Shown piece after piece: positions 1 to 32,000 of a DNA stretch of 32,000 nucleotides. Under the pieces are notes generated by a model, which had not been told where the DNA came from, did not search any database, and saw only the letters and a list, made by a program, of their open reading frames with translations. Both the position numbers and the translations under genes were made by a program. The stretch covers positions 45,050 to 77,049 of the forward strand of contig CAZKCI010000027.1 in assembly GCA_964551475.1 (NCBI GenBank), read 5' to 3'. Within the stretch, counting starts at the first letter, position 1. The number at the start of each line of letters is the position of its first letter. Source of the stretch: an uncultured bacterium (GTDB taxonomy: Bacteria > Auribacterota > Erginobacteria > Erginobacterales > CAZKCI01).

Positions 1-205
1 CCTTCATCATCCCCCGAACCACCACGAAATGGTCGGTCTGCTTCTTGTGGTGATGCCAGCCCTTGACTACGCCCGGATAGGCGGTGGTCAGGTAGGCGTA
101 GCCGAAGGCGCGGAAGAAGGGGTCGTCTGAGCGATACATCTCCATCACCCGTCCGCGCTCGTCCGGGATCGGTTTAAGCGCTTTGACCACGACTCCATCA
201 ATCAT
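1..205 (-). CDS. dTDP-4-dehydrorhamnose 3,5-epimerase-like / cupin sugar epimerase, partial (C-terminus off window)
   Basis: Reverse strand from ATG at 205 reads MIDGVVVKALKPIPDERGRVMEMYRSDDPFFRAFGYAYLTTAYPGVVKGWHHHKKQTDHFVVVRGMMK, with the RmlC-like 'DERG', 'YPGVVKGWHHHKKQ.D.F' pattern. Confidence 0.8.
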   Translation of the reverse strand, partial: MIDGVVVKALKPIPDERGRVMEMYRSDDPFFRAFGYAYLTTAYPGVVKGWHHHKKQTDHFVVVRGMMK

Positions 206-246
206 CGATCGTTTCTCCCTTCTCTACTTGGGGCCCGACATTTTCA

Positions 247-325
247 GCCGTTAAAAAGCTCAAAAAGCGCAAAAATAGCTGTGAGTTTTGACCCTGTTTT
301 CGTGCCTGGGGAGCTTTTTCGCGGC
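247..325. repeat. Inverted repeat around an AAAAAGCTC/AAAAAGCGC word pair
   Basis: gccgttaaaaagctc (247-261) vs gagctttttcgcggc (311-325), 13/15 complementary; 9-nt direct words aaaaagctc aaaaagcgc. Confidence 0.6.
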
Positions 326-330
326 TAAAT

Positions 331-1395
331 TCATGCGGCCGAGCCCGGGTCTTCTCCGGGGACAACCTCGCCGCGGTGAAAGCGGAGCTGGTCTTTCAGG
401 ATGTAGATGACCCCGCCCACCAGCGAGGCCGCCAGGGAAACGAAATAGAAGTTCAGGGAAAGCATCAGGGCGTGCCTCTTCGCCACGTCTGGATGCAGCC
501 CGTCCGGATCCAGGCACGCGAGCGAACCGAAGAACAGGATAAAAGCGGCTTCCCGGGTCCCCAGGCCCGAGAAGGAGATCGGCAGCGACATGATAACCGA
601 AATCGTCGGTATAAACAGGAAAAAATACCAGATCGAGATGGGCGGGATCGTTGCCCGAAATACCCGGGAGATCAGCCAGGTGTCGGTGACGATGATCACC
701 CAGATCACCGTGGAGATGAGCAGGGTTTTCACGAGGACCGGCGACTGGCCGCGGTAGACACAGAGGGCGTCGTGGACGTCCGTGATCTTCTTCCGGAAGG
801 CAGCCCAGGGGATAAGAGCGGTGAGCCACCTCAGGAGGCGCTCGCTGAACACGACCAGGAAGAAGAGGATCAGGCCGGCGGACACACCGCCCACGATCAG
901 AAAGATGGAGGCGGCCTTTTTCGGACCGATCGCCGCCCGGAGCTTCCCCGCGCCGAAAAGGAGGGCGACGACAGCCATCACGCACATCCCTCCCACCCCC
1001 ATGAGACGGTCGACGGCGACCGAGGCCAGGGCGGCCGGCCCTTTCTTGGTGAAACGGGAGAGGTAATAGACCTTGACCACGTCGCCGCCGACGGTCGAGG
1101 GGAGGAAACTGTTGAAGAACATCCCGATCATGTAATACATAAAAACGCTTCCCGGGCTCAGCTTCACCCCCTGGGCGCGCAGAAGGAGCCCCCAGCGGAA
1201 AGCCCCGGCGGCGAAGAGCAGGCCCATGATCGCGATGGCGGCGGCCAGGCAGAGGAGGTCGGCCTGGGCGTAATAGCCGGGGAGCTGGGAAAGGCCCCCC
1301 TCAAGGCTGATCTCGTGAAAGATGTAGCCGAGCAGCCCCAGGCCGATAGCCAGGCGGAGGAAGAGGAAAAGGCGCTGTTTGAGAGCGGAGGTCAT
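331..1395 (-). CDS. Multi-pass membrane protein, lysylphosphatidylglycerol synthase TM-region / YbhN (UPF0104) flippase-like family
   Basis: ORF with internal start MTSALKQRLFLFLRLAIGLGLLGYIF; motifs 'MIGMFFNSFLPSTVGGDVVKVYYLSR' and 'SLPISFSGLGTREAAFILFF' are typical of the family. Confidence 0.85.
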   Translation of the reverse strand: MTSALKQRLFLFLRLAIGLGLLGYIFHEISLEGGLSQLPGYYAQADLLCLAAAIAIMGLLFAAGAFRWGLLLRAQGVKLSPGSVFMYYMIGMFFNSFLPSTVGGDVVKVYYLSRFTKKGPAALASVAVDRLMGVGGMCVMAVVALLFGAGKLRAAIGPKKAASIFLIVGGVSAGLILFFLVVFSERLLRWLTALIPWAAFRKKITDVHDALCVYRGQSPVLVKTLLISTVIWVIIVTDTWLISRVFRATIPPISIWYFFLFIPTISVIMSLPISFSGLGTREAAFILFFGSLACLDPDGLHPDVAKRHALMLSLNFYFVSLAASLVGGVIYILKDQLRFHRGEVVPGEDPGSAA

Positions 1396-1449
1396 GGGCT
1401 GGCGAAGAGAAAAAACTATACACGAAGGGAGTGAGGAGACAAAGGGCAA

Positions 1450-1479
1450 AAGGTTACGCAACCTTACGTAACCTTACGG
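1450..1479. repeat. AACCTTACGT/AACCTTACGG 10-nt repeat with 9-bp inverted repeat
   Basis: aaggttacg (1450-1458) pairs with cgtaacctt (1467-1475); units 1460-1469 and 1470-1479. Confidence 0.7.
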
Positions 1480-1488
1480 AACGCATTT

Positions 1489-2607
1489 CTATTTCCACCG
1501 CAACGCGTCTCTGCGGAAGAAATAGACGATCCCCCCCCACGCCGCCGCCGCGTTGAGCAGGCAGAAGGTGAAGGGGGGGGAAAGGACGGGGGACGGGCGG
1601 CCTCGGAACCGGGCCTGGATCCAGCCGGCGAGAGCGGCCAGATAGAAAAGAGCCTGGAGAGGGAAGAAGAACCGGGGCCAGGCGGGGGAAAAGGCGCTGG
1701 AGACAAAGGCCGCGATCAGGGCGCCGGGGATAAAGAGGCGGAAGAGCTTGTGGGAGATCATCCCGACCGCCACCGGAGAGCGAAAGGGGTTCAGAAGCCA
1801 GGGGGAACGGGCAAAGGCCTGGTAGTTTCCGGCCAATGTCCTCACCTTGCGCCGGAACTCGCGATGCCAGTCCGCCGCTTCCGTCTCGAATGCCTTGGCC
1901 TCTTCGATGAAGACAATCCGCCGGCCCTGCCGCACCGCTTCCAGGGGGAGGAGAAAATCGTCGAGTATGGTGTCGTCCGGAAGCGGGCGGAAAAGCTCCC
2001 GGCGCAGAGCCCAAATCGCCCCGGTGGCGCCCAGGCAGGAGGAGATCGCCCCTTCCCGGCGCCGCATGAATTTTTCCATCTTCCAATACCAGTCGACCCG
2101 GACCCCCTTCTCTCCTCCCCCCTCCTCCCGGAGAACCAGCTCGCCGCTGGCCGCGCCCACCGACGGATCGGAAAAGGGAGCGACGAGAAAGCGCAGGGCG
2201 TCCGGAGCAAAGCGGGCGCTGGCGTCGGTGAAGACGATGATCTCGCCGGAAAGCCCGCTGACGGCGCTGTTGATGGCCGCGATCTTCCCTTTCCGGCTCT
2301 CGTAGGCCAGCAGCCGCAGGCGGGGATCGGAGAAAGAGCGGACGACCGCCGCGGTCCCGTCCCGGGAACCGTCGGAAACGACAACGACCTCCCGAGGGCC
2401 GGGATAATCCAGGCCGAGGACGTTCTCGACACTGCCTCCGATCGCCCTTTCCTCGTCCCGGGCCGGGATCAGCAGCGAGACCGACGGCCAACGGGCGGGC
2501 GCCGCCACCGGTCTCTTCCGGCCGCGCGCGGCGAGGAGAAGGCCGAGAGGGTAGAGGACGTATGTGTAGAGGATGAAAACCAGGGACAGGAGAAATACTG
2601 CCGTCAT
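1489..2607 (-). CDS. Glycosyltransferase family 2, membrane-associated (cellulose-synthase-like)
   Basis: Start MTAVFLLSLVFILYTYVLYPLG; 'SVSLLIPARDEERAIGGSVENVLGLDYPGPREVVVVSDGSRDGT', 'PDDTILDDFLLPLEAVRQGRRIVF', 'RRKVRTLAGNYQAF'; C-terminal TM segments. Confidence 0.88.
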   Translation of the reverse strand: MTAVFLLSLVFILYTYVLYPLGLLLAARGRKRPVAAPARWPSVSLLIPARDEERAIGGSVENVLGLDYPGPREVVVVSDGSRDGTAAVVRSFSDPRLRLLAYESRKGKIAAINSAVSGLSGEIIVFTDASARFAPDALRFLVAPFSDPSVGAASGELVLREEGGGEKGVRVDWYWKMEKFMRRREGAISSCLGATGAIWALRRELFRPLPDDTILDDFLLPLEAVRQGRRIVFIEEAKAFETEAADWHREFRRKVRTLAGNYQAFARSPWLLNPFRSPVAVGMISHKLFRLFIPGALIAAFVSSAFSPAWPRFFFPLQALFYLAALAGWIQARFRGRPSPVLSPPFTFCLLNAAAAWGGIVYFFRRDALRWK

Positions 2608-2643
2608 AGCTTTTCCCCGGACAGCGCTAGCTTCGCCTTCGTT

Positions 2644-2764
2644 GGAAACATGGAAATCTAGAAATATGGAAACAAGGAACCGGCTCTCGCCCCTCCGGAG
2701 TCCACTTGTTTCCATATTTCCAGATTTCCATGTTTCCCGATTGCCCCGTTCTCATATTTCCACT
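2644..2764. repeat. Inverted repeat (33-nt arms, 32/33 complementary, 28-nt loop) with an 8-nt tandem word array (TTTCCATA-type, 7 units)
   Basis: Arm 1 2644-2676 ggaaacatggaaatctagaaatatggaaacaag; arm 2 2705-2737 cttgtttccatatttccagatttccatgtttcc. Units from 2709: tttccata tttccaga tttccatg tttcccga ttgccccg ttctcata tttccact. Confidence 0.95.
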
Positions 2765-2771
2765 CAATAGC

Positions 2772-2800
2772 TTGACTTCTCCCTTCGTCTCGAACACAAT
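2772..2800 (+). promoter_or_regulatory. Putative sigma70-type promoter for the 2835 operon
   Basis: TTGACT (2772-2777), 17-nt spacer, CACAAT (2795-2800); AGGAG ribosome-binding site at 2823-2827 upstream of ATG 2835. Confidence 0.4.
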
Positions 2801-2834
2801 AGAGTCTACTATACCACCATTCAGGAGACTGATC

Positions 2835-3680
2835 ATGCCCACTGACAACAGCCCCGCGCCGGAAGCCCCTTCCCGCGCTCCCGATTCCGCCGCCGCGACC
2901 GGCCCGTCGCCGCGCGGGAAGATCATCATGGCGGCGGCCGGCGGCCTCCTGGTCGCCGCCGTCATCTTCCTGTTCGTGCAATATCGGACCACCTCCGCCA
3001 GCCTGGAGGCCGAGACCCAGTTGCGACGCTCGGCCGAGCTCCGGGTGAAGACTCAGGAGGATACGCTCGCCCAGCAGATCGGGCAGATCAACCGCCTGGA
3101 AAATCAGCTTCAGGATACCGAGACCAAAAACACCGAGTTTCAGTCCCGGGTCGGCGCCCTGGAGAAAGACCAGGCGATCCTGCAGAGCCGCCTGGAAAGC
3201 GCCGAGGATTCCCGAAAAAAGAGCGAAGAGCGCCTGGCCGAGGAGCAGACAACGGTGACCGAACTCCAGAAACGGACCGGCGAAGACCGGGTGAACCAGG
3301 CCCGGCTCCTCTCTCACATCGAGCGCCTGATGGGAGAGAAGGCGTCGCTCCAGGAGAAGCTGGCCGCGCTGGAAACGGGGAAGGCGGCGGGAGGGGCGGT
3401 GGCCCTACCCGAGGTGGTGGTGAGCGACGGAGAGCGCCCGCGCCGGGCCTTCGAGGGCGCGATCCTGGCGGTGAACAAGCGCTATGACTTCGTGGTTTTT
3501 AACCTCGGGGAGAAGGACGGGGTCAAGGCGGGGAGCCGCTGGGATGTCGTCGAAGAAGGTAAAAACATGGGCGAGGTGGTCGCGCGCCGGGTGCTTCCGG
3601 CGATGACGGTAGCCGACGTGGATCCCCGGCAAACGCGATCCGCCCTGAGAAAGAACGCCACCGTCGTCCCTCATGAATAG
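2835..3680 (+). CDS. Single-pass membrane coiled-coil protein with a C-terminal beta-rich 'GAILAVNKRYDFVVFNLGEKDGVKAGSRWDV' domain (similar in style to FlgT/MreC-type C-terminal domains); unknown function
   Basis: TM segment IIMAAAGGLLVAAVIFLFV followed by a long heptad-rich region; strong SD; overlaps the next gene by 8 nt. Confidence 0.8.
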   Translation: MPTDNSPAPEAPSRAPDSAAATGPSPRGKIIMAAAGGLLVAAVIFLFVQYRTTSASLEAETQLRRSAELRVKTQEDTLAQQIGQINRLENQLQDTETKNTEFQSRVGALEKDQAILQSRLESAEDSRKKSEERLAEEQTTVTELQKRTGEDRVNQARLLSHIERLMGEKASLQEKLAALETGKAAGGAVALPEVVVSDGERPRRAFEGAILAVNKRYDFVVFNLGEKDGVKAGSRWDVVEEGKNMGEVVARRVLPAMTVADVDPRQTRSALRKNATVVPHE

Positions 3681-5073
3681 GAAGAGGTTCCCCCCTCTCT
3701 CCAAGGAATCCCTGGTCGTCCTGTCCCTGATGGCCGACGCCGCCCTGGTTGTTTTAGCCGATATCACCGCTTTCGTCGCCCGTTTCGGTTTTGAGAAGGG
3801 GCCCCTCCCCCGGGTCAACTTCACCGCCTACCTGCAGATCGTCTTCCCGATCATCGTTCTCCGCCTGGCCTGCCTCTATTCCTACGGCCTCTACGACAAG
3901 CCGAAGTATCGCTCCATCTACGACACCGTCCTGAACACGATCAAGGCGGTCACGGTCAGCACCCTGATCATCATCGTAGTCGCCTACTTCACCCGCTCCT
4001 TCGCCTATCCCCGCCTGGTCATCCTCCTCTCCTGGCTGATCACCATCCCCTACATCATCGTCTGGCGTCTGATCACCCGGAAGCTGATCAACTGGCTGAT
4101 GGGGAAGGACTATTTCATCTCCCATACGCTGATCGTGGGGATGGACCGCGACTCCCAGCGGTTGGCCACCCGCGTGGTGCGGGAGGCCTGGATCTCCCGG
4201 CGCCTGATAGGTTTCATCGAAGTCGAGGCGGGCGAGGCCCAGTCGGTCGGCGAAGCCTTTCGGCTGGGGACGATCGAGGATATCCCCCGGATCATCGAGG
4301 AACACGCCATCGACGAGGTGGTGATCGCCTCCTCCCGCCTGCCCAAGGAGAAGATCCTGCGCATCATCTCCCTTTTCGGGGGGCACGACGTCATCTTCCG
4401 GATCATCCCCAACCTCTATGAGGCGATCATCGGATCGATGGCTTCCTTCCCGACCGAGCAGGTCCCCCTGATCAGCCCCACCGTCTCCCAGAAGCATCTC
4501 CGCTACAAGGAGCTGAAACGCCTCCTCGACACCGGAGGAGCAGCCCTGCTCCTGGTTGTCTTGAGCCCGCTGATCCTGATCATCGCCGCTCTCATCCGCC
4601 TGACGGCGGGGGCGCCGGTGATCTACCGCCAGCAGAGGGTGGGCCTCCACGGCAAGGTTTTTACCTTGTATAAGTTTCGGACCATGGTCCGGGAAAGCGA
4701 GACCCACGGGCCGGAATTCGTCCATAAAAACGACCGGCGGTTGACCCGGCTCGGCCGGTTCCTGCGCCGCGCCCACCTGGACGAACTCCCCCAGCTCTAC
4801 AACGTCATCATCAACGACATGACCCTGATCGGGCCCCGGCCGGAACGGCCTTTTTTCTACAAGGAGCTGGTCCGGGAAATCCCCTTCTACGCCGAGCGTC
4901 TGGAAGTGAAACCCGGCATCACCGGCTGGGCCCAGGCCATCTACGGCTACGCTTCAACTCCGAAAGAGCACCAGGAGAAGCTGCTCTACGACATCTTCTA
5001 CATCGAGAATATGTCGTTTGCGCTCGATCTGCTCATCGCCTGGAAGACGCTCTGGGCGGTGCTGCGGGGATAG
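3673..5073 (+). CDS. Undecaprenyl-phosphate sugar phosphotransferase (exopolysaccharide polyprenyl glycosylphosphotransferase, WbaP/EpsE-like)
   Basis: N-terminal TM bundle, CoA-binding-like domain ('IVGMDRDSQRLATRVVRE'), and C-terminal transferase motifs 'YRQQRVGLHGKVFTLYKFRTMV', 'LTRLGRFLRRAHLDELPQLYNVIINDMTLIGPRPERP', 'VKPGITGWAQAIYGY'. Confidence 0.95.
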   Translation: MNRKRFPPLSKESLVVLSLMADAALVVLADITAFVARFGFEKGPLPRVNFTAYLQIVFPIIVLRLACLYSYGLYDKPKYRSIYDTVLNTIKAVTVSTLIIIVVAYFTRSFAYPRLVILLSWLITIPYIIVWRLITRKLINWLMGKDYFISHTLIVGMDRDSQRLATRVVREAWISRRLIGFIEVEAGEAQSVGEAFRLGTIEDIPRIIEEHAIDEVVIASSRLPKEKILRIISLFGGHDVIFRIIPNLYEAIIGSMASFPTEQVPLISPTVSQKHLRYKELKRLLDTGGAALLLVVLSPLILIIAALIRLTAGAPVIYRQQRVGLHGKVFTLYKFRTMVRESETHGPEFVHKNDRRLTRLGRFLRRAHLDELPQLYNVIINDMTLIGPRPERPFFYKELVREIPFYAERLEVKPGITGWAQAIYGYASTPKEHQEKLLYDIFYIENMSFALDLLIAWKTLWAVLRG

Positions 5074-5092
5074 CGGGAAACGCGGTAAGCAG

Positions 5093-5132
5093 TGATCAGT
5101 AATCAATAATCAGCAACCTATAATCTATAATC
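5093..5132. repeat. Low-complexity word repeat between convergent genes (AGTGATCAGTAATCAATAATCAG / CCTATAATCTATAATC)
   Basis: agcagtgatcagtaatcaataatcagcaacctataatctataatc. The 16-mer cctataatctataatc (5117-5132) recurs exactly, inverted, at 18451-18466. Confidence 0.75.
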
Positions 5133-5133
5133 C

Positions 5134-5784
5134 TCATTCGACCTGACCAGGCGCCCATCTGCCTGGCGGCGCGGCCCGCAGGAACTCCCGGATCGCCCTC
5201 TCCCCCTCCTCCAGATCGAAAGTCCCCTCCACGGACACTCGGACCAGAAAGGCGGGCGCCGCCTTCCCGGAAAGGCGGCCGAGGACTATCCTGGCCTGGA
5301 CCTCCAGGTAGCCCGGCACGGCGCGGCCGCCGTAGATATACCAGTAGTAGACCAGGCTTCTCCCTCCCGGACCGGCGGCCAGAAAACGCCGGGCGCGGAA
5401 CACCCCTCCTCTCCCGTCCGGAAGATCGCCCTCCCCTTCCTCCGTGAGCTCCGTGGCGCCCCCGACAAAACAGTACTCGGGAGGGTGCAGGGCGGCGCGG
5501 TCGGCCCCGGCGGAGACCAGGTAAAAATTGACCGCCCTCCCCGGCGCGCGATACTGGCGGAAGATCAGCGCATCGCCGCCGAGCGCCGCCCGGCGCGGGG
5601 CGGAGACGGGCAGATCCACGGCTTCCCAACCGGGGACCGACCGCGGTGGCAAGCCGGCGGCGGGCGAATCATCCGATCCATCCAACCGCTCCCGCCCGAG
5701 ATAAACCCGGGCGAGCAGAAGCGCTCCCAGAAGAAAAAGGAGGCTCAGGCGGAAGGCGGCGGCTCGGGAGAGCGGATGAGCCAT
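5134..5784 (-). CDS. EpsI-family exosortase-associated protein
   Basis: Start MAHPLSRAAAFRLSLLFLLGALLLARVYLG; 'ALHPPEYCFVGGATELTEEGE' matches the EpsI 'H.PE.C..GGGW' region; 'YYWYIYGGRAVPGYLEVQARIVLGRLSG'; overlaps the exosortase gene. Confidence 0.75.
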   Translation of the reverse strand: MAHPLSRAAAFRLSLLFLLGALLLARVYLGRERLDGSDDSPAAGLPPRSVPGWEAVDLPVSAPRRAALGGDALIFRQYRAPGRAVNFYLVSAGADRAALHPPEYCFVGGATELTEEGEGDLPDGRGGVFRARRFLAAGPGGRSLVYYWYIYGGRAVPGYLEVQARIVLGRLSGKAAPAFLVRVSVEGTFDLEEGERAIREFLRAAPPGRWAPGQVE

Positions 5785-6629
5785 CGGATCACCAGGAGGT
5801 AGCAGAGAAGGCACACGATATAGACCCCCACGCCCAGGGCGATATGAATTCCCCCGCGCAGGATCGCCGGACCCGCGGTCTGGCGGAGAACGATCAGGAG
5901 GGCGACTCGCAGCGTGTTGCTGACCGGGGCGAAAACGAAGGCGGCGAGCACCGCCGCCAGACGGCGGGAGAAGGTGAACGGGAAAAGAAACGCGAAGACG
6001 CCCCCGACGGCGCCGAAGGAGAGAAGAGAGCGCAAACCCGCGCAGGGATCCCCGATGGCCAGCGGCTCCCCGGGTGGCGCGGAGGGGAGCACGATCTGGA
6101 ATCCGCTCGGCCAGGCTTCGATCCCGAGGAGCCGAACCAGAAACAGAGCCGCCTGGATCGAGGCCACCTTGAGGCGAAAGGCGAGCGCGATGACGGCGAG
6201 ACCGGGCAGGGGGATGACGAAGGCGAGCAGCAAAAGCGGGCCGAAGAGGATCCGGGTCCGGGGAAGGCCCCAGTTGAACAGGCTCAAGCCCGCGAGAACC
6301 GGGAAGAGGGACCAGGCGGCAACGAAGTTTATCCGAAACACGCGGCCGAAGAGATGGAGGGCAAGACCGGCGAGGAGGAGGGGAAGGCCGGCCCGGGAGG
6401 GTCGAGGAGAAGCGGCGGCAAGACGATGGCGTCTCTGCCGGAAAAGAAAGGCCATGGCCACGAGAAGCAGCCAGCCGTGGGTGTAATAGGAATCCGTCTC
6501 TCGGACGGCGTCGTCGATCCAGAGAAAGGACGGCCAGAAAAGGATGCCCACGGCGAGCAGGAGAAGGGCCATCCTCCAGGCCTCCACGCCGGGGCGCGGG
6601 AGAGAAAACAATAATGGGGAAGATTTCAC
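5745..6629 (-). CDS. Exosortase/archaeosortase family transmembrane protein
   Basis: Multi-TM; candidate catalytic Cys in 'GDPCAGLRSLLSF', Arg in 'APVSNTLRVALLIVL', His in 'GGIHIALGVGVYIV'; N-terminal 'DSYYTHGWLLLVAMAFLF'. Start could also be Met at 6572. Confidence 0.85.
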   Translation of the reverse strand: MKSSPLLFSLPRPGVEAWRMALLLLAVGILFWPSFLWIDDAVRETDSYYTHGWLLLVAMAFLFRQRRHRLAAASPRPSRAGLPLLLAGLALHLFGRVFRINFVAAWSLFPVLAGLSLFNWGLPRTRILFGPLLLLAFVIPLPGLAVIALAFRLKVASIQAALFLVRLLGIEAWPSGFQIVLPSAPPGEPLAIGDPCAGLRSLLSFGAVGGVFAFLFPFTFSRRLAAVLAAFVFAPVSNTLRVALLIVLRQTAGPAILRGGIHIALGVGVYIVCLLCYLLVIRWLIRSPEPPPSA

Positions 6630-6630
6630 G

Positions 6631-7353
6631 CTACCGGCGATGACGGAGGCGCCATCCCTCCCGGATTTTCTCTTCCATATATATTCTCGCCCAACGGAAT
6701 CCGGCCCCGCGAACGATCGCCCGGAGATCGCGGGCGGTCATCCGGGAGCGGACGGGATAGCGACGCCAATGGTAGGGGTCGGTCGAAGGCGCGTTGGCGC
6801 CGGCGCGGGAGGCGCAGAGGCCGCGGTAGCCGGCGCGGCGGACCAGCGCGGGGAAATGGGGCGGGAGATAGCCGCGGGGGAGTGCAAAAAAGGAGATCGC
6901 CGTGTTGAGCTGCTCCTCCAGGCGACGTTTGGATTCGGCCGCCTCGCGGAAAAGATCCGCCGCCGATCTCCCGGTCAGGAGGTCATGGCTCATCCCGTGG
7001 GAACCGACCTCCATCCCGGCGGCGAGAAGAGCCCGCAGGTCGTCCCATCCCATCATCCCTTCCGTTCCGACCAGCGACACGGAGGGGAAGAATACCGCCT
7101 TGAATCCAAACTCAGCGAGCAGGGGCAGGGCCGCGGTGACATTGTCCTTCCACCCGTCGTCGAAGGTGAGGATCGTTGCCGGGGGGCCCGAAACAGTCTC
7201 CCGTTCAACCAGATATTCGCTCAGCGTCGGCGTACGGATGCCTTCATCGCGGAGATAGCCGAGCCAAGACCGGAATCCCTCCGGCGGCAAACGGTAGCCG
7301 GCCGGGCCGCTATTCTCGCTGATGCTGTGGAACATCAGGAACGGAACCATCAT
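6631..7353 (-). CDS. Polysaccharide deacetylase (NodB/CE4 family)
   Basis: Start MMVPFLMFHSISE; 'ATILTFDDGWKDN', 'GMEVGSHGMSHDLLTG', 'FFALPRGY'. Upstream ORF extension is translated repeat sequence. Confidence 0.88.
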   Translation of the reverse strand: MMVPFLMFHSISENSGPAGYRLPPEGFRSWLGYLRDEGIRTPTLSEYLVERETVSGPPATILTFDDGWKDNVTAALPLLAEFGFKAVFFPSVSLVGTEGMMGWDDLRALLAAGMEVGSHGMSHDLLTGRSAADLFREAAESKRRLEEQLNTAISFFALPRGYLPPHFPALVRRAGYRGLCASRAGANAPSTDPYHWRRYPVRSRMTARDLRAIVRGAGFRWARIYMEEKIREGWRLRHRR

Positions 7354-7360
7354 AAACAAA

Positions 7361-7492
7361 ATCCGAAATCCGAAATCCGAAATCCGAAACAAATCCGAAA
7401 TCCGAATGACCGAAACAAAGGATGCCGCCCAGCCGTTTGGGAATTTCGATATTCGAATTTGTTTCGGATTTCGTATTTCGATATTCGAATTT
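7361..7492. repeat. Inverted/tandem repeat element: ATCCGAA 7-mer array and ATTTCGATATTCGAATTT direct repeats
   Basis: Six ATCCGAA units (7361-7388, 7393-7406). Inverted arms 7371-7397 (cgaaatccgaaatccgaaacaaatccg) and 7454-7480 (cgaatttgtttcggatttcgtatttcg), 25/27 complementary. 18-mer atttcgatattcgaattt at 7443-7460 and 7475-7492. Confidence 0.95.
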
Positions 7493-7498
7493 CTCCTT

Positions 7499-8335
7499 TC
7501 ATTCGGTGAATTTAAACAGCGTGATTTCGGGAGGGCAGAGGAAACGGACCGGATAAGGCTTGGACCCGATCCCCCGGTTGACGTAGAGCCAGCCGCCCGG
7601 GAGGGGGAAGAGGCCGCGGAGGAACGGAGAGCGGCCGTAGGATTCGAGGAAACGACCCCAGGCCGGCAGGCCGACCTGTCCGCCATGGGTGTCCCCGGAG
7701 AGCACCAGGTCGGCCCCCTGCTCGATCAGAGCCGGGGCGAGATCGGGGCTGGCGGAGAGGACGACGAGCGGCTCATTCCGAGGAATCCCCTCCAGGGCGG
7801 CGGAGATCCCTCCTTCCCCCCCGTAGTCGACGCCGGCCAGCCAGAAAAAATCCTCCCCGTTCCCGAAGCGCATCTTCAGGCTCTTTCCCCCGATCAGCGA
7901 GAGGCCGGAGCGCTTCCAGAGCAAGACAAAATCGTCTCCCTGGAGGTAAGCCCGGTCGGCGTTCCCCAGGATCCCGTAGCACCACATCCCGGGTCTCAGT
8001 CTCGAAACCAGCCGGGCGACCAGGGGGGCGGCGCGGGAAGATTCGACATAGTCCCCGGTGAAAAGGACGCAGTCCGGATGGAGACGGTTGATCCTTTCGA
8101 TCAGGCTTTTCTCCCGGAACCCCAGCTCCCCGGCGATGTGAAGGTCGGAGACCTGGACGATCCGTCGGCCCTGGAGAACGCGGGCGAGAGCGGGATGGCG
8201 GATGCGGACGGTCGTCACCGTCACCCAGTTCGGCTCGATCACCAGGGCGTCAAAGAGGATAAAGCCGGCCGTGGCGACGGCCGCCAGGCCGAGCAGCGCG
8301 GCCAGAAGAAGGAATTTCGTCGGGGCGGGCCTCAT
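7499..8335 (-). CDS. Metallophosphoesterase (calcineurin-like, YkuE/YaeI-type)
   Basis: N-terminal TM; 'RRIVQVSDLHIAGELG', 'VLFTGDYV', 'YGILGNAD', 'DLVLSGDTHGGQVGLP'. Confidence 0.9.
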   Translation of the reverse strand: MRPAPTKFLLLAALLGLAAVATAGFILFDALVIEPNWVTVTTVRIRHPALARVLQGRRIVQVSDLHIAGELGFREKSLIERINRLHPDCVLFTGDYVESSRAAPLVARLVSRLRPGMWCYGILGNADRAYLQGDDFVLLWKRSGLSLIGGKSLKMRFGNGEDFFWLAGVDYGGEGGISAALEGIPRNEPLVVLSASPDLAPALIEQGADLVLSGDTHGGQVGLPAWGRFLESYGRSPFLRGLFPLPGGWLYVNRGIGSKPYPVRFLCPPEITLFKFTE

Positions 8336-8458
8336 AGAATGCCGCGAGCAGGGTCGAAGCAGTCATCCCCGACGCGGGACGAGGGAACGAATATGAATAT
8401 TCCAGCAACAATCCGGCGCGGGCGGCCGGAGACACCGGCTGACACTTCTGATCAAACC

Positions 8459-8501
8459 GAATAGCCGTCCGCCCCGTTCCAGACGGGCCGGACGGCTATT
8501 C
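8459..8501 (-). terminator. Strong hairpin spanning the stop codon of the 8496-9953 gene (terminator-like, no clear U tract)
   Basis: gaatagccgtccg-c-cccgt-tccag-acggg-c-cggacggctattc: 13-bp perfect stem, one mismatch, 5-bp stem, 5-nt loop. Confidence 0.5.
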
Positions 8502-9953
8502 GACGGTGAGCTTCCCTACTTCCCAGTCCTGGATTTCGGGGTTGGTGTAGGGTTCCTTGATGAAGTCCTGCGGGTAGTTCGGCTGAATGATGTTGGTGAC
8601 TTTCTTATTTTCCACGTCCCAGTCCGCCATCTTGACGTAGTTCAGACCGCCGCCTCCGGTGTCGGCGATGATGTAGAGGCCGGCCCTGACCACGTAGTTC
8701 CCCGGAGGGGAGTCGGGGCTCAGCATCAGCGGGCCGGACTCGACCGCGATCTCCTGGTTCAGCGCCCAATTCCGGATCGGGGGATAGAGGGGGACGTCGA
8801 CGTCGATCCTCCCCGCCCGGTCGAACTCGCGGTAGACGTGGACGAACATCTTGTGGGTCGGGAAGAGGGGGGCGGTGAGCTTGTAGACCACCGAGAGCTT
8901 GAAGACATCGCCCCGTTTCACTCTGGTCGGGCCGTCCAGGCGGACAAAGGTGAGCGAGGGCTCTCCGCTGGGCCCGCCCCGGGAGCGCAGACGGAGCATG
9001 GAGAGATAGAAGCTGAAATCCTTTCCGGGCCGCGGAAGGAAAAGCTTGACCGAGCTGATGGCGGAGATGTTGATCGCCCCGCCCGTGTCCATCATGGGGA
9101 CGACCTCACGGACGGTCTCTCCGGGATTGAACCGGATTTCCTTCTTAAAAAGTCTTCCGCTCTTGTCGTTGATCTGGAGGATGACCCGCCCCCCCTCCCC
9201 CCCGGGAATGCCCTGGAGAGCGATCTCCAGGTTGTCATACAGGGACCAGTCGGCGGTACGGGGGCGGAGGGAGAAATAATTCTCGAGGGCGATCGCCGGG
9301 TATTCCCCTTCCGGTTTGATCGTGACCAGCGCCATGGGCGTGTCCCCTTCCTTGAAGAGCGAGATGGTGGCGCCTCGGGGCTCCCAAAAGATCAGGTCCT
9401 GTTCGCTGGCGAAGGTGACCAGGTCGAACTCGGTCGGCGCGGCGGCCGCTCCTTCCTTCTTCTCCGCCGCCTTGACCGAGATCTTCCCCAGGGCGAAGTT
9501 CTTGATCTCGGTGTTGGTGAGGGGTTCCCGGACAAAACGGACCCCTTTCTCGTCCGCGCTGATTTCCATCAGCCCCATCCGCACCTCGTAGTCTCCCGGC
9601 TCCAGATCGTAGGGGATGGACATCCCGAACGGGCCGACCTCGACCACCTGGCCGACCTCCCAGCGGTTGGTCGGGAAGCGGGGGAAGAAATCGGCGTTGA
9701 CACGGACCTCGTTCTGTCCGGCGGGGACGAAGTGCAGGAAAATCTTCTCGCTCTTGTCCACCGGCGCGGTGAGCTGGAAAAAAGCGGATCCGGTGAAAAA
9801 ATCCCCCTGGGAGGCCTCTGTCTGCATCTGGAAGCTGACGAAGGAAACCCGGGGGGAACCCTGGCGAAGAATGGTTTCAGCGGGGGCGGGCGAGGCGAGG
9901 AGGAGCGCCGCGAGAGACAGAAGCGCAGTCAACCATCCGGATGCAGTCTTCAT
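8496..9953 (-). CDS. Secreted/periplasmic protein with two beta-sandwich-like modules flanking a middle domain; unknown function
   Basis: Start MKTASGWLTALLSLAALLLASPAPAET (signal peptide). Modules end in 'REPLTNTEIKNFALGKISV' and 'KEPYTNPEIQDWEVGKLTV'. Confidence 0.75.
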   Translation of the reverse strand: MKTASGWLTALLSLAALLLASPAPAETILRQGSPRVSFVSFQMQTEASQGDFFTGSAFFQLTAPVDKSEKIFLHFVPAGQNEVRVNADFFPRFPTNRWEVGQVVEVGPFGMSIPYDLEPGDYEVRMGLMEISADEKGVRFVREPLTNTEIKNFALGKISVKAAEKKEGAAAAPTEFDLVTFASEQDLIFWEPRGATISLFKEGDTPMALVTIKPEGEYPAIALENYFSLRPRTADWSLYDNLEIALQGIPGGEGGRVILQINDKSGRLFKKEIRFNPGETVREVVPMMDTGGAINISAISSVKLFLPRPGKDFSFYLSMLRLRSRGGPSGEPSLTFVRLDGPTRVKRGDVFKLSVVYKLTAPLFPTHKMFVHVYREFDRAGRIDVDVPLYPPIRNWALNQEIAVESGPLMLSPDSPPGNYVVRAGLYIIADTGGGGLNYVKMADWDVENKKVTNIIQPNYPQDFIKEPYTNPEIQDWEVGKLTVE

Positions 9954-9981
9954 GATGTCAGCCCCCAGCATGAGGAATCGC

Positions 9982-10114
9982 GTCGATGGGCAAGGGCCAG
10001 GTTATTGGTCTGGTTCATGGGCAAAGTCATGGGGCGCGCAACGTAACAGCCCTGCCATCACTACCGACATTGCCCAGGCCCGAACCTTTGACCTTACCCT
10101 TACCCATTTTACCT
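9982..10114. repeat. Interspersed inverted-repeat element, family E copy 1
   Basis: Left arm 9982-10026 gtcgatgggcaagggccaggttattggtctggttcatgggcaaag; right part from 10079 cccgaacctttgaccttacccttacccattttacc. Left arm matches copy 2 at about 38/45 and copy 3 at 34/45. Confidence 0.8.
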
Positions 10115-11150
10115 ATTTTTTAGGGCCCGTCACCTGGATTTTGCTCACCCGGAACTCCTTGAGCTCCGGGTTCTCATACGGCTGAAAATAGTACTGGAAA
10201 CGGCCGGCGACCTCCAGGGGATGGGCGAGGATCGCTTCCAGGTCGTAGGTACCCGGGGGAAGGTCGGCCGGGAGGGCGACCTCCACCGGGCCGACCTTGA
10301 CCAGCTTGCCCTCCGGCCACTGGCTGGTCGGGAAGGGGGGCGAGACCTCGGCCAGCGTGCGGACATTGCCCTCCCGGCTCAAACGGAGAAGCAGGGTGTG
10401 ATCGGATCCCAGGGGACGGCGGGCGATGAAGTAGAACGATCCCGCAAATTTCTCGCCGGGCGAGGCGGAGGCGGGGAATTCCAGACCCATGAAACGGACC
10501 AGCGCCGTCGACGGCGCTTCCTGGGCGGAAGAGGGAAAACCGATATCGGTGTAATAAAGGACCGTCTCCGAGGAGGGGTCCCAGAGGAAGAAGTTCAGGT
10601 AGCCGATCTTGCTGGCGTCGATCCTCTCCGCGATCTGGCGGACGGGGATCTCGATCCGGCGGGACTGGCCGGGGGCGATCTTCTCCGCCCTCTGGAAGCT
10701 CTGGCCGCCGACGTCCTTGACCTTGACCTTGAGATCGACGTCGAAGGACTGGGGGTTGAAAACCGTGAAGAACAGGGAGGCGGCATCCCTCCAGTCCATC
10801 GTCGGCATGGTGTCGTCGGTCCAGAGGAATCCGGGCGACTGGGAAGGGTAGTAGGTCACCCGGGCCCACTTCTCCGGCGAGTCGAAGGGGCTGTTGACGA
10901 TCTCGAAGCGGGTGCCGGCGGTCACCCAGATCTCGGCGTCTTCGGGTCGGGAGAAATCGCAGCGGAAACCGGCCATGTTCTTCGCCTTGACTCCGGAGAC
11001 GATCGCCACCGGCTCGCGCTTGATCTTTTTCAGCCAGGAGGGCAGCTGGGCGATCCGGTCCTTGAGGAAGAGGCCCAGGACCAGGAGCACCAGGACGACC
11101 CAGGCCGCGGTCATGACCCGGTTGACCCATGTTTTTCTTATGGTTTTCAC
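10113..11150 (-). CDS. Single-pass membrane protein sharing the C-terminal module of the 8496-9953 protein; unknown function
   Basis: N-terminal TM (MTAAWVVLVLLVLGLFL); C-terminal 'KLVKVGPVEVALPADLPPGTYDLEA...PYENPELKEFRVSKIQV' aligns with 'QVVEVGPFGMSIPYDLEPGDYEVRM...PLTNTEIKNFALGKISV' of the neighbour. Confidence 0.75.
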   Translation of the reverse strand: MKTIRKTWVNRVMTAAWVVLVLLVLGLFLKDRIAQLPSWLKKIKREPVAIVSGVKAKNMAGFRCDFSRPEDAEIWVTAGTRFEIVNSPFDSPEKWARVTYYPSQSPGFLWTDDTMPTMDWRDAASLFFTVFNPQSFDVDLKVKVKDVGGQSFQRAEKIAPGQSRRIEIPVRQIAERIDASKIGYLNFFLWDPSSETVLYYTDIGFPSSAQEAPSTALVRFMGLEFPASASPGEKFAGSFYFIARRPLGSDHTLLLRLSREGNVRTLAEVSPPFPTSQWPEGKLVKVGPVEVALPADLPPGTYDLEAILAHPLEVAGRFQYYFQPYENPELKEFRVSKIQVTGPKK

Positions 11151-11221
11151 TTGTAAACTAATATAATACTTCCCCGGTCCTGTTTCCGCAACCTGGAAGC
11201 GCTGGCGGCCCGGCTAAAATC

Positions 11222-11249
11222 TTGACACGCTTACCTCCGATACTATACA
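11222..11249 (+). promoter_or_regulatory. Putative sigma70-type promoter for the motor-like operon
   Basis: TTGACA (11222-11227), 16-nt spacer, TATACA (11244-11249); GGAAGGAG ribosome-binding region upstream of ATG 11298. Confidence 0.6.
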
Positions 11250-11297
11250 TTGGCGTGAAGAATCCGGCGCCGGAGGCGCAGGAAGGAGACGTTCACG

Positions 11298-12215
11298 ATG
11301 CGCTTGGCTTTCCTGACCATACTCATCCTCGCGACACTTCCGGGCCAAACCCGGGCGCAACAGCCTGACTCCCCGGAGATGGCCGATCGCACCGACCTGG
11401 AGTCCGTCTGGAAGCGCTCCGGACGGACGACCCGGGTCATCGACTACCCCTTCAGCCCCCGCCCCTGGATCTCCAGCGGTCCCGACCTTCGGGACTGGGG
11501 AAACCAGGGCTACATCTTCATCAACCCGCGGATCGAAGACCGGGCGCGGACCCTTCCCGCCCCCACCCCGGAAGAGGGGCTGACCGCCGTGGAAACGGTC
11601 GAAGCGGAGGAGATCGCCCGCATGCTGGAGGAGGAAAAAGGACGGCGGGGGGCCCTGGAGGCGGAGATCAAAGCGGCGCAGGAGGAGCTCCAGGCGGCCC
11701 GGGAGAAAACCGAAGATCAGTCGGCCAAGATCTTGATTCTCGAAAACCAGATCGAGGAGATGGAAAAGCAGAAGGGCGCCGTGACGGCTGAATGGACAGG
11801 GGAGACCGGCGGAACCGGCGGACCGCCAGCCGCCGGACTTATCGTGGAGAAGACGGACACCTACCCGGTCGGTCAGGACCAGAGCCTGTGGTCGATTGCC
11901 GGGCGGGCCGAGGTCTACGGGAACCCCTTCAAATGGCTCCTTCTCTACCACGCCAACCGCGACCAGATCTTCGACCCCGACCTGATCTATCCCGGCATGA
12001 TCCTGATGGTTCCCCGCTATAAGGACCTGGAGGTTTTCCCGCCCCCGCCGGCGGAAGAGAAAGCGGCGGCGACGGAGCCGGCAGAGGAAGGAGCGGCGGC
12101 GGCGACGCCCGCTTTGACGGAGGAAACCCCTGTTGCCAAGCCCCCGGCGACTTCTCCGGCGAACGCCACCCAGGCTCCAGAAATGCCGGCGCCAAATCCG
12201 TCACCTCTGTCCTGA
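11298..12215 (+). CDS. Secreted coiled-coil protein with C-terminal LysM-like peptidoglycan-binding domain
   Basis: Signal peptide MRLAFLTILILATLPGQTRAQ; coiled coil 'EAEEIARMLEEEKGRRGALEAEIKAAQEEL...'; LysM-like 'YPVGQDQSLWSIAGRAEVYGNPFKWLLLYHANRDQIFDPDLIYPGMILMVPR'. Confidence 0.85.
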   Translation: MRLAFLTILILATLPGQTRAQQPDSPEMADRTDLESVWKRSGRTTRVIDYPFSPRPWISSGPDLRDWGNQGYIFINPRIEDRARTLPAPTPEEGLTAVETVEAEEIARMLEEEKGRRGALEAEIKAAQEELQAAREKTEDQSAKILILENQIEEMEKQKGAVTAEWTGETGGTGGPPAAGLIVEKTDTYPVGQDQSLWSIAGRAEVYGNPFKWLLLYHANRDQIFDPDLIYPGMILMVPRYKDLEVFPPPPAEEKAAATEPAEEGAAAATPALTEETPVAKPPATSPANATQAPEMPAPNPSPLS

Positions 12216-12245
12216 TCACCGATCACTGATTACTTTTTACTGTTT
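12216..12245. repeat. Short word repeat related to 5093-5132 (GATCACCGATCACTGATTAC)
   Basis: gatcaccgatcactgattac; the reverse complement shares AATCAGTGATC with AAGCAGTGATC in the 5093 element (10/11). Confidence 0.5.
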
Positions 12246-12258
12246 CTTCCCGGGAGAC

Positions 12259-14358
12259 ATGAGCGCAGTGATCCGATCCCGCATAACCTTTCTGATCCTG
12301 GCCGCCGCCGGCTTCCTCTACGCTCCCCTTCTCCCCTCCCAGCAGAGAGCGGACGAATCCCAGGTGGAGACGGCGCTCCAGCAAAAGCTCCAGTCGATGC
12401 TGGACGTCCTGGTCGGCCCCCAGCGCACAATCGTCGACGTCGACGTCACCCTCCGGGACACCGCCACGGCGAACGAGGTGAGTAACCGCGTCCGCGCAAT
12501 GACATCTCTCTCCGGCGTCCGCACCAGCGTGAAAAAGGAGGAGGCGGGGGCCGCCGACGGAGACCTCCTGGAACCCCTGATCTCGAGCCGCCATATCTCG
12601 GTCCAGGCCGACGAAAAGCTCGCCGCCGAGCTGATCGAGAAGATCAAAACCGAGGTCCCCAAGTGGGCCCGGATCAATCCCGGCCGCGGCGACACCTTCA
12701 AGCTGGAGCTCATTCCCTGGCGGGAGATCGTCTCCCCCCCCTCCGCCACCCAGCAGAACTACCTCCTCTACTCCATTTTGGCCATGGTCGTCCTGCTCAT
12801 CCTGATCGCCGCCATCTACTTCCCCCTGAGAAAGCTCAAGATGCCGGAGACAACCCCCCCGGGAGCAATCCCCGGAACACCGGCCGCACCCCGAGGACCG
12901 GGCGAAGAGGCCGCCGGAGGCCCCGGTGAAGAAGAAAAGCGCAAACAGCGCACCGAAGAACTCGATGAATTGAAGCAGGTCTTCGCCGGGGCGGCGAACA
13001 TCGACCAGAGCGGCGTCCTGGAGGAGATCAGGAACATGATCGAGAAGGGCCTCTCCCGCACGCCGGCCCAGATCGACTCAATCCTGGAGGAGATCAAGGA
13101 CATCCTCTCCAAGACCCCCCAGGAGTCGGACACACTCCTGACCGAGATCCGCGACACGCTGGCCGACATGCTGGATGCCCAGAAGAAGCTCACGGCGATG
13201 GGCGGGCTGGGCGCGGGAACCGGGACCGGCGCGGCGGCCCCGGGCGCCGCGCCCGCCGCCGCGCCGGCCGCCCGGGCGGAAGCCGCGGGGCGGGCCGCCG
13301 GGGACGGCGGCTTCGGCCCCGAGGTGGTCGAGGTCCTGGGCAACATCGAGGACCTGATGGCCCAGCAGTTGGAGAAGACACCGGAGAGCGGCATCCTGGA
13401 CGAGCCCTTCAAGTACCTGAAGACCCTTCCGCCCGAAGACGTCGTCATGCTGGTCGAGGACGAGGAGCCGAAGCTCGCGGCCGCCGTCCTCTCCCAGATC
13501 GACTCCAAATCCGCCGCCGACGTGATGGCGGGGATCGAGGAGGAAAAGCAGTTCGAGATCGCCCGGGCGATGACGGGCCTGGTCGAGACGGAGGACCTGG
13601 CCGAGGAGATCAAGGACTTCCTGGAACGCAAGCTCAAGATCGTCCGCCTGCACAAGGACTACATCCCGGTCCTCGGTTACCGGGTCCTGGCCGACATTCT
13701 GTCCTCCAGCCGCTACGCGGTGGCCCGGGTCCTCCTGGACAAGATGGAGTCCAAGAACCCGGCCATGGCCGCCGAGGTGCGCAAACGGATGTTCCTCTTC
13801 GAGGACGTGGTCACCCTGACCGACAAGGACCTCGAGGCCCTGATCCACAACCTCCCCCGGGAGATGGTCTCCTGCGCCCTGGCCGACTCCCCGGAGGAGA
13901 TCCGGAACAAGTTCCTCCAGAACATGACCGAGCGCGCCCGCCAGATGATCCAGGAGGACATGGAGACGCTGAAGAAGGTCCAGCTCGAGAAGGACGGCAA
14001 GGAGATGAACTTCAACGAGGCCATGCTCGCCCTCGATCAGAACGTGATCGAGGAGATCTTCCGGACGGTGGACCGCAACGTGGTCAAGATGGCCCTGCGC
14101 GGGGGCTCCGACGAGGTGCGGGAGAAGTTCTTCGCGGGTCTGACCGAGCGGGCGGTGGTGATGCTCAAGGAGGACCTGGAGGTGATGGGCCAGATCACGC
14201 GCAAGCGCGCCGACGAGGCTCAGGAAGAGGTGATGAACGTCCTCCGCAAGCTCTCCAGCAAGACGCTGGAGGCCCAGCACGAGATCATCGCCACCATCCG
14301 CAAGCTCGAGAAGGAAGGGCAGATCAGCGTCGAGCGCTTTCAGGAAGAGATGGTTTAG
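12259..14358 (+). CDS. FliF-FliG-like fusion: signal peptide, FliF C-terminal/RBM3-like periplasmic domain, one TM, charged linker, FliG middle domain, duplicated FliG C-terminal motif
   Basis: 'LQQKLQSMLDVLVGPQRTIVDVDVTLRD...IEKIKTEVPKWARINPGRGDTFKLELIPW', TM 'NYLLYSILAMVVLLILIAAIYFPL'; FliG-like 'LPPEDVVMLVEDEEPKLAAAVLSQIDSKSAADVMAGI', 'EEVRKRMFLFEDVVTL'-type motif (here AAEVRKRMFLFEDVVTLTDKDL), 'EEIRNKFLQNMTERARQMIQEDME' and 'DEVREKFFAGLTERAVVMLKEDLE'. Confidence 0.85.
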   Translation: MSAVIRSRITFLILAAAGFLYAPLLPSQQRADESQVETALQQKLQSMLDVLVGPQRTIVDVDVTLRDTATANEVSNRVRAMTSLSGVRTSVKKEEAGAADGDLLEPLISSRHISVQADEKLAAELIEKIKTEVPKWARINPGRGDTFKLELIPWREIVSPPSATQQNYLLYSILAMVVLLILIAAIYFPLRKLKMPETTPPGAIPGTPAAPRGPGEEAAGGPGEEEKRKQRTEELDELKQVFAGAANIDQSGVLEEIRNMIEKGLSRTPAQIDSILEEIKDILSKTPQESDTLLTEIRDTLADMLDAQKKLTAMGGLGAGTGTGAAAPGAAPAAAPAARAEAAGRAAGDGGFGPEVVEVLGNIEDLMAQQLEKTPESGILDEPFKYLKTLPPEDVVMLVEDEEPKLAAAVLSQIDSKSAADVMAGIEEEKQFEIARAMTGLVETEDLAEEIKDFLERKLKIVRLHKDYIPVLGYRVLADILSSSRYAVARVLLDKMESKNPAMAAEVRKRMFLFEDVVTLTDKDLEALIHNLPREMVSCALADSPEEIRNKFLQNMTERARQMIQEDMETLKKVQLEKDGKEMNFNEAMLALDQNVIEEIFRTVDRNVVKMALRGGSDEVREKFFAGLTERAVVMLKEDLEVMGQITRKRADEAQEEVMNVLRKLSSKTLEAQHEIIATIRKLEKEGQISVERFQEEMV

Positions 14359-14359
14359 T

Positions 14360-14560
14360 ATGATCAAACTCACCAGACTGAACGGGCAGGAGATGATCAT
14401 CAACGCCGATCTGATCGAGCTGATCGAGGCGAGGCCTGACACCATCGTCACCATGAACACGGGGGAGAAATACATCGTCCGGGAAGCGGTGGACGACATC
14501 ATCGCCCGGATCTCCCGTTACAAGCAGAGCCTCAGTCAACCCCCACCAACCAACGAATAG
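14360..14560 (+). CDS. flbD: Flagellar protein FlbD/SwrD family
   Basis: 66 aa MIKLTRLNGQEMIINADLIELIEARPDTIVTMNTGEKYIVREAVDDIIARI, immediately before motA. Confidence 0.92.
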   Translation: MIKLTRLNGQEMIINADLIELIEARPDTIVTMNTGEKYIVREAVDDIIARISRYKQSLSQPPPTNE

Positions 14561-14569
14561 GGCTGCTCC

Positions 14570-15325
14570 ATGCGCGCATCCACGATCATCGGCCTCATCG
14601 CAGCTTTTATCATCGTTTTCCTGTCCATTTTTCTCCGGGGGGGGATGCCGATGGTCATGCTTTTCGTCGACATCCCTTCCATGATCCTGACCGGCGGCTG
14701 CACCGTCGCCTGCATGTTCATCAACTTCACGCCCCGCCAGCTCTGGGATGGACTGCTCTCCTTCCGCTATTGCCTGGTGAGCAAGATGGCCACCCCAGCG
14801 GACGTGATCGAGGTCCTGGTAGAAATGGCGGTCAAGGCCCGCAAGGAGGGCTTCATGGCCCTGCGCGAGCTCTCCACCAAGGGGCGCTACCCCCTCCTCG
14901 ACATCGGCGTGGACCTGGTCGCCGACGGGACCGACCCCGAGGTGACCCGGGGCATCCTGGAGACGGTCTCCGACTACATCAACGTCAAGATCTCGGGCGA
15001 AGAGCGTTTCTGGCGAGACATGTCGATCTACGCCCCCTTCTTCGGGATGCTGGGGACGCTGGTGGGACTGATCATGCTTCTGAAGACACTGAAGGACCCG
15101 GAGACGATCGCCCCCAACATGTCGCTCGCCCTGGTCACCACGTTCTATGGCTGCGTCATCGCCGGCATCATTTGCATGCCGGTCGCGGGCAAGATCCACG
15201 TCTACAACACCAACCTGGCCTTGAGCCGCGAGATCATCATCGAAGGGATCGCGTCCATCCAGGCCGGCGACAACTCCCAGATCGTCCGCGAGAAGCTCCA
15301 GGCCTATCTCGCGGGGCTACAGTAA
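14570..15325 (+). CDS. motA: MotA-family ion-channel stator protein
   Basis: 'LFVDIPSMILTGGCTVACMFI', 'REGFMALRELSTKGRYPLLDIGVDLVADGTDPEVTRGILE'-type cytoplasmic domain, 'YAPFFGMLGTLVGLIMLLKTLKDPETIAPNMSLALVTTFYGCVIAGIICMPVAGKI'. Confidence 0.93.
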   Translation: MRASTIIGLIAAFIIVFLSIFLRGGMPMVMLFVDIPSMILTGGCTVACMFINFTPRQLWDGLLSFRYCLVSKMATPADVIEVLVEMAVKARKEGFMALRELSTKGRYPLLDIGVDLVADGTDPEVTRGILETVSDYINVKISGEERFWRDMSIYAPFFGMLGTLVGLIMLLKTLKDPETIAPNMSLALVTTFYGCVIAGIICMPVAGKIHVYNTNLALSREIIIEGIASIQAGDNSQIVREKLQAYLAGLQ

Positions 15326-15354
15326 AAGTAAGGAAGACCGGGGAAACCGGGGGT

Positions 15355-15370
15355 GGGGCGGAAGCGCCCC
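15355..15370 (+). promoter_or_regulatory. Small GC hairpin in the motA-motB intergenic gap
   Basis: ggggcg-gaag-cgcccc perfect 6-bp stem with 4-nt loop; no U tract. Confidence 0.3.
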
Positions 15371-15423
15371 CTCTCGTTTCCGCCGTGGTATATTTCCAGG
15401 AGCAGGTGGAGCGTCGATATCCT

Positions 15424-16245
15424 ATGCCCGTAGAGGACAAGCCGGTTCCGCGCGAACGCAAGCGGGTCAACCCCGACCAGGAGGGCGGCGGGCTCTCCTC
15501 CTCCTGGCCGCCCGTCTGGATGACCACCTACTCCGACATGATCACCAACCTGATGACCTTCTTCGTGCTCCTCTACGCCCTGACCATGGTGAGGATCCCC
15601 TTCGATCTGGTCAAGTTCGCTGAACCGGGAGACAAGCGCATTGTGCCCACCGGCAGCGAGGATTTTTTCTACACCGATGAAACCCAGTCAGCAGATGATA
15701 TCCAGGTTCTGGAGCAGATCGAACGGATGACGGCGGAAGACCGGCTGGCCTTGAGCGAGATGGCGACGTTCCAGGAGCAGGTGGAAGAACTGAAGCGGAC
15801 ACTGGAAAAGGGGAGGCTCGCCGACGGCGTAAAGGTGTTGATCACCGCCGAAGACGTGGTCATTGTCCCTTCCGCGCCCCTGATTTTCGCGGAAGGCTCG
15901 GACCGGATCAAAGAGTCCTTTTTCCCCATCCTCGACCGTCTGGCGGGGCTGATCAAGGATACCAAAGCCTCCGTCCGTATCGAGGGGCACACCGACGACA
16001 CGCCGATCGACCCCCTCCACCGGAACCGTTTCCCCAGCAACTACGAGCTCTCCGCCGCCCGGGCGATCGCCGTCGGCCGCTATTTTATCGAAAAGCACGC
16101 CGTGCCTCCCGAGCGGATCGCCGTGGCCGGCTACGGCCCCCTCCTCCCCCGCTTCCTGGCCAGCGAGCCCGAGAAGCGGGCGCTCAACCGCCGGGTCGAG
16201 TTCCATATTTTCATATCTTCGGCGACCCTCTCGAAAGAGGGCTGA
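15424..16245 (+). CDS. motB: MotB-family stator protein (copy 1) with OmpA-like peptidoglycan-binding domain
   Basis: 'WPPVWMTTYSDMITNLMTFFVLLYAL' (channel Asp) and 'VRIEGHTDDTPIDPLHRNRFPSNYELSAARAIAVGRYFIEKHAVPPERIAVAGYGP...NRRVEFHI'. Confidence 0.9.
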   Translation: MPVEDKPVPRERKRVNPDQEGGGLSSSWPPVWMTTYSDMITNLMTFFVLLYALTMVRIPFDLVKFAEPGDKRIVPTGSEDFFYTDETQSADDIQVLEQIERMTAEDRLALSEMATFQEQVEELKRTLEKGRLADGVKVLITAEDVVIVPSAPLIFAEGSDRIKESFFPILDRLAGLIKDTKASVRIEGHTDDTPIDPLHRNRFPSNYELSAARAIAVGRYFIEKHAVPPERIAVAGYGPLLPRFLASEPEKRALNRRVEFHIFISSATLSKEG

Positions 16246-16250
16246 ACGCG

Positions 16251-17078
16251 ATGGGATCAAAAAGAAAAAGGATGGCCCAGGTGGAGGACAAGGGGCTGTC
16301 CGGCATGTGGCCCCCGGTCTGGATGACCACCTACTCCGACATGGTCACCAACGTGATGGTCTTTTTCGTCATCCTCTCCGCCATGCTCGTCCTCAAGATC
16401 GACGTGACCTTGATCGCCGGGCCAAAGATGCGCGGCGACAAAGAAAGGCCGACCAAGGTGAAAAAGCTAACCGCGGAACAGAAGACCATGGTCGACAATT
16501 TCCGCGCTCTGGAAGAACAGCAGATGCGGGAGGCTGCCTCGGTCACCAAGATGCAGCAGATCGGCGAGGAGATCGCCCAGTATATCCTGAAAGCCAATCT
16601 TCAGAAATTCGTCGTGGTGGAGACGACCAAGTGGAAGGTCAAGGTGGTCCCGCTCACCCCCTTCCTTTTCTCCCCCGGTCGGGCGGTCATCCGCCCGGAG
16701 TCCCGTGACTTCCTCGACCGCCTGGCCAAGTTCTTCAGCATCAACCCCGGCCAGATCCGGATCGCCGGCCATACCGATAACCTGCCCATCTACTCCGCCG
16801 AGTATCGCTCGAACTGGGAGCTCTCCGCCGCCCGGGCGGCCGCCATCATGAGGTATCTGGTGGAAGTCCACGGGCTCGATCCGAAGAGGTTCGTCGCGGT
16901 CGGCTGTGGGCCCTACCAACCGTTGGCGGACAACTCCACGCCGGAAGGGCGCAAGGAGAACCGCCGGGTGGAGATCGAGATCACTCAGGAACCCGAACCG
17001 GCGGGAAAGGCCGCAAAAGGCGGCATGGATGCGGCGGGGACCGCGGACGGCGGGGGGGCGGTCTCTCCGGCGAATTGA
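16251..17078 (+). CDS. motB: MotB-family stator protein (copy 2)
   Basis: 'MWPPVWMTTYSDMVTNVMVFFVILSAMLV' and 'IRIAGHTDNLPIYSAEYRSNWELSAARAAAIMRYLVEVHGLDPKRFVAVGCGPYQP...ENRRVEIEI'. Confidence 0.9.
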   Translation: MGSKRKRMAQVEDKGLSGMWPPVWMTTYSDMVTNVMVFFVILSAMLVLKIDVTLIAGPKMRGDKERPTKVKKLTAEQKTMVDNFRALEEQQMREAASVTKMQQIGEEIAQYILKANLQKFVVVETTKWKVKVVPLTPFLFSPGRAVIRPESRDFLDRLAKFFSINPGQIRIAGHTDNLPIYSAEYRSNWELSAARAAAIMRYLVEVHGLDPKRFVAVGCGPYQPLADNSTPEGRKENRRVEIEITQEPEPAGKAAKGGMDAAGTADGGGAVSPAN

Positions 17079-17323
17079 ACGACGGCCGGGGGGCGCGTCC
17101 AGGACGCTTCGGCCGCCGCGTGGCTTTTGCTGATCTCCAGCGCGCGCCGGATCGACTTCCCGATCTGCCAACCCGCCAGCGCCCCGAGTAGAACGCTCCC
17201 GGCGATCACTCCCATCCAGATCTTAGCCCCGATCCGCATCCTTTCTCGGGGAAAGTGGGAGCGGGTGGAGATCCGTACGCGAACCTTCTGACGCCGGGGC
17301 GGCGCCGAGTCGCTTCCCGTCAT
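16985..17323 (-). CDS. Small single-TM hypothetical protein, translationally coupled to the radical SAM gene and antisense-overlapping the motB copy 2 end
   Basis: ATG at 17323 forms an ATGA overlap with the stop codon at 17320-17322 of the upstream gene; TM 'KIWMGVIAGSVLLGALAGWQIG'. Confidence 0.5.
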   Translation of the reverse strand: MTGSDSAPPRRQKVRVRISTRSHFPRERMRIGAKIWMGVIAGSVLLGALAGWQIGKSIRRALEISKSHAAAEASWTRPPAVVQFAGETAPPPSAVPAASMPPFAAFPAGSGS

Positions 17324-18438
17324 AACCCCAGAGCCTTCCTGGCCTTGGCCAGCTTGATCCGGGCGTACTCGAAGAGGATGAGCGGATACATCCGCGGGTT
17401 GAACAGGATGTTCAGCGTGAGGAAGCACTCGTAGGTGCAGAAGCATTTGCTCTCCCGGATCGTCCGCCGGGCGGCGCGGGCCTTCTCCCCGAACCAGATC
17501 TTCTTGAAGTCATAGCCTTCCTTCCGTACGTTCCCGAGCTTCAGATCGGCGTGGAGCTCGCAAGGCAGCACGTCCCCGTTGGCGAAGAGGGCCGCCCCCA
17601 GCGTCCCCCCCTGGCAGGGCAGGATCATCCGGTTCTCCCGGATCAGGCGGGCGATGATCCGGTGCCGGATGATCCTCTTGGCGTTGATCAGGTCGGCCAG
17701 GGGGAAACGGGTGTAGCCGGTCAGCTCGCGCTGGCGCAACCCCTTCTCCATCGCCCGGGCATAACGCTCGTAGTTGTCGATGTTGAAGAACTTCGCCGAC
17801 GGCTCCATCGGCTTGCCCCGGGTGAGGAGGGTGAAGAGGGTGTCGGCCCCGAGAACCCGGGTGAAGTGGTCGTACATCTCGAGAAGTTTCGCGTCGTTGT
17901 AGGACGAGACGGTGGTCTCGATGGTGGAGGTGAAACGGGGGTATTCCTGCTCGAGCTTCTTCAGCTCGCGGAAGGTGGCGGTCGCCTTTTCGAAGAGGCC
18001 GGGGAAACCCCTGATCTCGTCGTGGTCGGCGCCGATCCCGTCCAGGGACACGTCCACCATCAGGTCGAGGCCGGGGCAGGACTTCAGGATAGACCGGGTC
18101 GTCTCCACCACCCGCTCGGTCAGCGACCCGTTGGTGGGAATGCCCACGTTCTGGACGCGGTTGTTGCGGTGGAAGATCTTGACGATCTCGGCGAGATCTT
18201 TGCGGAGAAACGGCTCGCCCCCGGTGGGAAGGAGGAAAAGGAAATCGTCCATGGAGCGGGAGACCTTCTCGATTTCTTCGATCGTGAGCTGGTCCTGGCC
18301 GGGGTCGATCCCGGCCAGCAGGCAGTGCCGGCAGCGGGCGTTGCAGGCGGAGGTGACGAAAAAGACCAGGTAGAGGGGCGAGGCGTTACCCTGGAAAAGA
18401 ACGCGGGGCGCGTATTTGAGATAGTGGAGAGATTTCAT
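17320..18438 (-). CDS. Radical SAM/SPASM domain protein
   Basis: 'FFVTSACNARCRHCLLAG' (CxxxCxxC), 'PTGGEPFLRKDL', C-terminal cysteines 'LPCQGG...VLPCELH...CFCTYEC'. Confidence 0.92.
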   Translation of the reverse strand: MKSLHYLKYAPRVLFQGNASPLYLVFFVTSACNARCRHCLLAGIDPGQDQLTIEEIEKVSRSMDDFLFLLPTGGEPFLRKDLAEIVKIFHRNNRVQNVGIPTNGSLTERVVETTRSILKSCPGLDLMVDVSLDGIGADHDEIRGFPGLFEKATATFRELKKLEQEYPRFTSTIETTVSSYNDAKLLEMYDHFTRVLGADTLFTLLTRGKPMEPSAKFFNIDNYERYARAMEKGLRQRELTGYTRFPLADLINAKRIIRHRIIARLIRENRMILPCQGGTLGAALFANGDVLPCELHADLKLGNVRKEGYDFKKIWFGEKARAARRTIRESKCFCTYECFLTLNILFNPRMYPLILFEYARIKLAKARKALGL

Positions 18439-18450
18439 CGCCGAACCACA

Positions 18451-18466
18451 GATTATAGATTATAGG
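18451..18466. repeat. GATTATAGATTATAGG word repeat upstream of the radical SAM gene
   Basis: Exact inverted copy of 5117-5132. Confidence 0.75.
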
Positions 18467-18514
18467 CAACTAATTATACGCTATTCCGGGCCAGAGGCCA
18501 GCGCGCGGGGAGCG

Positions 18515-19660
18515 TTATAGGTTACGCATCTTTTTCCCCCTTCCTCCCAGCTGCCGGTACAGCTCCTCGTAGTCTCTGATCATCCTCCCCGCATCGAAGC
18601 GCTTGCGCACCGCCGCCGCGGCCCGTTCGCCCGTCTCCCGCCGCAGATCGGGATCGGCCAGGAGACGATCGATCGCCTCCGCCAGGGCGGGAGAATCCCG
18701 GGGCGGGACCAGTATCCCCGTCCGCCCGCTCTCGATGACTCCTGCCGCCCCCCCGACTGAAGTGACCACCGCCGGACGGGCGAGAGCCATCGCCTCCAGC
18801 AAGGCCAGGGAAAGCCCCTCGCGGATCGAGCTCAGGACAAAAACGTCGACGGCCGCGATGATCTCGATGGCGTCGGGGCGGGAACCGAGGAAATGGACGT
18901 TTCCGCCGATCCCCTTCTCCTCCGCCAGGCGTTCGAGATCGCCCCGGATCTCCCCCTCCCCCAGGACGAGAAAACGAACATCCCGGCGACGGGAAAGGAT
19001 CCTCGCGGCCGCCTCCAGAAAATAGACATGCCCCTTCTTCGGCGTGAGCGCGGCGACGATACCGACGAGAAGCGACTCCGGGGGGAGTTTGAGCCGGCGC
19101 ATCAGCTCCGGTCGGGAGACCGCAGCCGGCATCCTCTCAAAGTTGAGGCCGTTCTCGATCACCGTTATCCGGCCGGCGGCAATCCGACAGCACGAGACCA
19201 GGGAATCTCGGACGGGAGCGGAGACGGCGACCATCCGATCGGTGAGCAGGCTCAAAACGCGGTCGGCGGCCGCGCGCCGGGAACCCTTCCATTCGGATGT
19301 GTTGTGCTCGGTGTGGACGATCGCGGCGGGGACGCCCGAAAGGCGGACGGCGAGCGTCCCCCAGAGCCGGCTGGAAAAGAGGTGGGTGTGGACAATCGAA
19401 GGGCGGTACTCGCGGACGAGGCGGCGAAGACGGAGAAAGGCGGGAAGATCCCAGCGCGACCGGCGGCCGAGCAGGCGGACGGGGATGCCGGCGGCGGAGA
19501 TCATCTCGGCCGCTCCCCCGCCCCGGGTCAGGGCGGCCACGGCGAAGGAGAAGGAGACGGGGTCGCAGCGGGAAACGATGTCGAAGAGGAGTATCTCCGC
19601 CCCCTCCCGGGGGAGCGAGTCGATGATCTGGAGAATTTTGATTTTGGCTGGAGACGGCAT
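18515..19660 (-). CDS. Glycosyltransferase family 4
   Basis: 'KILQIIDSLPREGAEILLFDIVSR', 'VHTHLFSSRLWG', 'VGIVAALTPKKGHVYFLEAA', 'FVLSSIREGLSLALLEAMALARPAVVTSVGG'. Confidence 0.92.
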   Translation of the reverse strand: MPSPAKIKILQIIDSLPREGAEILLFDIVSRCDPVSFSFAVAALTRGGGAAEMISAAGIPVRLLGRRSRWDLPAFLRLRRLVREYRPSIVHTHLFSSRLWGTLAVRLSGVPAAIVHTEHNTSEWKGSRRAAADRVLSLLTDRMVAVSAPVRDSLVSCCRIAAGRITVIENGLNFERMPAAVSRPELMRRLKLPPESLLVGIVAALTPKKGHVYFLEAAARILSRRRDVRFLVLGEGEIRGDLERLAEEKGIGGNVHFLGSRPDAIEIIAAVDVFVLSSIREGLSLALLEAMALARPAVVTSVGGAAGVIESGRTGILVPPRDSPALAEAIDRLLADPDLRRETGERAAAAVRKRFDAGRMIRDYEELYRQLGGRGKKMRNL

Positions 19661-19696
19661 TCTATTGATCCGAGCTTAATGTTCCTGACGGATCAT

Positions 19697-19813
19697 GTCG
19701 ATAGGTAAGGGCAAGGTTATCGGTCTGGTCTATGGGAAAGGTCTATGGTCTGGCTCGTCTGGCGGGTTGACAGGCCATACCTAACCCTAGCCCACTGACC
19801 AAACCGTTGACCT
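19697..19813. repeat. Interspersed inverted-repeat element, family E copy 2
   Basis: Left arm 19697-19740 gtcgataggtaagggcaaggttatcggtctggtctatgggaaag; 19714-19736 pairs with 19791-19813 (19/23). Confidence 0.8.
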
Positions 19814-19853
19814 AACCCTTTCCCGCCCACCAACCCGTAGCCTGATCTCTCTG

Positions 19854-20672
19854 CTAGAACCAGGGGGTTCTTTGCCACAGCCAGTGCCAACAATCAAAAG
19901 CCCCCATGAGCTTCAACCGGAAGGCGGCGGGATCGTCGTCGGCCGAGATCTCCGTCCGGGGGAGGGCGAAAGGATCGCCAGACGGACGGCAGGCGCCCGG
20001 GGCCACCGTGACCGCTCCCCGGTATCCGGCGCTCTCGGCCAGACGGCGATGGAGCGGGTGGTTCCGCCCCCGGGGATAGGCGAACCACGCGGGGCGTGTC
20101 CCCAGCTTCTCCCCGATGATCCGCGCGCTCTCCTCGATCTCCTCCTTTGCCTCCTTCTCCGTAAGAGCGGTCAGCTCCCGGTGAGTGAGACCGTGGGAGC
20201 CGACGGTGACGCCGGCGCGCATAAGTTCCCCGAGCGACGCCCAGTCCAGGGGAACGTGCTCACCCGGCCGGCCGCGGTAACGCTCCAGTGAGATCTTCCC
20301 TTCGATCAGGCCCGGGACGACGAAGACGGCCGCGGGGAATCCCCGCTCGCGCAGGATCGGCCAGGCCGCGGAGTAAAAATCCCGGAAGCCGTCGTCGAAG
20401 GTCAGGGCGACGCGGGGACGGCAGCCGGCTCCCTCCGCCGCCAGCGCCGAGGAGAGCGGAACCACCTGCCAGCCGCCGGAACGGAGAAAGTCCATCTGAC
20501 GGGCGAAAGACTCCGGGTGAACGGAGAGGCGGTCCCCGGGGATGTCGGCGACGCGGTGATACATCAGCATCCGCGTTCCCCTCCCCCGGAAGGCCCGCTC
20601 GGCGGCCGCCAGCGGCCAAGCCAGGCGAGGAAGCAGGAAGCGGAGAGATTTTCGTATCCAGAACTGGTTCAT
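19854..20672 (-). CDS. Polysaccharide deacetylase (CE4)
   Basis: Start MNQFWIRKSLRFLLPRL; 'MLMYHRVAD', 'RVALTFDDGFRDFYSAAWPIL', 'TVGSHGLTHRELTALT', 'FAYPRG'. Confidence 0.92.
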   Translation of the reverse strand: MNQFWIRKSLRFLLPRLAWPLAAAERAFRGRGTRMLMYHRVADIPGDRLSVHPESFARQMDFLRSGGWQVVPLSSALAAEGAGCRPRVALTFDDGFRDFYSAAWPILRERGFPAAVFVVPGLIEGKISLERYRGRPGEHVPLDWASLGELMRAGVTVGSHGLTHRELTALTEKEAKEEIEESARIIGEKLGTRPAWFAYPRGRNHPLHRRLAESAGYRGAVTVAPGACRPSGDPFALPRTEISADDDPAAFRLKLMGAFDCWHWLWQRTPWF

Positions 20673-20728
20673 CGAAGACGAGCGGTTTCGCTGGCCCGAA
20701 TATATAAACGAGAATCCCGGATTTGAGA

Positions 20729-21841
20729 TTATCTGCGCTTCTCTACCACTTCCCGGTACATCTCCCCCAGCCTCCGGCACATCCGGGAGGCGCTGAACTC
20801 CCGGCAGACCCGTTCCCGTCCCGCCCGACCCAGGGCGACGGACCGTTCCGGCTCGGCGATCAGGGTGCGGATCCTTTCCGCCAGCATGGTCGGATCGGCG
20901 GGAGGGACCAGGAAGCCGTCGACGCCGTCCCGGATGACCTCGGCATTCGCCCCCACCTCCGTCGCGATCACCGGGAGACCCAGAGCCATCGCCTCGAGGA
21001 GGGCGTTGGGAAAACCCTCGGAGAGGGAGGGCAGGACAAAGATATCGAGTGAACGGAGAAAATCGGGAACGTCGACGACCTCACCCGGAAAATCCACGCG
21101 CCCGTCCAGGCCGAGAGAAGAGACGAGATCGCGCAGTCTCCCTTCGTAAGCCGGATCGATCGACCGGCCGCCGATCCGGACTGCGCAGTCCACTCCCCTT
21201 TGTGCCGTATCCGCCAGCGCCCGGAGGAGGTGCTCGTATCCCTTGATCGGGCGCAGGTTGCCCAGAGCCCCGAGAACGATCGGCCGGCCGGGAGTGATCC
21301 TCCGGGCGGAGGGCGCCCCCACCGAATCCGGATCGATCCCGTTATGGATCAGGACGACGCGGTTAACGGGGGCCTTTTCGCGGCTCAGAACGTAATCGCG
21401 GACGCCCAGCGAATTGACCGTGATCCGGGAGGAGAGAAGGTTGCCGATCCGGTTCGCCCAGAGGTGCCTGGGCTGCTGCCAGAAGCCCATGTCCCGGCGG
21501 CTGGTGATCACCGGTATCCCGGCGAGGAGGCCGGCAAGCGGGGCGACCACGTTGGCCGCGAAGAGATAGGCGTGGATGAGATCGGCCCGATCCCGCCGGG
21601 CGAGGCGGGCGAGGGCGAAGGCGGCGGCGAAATAGCGGGGACCGACCACGTTCCGGAAACCCAGCGTCTCGACGGCGAGGCCGGCCGACTTCAGCTCCTC
21701 GCCCAGGGCGCCGGTCTCGAGGAGGCAACAGAGGGAAGGGGCGAACTCGGGCCGGGAAAGCCCCCGGACAGCCTGGCAGAGATGGCGCTGGGCCCCCGCC
21801 CGGACCATCTTGTCAATGACATAGAGGACGTGGATGGACAT
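20729..21841 (-). CDS. Glycosyltransferase family 4
   Basis: Start MSIHVLYVIDKMVRAGAQRHL; 'VVLIHNGIDPDSV', 'LGALGNLRPIKGYEHLLRAL', 'FVLPSLSEGFPNALLEAMALGLPVIATEVGAN'. Confidence 0.92.
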   Translation of the reverse strand: MSIHVLYVIDKMVRAGAQRHLCQAVRGLSRPEFAPSLCCLLETGALGEELKSAGLAVETLGFRNVVGPRYFAAAFALARLARRDRADLIHAYLFAANVVAPLAGLLAGIPVITSRRDMGFWQQPRHLWANRIGNLLSSRITVNSLGVRDYVLSREKAPVNRVVLIHNGIDPDSVGAPSARRITPGRPIVLGALGNLRPIKGYEHLLRALADTAQRGVDCAVRIGGRSIDPAYEGRLRDLVSSLGLDGRVDFPGEVVDVPDFLRSLDIFVLPSLSEGFPNALLEAMALGLPVIATEVGANAEVIRDGVDGFLVPPADPTMLAERIRTLIAEPERSVALGRAGRERVCREFSASRMCRRLGEMYREVVEKRR

Positions 21842-21851
21842 AGGAAAAGCA

Positions 21852-21977
21852 GTCGATGGGTCAAGGTTAGGAAATGGGTCTGGTAGATGGGCAAGGTCCA
21901 AGGTGCGTCGGGCCGGCCGGCTCGAACCTAACCCTTACCTCTAGACCAAACCCACTTCTTAACCCTCACCCATCAAC
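21852..21977. repeat. Interspersed inverted-repeat element, family E copy 3
   Basis: Left arm 21852-21896 gtcgatgggtcaaggttaggaaatgggtctggtagatgggcaagg; right arm 21933-21977; 34/45 identical after reverse-complementing. Confidence 0.85.
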
Positions 21978-23034
21978 CAGCTTTTTCCCTGACTACATCC
22001 TTCTCTTTAACATATCCGGCCGCGCAGGCGGAGCAAACGGCCTTCTTCCCCGAGAAGGCCAGCTTGACGCCGCAGCGGCAGATCCAGCCCTGAATCCGGG
22101 CCGGGTTGCCGTAGACCAGGGCGAAGTCGGGGAGATCGCGGGTGACCACCGATCCGGCGCCCACGAAGGCGTAGCGGCCGATGGTGTGGCCGCAGACCAC
22201 GGTGGCGTTGGCGCCGATCGAGGCTCCGCGCTTGACCAGCGTCCGGCGATACTCGTTCTTGCGGGAGACCTCGCAGCGGGGGTTGATCACGTTGGTGAAA
22301 ACCATGGAGGGACCGCAGAAGACGAAGTCCTCCAGCTCCACGTCGTCGTAGACCGAGACGTTGTTCTGGATCTTCACGCCGTTCCCGATCTTCACCCGGC
22401 TTCCCACGTTCACGTTCTGTCCCAGGCTGCAGTTCTCGCCGATCCGCGCCCCGCCCAGGACATGGCTGAAATGCCAGATCTTCGTCCCCTTGCCGATCAC
22501 CGCGCCGGCGTCGACGTAGCTCGATTCATGGACAAAATAATCAGGACCGGCAGGAGAAGAAGAAACAGGACCGGCGGGAGAGGCAGGATGGGCAGGAGCG
22601 GCAGGAGAAACACGAGAAGGTCTTTTCACTATAATTTCAGGTCCTTTCTTGGGCTCGGGTTGAATCAAGGTCTGGCGATAGCGCTTGAGGAGATAAATGG
22701 TTCTTCCACAGAGAGAATCGAGATCCTGGTAAATCTCCGAGGAGAAAAGCTTGTCCTCAATACAATCTTCCAGATCACCGAGAAGTTCTTCCGCTGATCC
22801 CTCGGAAATCTCCAGGAATCTCGCCAATTCCAGCCGGGATTGTCTCCGATAGCCTTCTTGGATATTTTGTTTGATTGAACGGGCGGCGCTGTTCATCTGT
22901 GAAATGCGCCTCATCTCGGAGTGCGGAAATGTTTTTGTAATCCCGAATATCTTTCTCCGTAGTTCCGACGCCGCCTGCCAGAAATGCCATGTACGGTAGC
23001 TCTGGGTCTTGTAATCTTTCTTGGGGCTCTCCAT
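21973..23034 (-). CDS. Fusion: N-terminal four-helix-bundle (S23/IVP-like) domain + low-complexity linker + WbpD-like left-handed beta-helix N-acetyltransferase + C-terminal zinc-ribbon-like CxC...CxxC
   Basis: N-term '[79 protein letters not shown]'; linker '[22 protein letters not shown]'; then '[89 protein letters not shown]'; C-term '[23 protein letters not shown]'. Confidence 0.88.
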
Positions 23035-23060
23035 GATCTTCCCCGTCTTTCTTTTGTTTC

Positions 23061-23141
23061 CTGCGCTTTCCTGCGCTTTCCTGCGCTTCCCTGCGCTTTC
23101 CTGCGCTTTCCTGCGCTTTCCTGCCTATCCTGCCTTTCCTG
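23061..23141. repeat. Tandem repeat: six 10-nt units (CTGCGCTTTC) followed by two 9-nt units (CTGCCTATC CTGCCTTTC)
   Basis: 23061-23120 = (ctgcgctttc)x6 with one t-to-c change in unit 3; 23121-23141 ctgcctatcctgcctttcctg. Contains the stop codon of the Gfo/Idh gene (23125-23127). Confidence 0.97.
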
Positions 23142-24144
23142 TCAATGTGATCGCCTTCCCATTCTCCTTCATCGACTGCTGGGCTGCTTCCAGCACCCGG
23201 ACCACGTCCAGGCCGTTCTGCCCGTCGGTCAGCGGTGTCTTTCCCTCCCGAACGCAGTCGAGAAAGTGGGCGCATTCGGCCTTCAAGGGCTCGCCGATCT
23301 TGATCGCGGGGATGTGCACGTCGCCGTAGCGGAGGTTCAGGTATTCGCCGAAGGAGTCGTATTCCAGGTTCTCCCCCACCCCTTTGTCGTAGATCCGGAC
23401 CGGCTCGGCGCTGTCCATGTCGTCGAAGACCAGCATCTTCCGGGAGCCGACCAGCGTGGTCCGGCGGATCTTGTGGGGGTCGAGCCAGGAGACATGGACA
23501 TGGGCGAGCACGTTGCCGGGGAAGGAGAGCCAGGCGAAGGCGATGTCCGCCACCCCTTTCTGCACGTAGGACTCGCCCCGGGCGGAGACCGAGACCGGAC
23601 GGTCGCCGACCAGATAGAGGGCGACCGAAACGTCATGGGGAGCGAAGGTCCAGAGGGCATCCTCGGACCGGCGGATCTTGCCCAGGTTGAGACGCTGGGT
23701 ATACAAATAGTAGAGATCGCCCACCGCCCCCTCATCCAGAAGCTCTTTGAGTTTACGCACCGCCCCGTGGTAGAGGAGCAGGTGGCCGACCATCAGGATG
23801 AGCCCCTTCTTCTTCGCGGCGGCGATCATCCTTTCGCAGTCGCAGGCGGTCAGGGCCATCGGTTTCTCCACGAAAACGTGCTTGCCCGCCTCCAGGCACT
23901 TGAGCGCGATCTGGGCGTGGGTGGCGCCCGGCGTGGCGACCACCACCGCCTGGATCTCGGGAGAGGCGACCATCTCGTCCATGTCGGCGGTCACCTTGAG
24001 GTCCGGATAGCGGAGAGCGGCTTCCCCCCTCCTCTTCTCGACCAGGTCGCAGGCGACGGCGACCCGCGCCCCCTTGATCTCCTGAAAGTTCCGGAGCAGG
24101 TTCTTGCCCCATCCCCCGATCCCGATGACGCCCAGCTTGATCAT
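23125..24144 (-). CDS. Gfo/Idh/MocA-family sugar oxidoreductase (WbpB-like)
   Basis: Start MIKLGVIGIGGWGKNLLRNFQEI; 'VVVATPGATHAQIALKCLEAGKHVFVEKPMALT', 'LMVGHLLLYHGAVRKLKELLDEGAVG'; adjacent to the WbpD-like gene. Confidence 0.92.
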   Translation of the reverse strand: MIKLGVIGIGGWGKNLLRNFQEIKGARVAVACDLVEKRRGEAALRYPDLKVTADMDEMVASPEIQAVVVATPGATHAQIALKCLEAGKHVFVEKPMALTACDCERMIAAAKKKGLILMVGHLLLYHGAVRKLKELLDEGAVGDLYYLYTQRLNLGKIRRSEDALWTFAPHDVSVALYLVGDRPVSVSARGESYVQKGVADIAFAWLSFPGNVLAHVHVSWLDPHKIRRTTLVGSRKMLVFDDMDSAEPVRIYDKGVGENLEYDSFGEYLNLRYGDVHIPAIKIGEPLKAECAHFLDCVREGKTPLTDGQNGLDVVRVLEAAQQSMKENGKAITLTGKAG

Positions 24145-25523
24145 AAGACTGTTCCCATGGTTTTTGATTGGTCGCTTGGGTCCCTGCTGTCCCTGACCAT
24201 CATTTCCGCTATCACCCGCGCGTTCTCTCCCACGTCCCACTTCGCCTCGACCTTTTTCCTCCCCTCTTTTCCATAGTGTATCAGGAGCGCACGATCCCCG
24301 GCGATTTTTTCGATGAGCTCCGCCAGGGCGGCGGGATCATTCTCCGGGATGACGAATCCGCAGGGGGGATCTTCGATCAGCTCGGGGAGAGAGGGGAGCG
24401 GCGTGCAGGCGACCGGCGTCCCCGCCGCCAGCGACTCGATCAGGACATTGGGGATGCCCCAATGGATCGCCAGGACCGCGGGGAGGACGCAGAGGTCGGC
24501 CCAGGCGTAATCGGCCGGCATCCCTTCCTGTGATTGATAACCCGTGAATTCGATCCGGTCGGCCACCCCCCGCTCGGCGGCCAGGCCCTCCAGCTCGCTT
24601 CGGAGGGGCCCTCCCCCCACGATCCGACAGCGAAAGTCACGGGACCGAATTTTGAGCAGAGCGCAGGATTCGATCAGCCGATCGAATCCCTTGCACTCGA
24701 AAAGGCTCCCCACCGACACGATCCGGAATGGCCTCTCCTCGGGCGCGGGCCCATTTAATTTCTCCCTCGCCCGAGGCGATGAACACACGTCATGTTTTTG
24801 CCCCGAATAATCCGCGTAATCCGCGGCTTTCTTCGCCAGTTCCCGGACGGCCTCCTTCGGACGATAGGAATCGAGATCCACGCCGTGATAGACGACCCGG
24901 ATCTTCTCCGGCGGAAGATCCGGGGCGAGACCGAGGAGATGGACCTGGTTGTGGGCCGTGCAGGTGAGGACGAAGTCCGCCCGCCGCATCTTCTCGGCGA
25001 GCCCCGCGGTCTTGACATGGATGTCGTGGGCGTGGCCGGTGAAGGAGAAGGGGATGCCGTTCAGAATCGAGATGACAAGCGCCGTCCCGGCGGGATAGGT
25101 GGCCCACTGGCCGTGCACCCTTTCGATCCCCCGTTCCCGGCAGATCCGGGCGAAATGGACCGCCTGGGGAAACAGCGCCAGCGACTTGAAAAGAAACTCG
25201 CCGTCAACCCGGTTGATGCGGACCGTGGCCGCCAGCGCCCGGAAGAACCGCCCGGGGCGGCGGACCAGGAAGCCCAGGCACGACCGGAGGACCCGAGGAT
25301 GGAAGAGCCCGGCGTAGAGGGTCCGGGCGAGCAGAGGCGTGCTGCTGTCGTGACGGACCGGCTCCCGGCGGGCGGGCTTCAGGGAAAGTATGGTCAGATC
25401 GAGCAGCGCGTCGAGGCGGACCATCTCGCGCAGGATGAAGACCTCGTCGTAGCGGGGAAACTGGGAGAAGACAAAGGCGACCTTTGTCCTGGATCCGGTT
25501 TCCGCTGTCCCGGGCCGGGCCAT
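24141..25523 (-). CDS. Glycosyltransferase family 4 (colanic-acid/WcaL-like), with in-frame low-complexity insert
   Basis: Start MARPGTAETGSRTKVAFVFSQFPRYDEVFILREM; 'HGQWATYPAGTALVISILNGIPFSFTGHAHDI', 'VVYHGVDLDSYRP', 'IVSVGSLFECKGFDRLIESCALL'; ATGA overlap with the Gfo/Idh gene. Confidence 0.9.
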   Translation of the reverse strand: MARPGTAETGSRTKVAFVFSQFPRYDEVFILREMVRLDALLDLTILSLKPARREPVRHDSSTPLLARTLYAGLFHPRVLRSCLGFLVRRPGRFFRALAATVRINRVDGEFLFKSLALFPQAVHFARICRERGIERVHGQWATYPAGTALVISILNGIPFSFTGHAHDIHVKTAGLAEKMRRADFVLTCTAHNQVHLLGLAPDLPPEKIRVVYHGVDLDSYRPKEAVRELAKKAADYADYSGQKHDVCSSPRAREKLNGPAPEERPFRIVSVGSLFECKGFDRLIESCALLKIRSRDFRCRIVGGGPLRSELEGLAAERGVADRIEFTGYQSQEGMPADYAWADLCVLPAVLAIHWGIPNVLIESLAAGTPVACTPLPSLPELIEDPPCGFVIPENDPAALAELIEKIAGDRALLIHYGKEGRKKVEAKWDVGENARVIAEMMVRDSRDPSDQSKTMGTVL

Positions 25524-26947
25524 TATTCTCTCCCGTCCCCCGGGGAGAATATCCCCCGCACCAGGATCCAATCCCTGCGGTTCAGGGCGCCGGAGACGAT
25601 CAGCCCTCCGCCGTAAAGAACGAAAGCGGAGAGGACGATCAGAAGCAGGGGCCATCCGGAAAAGGAAAGCCCCCACAACGCCGCCGCCATGGCCGCCGCG
25701 ACCGGCCAGGGACGGAGCAGAGGCGCCAGGGAGCGGGCGGAGAGATCGTCCCGCAGAAGACGAAGAAAAACCAGGAAAAGGAAAAGCTGGGCGAGCCCGC
25801 CGCCCGCCGCCGCGCCCGCCGGGCCGAAAGGAGCGACCAGAAGAAATGCCGAGGCGGCGTTGATCAGCGCTCCCGCCCCCATCACGCCCGCGAAGAGACG
25901 CTCTTTCCCCGCCGCCACCATCAGATCAAAGAGGAGATAGTTCTGCACCATGAGCAGGGAGACGATCCCGAGCACCCTGACCACTCCGGCCGCGGCGGCG
26001 AAGGAGGGGCCGAAAAAATACACGCAGAGGCGGGGCGACAGGACCAGGGAGATCACGGCGAACGGCAGGGCCGCCATCTGGAGGTAGGCGGCGGAGCGGC
26101 GATAGACGCCGGAGAAGGCGTTCCGGTCGGTCGCGCGCAGGCGGCAGACGGCGGGAAAGAGAGCCCCGACCAGCGAGAGCGGGACCAGCCCTTCCAGGGC
26201 CTGGAAAAAGGAGGAGCCGACGCTGTAATAACCGGCGGCGGCCGCGCCCGACCGCCAGTAAACGATCAGGCGCACAACGTCTTGGAAGGAGTTGAAGAAT
26301 ATCGCCAGCGCAATCAAGGCCCCTCCCCGGACCAGGCGGCGGGCGGCCGCCCCTTCCCGGAAAATGGCGGGCGGAAAAAACAGGCGGCGCACCAGAAGCC
26401 AGGAGAAGACAAACTGGAAAAGCGCGGAGACAAAATAGATCCAGGCCGCCGAAGCCACCGAGCGCGCCAGTAAATATACCAGGGCGAGCAGGAACAGGCT
26501 TTTCGCCGTTTTGACCAGGGCCTCCAGACCCATCACCTCCCGGGAGCGGAAGACCACGGTCAGAGTGTTGGCCAGGCCGGAGACGGCATAGATACCCAGA
26601 CCGAGAAAAACAACCGGGGCCAGAGGACGATAGCGGCCGGAAGGAGCGATCACGATCAGAGCGGTCAGGCCTACCGCCAGGGCCAGGATGATCTTGATCA
26701 GGAGAGTCGTCCCCACCCAGATGCGCTCGCGGGACCGATCGACCGAGCACTCCCGGATCGCGATCTTGTCCAGGCCCAGCTCGATCGCCACACCGAGGAG
26801 GGCGCAGAGCGAGAGCACGGCCCGGAAAGCCCCGTAGCCGCCGGGGCCGAGGCGGCGGGCGAGGATGGCGGCCAGCGCCAGCGAAACCAGGAGCATCGCG
26901 GCCTTGGCGGAGAAGAGAGCGAGGGTGTTGGAAATAATCTTGTTCAT
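25523..26947 (-). CDS. Oligosaccharide flippase family protein (polysaccharide biosynthesis/MviN-like, Wzx-type)
   Basis: Start MNKIISNTLALFSAKAAMLLVSLALAAILARRLGPGGYGAFRAVLSLCALLGVAIELGLDKIAIREC; 12-14 predicted TM segments. Confidence 0.88.
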   Translation of the reverse strand: MNKIISNTLALFSAKAAMLLVSLALAAILARRLGPGGYGAFRAVLSLCALLGVAIELGLDKIAIRECSVDRSRERIWVGTTLLIKIILALAVGLTALIVIAPSGRYRPLAPVVFLGLGIYAVSGLANTLTVVFRSREVMGLEALVKTAKSLFLLALVYLLARSVASAAWIYFVSALFQFVFSWLLVRRLFFPPAIFREGAAARRLVRGGALIALAIFFNSFQDVVRLIVYWRSGAAAAGYYSVGSSFFQALEGLVPLSLVGALFPAVCRLRATDRNAFSGVYRRSAAYLQMAALPFAVISLVLSPRLCVYFFGPSFAAAAGVVRVLGIVSLLMVQNYLLFDLMVAAGKERLFAGVMGAGALINAASAFLLVAPFGPAGAAAGGGLAQLFLFLVFLRLLRDDLSARSLAPLLRPWPVAAAMAAALWGLSFSGWPLLLIVLSAFVLYGGGLIVSGALNRRDWILVRGIFSPGDGRE

Positions 26948-26980
26948 GTCGACGATCCCGACGGCCGGGGCCATAATATA

Positions 26981-27055
26981 ATCTTAGGAAGCCAGGAAAC
27001 CAGGAGGATCCAGGCCGGTCTCATCATCATTCCTGGGTTCCTGGTTTCCTAAGAT
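26981..27055. repeat. Inverted repeat: 25-nt arms, 23/25 complementary, 25-nt loop
   Basis: 26981-27005 atcttaggaagccaggaaaccagga; 27031-27055 tcctgggttcctggtttcctaagat. Right arm encodes the C-terminus of the next gene and its stop codon lies in the loop. Confidence 0.95.
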
Positions 27056-28274
27056 GATCCTCTTGGCCGGGCCGGACGAGACCGGACAGGGCAACCGCGG
27101 CGAAGGCGTAGACGAACGGCATCACCGGCAACCGGTAGCGCCCCTCGGGAAGAAACACCGAGTGGATGAGCGTGAAGGAGAGAATGCCGAGAAGAAAGAG
27201 CGAGGCTTTGCCCTCCCAGCCTCGGGACAGAATCGCCCCGGTGACGCCGAGGAGAAGCGCGACCCAAAGCGAGGCGGCGAGAGGAAGCGAGGGGTTGTGC
27301 GCGTCCAGATGATACAGCCAGGCCAGGCGGCGGAAGCTGAGACGGAGAAACCGGGCGGGATCGCTCCGGATGAAATCCATCGCCTTCTTCCCGTATCCCC
27401 GGCTGTAGGCGATCTCGTCCTCCGTCTCCCCGAGGTGGAACGCGCCGAGGGCGATCAGATCGTTGACCCGCACCGTTCCGCCCGAGGAGTGCGGATTGTT
27501 CGCCAGATAGAAGTTGTTTCCCCCCTGCGTGTTGAGCGGGACAAATTCCCCCAGGACCAGGAAATTCCGCGCCGTCCAGGGGAGAAGAACCAGGAGGAGG
27601 GGAAAAAGAAAGCGCAGGGCGCGGCGGACATACCCTCTCCCCCGCAAGGGCGGCCAGAGGAGACAGGCGGCGGCCAGGATGACGAGTGTCGGGCGACAGA
27701 GGATCCCCATTCCCAGGAGCGCCCCGGCGGCGGGGAGCCGGCGGCCGGTGAAACCGGCTTCCGCGGCCCCCAGAAGGAGAGCCGCCGCCGCGAGCAGGAG
27801 AAAGATAAAGAGCGTCTCCGTCATCAACCGCCCGCTGTAGTAGATGAGCAGCGGGTCGCCGGCCGCGAGGAAGGCCGCCACGCTTCCCTCCCGCGTCCCC
27901 GCGCCGGACCGTCCGGCGAAGGCCGACCGGGCGGCCAGGCCGAGCAGGCCGCAGGAGAACGCCCCCAGAAAGACCTGCGCGACCCGCGCCACGCGAAAAG
28001 AGAAGATCCCTCCCCGGACAAAAACCGCGAGAAATATCGGATAGAGGGGGGGAAAGGAGGCCCGGCGCCAGGGGCTGTAGATCAGCCCTTTCCCCCCGGC
28101 CAGGTTCCGGGCGACGGCGAGGTACATCTTCTCGTCGGGATCGTAGGAGCGCTCCGAGAGACCGAGGACGTAGCCCAGGCGCAGGGCGAAGCCGAGCGCG
28201 CAGGCGGAGAGAAGCAATATCGCGAACGAAGGAGTGCGGTGGCGCGGCCCGTTTGGTCTCACGGCATTCGTCAC
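27027..28274 (-). CDS. Glycosyltransferase family 39 (ArnT/PMT_2-like) membrane protein
   Basis: 'GYVLGLSERSYDPDEKMYLAVARNLAGGKGL', 'FPPLYPIFLAVF', multi-TM, 'LIYYSGRLMTETLFIFLLLAAAALL'. Confidence 0.85.
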   Translation of the reverse strand: MTNAVRPNGPRHRTPSFAILLLSACALGFALRLGYVLGLSERSYDPDEKMYLAVARNLAGGKGLIYSPWRRASFPPLYPIFLAVFVRGGIFSFRVARVAQVFLGAFSCGLLGLAARSAFAGRSGAGTREGSVAAFLAAGDPLLIYYSGRLMTETLFIFLLLAAAALLLGAAEAGFTGRRLPAAGALLGMGILCRPTLVILAAACLLWPPLRGRGYVRRALRFLFPLLLVLLPWTARNFLVLGEFVPLNTQGGNNFYLANNPHSSGGTVRVNDLIALGAFHLGETEDEIAYSRGYGKKAMDFIRSDPARFLRLSFRRLAWLYHLDAHNPSLPLAASLWVALLLGVTGAILSRGWEGKASLFLLGILSFTLIHSVFLPEGRYRLPVMPFVYAFAAVALSGLVRPGQEDHLRKPGTQE

Positions 28275-28299
28275 CCGGCCGCCTGGAGCCGCTCCGTGA

Positions 28300-29373
28300 T
28301 CATTCGCGGGGTGGGAGGCGCGCGAGCTCGGAGAGGAGCGCGCTGACGATCCGGCGCGCCGGCACGGTCCGGATCGCCTGGCCGCGACGAAAGAGCAGAG
28401 CCGAATTCCGCCCCGCCGCGATCCCGAGGTCCGCCTCCCTCGCCTCCCCGGGGCCGTTCACCGCGCATCCCATCACGGCGACGGTGACGCCGGAGAGGGA
28501 GCGGAAACGGGTGGAGGAGAGAGCCGCCTCCACCTGCTTGACCAGGGGGAGGAGATCGACCCGGCAGCGGCCGCAGGTCGGGCAGGAGACCAGAACCGGG
28601 CCGAAAGACCTGAGCCCGAGGGACTGGAGGATGAGTTTCCCCACCCGCGCCTCCTCCTCCTCGGGCGCGCTCAGGGAGACGCGGACGGTATCGCCCATCC
28701 CCTCCAGGAGAAGAGCCCCGATCCCGATCGCCGAGCGGACCGTCCCGGGAAGAAAGGGCCCGGCCTCGGTGATCCCGATGTGAAAGGGATAATCGACCCG
28801 GGCGGAGAGCTCGCGGTAGGCGGCGATCGTGGTGGGGATGTCGAAGGCCTTGACCGAGATCTTGATCTCCCGGTAGCCCTCCTTCTCGATCAGCCGGACC
28901 TCCTGGAGCGCGCTCTCGGCCAGGGCCCGGGCGGTGGGACCGCCGCGGCGGGCCAGGAGGGCCTTCTCCAGCGACCCGGCGTTCACGCCCACCCGGACGG
29001 GGATTCTTTCCCCGCGGCAGGCCGCGATCACCTCGCGGACTTTGAGAGAGGAACCGATGTTGCCGGGGTTGATCCGGAGCCCGGCCACGCCCGCCGCCAC
29101 CGACCGGAGCGCCAGGCGATGATCGAAATGGATGTCGGCGATGACCGGAAGAGGCGAGCGGCGGCAGATCGCGGTCAGGGCCTCCGCCGCCTCCAGGTCG
29201 GGGACGGCGAGGCGGACGATCTCGCAGCCCGCCCGGGAGAGAGAGGAAATCCTCCGGAGCGTGGCGCGGACGTCCCGGGTGTCGGTCTTGGTCATCGACT
29301 GGACCGAGACCGGGGCCCCCCCGCCCACGGGGACCGATCCCACGAGAATCCGGCGCGTTTTCCGTCTCTTCAT
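28300..29373 (-). CDS. ispG: 4-hydroxy-3-methylbut-2-enyl diphosphate synthase
   Basis: 'VSVQSMTKTDTRDVRATLRRI', 'IADIHFDHRLALRS', 'LRINPGNIGS', 'PVRVGVNAGSLEKALL', 'VSCPTCGRCRVDL', 'VAVMGCAVNGPGEAREADLGIA'. Confidence 0.97.
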   Translation of the reverse strand: MKRRKTRRILVGSVPVGGGAPVSVQSMTKTDTRDVRATLRRISSLSRAGCEIVRLAVPDLEAAEALTAICRRSPLPVIADIHFDHRLALRSVAAGVAGLRINPGNIGSSLKVREVIAACRGERIPVRVGVNAGSLEKALLARRGGPTARALAESALQEVRLIEKEGYREIKISVKAFDIPTTIAAYRELSARVDYPFHIGITEAGPFLPGTVRSAIGIGALLLEGMGDTVRVSLSAPEEEEARVGKLILQSLGLRSFGPVLVSCPTCGRCRVDLLPLVKQVEAALSSTRFRSLSGVTVAVMGCAVNGPGEAREADLGIAAGRNSALLFRRGQAIRTVPARRIVSALLSELARLPPRE

Positions 29374-31055
29374 CAGCGTCGGAAGAACACCTGGATGATG
29401 TCGTTGTAGGTCACCAGCAGGAAAAGAAGCAGGAGCAGGCCCAGGCCGATCTGGTGGGCGACGACGATCGCCCGCTCCGAGAGGGGGCGGCGGCGCACGG
29501 CCTCGATCAGGATGAAGAGGATGTGCCCTCCGTCCAGGACCGGGAGGGGGAAGAGGTTGACCACAGCCAGGTTGACGCTGATCATGGCGAGAAAATGGAC
29601 GATCGCGATGGAGATGAGCTTGAACTGGCGGGTCAGGTCGAAGATCCGGACCGGGCCGGCCAGATCCGTCGGGCTGGCCCGGCCGACCAGGAGATAATAG
29701 AGAAAGGAGAAGATGGTCTTGACCATCTTGACCGTCTCGGCGAATCCGTAACGGACCGCCGCCCAGCCCCGGTAGCGGGCGGTGACCGTGTCCGGATAGT
29801 AATCGAAGGCGATGCCGGGGATGTAGCCTTCCGCCGCCACGGTCACCGTGGCGGTCACCGCCTGGGAAGGCAGGAAGAAGAGCCGGGCGGAGCGCTCGAT
29901 GATCAGGCGGAGTTCGCTCCCGGGGGCCGTGGAGGAGATGATCTCCTGGAGCCGATCCGGAGAGGTCTCTTCACCGTTGACACGTGCGATCCGGTCGCCC
30001 GGACGGAGGGCGGCGGCATCGAAGCGGGCGCGGTAATCGACCGCCCGGACCGTTCCCTCTTCCAGGTGAAGGCCGGGGACGACCGTCCGCGTCTCCGCCT
30101 TCGCCTCGACCTCGAAGGTCTTCCCGCTTTCCGGGTCCTCCACTCCCAGGCGGAGGGAACGGGACGGACGGGAGGCGATCTCCTCTTCCAGGGCGGGATA
30201 CGGGAGAGAGCGGCCGTCAATCGAGTTGACGATCATCCCCGCGCGGAGCCCCGACCGGGCGGCCGGGCTGTCGGTGTCCTCCACCCAGACCGCCGCCCGA
30301 CCGGCGGGGGCGACGCCGATCCGCGGACGGGTGGTCCCGGGAAGGATGCGGGGGGCCACTTCCACCCGTCTTTCCTCTCCGTCGCGGAGGTAAACGATGG
30401 CCACGGGAGAATCGGCCCGCCAGGTCGAGATGGAGAGAAGAAAGTCGCTCCACTCTCCCATCGTCTCCCCGTCCACGGAGACGATCTTGTCGCCGGGGAG
30501 GATGCCGGCGGCGGCGGCGGGCGAGCCGGGCTCCACGTTCCCGATATTCGTCCCCTGATAGGGCTTGAAGACCGTCACCCCGTGGCAGGCGATCAGGATG
30601 AAGAGGACGAGGCCGAGCAGAACGTTCATCACCGGACCGGCGGCGATGATCAGGGCGCGCTGCCAGAGCGGCTTGCGGTCGAACTTTTCCCCGTCCGGGA
30701 TGGCGCGGTCCTCCTCTAGGATTTTCTTCTTCGCTTCCTCGTCGTCGCTCGGGAGGTCCTCCTGGCCGGCCATCTTGACGTAGCCGCCCAGGGGCAGGAT
30801 GCCGATCCCGTATTCGGTCGGCCCGGCCCGGAAACGGAGAAGCTTCAGCCCCATGATGTCGAAACCCAGGTAGAACTTCTTGACCCTCACCCGGCAGAGG
30901 CGGGCCATCAGAAAGTGGCCGAGCTCATGGACGAAGATCAGGATCCCCAGGACGACGAGGAACTTGAGAACGCCCTTGATGGGGTCGGGAATGTAAGACA
31001 TGGTTCCCGTGAGGAACCCGGCGATGCTAGCGAGATGGACGGAGAGAGAGGTCAT
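29373..31055 (-). CDS. rseP: Site-2 zinc metalloprotease RseP, with PDZ domains
   Basis: 'VLGILIFVHELGHFLMARLCRVRVKKFYLGF', 'VTEYGIGILPLGGYVKM'-like motif, 'NLFPLPVLDGGHILFILIEAVR'; three PDZ-like GDKI/GMIV/GDRI segments. The actual start may be an internal Met. Confidence 0.93.
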   Translation of the reverse strand: MTSLSVHLASIAGFLTGTMSYIPDPIKGVLKFLVVLGILIFVHELGHFLMARLCRVRVKKFYLGFDIMGLKLLRFRAGPTEYGIGILPLGGYVKMAGQEDLPSDDEEAKKKILEEDRAIPDGEKFDRKPLWQRALIIAAGPVMNVLLGLVLFILIACHGVTVFKPYQGTNIGNVEPGSPAAAAGILPGDKIVSVDGETMGEWSDFLLSISTWRADSPVAIVYLRDGEERRVEVAPRILPGTTRPRIGVAPAGRAAVWVEDTDSPAARSGLRAGMIVNSIDGRSLPYPALEEEIASRPSRSLRLGVEDPESGKTFEVEAKAETRTVVPGLHLEEGTVRAVDYRARFDAAALRPGDRIARVNGEETSPDRLQEIISSTAPGSELRLIIERSARLFFLPSQAVTATVTVAAEGYIPGIAFDYYPDTVTARYRGWAAVRYGFAETVKMVKTIFSFLYYLLVGRASPTDLAGPVRIFDLTRQFKLISIAIVHFLAMISVNLAVVNLFPLPVLDGGHILFILIEAVRRRPLSERAIVVAHQIGLGLLLLLFLLVTYNDIIQVFFRR

Positions 31056-31092
31056 GGATTTTCGATCGGGGATCGCGGATTTTAGTCTGTTT

Positions 31093-31121
31093 ATCTGAGA
31101 TCTGAAATTTGAAATCTGAGA
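31093..31121. repeat. 7-nt word repeat ATCTGAG ATCTGAA ATTTGAA ATCTGAG abutting the dxr stop codon
   Basis: 31093-31120 direct read; the dxr stop codon is 31122-31124. Confidence 0.85.
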
Positions 31122-32000
31122 TTATTCTCGGCGGCTCTGAGAGGCGATCATCTTTCTCGCTTCCTCCCTCGCCCAACGGTCGGCGGCGAGGATCTCTCCC
31201 AGGCGGGGATGCGGCACCGGCCGGTGCTTTTCCATCACCTCTTCCACCAGCGAGCTGATCCGGGGGAAAAGAAGACGGCGTTCCAGGAAAGCCGCCCCGG
31301 CCTCCTCGTTGGCGGCGTTCAGGACCGCCGGCATCGTCCCCCCGGCCTTTCCGGCCGCATAGGCCAGGCCCAGGGCGGGGAAGCGGGACCAGTCGGGCTC
31401 CCGGAAGGTCAGGGGGGGCAGGCGGTAGAAATCCAGCTCGGCCAGCGGCGAGGGAGAGCGGTCCGGATAGGAGAGCGCGTAACGGATGGGAAGCCTCATG
31501 TCGGGGCGGCTCAGCTGGGCGAGGACGGCCCCGTCGTCCATCTCGACCAGGGCGTGCACGACGGACTCCGGATGGATCACCACCTTGATCCGATCGAACG
31601 GGATGGAGAAGAGGTGATGGGCCTCGATCACCTCCAGCCCCTTGTTCATCAGCGTGGCGGAGTCGAGCGTCACCTTCCGCCCCATCTTCCAGCGGGGATG
31701 CCGGAGCGCCTCTTCCGGCGTGATCCGGCGGAAGGCGCTTTTCGGGCGATTCAGAAACGGCCCTCCGGAAGCGGTCAGGATGATCCTCCGGACATGGGCC
31801 GGATCCTCTCCCCGCAGACACTGGAAGACGGCGGAGTGCTCGCTGTCCACCGGGAGGAGGCGGATTCCCCGGGCGCGCGCTTCCTCCATCACGATCGATC
31901 CCGCCGCCACCAGCACCTCCTTGGCGGCCAGAGCCACCGTCTTGCCCGCCCGGATCGCGGAGAGGGTGGGGAGGAGCCCGGCGATGCCGGGTATGGCCGA
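31122..32000 (-). CDS. dxr: 1-deoxy-D-xylulose 5-phosphate reductoisomerase, partial (N-terminus off window)
   Basis: 'GKTVALAAKEVLVAAGSIVMEEA', 'VDSEHSAVFQCL', 'LTASGGPFL', 'ATLMNKGLEVIEAHHLF', 'VVIHPESVVHALVEMDDGAVLAQLSRPDMRLPIRYAL', 'LNAANEEAGAAF'. The reading frame continues upstream to the window edge. Confidence 0.97.
   Translation of the reverse strand, partial: SAIPGIAGLLPTLSAIRAGKTVALAAKEVLVAAGSIVMEEARARGIRLLPVDSEHSAVFQCLRGEDPAHVRRIILTASGGPFLNRPKSAFRRITPEEALRHPRWKMGRKVTLDSATLMNKGLEVIEAHHLFSIPFDRIKVVIHPESVVHALVEMDDGAVLAQLSRPDMRLPIRYALSYPDRSPSPLAELDFYRLPPLTFREPDWSRFPALGLAYAAGKAGGTMPAVLNAANEEAGAAFLERRLLFPRISSLVEEVMEKHRPVPHPRLGEILAADRWAREEARKMIASQSRRE

Follow-up and report, generated by a model that had tools for sequence, protein, structure and literature searches.

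Repeats of the kind considered here have been described before, in cyanobacteria and in a small number of other groups. The STRR sequences of cyanobacteria are mostly 7-nt tandem units that lie between genes, often inside operons, and their units are shared by many loci and can form hairpins; such hairpins lie upstream of hoxW and also between hupS and hupL, and those in the latter position have been suggested to affect the stability of transcripts or the coupling of translation (PMC2670836). LSSR units span 5-11 nt, heptamers being commonest (Mrazek et al. 2007, as summarised in PMC4679880), and GGGNATC repeats have been described from Xanthomonas and Nostoc (PMC4692102). The heptamer direct repeat TAACTGA is shared by marine Beggiatoaceae, cyanobacteria and Bacteroidetes; for Beggiatoaceae, in which it precedes start codons, a regulatory network has been proposed (PMC4679880). 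REP/BIME and REPIN elements are abundant intergenic, hairpin-forming imperfect palindromes at gene ends (PMC3116915). The 23S rRNA intervening sequences (IVS) of Coxiella and Leptospira have complementary termini that form a long stem, which is cut by RNase III, with an S23p/PF05635 ORF in the loop and a GC content below that of the genome (PMC4990558).

The window analysed here, a stretch of 32,000 nucleotides from an uncultured bacterium (species A), shares with the STRR the tandem units placed between genes and often inside operons, the recurrence of units at many loci and the capacity for hairpins. Its host, however, is not a cyanobacterium but, judging from IspG relatives and from synteny to a contig resembling Ca. 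Euphemobacter, probably belongs to Ca. Auribacterota or is PVC-related, the words differ, 8-10-nt units are as common as 7-nt units and the GC content is 64%. With the LSSR and GGGNATC repeats, as far as PMC4679880 and PMC4692102 characterise them, it has in common the unit-length class with prominent heptamers, the non-coding excess, a preference for sites between co-directional ORFs near stop or start codons, a sporadic phylogeny and variable copy number; in contrast to those accounts, a single genome here carries many words instead of being dominated by one unit, and arrays often pair as inverted copies to give long stems. The likeness to TAACTGA lies in a heptamer common to unrelated lineages (here ATYTCAR, whose arrays occur on at least 120 unrelated metagenome contigs of GC 0.19-0.69), in arrays close upstream of start codons without an obvious Shine-Dalgarno sequence, and in some similar local words (TYACTGA / GTRATCA). 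No forward-orientation rule was found here, however, ATYTCAR being sense in 12 cases and antisense in 8 relative to co-directional flanking genes; arrays also stand 3' of stop codons and in convergent gaps, and the words are many. Among the palindromes, the GGT/ACC family described below resembles REP elements in density, placement and conserved ends, but its copies measure ~140 nt against 20-40 nt per REP, a RAYT was not found in the sequence examined, and the other hairpins have tandem-word arms and unrelated cores.

Results

The repeats are real, intergenic and lineage-wide. In the 2,403 intergenic bases of the window, TRF found 14 short-unit arrays (5.8 per kb; 511 nt, or 21% of the bases); the coding part, 29,597 bases long, gave 25 (0.84 per kb). 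Periodic runs were matched by no more than 8 of 500 dinucleotide shuffles in 10 of the 20 gaps, and six or seven gaps held hairpins of 25-58 bp with z values of -3 to -11 relative to shuffles. Fold-energy z values were -7.1 (2588-2860), -4.2 (7324-7528), -5.7 (19631-19883), -3.0 (21872-22002) and -3.9 (26945-27056), and tighter coordinates lowered hairpin z, to -11. The gap at 8336-8495 contained an ordinary GC-rich hairpin only, and those at 11151-11297, 17079-17319 and 28275-28299 showed no such repeat or hairpin features. All sites listed in the earlier note were recovered by TRF and sequence reading, at most a few bases off. The layout that it described, with 7-10-nt units in gene-boundary gaps and inverted arms often flanking a core, is real, as is the lower GC content (palindromic elements 0.54-0.57 and 0.51 around 22501-23000, compared with 0.64 overall). 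Its proviso that shuffled gaps might give as many arrays is contradicted by the scan for periodic and inverted arrays, in which real gaps clearly exceeded the shuffles (mean 0.88 TRF arrays, maximum 4 in 100 trials). A JGI contig and three Logan contigs, assembled from two further runs, align to the window at 99.97-100% identity with no indels, and array copy number is the same in these four independent assemblies of species A; the arrays are therefore not an assembly artefact.

Table 1 Repeat features of the window
Feature	Position	Strand	Context and arms	Support
Array AAAAAGCKC x2.6	253-275		complement GAGCTTTTT at 311-322	TRF
Element with imperfect hairpin, 28-29 bp	246-326		gap between LPG-synthase-like gene and next gene	run matched by 1/500 shuffles; fold z about -3.2
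Array TTACGYAACC x2.9, unpaired	1454-1482		directly 3' of GT2 stop codon	TRF; run matched by 1/500 shuffles
Hairpin, 42-44 bp	2639-2743		divergent promoter gap; inverted arrays of 8-mer TGGAAAYA, TGGAAACA x4.6 (2643-2679) vs TTTCCATA (2709-2742)	z -7.1; -8 to -11 on tighter coordinates
GTRATCA x4, then CTATAATC x2	5085-5133		convergent gap	TRF (5085-5132); 5/500 shuffles
Hairpin, 49-54 bp	7359-7493		between two same-strand genes; inverted heptamer arrays, AAATCCG x7 (7359-7419) vs TTTCGRA (7441-7493)	z -4.2
GGT/ACC copy 1	9975-10119	-		covariance model match, 108 bits; alignment
Weak heptamer run TGATCAC/CGATCAC/TGATTAC	12205-12235		upstream of FliG-domain gene	49/500 shuffles equal the run
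AGATTAT x2.3, reverse complement of CTATAATCTATAATC	18450-18465			TRF; 0/500 shuffles
GGT/ACC copy 2	19690-19838	-		121 bits; z -5.7
GGT/ACC copy 3	21845-21985	-		123 bits; z -8.6
IVS-like cassette	22545-23141	-	complementary arrays enclosing PF05635 ORF	GC 0.51
Hairpin, 28 bp	26981-27055		AGGAAAC-type arms, AGGAAACC (26986-27005) vs TTCCTGGG (27030-27050)	z -3.9
Array ATCTGAR x3.9 (ATYTCAR x4 on sense strand)	31093-31121	-	begins at dxr stop codon; TRF span 31093-31119	

The features are collected in Table 1. The weak run at 12205 (listed earlier as 12216) is not significant alone and belongs to the word family of the 5085 array. Next to the 1454 array, the gene start was re-placed at 1395, and the hairpin at 2639 lies 30 nt upstream of a promoter-like site (2772-2800). 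Hairpin arms overlap and lengthen conserved gene ends: in transcript sense, the left arm at 26981 is made up of the conserved PMT_2 gene end (codons HLRK) and five added codons. Species B lacks this element altogether, its two genes overlapping there by 4 nt. No structure was predicted for the unpaired arrays at 1454, 5085, 18450 and 31093. The hairpins have no U-tails and are not terminator-like, and the elements appear to be neither protein-coding nor sRNA genes. Sense and antisense stability showed no consistent bias, the sense strand being favoured in about half of the hairpins, and an RNA role is thus not told apart from a DNA-level palindrome.

A word census of 49 kb of species A placed ATYTCAR at 3 loci, a GCAGGAA-type word at 3-4, CTATAATC at 4 (including 5085 and, as reverse complement, 18450), GTRATCA at 2 and AATCCGA at 2, the first in the 7359 hairpin and the second between uppS and cdsA. 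The words are genome-wide families rather than private to each gap, and the earlier proposal of a shared architecture without shared sequence does not hold, the same words recurring at 2-5 loci. It fails likewise for three sites with G/T-rich and A/C-rich arms, described as TAAGGG/GGTCTGG, which alignment and a covariance model assign to a single dispersed family of imperfect palindromes of ~140 nt (GGT/ACC; 5 copies in 49 kb, about one per 10 kb). Its consensus ends are GTCGATGGGTAAGGG ... CCCTTACCCATCGAC, with conserved termini GTCGATGGG...CCCATCGAC, and its orientation relative to the operon is the same at all five independent loci. Eight of the 43 pairs in the consensus fold carry compensatory changes, by which, on the alignment, the stems have been kept. 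Copy 2 is also present in the same syntenic gap of species B; the stop codon of the hexapeptide transferase falls inside the 5' arm of copy 3. Outside this lineage, such repeats are present on a soil Opitutaceae contig (L088), none was found in 22 kb of Opitutus terrae, and the distribution among bacteria is sporadic.

The syntenic relatives are probably Ca. Auribacterota. The array and hairpin layout recurs in four to five related species, with different words at the same gaps. Between the GFO and hexapeptide-transferase genes, species A has GCGCAGGAAA/CTCCTGCC, B has GGCAGGAGR/CTCCTGCCA, C has AAATCYC and a GC stem, and E has GGTTCAC/GTGAACC. The following gap, before GT4a, holds the GGT/ACC palindrome in A, just a 53-nt remnant of it in B (17 bits), CACGAAGNN/NNCTTCGTG in C and ACACCTT x3 in D. 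A hairpin or array was present in every species examined at these two gaps (5/5 and 4/4) and between deac and GT4b (3/3); elsewhere, some gaps are empty or overlapping in one species and filled in another. Same gaps occupied, words swapped and presence varying is the outcome of the comparison that the earlier note had suggested, and its caveat that relatives might lack repeats and the arrays be artefacts is opposed by these occupied gaps and the four concordant assemblies. Only one array differs among strains of species B (156 vs 212 nt), the rest being identical, and the arrays are therefore not highly unstable.

The cassette has the layout of a 23S rRNA IVS, but within a protein-coding operon. 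Its 5' arm is an array of (GCGCAGGAAA)n at 23057-23141 (TRF unit TTTCCTGCGC x8.7), its ORF starts at 23034 and matches PF05635, the '23S rRNA intervening-sequence protein' (Pfam E 5.9e-20; PDB 2GSC), and its 3' arm is a complementary array, (CTCCTGCCN)n, at 22545-22615. The arm-to-arm duplex was calculated at -97 kcal/mol, compared with -68 +/- 6 for shuffles (z = -4.8). As in the IVS, complementary termini form a long stem with the ORF in the loop and GC is low; the ORF decays in species B, similar to the decay described for the Coxiella IVS ORF (PMC4990558). Unlike the IVS of that study, the cassette separates two protein-coding genes in a polysaccharide operon instead of occupying helix 25 or 45 of 23S rRNA, tandem word arrays make up its arms, and the 3' arm doubles as coding sequence for a Pro/Ala linker fused to the downstream enzyme. 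The same layout occurs in species D and at two independent loci (L142 and L145).

Discussion

We hold with moderate confidence a combined reading, in which arrays of STRR/LSSR type produced by slippage occur together with palindromic families, both acting, if at all, as stem-loops in transcripts or DNA. Three related kinds of non-coding repeat are present: tandem arrays whose 7-10-nt units come from a small set of word families found genome-wide; inverted array pairs and the ~140-nt GGT/ACC palindromes, with stems of 25-58 bp around a core of 10-190 nt; and the one cassette with complementary arrays around a PF05635 ORF, as in 23S rRNA IVS. Arrays may be seeded by local sequence and resized through replication slippage, and arm complementarity may be maintained by intra-palindrome template switching or by selection. 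Among the generating mechanisms put forward in the earlier note, slippage fits because, in the gap between dxr and rseP, the same word differs in copy number between species (4 units in A vs 19-27 in B), because array length also varies between strains of species B (156 vs 212 nt) and because the 23057 array is a derived 10-mer amplified out of older 9-mers. Transposition and an RNA role could not be shown. Slippage alone does not account for one word in several unlinked gaps, nor for words shared by lineages far apart, such as GGTTCAC (species A and E) and the widespread ATYTCAR.

It is possible, if rather doubtful, that the repeats represent MITE- or REPIN-like mobile elements of a non-autonomous kind, moved into gene-boundary gaps by a transposase encoded elsewhere that recognises arrays or palindrome ends. 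The same words and the GGT/ACC palindrome do stand at several unlinked gaps, the latter densely and with conserved ends, but no target-site duplications are visible at six GGT/ACC copies, which are old (67% mean identity), two being shared with species B. Presence varies by species between PMT2 and Wzx, and one gap can hold different elements; one hairpin arm, however, is ancestral coding sequence. In species C, CACGAAGNN x3 ... NNCTTCGTG x3 flanks four gaps within 21 kb, as a mobile element might, yet the cores between these CACGAAG arms are unrelated in sequence and vary in length between about 45 and 190 nt. The suggested search for a REP-associated Y1 transposase or reverse transcriptase yielded none: the ORFs in 49 kb of species A, and in about 21 kb from each of species B, C and E, include no Y1/RAYT, IS transposase or reverse transcriptase.

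A tentative alternative of similar standing is that the repeats are purely neutral by-products of an unusual mutational regime, with frequent slippage and palindrome growth under weak repair, tolerated where no gene is disrupted and without function. Patchy occupancy, word turnover, the decaying remnant in species B, stability without strand bias and the sporadic distribution (L088 but not the O. terrae sequence) are all as expected under neutrality, which is harder to reconcile with some gaps that all examined species keep filled although the sequence has been replaced completely, with the compensatory changes in GGT/ACC stems and with a marked purine-first polarity (15 hairpins purine-first, 1 pyrimidine-first and 7 neutral; n=23).

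That one DNA- or RNA-binding protein, or a small number of them, uses the arrays as iterated binding sites in a regulatory network, as proposed for TAACTGA in Beggiatoaceae (PMC4679880), is unlikely. Arrays do lie at gene boundaries, two in species B stop about 30 nt before the start codon with a common tail, TCACTGAACYCC, and GGTTCAC and ATYTCAR cross distant lineages; against this precedent, the window has at least eight words with units of 7, 8, 9 and 10 nt, copy number runs from 2 to 27, ATYTCAR is free in orientation, the convergent gap between two stop codons at 5085-5133 also has an array, and words are replaced between species at syntenic gaps. Chance or assembly artefact, for which one might cite the short-read Logan contigs breaking at arrays and a possibly collapsed array behind the 156 vs 212 nt in species B, is refuted by the shuffle controls, the four identical assemblies of species A and the homologous arrays of related species, and its probability is negligible.

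On the combined reading of slippage arrays and palindromic families, any function would be that of stem-loops punctuating polycistronic transcripts, a role for which STRR hairpins, REP/BIME elements and the RNase III-excised IVS offer analogies. Such stem-loops may serve transcript processing, stability or the decoupling of adjacent cistrons.

Results

Setting and authenticity of the repeats

The window is bacterial chromosome with a GC content of 64%, and Pfam searches place in it an exosortase/EpsH-EpsI polysaccharide cluster with many glycosyltransferases, along with a FliG/MotA/MotB-like block, ispG, rseP and a partial dxr, the majority of the genes lying on the minus strand. The FliG/MotA/MotB block (12260-17078) sits inside the exosortase locus and consists of a 700-aa FliG-domain protein, a FlbD-like small ORF (about 14362-14548), a MotA/ExbB gene and two MotB/OmpA-like genes, with other flagellar genes not in view in the window. 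The closest named relatives of IspG are entries for Ca. Euphemobacter, "PVC group bacterium" and "Ca. Aur...", and synteny across more than 20 genes was found with a Ca. Euphemobacter-like contig; Ca. Euphemobacter is a genus within Ca. Auribacterota (PMC9324843). On these grounds the source is probably an Auribacterota-like bacterium that has not been cultured. A search of genome contigs with RseP returned one relative and one distant match only.

The repeats are neither assembly artefacts nor chance, as independent contigs match without indels and shuffle controls were far exceeded. The window corresponds to about 16.8-48.8 kb of the JGI contig Ga0393267_0000053, from which it differs by 4 SNPs, and three Logan contigs, drawn from two further sequencing runs, also match it without indels. 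Three of the SNPs (2539, 2563 and 2575) are clustered within 37 nt of the GT2 gene, 65-100 nt from the hairpin at 2639-2743. All repeat sites listed in the earlier note were read, and each holds a short-unit array detected by TRF, that at 12216 being weak taken alone. The periodicity claimed for the gaps also withstood randomization: in 10 of 20 gaps, defined from an approximate gene map, no more than 8 of 500 dinucleotide shuffles equalled the periodic run. Non-redundant TRF arrays numbered 14 in 2.4 kb of intergenic DNA (5.8 per kb, 21% of bases) and 25 in 29.6 kb of coding DNA (0.84 per kb, 2% of bases), the coding arrays being mainly GC-rich with a period of 9 or 12, typical of codons. Shuffled gaps gave a mean of 0.88 arrays and a maximum of 4. 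The proposed inverted arms were likewise recovered, as long hairpins in seven gaps with energies 3-11 standard deviations below those of shuffles. The gaps at 11151-11297 and 17079-17319 had no repeat or hairpin feature, and that at 8336-8495 holds an ordinary GC-rich stem.

Element kinds and word families

The window elements fall into three kinds: unpaired arrays, inverted array pairs and a palindrome of ~140 nt with GGT/ACC arms (Table). A CRISPR array, which has 23-50-nt repeats between unique spacers of similar length, was rejected, since the units are 7-10 nt long and run head-to-tail without spacers, and Rfam 15 at the gathering score gave no match in the window. An intrinsic terminator (a short GC-rich stem with a loop of 3-8 nt and a U-tract) was also rejected; the terminator scan reported none of the word hairpins, among which only that at 246-326 is followed by a T-run. 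Promoter-like sites were reported at 2772-2800 and 11222-11251 only.

Table. Repeat elements of the window, PF05635 ORFs at other loci, and the contents of three syntenic gaps in species A to E
Feature	Species or locus	Positions	Word or structure
Unpaired tandem arrays	A	1454, 5085, 18450, 31093	
Inverted array pair	A	246-326	forms one stem
Inverted array pair	A	2639-2743	8-mer TGGAAAYA, stem 42-44 bp
Inverted array pair	A	7359-7493	heptamer AAATCCG, stem 49-54 bp
Inverted array pair	A	26981-27055	AGGAAAC-type words, stem 28 bp
GGT/ACC palindrome	A	9975-10119, 19690-19838, 21845-21985	~140 nt; 5' arm G/T-rich, 3' arm A/C-rich
PF05635 ORF	L142	2501-2923	
PF05635 ORFs	L144	2501-2905, 3821-4303	
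PF05635 ORF	L145	1342-1746	
GFO|hexapeptide-transferase gap	A		GCGCAGGAAA/CTCCTGCC flanking PF05635 ORF
GFO|hexapeptide-transferase gap	B		GGCAGGAGR/CTCCTGCCA flanking PF05635 ORF remnant
GFO|hexapeptide-transferase gap	C		AAATCYC + GC stem
GFO|hexapeptide-transferase gap	D		array of A/B type
GFO|hexapeptide-transferase gap	E		GGTTCAC/GTGAACC
hexapep|GT4a gap	A		GGT/ACC palindrome
hexapep|GT4a gap	B		remnant of GGT/ACC palindrome
hexapep|GT4a gap	C		CACGAAGNN x3 ... NNCTTCGTG x3
hexapep|GT4a gap	D		ACACCTT x3
deac|GT4b gap	A and B		GGT/ACC
deac|GT4b gap	C		CACGAAG arms, 190-nt core

The earlier note had listed the GGT/ACC sites among its word families and had described repeats that share architecture and not sequence, whereas the words proved to be families recurring at several gaps. 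By alignment and covariance model the GGT/ACC sites are one dispersed family, comprising the three window copies, two just outside the window (12597-12735 and 18503-18647 of the flanking locus L018) and one in a related species, which amounts to 5 copies in 49 kb of species A. The consensus fold has 43 pairs with compensatory changes at 8, and the covariance model recovered exactly the aligned copies and, in the relative, a 53-nt remnant; over 408 kb of loci it gave none in species other than A and B. All five independent loci share one orientation relative to the operon, which hints at a polarity for this family. When the contig was extended by 9.7 kb to the left and 7.3 kb to the right of the window (L018 and L005), several words recurred, with 2-4 loci per word in these 49 kb, which are part of the genome only: CTATAATC at 4 loci, GTRATCA at 2, AATCCGA at 2 and ATYTCAR at 3, one of the last with 11 units in both orientations. 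One of the GCAGGAA-type arrays sits between tRNA-Leu and tRNA-Gly.

Syntenic gaps in related species

Four relatives with the same gene order were compared, namely species B (IspG 81% identical; L006-L009), C (67%; L016), D (L140) and the Euphemobacter-like E (L014/L015). Array density in the relatives was 2.0-4.9 per kb in intergenic and 0.26-0.96 in coding DNA, and the intergenic/coding ratio ranged from 3- to 17-fold across loci of species A, B, C and E. The same gaps are filled in the relatives with differing words (Table), in line with the earlier picture of one layout carried by different words. The elements are non-coding, intergenic, structured and lineage-wide, and the comparison shows words and copy number turning over while some gaps remain occupied.

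The dxr|rseP array begins at the dxr stop codon in A and B alike, with 4 units in A versus 19-27 in B. Between two of the B assemblies its length differs by 8 units (156 vs 212 nt), which could be assembly collapse, and all other gaps are identical between the B strains. The same heptamer array forms the end of the short-read Logan contigs L003, L004 (window 31122), L009 and L012; as contigs of both species end there, the arrays evidently fragment assemblies. In the 23057 array of A, the 10-mer AGCGCAGGAA has been amplified six-fold next to older 9-mers, and it occurs singly in B and D.

The PMT_2 and Wzx-like genes show that a hairpin arm can derive from the sequence already present at the site. 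These genes overlap by 4 nt in B, where PMT_2 ends in ...NHLRKA*. The codons for HLRK (CATCTTAGGAAA) in A begin the left arm of the PMT_2/Wzx hairpin and are followed by five extra codons, a stop, an inverted copy of CATCTTAGGAAA and a new 5' end of the next gene. In the B deacetylase gene the stop codon is gone, and the reading frame continues 14 codons into a GGT/ACC arm.

Further repeats were observed in the relatives. A 48-nt unit is repeated 2.5 times in tandem at L016 1057-1176 (species C) and matches the 5' part of the adjoining tRNA-Leu(tag) gene. Similar perfect palindromes of the form ATTCATGAAAA...TTTTCATGAAT occur at cdsA|dxr in B (L006 6814-6860) and PMT2|Wzx in C (L016 12600-12650), and their location in different gaps suggests another dispersed hairpin family. 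Two ATYTCAR arrays of B (L006 8340-8369 and 20780-20814) have similar tails, …CTGAACCC…TCACTGAACCC and …CCCTAATCACTGAACTCCCT, located ~30 nt ahead of a start codon without an obvious Shine-Dalgarno sequence.

An IVS-like cassette with a PF05635 ORF

The 23057 array forms one of the two arms of an IVS-like cassette (22545-23141, minus strand; GC 0.51). The ORF starting at 23034 carries a PF05635 domain, "23S rRNA intervening sequence protein" (E 5.9e-20, 71.9 bits, cut-off 33.8), and its nearest solved structure is PDB 2GSC (E 1e-7). The upstream array, GCGCAGGAAA on the sense strand, and that at 22545-22615 (CTCCTGCCN) are complementary; the arm duplex has an energy of -97.1 kcal/mol against -68.4 +/- 6.0 for shuffles, and none of 200 shuffles reached it. 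The downstream 9-nt array of A keeps the reading frame and codes for a Pro/Ala linker joining the PF05635 domain to a hexapeptide acetyltransferase in a fusion ORF of 353 aa (21973-23034, minus strand); no canonical in-frame start codon is seen immediately before the conserved N-terminus of the transferase. D has two separate genes instead (L140 1801-2846), and in B the PF05635 portion has decayed (L006 16195-17109).

PF05635 homologues were also found in gaps of unrelated operons, at pilin|radical-SAM, in an Mrp/Mbh antiporter operon (twice) and at CooC|prismane, with a purine-rich array upstream and a pyrimidine-rich one downstream. Complementarity of their flanks is significant at L142 and L145, two of the four independent loci, and not at L144. 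Comparison of the cassette arms with the GGT/ACC palindromes gave no significant homology (one of eight arm comparisons at about p 0.03), so that regarding the palindromes as ORF-less derivatives stays speculative.

In Coxiella and Leptospira, 23S rRNA intervening sequences have stem-forming terminal inverted repeats, an S23p ORF in the loop and lower GC, and are removed by RNase III (PMC4990558). The cassette shares the complementary termini, the PF05635 (S23p) ORF in the loop and the lower GC. It is located between GFO/IDH/MocA oxidoreductase and hexapeptide-transferase genes rather than in helix 25 or 45 of 23S rRNA, and Rfam found no rRNA in the window.

Spread of ATYTCAR beyond the lineage

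A collection scan for this one word, requiring four units, found ATYTCAR in at least 120 metagenome contigs (GC 0.19-0.69, many habitats), loci L020-L099 being among the matches, and many of the listed contigs also bear several other heptamer arrays and inverted pairs. Relative to co-directional genes on the metagenome contigs, 12 arrays were sense and 8 antisense, indicating no constraint; this count relied on a crude ORF caller, which wrongly took many arrays for coding sequence, as none of the three forward frames of the unit contains a stop codon. One contig, L088 from a soil Opitutaceae, carries CGCGAATRA x3 ... TTCATTCGCG x3 flanking a 75-nt core, and its positions 7790-7880 and 12670-12810 hold inverted arrays of 9-14-nt words about short cores, in the same layout as in the window. 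A 22-kb region of cultured Opitutus terrae PB90-1 (L147) has none of these arrays, and the distribution is therefore sporadic, as is described for long simple sequence repeats (PMC4679880).

Discussion

The phenomenon is of a known kind, namely STRR/LSSR arrays plus intergenic palindromes. Like STRRs and LSSRs, the window arrays are head-to-tail units of 5-11 nt beyond chance length, are over-represented in non-coding DNA (5.8 vs 0.84 per kb) and vary in copy number, as at dxr|rseP between A and B. They differ from STRRs sensu stricto in their words and in the non-cyanobacterial host, for which IspG relatives and synteny point to Ca. Auribacterota/PVC. The new details are the host lineage, the particular families, the pattern of same gaps, different words and one layout in five species, and the operon-borne IVS-like cassette; none of these establishes a new mechanism.

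As to origin, the arrays would start from local seeds and then be resized by replication slippage, the accepted mechanism for simple sequence repeats; in bacteria the most frequent long unit is the heptamer (Mrazek 2007, as relayed in PMC4679880). Arm complementarity might be upheld by selection acting on the stem or by intra-palindrome template switching. Any action that the elements do have may be as stem-loops in polycistronic transcripts, in line with what has been proposed for STRR hairpins (PMC2670836), REP/BIME elements and IVS. Sense versus antisense folding, used as a test for RNA selection, was mixed, with the sense fold favoured in about half of the hairpins and no bias. Given these mixed folds, the free orientation of the ATYTCAR arrays and hairpins that are not terminator-like, an RNA role is not set apart from that of a DNA-level palindrome.

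That the repeats are a purely neutral by-product fits in part, the patchy occupancy and the decay being what such an origin would leave. Against it stand the repeated filling of the same gaps, the compensatory changes and a purine polarity of the arms. Among 23 hairpins from four species (window, L018, L006, L016 and L015), the 5' arm was purine-rich in 15, neutral in 7 and pyrimidine-rich in 1, G exceeded C in 18, and the polarity was identical on both strands. Selection may disfavour a purine-rich, Shine-Dalgarno-like arm beside the start codon that follows, or the arms may have been seeded from such Shine-Dalgarno-like sequence.

Mobility of the MITE or REPIN type may apply, above all to the GGT/ACC family and to the CACGAAG arms found in species C. 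The GGT/ACC copies resemble MITEs in their inverted ends and REP/REPIN elements in being palindromic and dense (5 copies in 49 kb). REPs, imperfect palindromes found in hundreds of copies and often as inverted doublets with a fixed spacing, are 20-40 nt long, against ~140 nt here. Direct flanking duplications are missing from the 6 aligned copies, and an IS was not detected either. Pfam detected no transposase or reverse transcriptase among the large window ORFs and called flank genes, and no PF01797-type match to a cognate RAYT (Y1) was found among window ORFs or called genes of L005 and L018. Unrelated cores and the age of the copies also speak against mobility.

A bolder reading, to which we give little credence, unites the word hairpins and the PF05635 cassette in a single class of selfish, IVS-like elements. 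Cassettes in stem-loop form, some carrying a four-helix-bundle ORF and others lacking it, would invade intercistronic gaps of ordinary operons; by analogy with IVS in 23S rRNA, RNase III would cut them from polycistronic mRNA; and the arms would grow by slippage, ORF-less hairpins being decay products. It draws on the PF05635 ORFs in four unrelated operons and on complementary purine-rich/pyrimidine-rich arrays at three independent loci. Iterated protein-binding sites are unlikely, because words, unit lengths and copy numbers are so many and orientation is free.

The practical consequence of the arrays is that they break short-read assemblies and leave annotated gene ends extended or truncated. 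The function of STRR/LSSR repeats is a question that has stood since about 1990, and the locus adds a non-cyanobacterial, PVC-related lineage to their hosts. The occurrence of PF05635 "IVS protein" genes in stem-flanked operon cassettes offers a tie between rRNA intervening sequences and intergenic hairpins. Five syntenic, uncultured species with stems of differing words in the same gaps allow conserved architecture to be told from conserved sequence, and, with every functional step here inferred, this set of genomes provides a clean comparative handle on repeat function.

Follow-up and report, generated by a model that had tools for sequence, protein, structure and literature searches.

To our knowledge, torque generation by FliG and MotAB is regarded as exclusive to flagella, and all the non-flagellar stator relatives that we know of (Exb, Tol, Agl, Gld and Zor) use partners other than FliG. 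In ExbBD-TonB, TolQR-TolA, AglRQS-Glt/Nfs, GldLM-T9SS and ZorAB, a motor of the MotAB family does a job at the envelope that is not swimming, and the targets of AglRQS/Nfs and GldLM are surface polysaccharide coats, adhesins or secretion. Genetically, EPS loci and FliG/MotAB are already linked through stator-FliG control of biofilms and through the EpsE clutch, where a glycosyltransferase of the EPS operon disables a real flagellum. On the rotor side, laboratory FliF-FliG fusions assemble functional rotors, and thus a 1:1 covalent arrangement of the two proteins is mechanically viable. These engineered chains, from Salmonella and Vibrio (PDB 8z4d/8z4g), keep full-length FliF and FliG, including FliG_N.

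Here we describe an operon of an uncultured PVC-group bacterium which, as read from its sequence, has only the torque-making core of a flagellar motor and is located inside a polysaccharide gene cluster. In the window (the whole 32,000-nucleotide stretch of DNA that was analysed), six tightly packed genes occupy positions 11298 to 17078 of the plus strand, all in the same direction and separated, in order, by 43, 1, 9, 98 and 5 bp. The first encodes a secreted LysM/coiled-coil protein of 305 aa with a Pro/Ala-rich tail (11298..12215), and the second a 699-aa fusion of FliF(RBM3), a TM helix and FliG (one middle and two C-terminal domains), which is the putative rotor subunit (12259..14358). 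They are followed by genes for a 66-aa protein of the FlbD/SwrD family (14360..14560), a flagellar-type MotA/PomA stator A subunit of 251 aa (14570..15325) and two MotB paralogues of 273 aa (15424..16245) and 275 aa (16251..17078). The same six genes had been proposed in an initial annotation made from the sequence alone, and all of them were present as described. The dN/dS ratios ranged from 0.20 to 0.49 across the six, which are real genes under purifying selection. A small gene on the minus strand (16985..17323), encoding a single-TM protein, is convergent with the second motB, whose 3′ end it overlaps, and keeps a conserved position; its membership in the module is uncertain.

Gene 2 was identified by Pfam, PDB profile search and Foldseek, and its product starts with a signal peptide or TM1 and continues through a periplasmic domain resembling FliF RBM3 and a TM helix to a linker, FliG_M and two repeats of FliG_C. 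The RBM3-like domain (aa 28-160, 12340..12738, plus strand) has a conserved RGDT motif. No Pfam YscJ_FliF match was found in the window fusion, while distant members of the family gave weak YscJ_FliF_C matches. When the profile of the N-terminal domain was compared with PDB, FliF was the sole match (Salmonella FliF, E = 1e-5; Vibrio RBM3, 6.5e-4), with the alignment covering residues 237-281 and 366-468 of Salmonella FliF. A short variable loop stands where FliF has its beta-collar, and RBM1 and RBM2 are absent too. AlphaFold2 (AF2) modelled the domain as alpha-beta-alpha-loop-beta-alpha-beta with a pLDDT of 70-82; the full-length model of the fusion was poor (pLDDT 57.7). Searched with Foldseek, the fusion model retrieved FliG first and then FliF S-ring/RBM3 entries (TMt ~0.5), so the earlier label of "RBM3-like" is upheld by both the profile and the structural matches. 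The following helix (aa 163-192, 12745..12834, plus strand) is an invariant hydrophobic block that aligns to the TM2 region of FliF. Profile and model together support the assignment of the N-terminal part as a predicted FliF RBM3 plus TM2.

The FliG homology begins at about aa 376, past TM2 and the linker, and no Pfam match to FliG_N was obtained in the fusion. Pfam detected FliG_M (1.5e-10) and, in two stretches, FliG_C (3e-39). The middle domain (aa 376-460, 13384..13638, plus strand) could also be aligned to Thermotoga maritima FliG, with EEPK in place of the EHPQ motif; this FliM-binding motif is not conserved in distant relatives of the fusion, which keep the first Glu alone. The first FliG_C repeat (aa 495-577, 13741..13989, plus strand) is the best Pfam FliG_C stretch and contains the hinge, MFLF, as well as a first segment resembling a torque helix; here M511, F512, F514 and E566 are invariant and D567 is nearly so. 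The torque helix is in the second repeat (aa 587-666, 14017..14256, plus strand), which aligns to T. maritima FliG 139-215, and R614, R631, E638 and D639, the equivalents of E. coli FliG K264, R281, D288 and D289, are invariant or nearly invariant.

A frameshift or an assembly join would have broken the fusion. We found, however, 27 full-length homologues of 686-710 aa from independent assemblies, the dN/dS of the fusion was 0.20, and more distant relatives share the same architecture, which confirms that the fusion is real. The N-terminal domain is rare, with only 18 matches among 1.84 billion cluster representatives, and FliG_M and FliG_C were present in all ten of the longer matches that were scanned. 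The Vibrio FliF-FliG fusion 8z4d was among the PDB matches. In both the natural and the engineered proteins FliF and FliG are joined covalently in one chain; in the natural one, unlike the engineered ones, RBM1, RBM2, the collar, the C-terminal peptide of FliF and FliG_N are deleted, and a linker of ~180 aa is found instead.

As for the remaining genes, the FlbD/SwrD protein matched PF06289 with 4.8e-27 (93.8 bits against a Pfam gathering cut-off of 24.7). MotA aligned over its full length to PomA (5e-39 in PDB), with PomA/MotP being its closest relatives, and the NCBIfam models of PomA, MotP and MotA scored 1e-52 to 1e-27, in comparison to 1e-3 for TolQ. On sequence similarity, the gene 4 product is nearer to MotA/PomA than to ExbB/TolQ and is thus of flagellar type; such stators, MotAB/PomAB, whose A subunit combines a large torque-generating cytoplasmic domain with four TM helices, form the "FIT" clade (PMC12505986). 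The charged pair typical of this subunit is R90/E98 in E. coli MotA and R88, K89/E96 in PomA. The conserved R91 and K92 match R88 and K89 of PomA, and the channel Pro and Thr residues are kept. On the other hand, the position of PomA E96 (E98 in E. coli MotA) is Arg or Lys throughout the family, followed by Glu or Asp, and therefore the rotor-stator interface differs from the canonical one. Both MotB paralogues have WMTTYSDM with the TM Asp, a MotB_plug (7e-11 and 3e-8, Pfam) and an OmpA-like peptidoglycan-binding domain (2e-15 and 9e-21), and the B1 and B2 positions are each occupied by orthologues across loci. The gene 1 product combines a signal peptide and a coiled coil with a LysM domain, for which the support is modest (NCBIfam LysM 4e-8; Kbp LysM 2e-3). 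Identity with Zorya (ZorAB) was rejected: PADLOC gave no ZorA match for the window MotA, no Zor effectors were found nearby, and the ZorB/MotB match was generic (1e-17) and far weaker than the flagellar MotB matches.

The module is thus homologous to the flagellar motor core in every recognisable domain (FliF RBM3 and TM2, FliG_M/FliG_C, PomA-like MotA, MotB and FlbD/SwrD), and its order matches that of fliF-fliG...flbD-motA-motB clusters. It differs in the missing RBM1, RBM2, beta-collar and FliG_N, the degenerate EHPQ motif, the duplicated FliG_C segment, the two obligate MotB paralogues and the Lys/Arg in MotA. Unlike the other non-flagellar 5:2 motors, which have A subunits of the ExbB, TolQ, GldL or ZorA type and no FliG partner, it pairs a flagellar PomA/MotA-type MotA with a FliG rotor. 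Unlike in the EpsE clutch, here it is the rotor and stator genes themselves that the EPS locus contains, without evidence of a flagellum.

The initial annotation had suggested a survey of the gene order, which proved to be invariant (fusion-FlbD-MotA-MotB1-MotB2) in Ca. Auribacterota, Ca. Omnitrophota and some MAGs labelled Planctomycetia. In loci of Auribacterota and Omnitrophota, the gene immediately preceding the fusion is of LysM type and often runs right up to the fusion's start. Neighbours that recur across loci include two paralogues of 49x aa and 34x aa, a metallophosphoesterase, a deacetylase and Bac_transf. In the window, the shorter paralogue is an N-terminally anchored beta-rich protein of 345 aa (10113..11150, minus strand), transcribed divergently from the operon and with no Pfam or NCBIfam match; most family loci that are sequenced far enough show it linked to the motor genes. 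The longer one is a secreted, CBM-like protein of 491 aa with three beta-sandwich domains (8496..9971, minus strand; AF2 pLDDT 77.5), whose model matched in Foldseek the CBM region of a xanthanase (3.5e-9), a GH50 agarase (7e-7) and CBM11 (7e-5), and which is also conserved in synteny. The LpxG/YaeI-like metallophosphoesterase (7499..8335, minus strand) is co-conserved beside the module in Auribacterota, Omnitrophota and locus L008. In another locus (L010) the module also adjoins Wza, Wzz, Wzy and Wzx, and in L092 both motB genes, on one strand, are accompanied by GH123, GT2 and the pair of unknown paralogues.

The glycan-locus setting that had been noted for the window was confirmed, as the minus-strand flanks encode exosortase EpsH/EpsI, Bac_transf, GT2/GT4, deacetylases, Wzx and a radical SAM enzyme. 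With an EpsH match of 2.8e-43 next to EpsI, Bac_transf, GTs and Wzx, the flank, as distinct from the motor, fits an exosortase/PEP-CTERM polysaccharide locus. Exosortase genes flank the module in Auribacterota only and were not found in the Omnitrophota-type loci, so they are not part of its core. The "surface-protein genes" described earlier correspond to the two conserved secreted or membrane-anchored beta-sandwich paralogues, but their function remains unassigned. Across Auribacterota and Omnitrophota, the operon appears from gene neighbourhood to be co-inherited with polysaccharide genes and the two CBM-like proteins, a stronger glycan link than first noted; a functional link to polysaccharide has no basis other than this neighbourhood.

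A sister form of the module was identified on two unrelated contigs, where fusion-MotA-MotB is located directly upstream of giant FG-GAP/Big_5/CHU_C surface proteins. Next in line is a TPR protein, which in L009 matches PorP/SprF weakly and in L091 has TPR alone.

As the operon holds the torque core alone, inside a polysaccharide cluster, it suggests that this core has been re-used for a non-swimming job at the envelope. Set beside the observed domain homologies, missing flagellar parts, conserved torque and ion-pathway residues, purifying selection and cross-phylum synteny, we consider it probable that the module is a flagellum-derived, non-flagellar, ion-driven rotor-stator device acting on envelope glycan or surface polymers. 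The stripped-down envelope motor proposed in the initial annotation is in line with the missing flagellum-connecting parts and the kept torque residues.

It could be argued that these genes are simply the rotor and stator of an ordinary flagellum whose remaining genes are elsewhere in the genome, since every recognisable domain is flagellar and the gene order mirrors canonical clusters (e.g. L041 and L045). One Auribacterota MAG, Ca. Auribacter fodinae, is reported to encode flagella, and the full genome of the window organism was outside our data. On the other hand, the fusion has neither RBM1/RBM2, which house the export gate, nor the beta-collar, FliG_N or an intact FliM-binding motif, and canonical FliG proteins are at most ~32% identical to it. 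As had been claimed, no rod, hook, filament, export, FliM or FliN gene was found in the window, and no other flagellar gene was found within ~10 kb in the family loci examined (12 loci by Pfam gene tables; 25 loci and the window by tblastn with ORFs of canonical clusters), where the genes in cross-phylum synteny with the module are glycan genes, not flagellar ones. Moreover, the module is carried (locus L016) by Ca. Erginobacter occultus, whose MAG 3300035698_653, 95% complete, was published as encoding no flagella (PMC9324843). This evidence for non-flagellate carriers rests on a single publication about related MAGs and does not cover the full gene content of the window organism, yet together these points make a dispersed flagellar motor very unlikely. 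The absence of most flagellar genes around the module and the degenerate FliM-binding motif could also point to a remnant of a lost flagellum that is decaying and no longer has a function, which is hardly credible given the intact reading frames in dozens of assemblies, the dN/dS of 0.2-0.5, and the gene order and MotB duplication kept between Auribacterota and Omnitrophota.

Two further readings concern what the module does. Perhaps it does not rotate at all and is a sensor of ion-motive force or load, or a peptidoglycan tether, that regulates or scaffolds polysaccharide synthesis without mechanical work. Three of the six proteins have peptidoglycan-binding domains (LysM and the two OmpA-like domains), and the charge at the E98 equivalent of MotA is changed. 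Control of biofilms and EPS is known to take input from flagellar stators and FliG (e.g. the EpsE clutch and stator-dependent surface sensing), and a histidine kinase with a GGDEF response regulator adjoins the module in L007, as do response regulators in L091. These regulatory neighbours are, however, not conserved, whereas the torque-helix charges, the MFXF hinge, the MotB Asp and plug and the MotA channel residues are kept over phylum-level divergence, as expected if ion-coupled torque generation itself is selected; we regard a non-rotating device as rather unlikely. Alternatively, the output may be surface translocation (gliding), with adhesins or slime moved along the envelope, rather than polysaccharide export as such. 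Other 5:2 motors (GldLM and AglRQS) drive gliding, and the sister form upstream of FG-GAP/Big_5/CHU_C proteins, with its weak PorP/SprF match in L009, would agree with it. CHU_C, PorP and adhesin genes are, in contrast, absent beside the window variant, which is constantly accompanied by CBM-like proteins and glycan enzymes, and motility data for these uncultured organisms are lacking, so gliding as the output seems unlikely.

Returning to the envelope motor acting on glycan or surface polymers, we propose the following arrangement, in which ring formation, rotation, the coupling ion and the glycan-related output are all inferred. The 699-aa protein is a naturally fused chain in which a minimal FliF (signal peptide or TM1, then the ring-building RBM3 domain and TM2) precedes the middle and C-terminal domains of FliG. 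Judging from the MS and FliG rings as analogues, this protein is expected to oligomerise into an inner-membrane ring whose cytoplasmic face would display the FliG torque helices, two per subunit. The beta-collar stabilises the FliF ring, and with the collar missing from the fusion, ring assembly is not assured. A LysM protein tied to peptidoglycan and ring at once would also hinder rotation. Stators of the MotA5-MotB2 type, each with the PomA-like MotA and the two MotB paralogues, possibly as a B1/B2 heterodimer, and anchored to peptidoglycan, would turn the ring with ion-motive force, FlbD/SwrD assisting. Because export gate, rod, hook, filament, FliM and FliN are all missing from the module, its work would be directed at the periplasmic side of the ring and the conserved partners there, namely the LysM/coiled-coil protein and the two CBM-like beta-sandwich proteins. 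The likely job would be envelope polysaccharide handling (export, extrusion, surface arrangement or glycan-based surface movement), because the module is co-inherited with Wzx/Wzy-type polysaccharide genes, plus exosortase genes in Auribacterota.

No published description of this module was found. We tentatively suggest, without the evidence yet tipping the balance, that it represents the first FliG-MotAB rotor-stator pair outside a flagellum and a new class of envelope motor, i.e. a self-contained rotary machine in which a FliF(RBM3)-FliG ring is driven by MotA5-MotB1/B2, exapted in PVC-related candidate phyla for mechanical work on surface polysaccharide and, in the sister variant, on FG-GAP/CHU_C (T9SS-sorting-type) surface proteins. 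If so, it would be a living example of a minimal rotor and stator functioning without an export apparatus or axial structure, and such an autonomous pair would bear on stepwise-origin models of the flagellar motor. A working module would also offer a simpler, six-gene system for the study of torque, in which FliF and FliG are naturally fused, the torque helix is doubled and MotB proteins are paired, and would mean an unrecognised mechanical step in the surface-polymer and polysaccharide biology of Auribacterota and Omnitrophota, which are poorly known phyla.

Upstream of the operon, a sigma-70-like promoter on the plus strand (11222..11249) could be read directly from the sequence, with TTGACA at 11222-11227, a 16-nt spacer and TATACA at 11244-11249. 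A relative (L011) has TTGACA-16-TATCAT at the same place, so that the -35 hexamer and a -10-like hexamer are kept. The initial annotation called this a good promoter; the hexamers and spacer are indeed present and conserved, but such sites are no more frequent than chance (1 observed in 6.6 kb versus 0.8 expected in shuffled sequence), and the call therefore rests on position and conservation and not on the match alone. The 5′ leader also contains a 10-bp palindrome, CCGGCGCCGG (11264..11273, plus strand), followed by the RBS GGAAGGAG, and this arrangement is shared by the window and L011.

Six plus-strand genes fill positions 11298–17078 of the window (G+C ~63%, with real reading frames told by third-position G+C), separated by intergenic gaps of 43, 1, 9, 98 and 5 bp. 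The first gene (11298–12215) encodes a secreted protein that has a coiled coil and a LysM domain (NCBIfam LysM, 4e-8; Kbp-type LysM, 2e-3), and the second (12259–14358) a 699-aa fusion protein that matched FliG_M (1.5e-10) and FliG_C (3e-39, in two stretches) and is without FliG_N. These are followed by the genes for FlbD (14360–14560; 4.8e-27), a MotA nearest to PomA/MotP (14570–15325; PDB 8brd, 5e-39; TolQ only 1e-3) and two MotB paralogues (15424–16245 and 16251–17078), each with MotB_plug and an OmpA domain. Coordinates and domain matches confirm the co-directional set described in the initial annotation, which had also proposed a survey of its gene order; the order fusion-FlbD-MotA-MotB1-MotB2 (variant 1), with the LysM gene upstream, was invariant in the Auribacterota/Omnitrophota-type family loci examined.

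The putative promoter credited to this operon, TTGACA-16-TATACA at 11222–11249, is present, and a relative with 86% identity (L011) keeps the -35 hexamer, a -10-like hexamer, a palindrome and the RBS. However, the match is not evidence on its own, since one promoter-type site was found where 0.8 was expected by chance. The palindrome kept in L011, CCGGCGCCGG, is a perfect 10-bp one in the operon leader between promoter and RBS (11264–11273), where it might act as an operator or form an RNA stem. At the other end of the operon, a convergent gene (16985–17323, minus strand) encodes a small, basic protein with one TM helix; the gene overlaps the 3′ end of motB2 by ~94 nt and its start abuts the stop of a radical SAM gene. 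In six related loci (L002, L003, L004, L006, L007 and L010), gene callers placed an ORF of 84–117 aa there too, and its product resembles the window protein in its KRK-IRV...TM pattern.

The layout of the fusion was derived from an alignment of 27 homologues and an AF2 model. The full-length model was too poor for inter-domain conclusions (pLDDT 57.7), and only local domain matches were used from it. A hydrophobic N-terminal segment, either a signal peptide or TM1, precedes a periplasmic domain (aa 28–160) modelled as alpha-beta-alpha-loop-beta-alpha-beta with pLDDT of 70–82, a TM helix that is invariant in the alignment (aa 163–192), a linker of ~180 aa that is part helical and part Gly/Ala-rich, and a C-terminal half made of FliG_M and two FliG_C-like repeats. 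Pfam and NCBIfam gave no informative match for the N-terminal half. A profile built from the first 200 residues of 19 family members matched only FliF in the PDB (Salmonella FliF, E=1e-5; Vibrio RBM3 fragment, 6.5e-4); its halves align to Salmonella FliF 237–281 and 366–468, the RBM3 segments that flank the beta-collar and run into TM2, with an RGD motif in common. Foldseek with the fusion model returned FliG at the top and then ~15 FliF S-ring/RBM3 entries (TMt ~0.5). The periplasmic domain is thus a FliF RBM3 homologue, as had been guessed from the sequence, and RBM1, RBM2 and the beta-collar are absent from the fusion.

The FliG part aligned to T. maritima FliG-MC over aa 382–529 and again over aa 590–666; the intervening segment repeats the beginning of the C-terminal bundle. 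The MFXF hinge is kept, reading MFLF, and the torque-helix residues K264, R281, D288 and D289 have their equivalents in R614, R631, E638 and D639; the first FliG_C repeat carries a similar R/K...ED pattern. The FliM-binding EHPQ motif is not conserved, as it reads EEPK in the window fusion and the first Glu alone is kept in distant members. The C-terminal duplication (13741–14256), with two torque-helix-like segments per subunit, is common to Auribacterota and some Omnitrophota, and is missing from the shorter family proteins P0030 and P0032–P0034. A frameshift or an assembly join, which the initial annotation had named as a risk, is ruled out by homologues of the same length in many assemblies, and the fusion is genuine.

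MotA and MotB have the features of a flagellar-type stator, with a departure in the charged pair of MotA. MotA keeps R91/K92 (PomA R88/K89), the channel Pro and the Thr equivalents of PomA T158, T185 and T186. At the position of PomA E96 and E. coli E98 (window MotA residue 99), all variant-1 members have Arg/Lys, followed by Glu/Asp, and the FliG torque helix showed no change that would compensate. L009, one of two loci with a shorter variant of the module (variant 2), has Glu there, as have canonical stators; the other, L091, could not be aligned here. The TM Asp (WMTTYSDM), the plug and the OmpA-like domain are present in both MotBs, which share only ~33% identity. As judged by sequence comparison, the motB duplication is old and both copies were retained, since each MotB pairs with the orthologue in the matching position in all loci.

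Among the full-length homologues of the fusion (n=27; 50–100% identity), those with a name were Ca. Auribacterota, Ca. Erginobacter occultus and "PVC group". The N-terminal domain was found in only 18 proteins among 1.84 billion cluster representatives, and all ten of the longer matches scanned shared the architecture of the fusion, with FliG_C present once in some and twice in others. Searching 185,579 species genomes gave full-length matches in ~15, which belong to Auribacterota/PVC, Omnitrophota and MAGs labelled Planctomycetia; the other 65 returned loci were canonical FliG, with 23–39% identity over the best aligned segment.

The flanks consist of polysaccharide genes, mostly on the minus strand, in agreement with the exopolysaccharide/exosortase setting that had been proposed for the operon. 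They encode GT2, Bac_transf, EpsI, EpsH exosortase, two deacetylases, a metallophosphoesterase, a radical SAM/SPASM enzyme, GT4s, an oxidoreductase, an acetyltransferase and Wzx, beyond which lie PMT_2, IspG, RseP and Dxr. In family loci, the metallophosphoesterase, deacetylase and Bac_transf genes usually adjoin the module, exosortase genes do so in Auribacterota only, and one related locus (L010) additionally has Wza, Wzz, a Wzc-like ATPase, Wzy and Wzx. In most family loci the motor genes are joined by genes for two paralogous proteins, which in the window lie on the minus strand and encode 491 aa (8496–9971) and 345 aa (10113–11150). Auribacterota have this pair upstream of the motor genes and divergently oriented, Omnitrophota-type loci downstream of them. 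Neither paralogue had an informative match in Pfam or NCBIfam; they have a repeated W..G......P..LPPG.Y.L motif in common. Three beta-sandwich domains were predicted in the 491-aa protein (pLDDT 77.5), with modelled folds similar to carbohydrate-binding modules of xanthanase, GH50 agarases and CBM11.

Several minor features of these loci were observed. In L092:2794–9882, a family locus, both motB genes face the opposite way to fusion-flbD-motA, in a minus-strand run that also holds the two unknown paralogues, a GH123 glycosidase and GT2 genes. In an Omnitrophota locus (L007:6494–9160), a histidine kinase and response-regulator-GGDEF pair lies directly upstream of the LysM gene, which hints at c-di-GMP control in that lineage only. 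The hexapeptide acetyltransferase ORF of the window (21973–23034, minus strand) has an in-frame N-terminal four-helix bundle of PF05635 ("23S rRNA-intervening sequence protein"), and local G+C falls to 0.576; since the orthologue in L003 and L004 has only 202 aa and no PF05635 domain, the domain may have come in by insertion or by gene fusion. Before Bac_transf, the window encodes a long coiled-coil protein that is anchored by a TM segment and has weak DUF4407 and SMC-like matches (2835–3680, plus strand); its position is kept in all Auribacterota loci and L010.

Several features that define a flagellar basal body are missing from the module. It also differs from ExbBD, TolQR, AglRQS, GldLM and ZorAB in its flagellar-type MotA and its FliG partner. 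A TolQR/ExbBD-type motor was ruled out by the PomA/MotA-like MotA, and Zorya or another defence system by PADLOC, which found generic MotB similarity only. Covalent linkage of FliF and FliG is compatible with function in laboratory fusions (e.g. PDB 8z4d), but these keep the full-length proteins, whereas the natural fusion is without RBM1, RBM2, collar and FliG_N. The 2025 MotAB diversity survey (PMC12505986) sorts stators into flagellar or generic, and no FliG-paired non-flagellar stator is described in the passages that were searched. No description of the module was found in the literature on FliG/MotA non-flagellar systems, FliF-FliG fusions and Omnitrophota/Auribacterota.

The module shares homology with the core of the flagellar motor and retains torque and ion-pathway residues; it has lost the flagellum-connecting parts and is co-inherited with glycan genes. 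The non-flagellar envelope motor put forward in the initial annotation is a well-founded candidate, namely a flagellar rotor-stator core exapted without a flagellum, with function and rotation being inferred. In the mechanism we propose, the fusion would assemble into a ring in the inner membrane, held together by RBM3 contacts and by FliG ARM stacking. This ring would be turned by a PomA-like MotA5 with a MotB1/MotB2 pair using ion-motive force, possibly of sodium. FlbD/SwrD, which raises motor power in B. subtilis and is predicted, without validation, to bind MotA (PMC13232269), may assist the motor. In the periplasm, the CBM-like partners and the LysM/coiled-coil protein would receive this work and may act on envelope polysaccharide.

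Perhaps the operon is just the motor of a flagellum whose other genes are dispersed elsewhere in the genome. This is unlikely given relatives reported to be without flagella and a fusion that is missing RBM1, RBM2, collar, FliG_N and the FliM site. When 259 ORFs from five canonical flagellar clusters were compared with the window and 25 family loci, nothing matched beyond FliG, MotA, MotB and generic regulators, consistent with the gene survey and the initial annotation, which had seen no further flagellar gene in the window. Among the carriers is the 95%-complete type MAG of Ca. Erginobacter occultus, 3300035698_653 (L016). According to Williams et al. 2022 (PMC9324843), flagella are encoded by Ca. 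Auribacter fodinae but by none of the Ace Lake Auribacterota MAGs. The judgement rests on relatives and protein architecture, and not on the window's own genome content.

Other rivals to the exapted motor are a sensor or tether that does not rotate but regulates EPS, and a decaying relic. Against the relic stands the dN/dS of 0.20–0.49 found for all six genes when the window was compared with L011. A gliding or adhesin motor gains some support from variant 2 (L009:10001–19196 and L091:8552–18081), in which fusion, MotA and one MotB, without FlbD, LysM gene or second MotB, lie directly upstream of genes for FG-GAP/Big_5/CHU_C giant proteins on two unrelated contigs. The giant proteins are followed by a TPR protein; the one in L009 matches PorP/SprF weakly, and that in L091 has TPR only. 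Response regulators are present just upstream of variant 2 in L091, and the L009 contig (5.45 Mb) is probably a complete genome.

Follow-up and report, generated by a model that had tools for sequence, protein, structure and literature searches.

A single gene from an uncultured bacterium of the Auribacterota combines, within one polypeptide, the ring-building motif of the flagellar MS-ring protein FliF and the torque-bearing domains of the rotor protein FliG. The gene (12259..14358, +, in an analysed stretch of 32,000 nucleotides, referred to here as the window) encodes a protein of 699 amino acids in which an RBM3 domain, a transmembrane (TM) helix, a linker, a FliG_M domain and a duplicated FliG_C domain follow each other, and it appears to be co-transcribed with genes for FlbD, a PomA-like MotA and two MotB proteins. 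We propose that its product is probably the minimal rotor subunit of a non-flagellar motor, whose output would most likely be a cell-surface polymer. To our knowledge, every FliG-MotAB pair studied to date belongs to a flagellum. Described here is a natural, conserved and widespread family in which FliG torque domains are welded to the sole FliF domain able to build a ring by itself; the family has its own stators, sits consistently among polysaccharide or adhesin genes, and has at least one carrier lineage that is reported to lack flagella.

The RBM3-FliG fusion is a real gene, and the observation on which the preliminary description was built, that of a reduced FliF fused to FliG, is confirmed. 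The open reading frame begins with an ATG at 12259 and ends with a stop codon at 14356-14358, exactly as first given, and both peptides quoted at that time, LQQKLQSMLDVLVGPQRTIVDVDVTL (residues 40-65) and INPGRGDTFKLELIPW (residues 139-154), are found in the translation. The motif GGGAGA lies 5 nt 5' of the ATG, and an in-frame TTG located upstream, at 12133, is skipped by independent gene callers, which also call the 699-residue product. The GC content at codon positions 1, 2 and 3 (0.66, 0.39 and 0.89) is typical for real genes of the window. Full-length alignment was possible with 27 homologues of 50-100% identity, which stem from metagenome-assembled genomes (MAGs) of the PVC group and Ca. 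Auribacterota. In comparison with the closest relative, dN/dS is 0.16 overall, being 0.24 in the RBM3 part, 0.08 in the linker and 0.15 in the FliG part; values for relatives below approximately 60% identity were saturated and were disregarded. With ratios of between 0.08 and 0.24, all segments of the fusion are under purifying selection.

Hydropathy analysis reveals two hydrophobic segments in the protein, at residues 9-27 and 168-186. The first of these forms part of an N-terminal segment (residues 1-27; 12259..12339, +) that is modelled by AF2 as a helix at residues 3-20, in keeping with the signal or TM segment that had initially been noted, and which could be either a signal peptide or an uncleaved TM1 such as that of FliF. 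Q28, which is invariant in the family alignment, would directly follow a putative signal peptide cleavage site. The RBM3-like periplasmic domain (residues 28-163; 12340..12747, +) was recognized through its AF2 model, Foldseek, and profile matches to FliF. In the model, which is of moderate confidence (pLDDT 69), alpha1 (28-52), beta1 (57-64), an insertion (65-109), beta2 (110-118), alpha2 (123-136) and beta3 (146-152), the latter accompanied by an invariant RGD, adopt the alpha-beta-(insert)-beta-alpha-beta topology of RBM domains. A profile of the N-terminal 195 residues, compared to 1.84 billion representative proteins, matched bona fide FliF molecules (those that carry both PF01514 and PF08345) in the PF08345/RBM3 region and in TM2, for example P0040 (E=6.5e-8) and P0042 (E=2.6e-7), and PF08345 was present in 38 of 60 representative matches. 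Among PDB sequences, the narrow profile (A2) yielded no relevant match, and only a more diverse one (A3) reached FliF, recognizing the solved Salmonella protein (6scn, E=6.5e-5) as well as FliF chain 9yh6 over query residues 31-158 (E=1.3e-4). When the N-terminal model was compared to the PDB with Foldseek, the best 18 matches were all RBM3/collar regions of FliF, with TM-scores to FliF of 0.4-0.56, followed by rings of the SctJ family; the SctJ-family chains MxiJ, PrgK and EscJ were present below FliF, and SpoIIIAG was not among the best 50.

These profile and fold comparisons show that residues 28-163 are homologous to FliF RBM3 (PF08345), and support the initial suggestion that only the last periplasmic repeat of FliF is represented; the structural likeness to RBM/FliF domains on which that suggestion depended was indeed found. 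The absence of RBM1 and RBM2 was also borne out, as the Pfam scan detected neither RBM1-RBM2 nor PF01514 in the fusion, and a local search with the RBM1-2 segment of FliF recovered canonical FliF but no fusion. Such a region would have no room in the protein, because its periplasmic residues number only 136. The same Pfam scan gave no direct match at the N-terminus, including PF08345. The insertion at the position of the FliF beta-collar appears to be kept in shortened form (approximately 43 residues, versus approximately 85 in FliF P0042) and is modelled by AF2, with low confidence, as one helix and a disordered loop; with a shortened collar, the geometry of the oligomer may differ from that of FliF.

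A TM helix equivalent to FliF TM2 (residues 165-190; 12751..12828, +) links the periplasmic and cytoplasmic parts. It reaches a hydropathy of 2.79 at residues 168-186, is modelled as a helix at 163-194, and aligns with TM2 of FliF, being the single TM that had been described between the periplasmic domain and the FliG-like domains. The cytoplasmic linker that follows (residues 191-380; 12829..13398, +), as delimited in family alignment A1, comprises 190 residues, is in places rich in Pro, Gly and Ala, and contains amphipathic helices that are conserved (LEEIRxxL repeats); it is of low complexity and helical, has no Pfam match, and neither FliG_N nor FliF's C-terminal tail is recognisable in it. 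FliG_N (PF14842) is likewise without a Pfam match in the complete protein, and the alignment to TIGR00207 covers only profile positions 104-304 of 338, with a score (158) that lies below the cut-off of 226.7. FliG_N matches recorded in some distant family members fall on the FliG_M ARM repeat (residues 377-428 of P0031) and were read as cross-matches. With both the FliF tail and FliG_N missing, a covalent linker would replace the non-covalent joint between FliF and FliG, so that the usual FliF-FliG_N contact would be bypassed, as had been envisaged.

The FliG middle domain (ARM_M, residues 381-460; 13399..13638, +) is recognized by Pfam FliG_M over residues 392-460 (E=1.5e-10) and by comparison with T. 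maritima FliG 1lkv (E=7.6e-31). Its EHPQR motif, employed in FliM binding, is degenerate, corresponding to E402-E403-P404-K405...R436 with the arginine in only 23 of 27 sequences. Pfam FliG_C is matched in two stretches (E=3e-39). The first (residues 495-577; 13741..13989, +) includes the ARM_C MFLFED motif at 511-516 and holds the torque-helix segment in an additional copy, present as an insertion (TERARQMIQEDME; K/R559, E566, D567), and residues 528-589 are unmatched between the two pieces of the 1lkv alignment. The second piece of that alignment covers a complete FliG_C torque domain (residues 590-670; 14026..14268, +), where R614, R631, E638, D639 and R650 are the equivalents of E. coli K264, R281, D288, D289 and R297. 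All 27 family members conserve R631, E638, D639 and R650, and position 614 is occupied by arginine in 26 and by lysine in one. The FliG part is composed of FliG_M and a partly duplicated FliG_C, which refines the original assignment; the reading of the protein as a mini-FliF joined to FliG is supported.

The genes of the putative operon are closely spaced, with gaps of 43, 1, 9, 98 and 5 nt in the order LysM-fusion-FlbD-MotA-MotB-MotB. The first gene (11298..12215, +) encodes a secreted protein of 305 amino acids with a signal peptide, a coiled coil, a LysM peptidoglycan-binding domain (NCBIfam LysM at residues 185-240) and a Pro/Ala-rich tail. The equivalent upstream gene is also LysM-bearing in related loci L005, L008 and L010, and in L022 it encodes a PorP_SprF+TPR+LysM protein; the LysM domains align at E=1e-6. 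A promoter-like site, TTGACA-18-TACATT (11222..11251, +), is located 5' of the LysM gene in a divergent intergenic region and is suggestive by position only, the promoter/terminator scan being not above chance (one promoter-like site, versus 0.8 expected); a search for RNA elements found none. Downstream, a FlbD/SwrD-family protein of 66 amino acids (14360..14560, +; Pfam FlbD, PF06289, E=4.8e-27 over residues 1-57) starts 1 nt past the stop codon of the fusion, and the order flbD-motA-motB is retained in L003-L005, L008, L010 and L024.

The next gene (14570..15325, +) encodes a MotA/PomA-type stator A subunit of 251 amino acids and 4 TMs, which is matched by Pfam MotA_ExbB and, over its full length, by Vibrio PomA (8brd, E=5e-39); its best NCBIfam families are PomA/MotP, at scores below the equivalog cut-offs. 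The equivalents of R88/K89 and both key prolines are conserved, and the residue that corresponds to E98 of E. coli, or E96 of PomA, is R/K in the clade, with an acidic residue adjacent, which alters the canonical charge pairing. Two MotB paralogues follow, of 273 (15424..16245, +) and 275 amino acids (16251..17078, +), both with Pfam MotB_plug and OmpA domains and a TM that carries the aspartate of a YSDM motif; a second MotB gene is also present in L003, L004, L005, L010 and L022. By sequence, the stator is of the flagellar PomA/MotP type, with a plug, a channel aspartate and a peptidoglycan anchor. A Zorya (ZorAB) or other defence system was considered and set aside, since PADLOC gave no match to ZorA or other defence proteins and the likeness to ZorB is only that generic to MotB/OmpA.

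The genes that surround the operon in the window encode Wzx/Wzy/exosortase polysaccharide functions and CBM-like proteins. Among the latter, a conserved and divergently transcribed gene (10113..11150, -) encodes unk345, a TM-anchored protein with two predicted beta-sandwich CBM-like domains (AF2 pLDDT 82), whose best Foldseek matches are CBM-type modules of xanthanase (6fhj, 2.6e-7), an exo-agarase, a CBM22 tandem and a laminarin CBM; its equivalent adjoins the operon in L003, L004, L005, L008 and L010. Next to it, a secreted paralogue of 491 amino acids (8496..9971, -) carries approximately three such modules, being related to unk345 in two regions (BLASTP E=6e-17 and 1e-12) and without a match in Pfam or NCBIfam. 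L005 and L010 retain, at identities as low as 35%, a block of approximately 11 genes (Bac_transf, deacetylase, Metallophos, two CBM-like, LysM, fusion, FlbD, MotA, MotB and MotB), most of which also persists in the shorter contig L008; L010 additionally has Wza/Wzc/Wzy. Wza-Wzc precedes the fusion in L024, and downstream of the fusion L024 and L025 both encode a giant protein of the FG-GAP/CHU_C type and a PorP_SprF/TPR protein. Genes for export, rod, hook, filament or FliM/FliN were found neither in the 32-kb window nor in eleven related loci (among L001-L010 and L022-L025), and T3SS genes were equally absent from the window and related loci.

The fusion is one of a wide family, always with its own MotAB genes and outside flagellar loci. 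Approximately 30 distinct clusters (at the 50% identity level) of fusions with the same architecture occur in Auribacterota, Omnitrophota and Electryoneota, and the search for related loci with profile A2 yielded 11 genomes, all of them uncultured MAGs. In two variants, P0057 and P0084, a histidine kinase (HisKA+HATPase_c) is fused N-terminally to the same RBM3-TM-FliG module, and the operon of L005, an Omnitrophota locus, is adjoined by genes for a histidine kinase and for a GGDEF response regulator. A homologue (P0016/L020) is carried by Ca. Erginobacter occultus, whose near-complete MAG is among the Ace Lake Auribacterota MAGs that are reported to be without flagella (PMC9324843). A complete set of flagellar genes has been reported for Ca. 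Electryonea clarkiae, where a related fusion is also found, and a flagellar connection may thus exist in some lineages.

A potential mechanism can be outlined, in which ring assembly, rotation by MotAB and the nature of what is moved are all inferred. RBM3 domains would assemble, at the periplasmic side of the inner membrane, into a ring, as is suggested by the formation of rings with native symmetry from FliF RBM3 alone (PMC8786727); the FliF ring comprises approximately 33-34 subunits. This ring would in turn set a ring of FliG_MC on the cytoplasmic face, thereby generating the counterparts of the MS-ring and the upper C-ring from a single polypeptide. MotA5B2 stators, possibly with a MotB1/MotB2 heterodimer, would be anchored to peptidoglycan through their OmpA-like domains, and ion flow through them would push the conserved charged torque helices of FliG_C, such that the RBM3-FliG ring would rotate or, at minimum, bear torque. 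Such a structure would not be a flagellum, because it lacks the export gate, rod, hook, filament and FliM/FliN. Its output, most likely a cell-surface polymer, would here be the Wzx/Wzy/exosortase-type exopolysaccharide of the surrounding genes, and the LysM protein and the CBM-like membrane proteins would act as its partners in the periplasm; elsewhere, a CHU_C adhesin of giant size would take the place of the polysaccharide, together with an outer-membrane protein of the PorP/SprF-TPR kind. The link between operon and polysaccharide is correlative, being drawn from gene neighbourhood. A bolder generalization, which we advance tentatively, is that RBM3-FliG, FlbD and MotAB might form the core of an unrecognised class of non-flagellar rotary machines, in which a self-contained, one-protein MS/C-ring, spun by flagellar-type stators, drives the movement, extrusion or organisation of surface polymers through LysM or PorP/SprF-TPR envelope partners. 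For Auribacterota and Omnitrophota the polymer would be Wzx/Wzy exopolysaccharide, and for other lineages a giant CHU_C adhesin.

The flagellar character of RBM3, FliG_MC, FlbD, PomA-like MotA and MotB raises the question of whether the fusion could serve a conventional flagellum as an additional or alternative rotor subunit, either co-assembling with normal FliF and FliG or forming motors of a second type, for which other parts of the genome would supply the export and axial components. The reports of flagella in Ca. Auribacter fodinae, a member of the same phylum, and in the fusion-bearing Ca. Electryonea clarkiae are in agreement with such a role. We nevertheless regard it as distinctly unlikely, given that the protein lacks FliG_N as well as RBM1/RBM2, which house the export gate, that the FliM-binding motif is degenerate, that dedicated stator genes are present, that the fusion adjoins flagellar genes in none of twelve loci, and that it occurs in the Ca. 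Erginobacter occultus MAG reported to be devoid of flagella. An unlikely explanation, too, is that of a non-rotating membrane scaffold or mechanosensor, in which FliG would recruit MotAB as a sensor of proton-motive force or load, or as a regulated ion leak, that signals to polysaccharide synthesis. The histidine kinases fused to the module in P0057 and P0084, and the two-component genes of L005, speak in its favor, as does the precedent for cross-talk between EPS and FliG provided by B. subtilis EpsE, a product of the EPS operon that acts as a clutch on FliG; however, force generation requires just those features that are fully conserved here, namely the charges of the torque helix, the plug of the stator, the channel aspartate and the peptidoglycan anchor. 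Sensing and mechanical work can coexist in one assembly.

The loss of domains in the fusion, and its hosts, which are mostly non-flagellated relatives of flagellated lineages, might lead one to imagine that it is what decay has left of a former flagellar gene cluster, without present function, but this is strongly disfavoured and extremely improbable in view of the low dN/dS in all segments, the 27 homologues, which are intact over their full length and share many invariant residues of functional importance, the maintenance of operon and neighbourhood down to approximately 35% identity across three candidate phyla, and the architecture shared by approximately 30 clusters. Another explanation stems from the Chlamydiaceae, also of the PVC group, whose natural FliF-FliG(M) fusion is thought to contact injectisome parts (PMC4768692), and would have the present protein work with a non-flagellar type III secretion system. 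This is hardly credible in light of the lack of T3SS genes in the window and related loci; unlike the chlamydial protein, moreover, the present one possesses a complete FliG_C torque domain and is accompanied by its own MotAB/FlbD genes, which have no role in an injectisome.

In comparison with flagellar FliF and FliG, the fusion shares RBM3, the TM2 equivalent, FliG_M and a FliG_C that carries the MFxFED motif as well as all torque-helix charges, and is accompanied by FlbD, MotA and MotB of flagellar type; it differs in being one polypeptide rather than two, in lacking RBM1/RBM2, the FliF C-terminal tail and FliG_N, in a collar insertion of approximately half the length, in the duplication of the torque-helix segment and in its degenerate EHPQR motif. 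The Chlamydiaceae protein, of approximately 330 amino acids, has been described as containing an RBM2-like domain, one further RBM and only a FliG_M-like region, in organisms with few flagellar genes (FliF, FliL, FlhA) (Bergeron 2016, PMC4768692). Both fusions, from non-flagellated PVC-group bacteria, join a shortened FliF periplasmic region, bordered by hydrophobic segments, to a FliG domain; judging from the published description, the chlamydial system is without MotAB, whereas the present family is RBM3-only, has FliG_M and duplicated FliG_C, and comes with its own FlbD-MotA-MotB. Engineered FliF-FliG fusions are also known: MS-rings of a Vibrio fusion have been purified and solved (PMC10941966, PMC11481574), and Salmonella fusions are cited in PMC4768692. 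Both halves of our protein match the Vibrio fusion (PDB 8z4d). These constructs join full-length FliF to full-length FliG within a complete flagellum, whereas the present fusion is natural, truncated in both junction partners and located outside flagellar loci.

SctJ and SpoIIIAG rings share the alpha-beta-beta-alpha-beta ring-building fold, but scores to the SctJ family are far weaker than those to FliF RBM3, and sequence profiles match FliF only. With the GldLM/T9SS gliding machinery of Bacteroidota and AglRQS-Glt/Nfs of Myxococcus there is solely an analogy in the manner of working, that of an inner-membrane 5:2 ion motor that acts on a surface layer of adhesin or polysaccharide; homology to GldL/GldM or AglRQS is lacking, and the stator here is a flagellar-type MotAB whose target would be the torque domain of FliG, borne by an RBM3 ring. 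The CHU_C (type B CTD) cargo of Bacteroidota is anchored by outer-membrane proteins of the PorP/SprF type (PMC9143113, PMC12635249). The literature searched contains no description of the RBM3-FliG fusion family, the chlamydial protein being the precedent encountered, nor of a non-flagellar system in which MotAB act on FliG torque domains carried by RBM3 rings.

If the assembly rotates, no simpler flagellar-type motor would be known: with a rotor made of a single protein, it could serve as an attractive minimal system for structural and single-molecule studies of torque. It would also show that rotor and stator of the flagellum have, as a module, been put to a further use in the envelope, and would bear on how MS-ring, C-ring and stator were joined during flagellar evolution. 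A non-flagellar rotary machine of this type would represent a third kind of gliding or secretion motor, and would have arisen from the flagellar motor by a striking exaptation or else be related to its pre-flagellar ancestor. The duplicated torque helix and the variants fused to histidine kinases provide further experimental handles.

The open reading frame at 12259-14358 on the forward strand, which starts with ATG behind a GGGAGA, encodes 699 residues and is present as the preliminary description had it, with both peptides quoted there found in the translation. Its GC content by codon position (0.66/0.39/0.89) is that of the other real genes of the window, and independent gene callers have reported the same 699-residue product on two public contigs. 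Among 5.8 billion proteins, a word-indexed search identified 27 full-length homologues (50-100% identity), which can be aligned end to end with many invariant columns and which derive, where a source is named, from 'PVC group bacterium', 'Candidatus Auribacterota', and 'Candidatus Erginobacter occultus'; public annotation labels relatives as 'FliG' or 'FliG C-terminal domain-containing protein'. It is a real gene, and purifying selection acts along its whole length, with dN/dS against the nearest relative (L011, 89% amino acid identity) of 0.16 overall and 0.24, 0.08, and 0.15 for the periplasmic domain, the linker, and the FliG part, respectively.

Two segments of the protein are hydrophobic by hydropathy (residues 9-27 and 168-186), and the first would be either a signal peptide, with a putative A/S-x-S/A cleavage site preceding the invariant Q28, or a TM1 that, as in FliF, stays uncleaved; under either reading residues 28-163 are periplasmic and those beyond 190 cytoplasmic. 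Together with the Pfam matches to FliG_M and FliG_C, this bears out the proposed layout of an N-terminal signal or TM segment followed by a single TM ahead of FliG-like domains. Pfam gives no match in the first 230 residues and no PF01514 anywhere in the protein, in keeping with the suggestion that RBM1 and RBM2 are missing. A HMMER profile built from the first 195 residues of 22 family members and run against 1.84 billion representative proteins yielded 60 matches at E<=1e-3, approximately 30 of which are RBM3-TM-FliG_MC fusions of 434-667 residues without RBM1/2, while 15 are canonical FliF proteins (PF01514+PF08345; for example P0040, E=6.5e-8, and P0042, E=2.6e-7). The latter align with the profile in two pieces that flank the beta-collar, plus TM2, and the alignments display the RBM3 signatures LExxLQxxLDxxxGPxxxxVxV and, further on, IxxLSVAVxVD...I...V....G.D..RGDxLxV..xxF. 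Among solved structures, a more diverse family profile of the N-terminal part (A3) matched Salmonella FliF (E=6.5e-5, FliF residues 370-473, RBM3b plus TM2) and the FliF chain 9yh6 (E=1.3e-4, spanning query residues 31-158).

The AF2 model of the N-terminal 195 residues (pLDDT 69) consists of a helix (28-52), a strand (57-64), an insertion made up of a helix (68-82) and a disordered stretch (84-106), a second strand (110-118), a helix (123-136), and a third strand (146-152). This predicted topology is the alpha-beta-beta-alpha-beta ring-building fold, split at the position of the FliF beta-collar, where the insertion measures ~43 residues as against ~85 in FliF P0042. In Foldseek searches of the PDB the best 18 matches are all FliF RBM3/collar (3.8e-4 to 1.9e-2, probability 1.00), with SctJ-family rings next; the TM-scores to FliF (0.4-0.56) are modest, in a 195-residue model that includes a disordered loop as well as two membrane helices and whose collar differs from that of FliF. 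Profile, solved-structure, and fold comparisons, as three independent lines, agree in identifying the periplasmic domain as a FliF RBM3, and the resemblance to the last FliF periplasmic repeat, claimed in the preliminary description along with a structural comparison to FliF and SctJ as its check, is upheld by both the profile matches and the Foldseek ranking.

Between TM2 and the FliG part, a 190-residue linker combines Pro/Gly/Ala-rich stretches with conserved amphipathic helices, and neither Pfam nor the family alignment detects a FliG_N domain or a FliF tail in it. Pfam places FliG_M at residues 392-460 (E=1.5e-10) and FliG_C in two stretches (E=3e-39), with no FliG_N in the protein, and the NCBIfam FliG equivalog aligns only over profile positions 104-304 of 338, with a score under the cut-off. 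T. maritima FliG_MC (1lkv, overall E=7.6e-31) aligns with residues 382-527, from the start of FliG_M to the MFxFED motif of ARM_C, and its C-terminal torque domain with residues 590-666. The torque-helix region is partly repeated by the extra 62 residues 528-589 (window 13840-14025; TERARQMIQEDME versus TERAVVMLKEDLE), a partial tandem duplication inside FliG_C, and each subunit therefore carries two torque-helix motifs with conserved charges in both. In the complete copy, R614, R631, E638, D639, and R650 are the equivalents of E. coli K264, R281, D288, D289, and R297; the last four do not vary among 27 sequences, of which 26 have R and one has K at position 614. The inserted copy retains K/R559, E566, and D567. 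EHPQR, the motif for FliM binding, is present in a degenerate form, E-E-P-K...R (R in 23/27), consistent with the lack of FliM/FliN genes. The duplication also occurs in the homologues P0031 and P0033; P0029, P0030, P0034, and P0035 have a single copy.

The protein thus shares RBM3 and TM2 with FliF but lacks RBM1/2 and the FliF tail, and shares the M and C domains with FliG but lacks FliG_N and intact EHPQR/FliM features. It is therefore an orthologue of neither and joins their ring-building and torque-receiving cores. The sole published natural precedent found in the literature searched is the chlamydial FliF-FliG(M) fusion, which, compared by description, has another domain set and no stator (PMC4768692); in that literature no account of RBM3-FliG_MC fusions accompanied by dedicated MotAB was found.

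The fusion is the second gene of a forward-strand operon that opens with a LysM protein (11298-12215) and continues with FlbD, of the SwrD family (14360-14560), MotA (14570-15325), MotB1 (15424-16245), and MotB2 (16251-17078), the successive gaps being 43, 1, 9, 98, and 5 nt. By sequence comparison MotA is assigned to the flagellar PomA/MotP type: it matches Vibrio PomA (8brd) over its full length (5e-39), its best NCBIfam models are PomA/MotP, and it retains the equivalents of R88/K89 and both prolines of mechanistic importance; at the position equivalent to E96 it has R/K with an adjoining acidic residue. Both MotB proteins possess a plug, the channel aspartate (YSDM), and an OmpA-like peptidoglycan-binding domain. 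The arrangement of one MotA gene ahead of two MotB paralogues is shared by the window and loci L003, L004, L005, L010, and L022, and this conservation suggests a heterodimeric B axle; only one MotB is present in L006, L024, and L025. In B. subtilis torque generation suffers when SwrD is lost, and MotA is a predicted, unvalidated partner of SwrD (PMC13232269). A Zorya reading of the operon was rejected, as PADLOC gave no ZorA.

The 32-kb window holds no flagellar gene besides those of the operon, and no export-apparatus, rod, hook, filament, or FliM/N genes are present at twelve related loci. According to Williams et al. 2022 (PMC9324843), none of their Ace Lake Auribacterota MAGs encodes flagella, whereas Ca. 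Auribacter fodinae does; the completeness of these MAGs is 88-100%, and Ca. Erginobacter occultus is among them. Since Ca. Erginobacter occultus, reported there to be free of flagella, carries a fusion homologue (P0016, locus L020), at least one lineage has the module but no flagellum. It may accompany a flagellum in another, Ca. Electryonea clarkiae, from which a further fusion relative is annotated and for which complete flagellar genes have been reported (PMC9324843).

The surroundings of the operon are rich in polysaccharide genes. The window flanks encode exosortase EpsH, a priming sugar transferase, GT2 and GT4 glycosyltransferases, two polysaccharide deacetylases, a Wzx-type flippase, and sugar-modifying enzymes; EpsI is called beside EpsH on public contigs bearing the same fusion gene, and gene order over ~22 kb is kept in L003 and L004 at only 52-56% identity. 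Divergent from the operon lie two reverse-strand paralogues without family assignment, a TM-anchored protein (10113-11150) and its partner (8496-9971), both predicted to fold as tandem carbohydrate-binding-module (CBM)-like beta-sandwiches, the second through its paralogy to the first. The AF2 model of the first has two beta-sandwich domains (pLDDT 82), with CBMs of xanthanase and agarases, a CBM22 tandem, and a laminarin-binding CBM as best PDB matches in Foldseek, and the modules each end in Y/LxNPE(I/L)xxFxxxK(I/L)xV. The pair adjoins the operon in Auribacterota, one Omnitrophota genome, and two further metagenome contigs.

One of the more distant fusions, which share 35-37% identity, comes from Ca. 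Omnitrophota. An 11-gene block (sugar transferase, deacetylase, metallophosphoesterase, two CBM-like paralogues, LysM, fusion, FlbD, MotA, MotB, MotB) is kept in L005 and L010, in the latter additionally with Wza, Wzc, and Wzy, and the shorter contig L008 retains most of it. In L024 (10001-18699) and L025 (10001-19196), fusion-(FlbD)-MotA-MotB, in L024 directly downstream of Wza-Wzc, is followed by an FG-GAP/CHU_C protein of 1300-1550 residues and then by a PorP_SprF/TPR outer-membrane protein; in L022 a PorP_SprF+TPR+LysM protein, whose LysM domain can be aligned with that of the window's LysM protein, lies directly upstream of the fusion. The CHU_C and PorP_SprF/TPR proteins resemble the cargo/anchor pairs of Bacteroidota gliding/T9SS, but the motor here is of flagellar type, and GldLM-driven SprB movement would be a functional analogy only. 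Two short proteins among the profile matches, P0083 (338 aa) and P0066 (323 aa), have RBM3 and TM2 and no FliG part. They may be truncated gene calls or RBM3-only mini-FliF proteins without a fusion partner, and P0083 has a FliF-like tail at its C-terminus (DLVERDADRVAQQVRAWM).

The best-supported reading of these sequences is that the operon encodes a stand-alone flagellar-type rotor-stator unit. The RBM3 domains would form a ring, by analogy with isolated FliF RBM3, which forms rings of native symmetry (PMC8786727), and with engineered FliF-FliG fusions, which form MS-rings according to three reports (PMC10941966, PMC11481574, PMC4768692); both halves of the protein match one Vibrio FliF-FliG fusion (PDB 8z4d). 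Because the torque-helix charges are invariant and the stator feature set is complete, the stator would probably couple torque to the fusion. The weakest step is the output, which may be a surface polysaccharide or adhesin, as the recurring partners point to such a target: peptidoglycan-binding LysM, PorP/SprF-TPR outer-membrane, and CBM-like membrane proteins, Wza/Wzc/Wzx/Wzy genes, and giant CHU_C proteins. The Agl-Nfs-driven handling of spore-coat polysaccharide is a functional analogue.

A role in sensing or regulation has to be taken seriously as an alternative, favored by HK/GGDEF neighbors of the operon at locus L005 and by the existence of histidine-kinase fusions. In P0057 (L006/L007, 10001-12511) and P0084 a cytoplasmic kinase (HisKA+HATPase_c) is N-terminal to TM-RBM3-TM-FliG_MC, and in L006/L007 this gene is preceded by a 2773-residue surface protein and a UPF0164/TPR protein and followed by a 252-residue unassigned coiled-coil protein, MotA, and MotB. 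There is a substantial chance that the family represents a non-flagellar rotary machine of a new class.

Three further genes of the window are of note. A TM-anchored coiled-coil protein (2706-3680, forward strand) with weak DUF4407/SMC-like matches, encoded upstream of the priming sugar transferase and conserved in L003, L004, L005, and L010, may assist chain-length control or export in the exopolysaccharide pathway. A radical SAM/SPASM gene (17320-18438, reverse strand) between MotB2 and the first GT4 glycosyltransferase is found in the window genome and L001/L002 and is absent from this position in L003 and L004. Finally, the reverse-strand gene at 21973-23034 places a 23S rRNA intervening-sequence protein domain (PF05635, a four-helix bundle) N-terminal to a hexapeptide-repeat acyltransferase, whose L003/L004 orthologues (202-209 aa) lack that domain.
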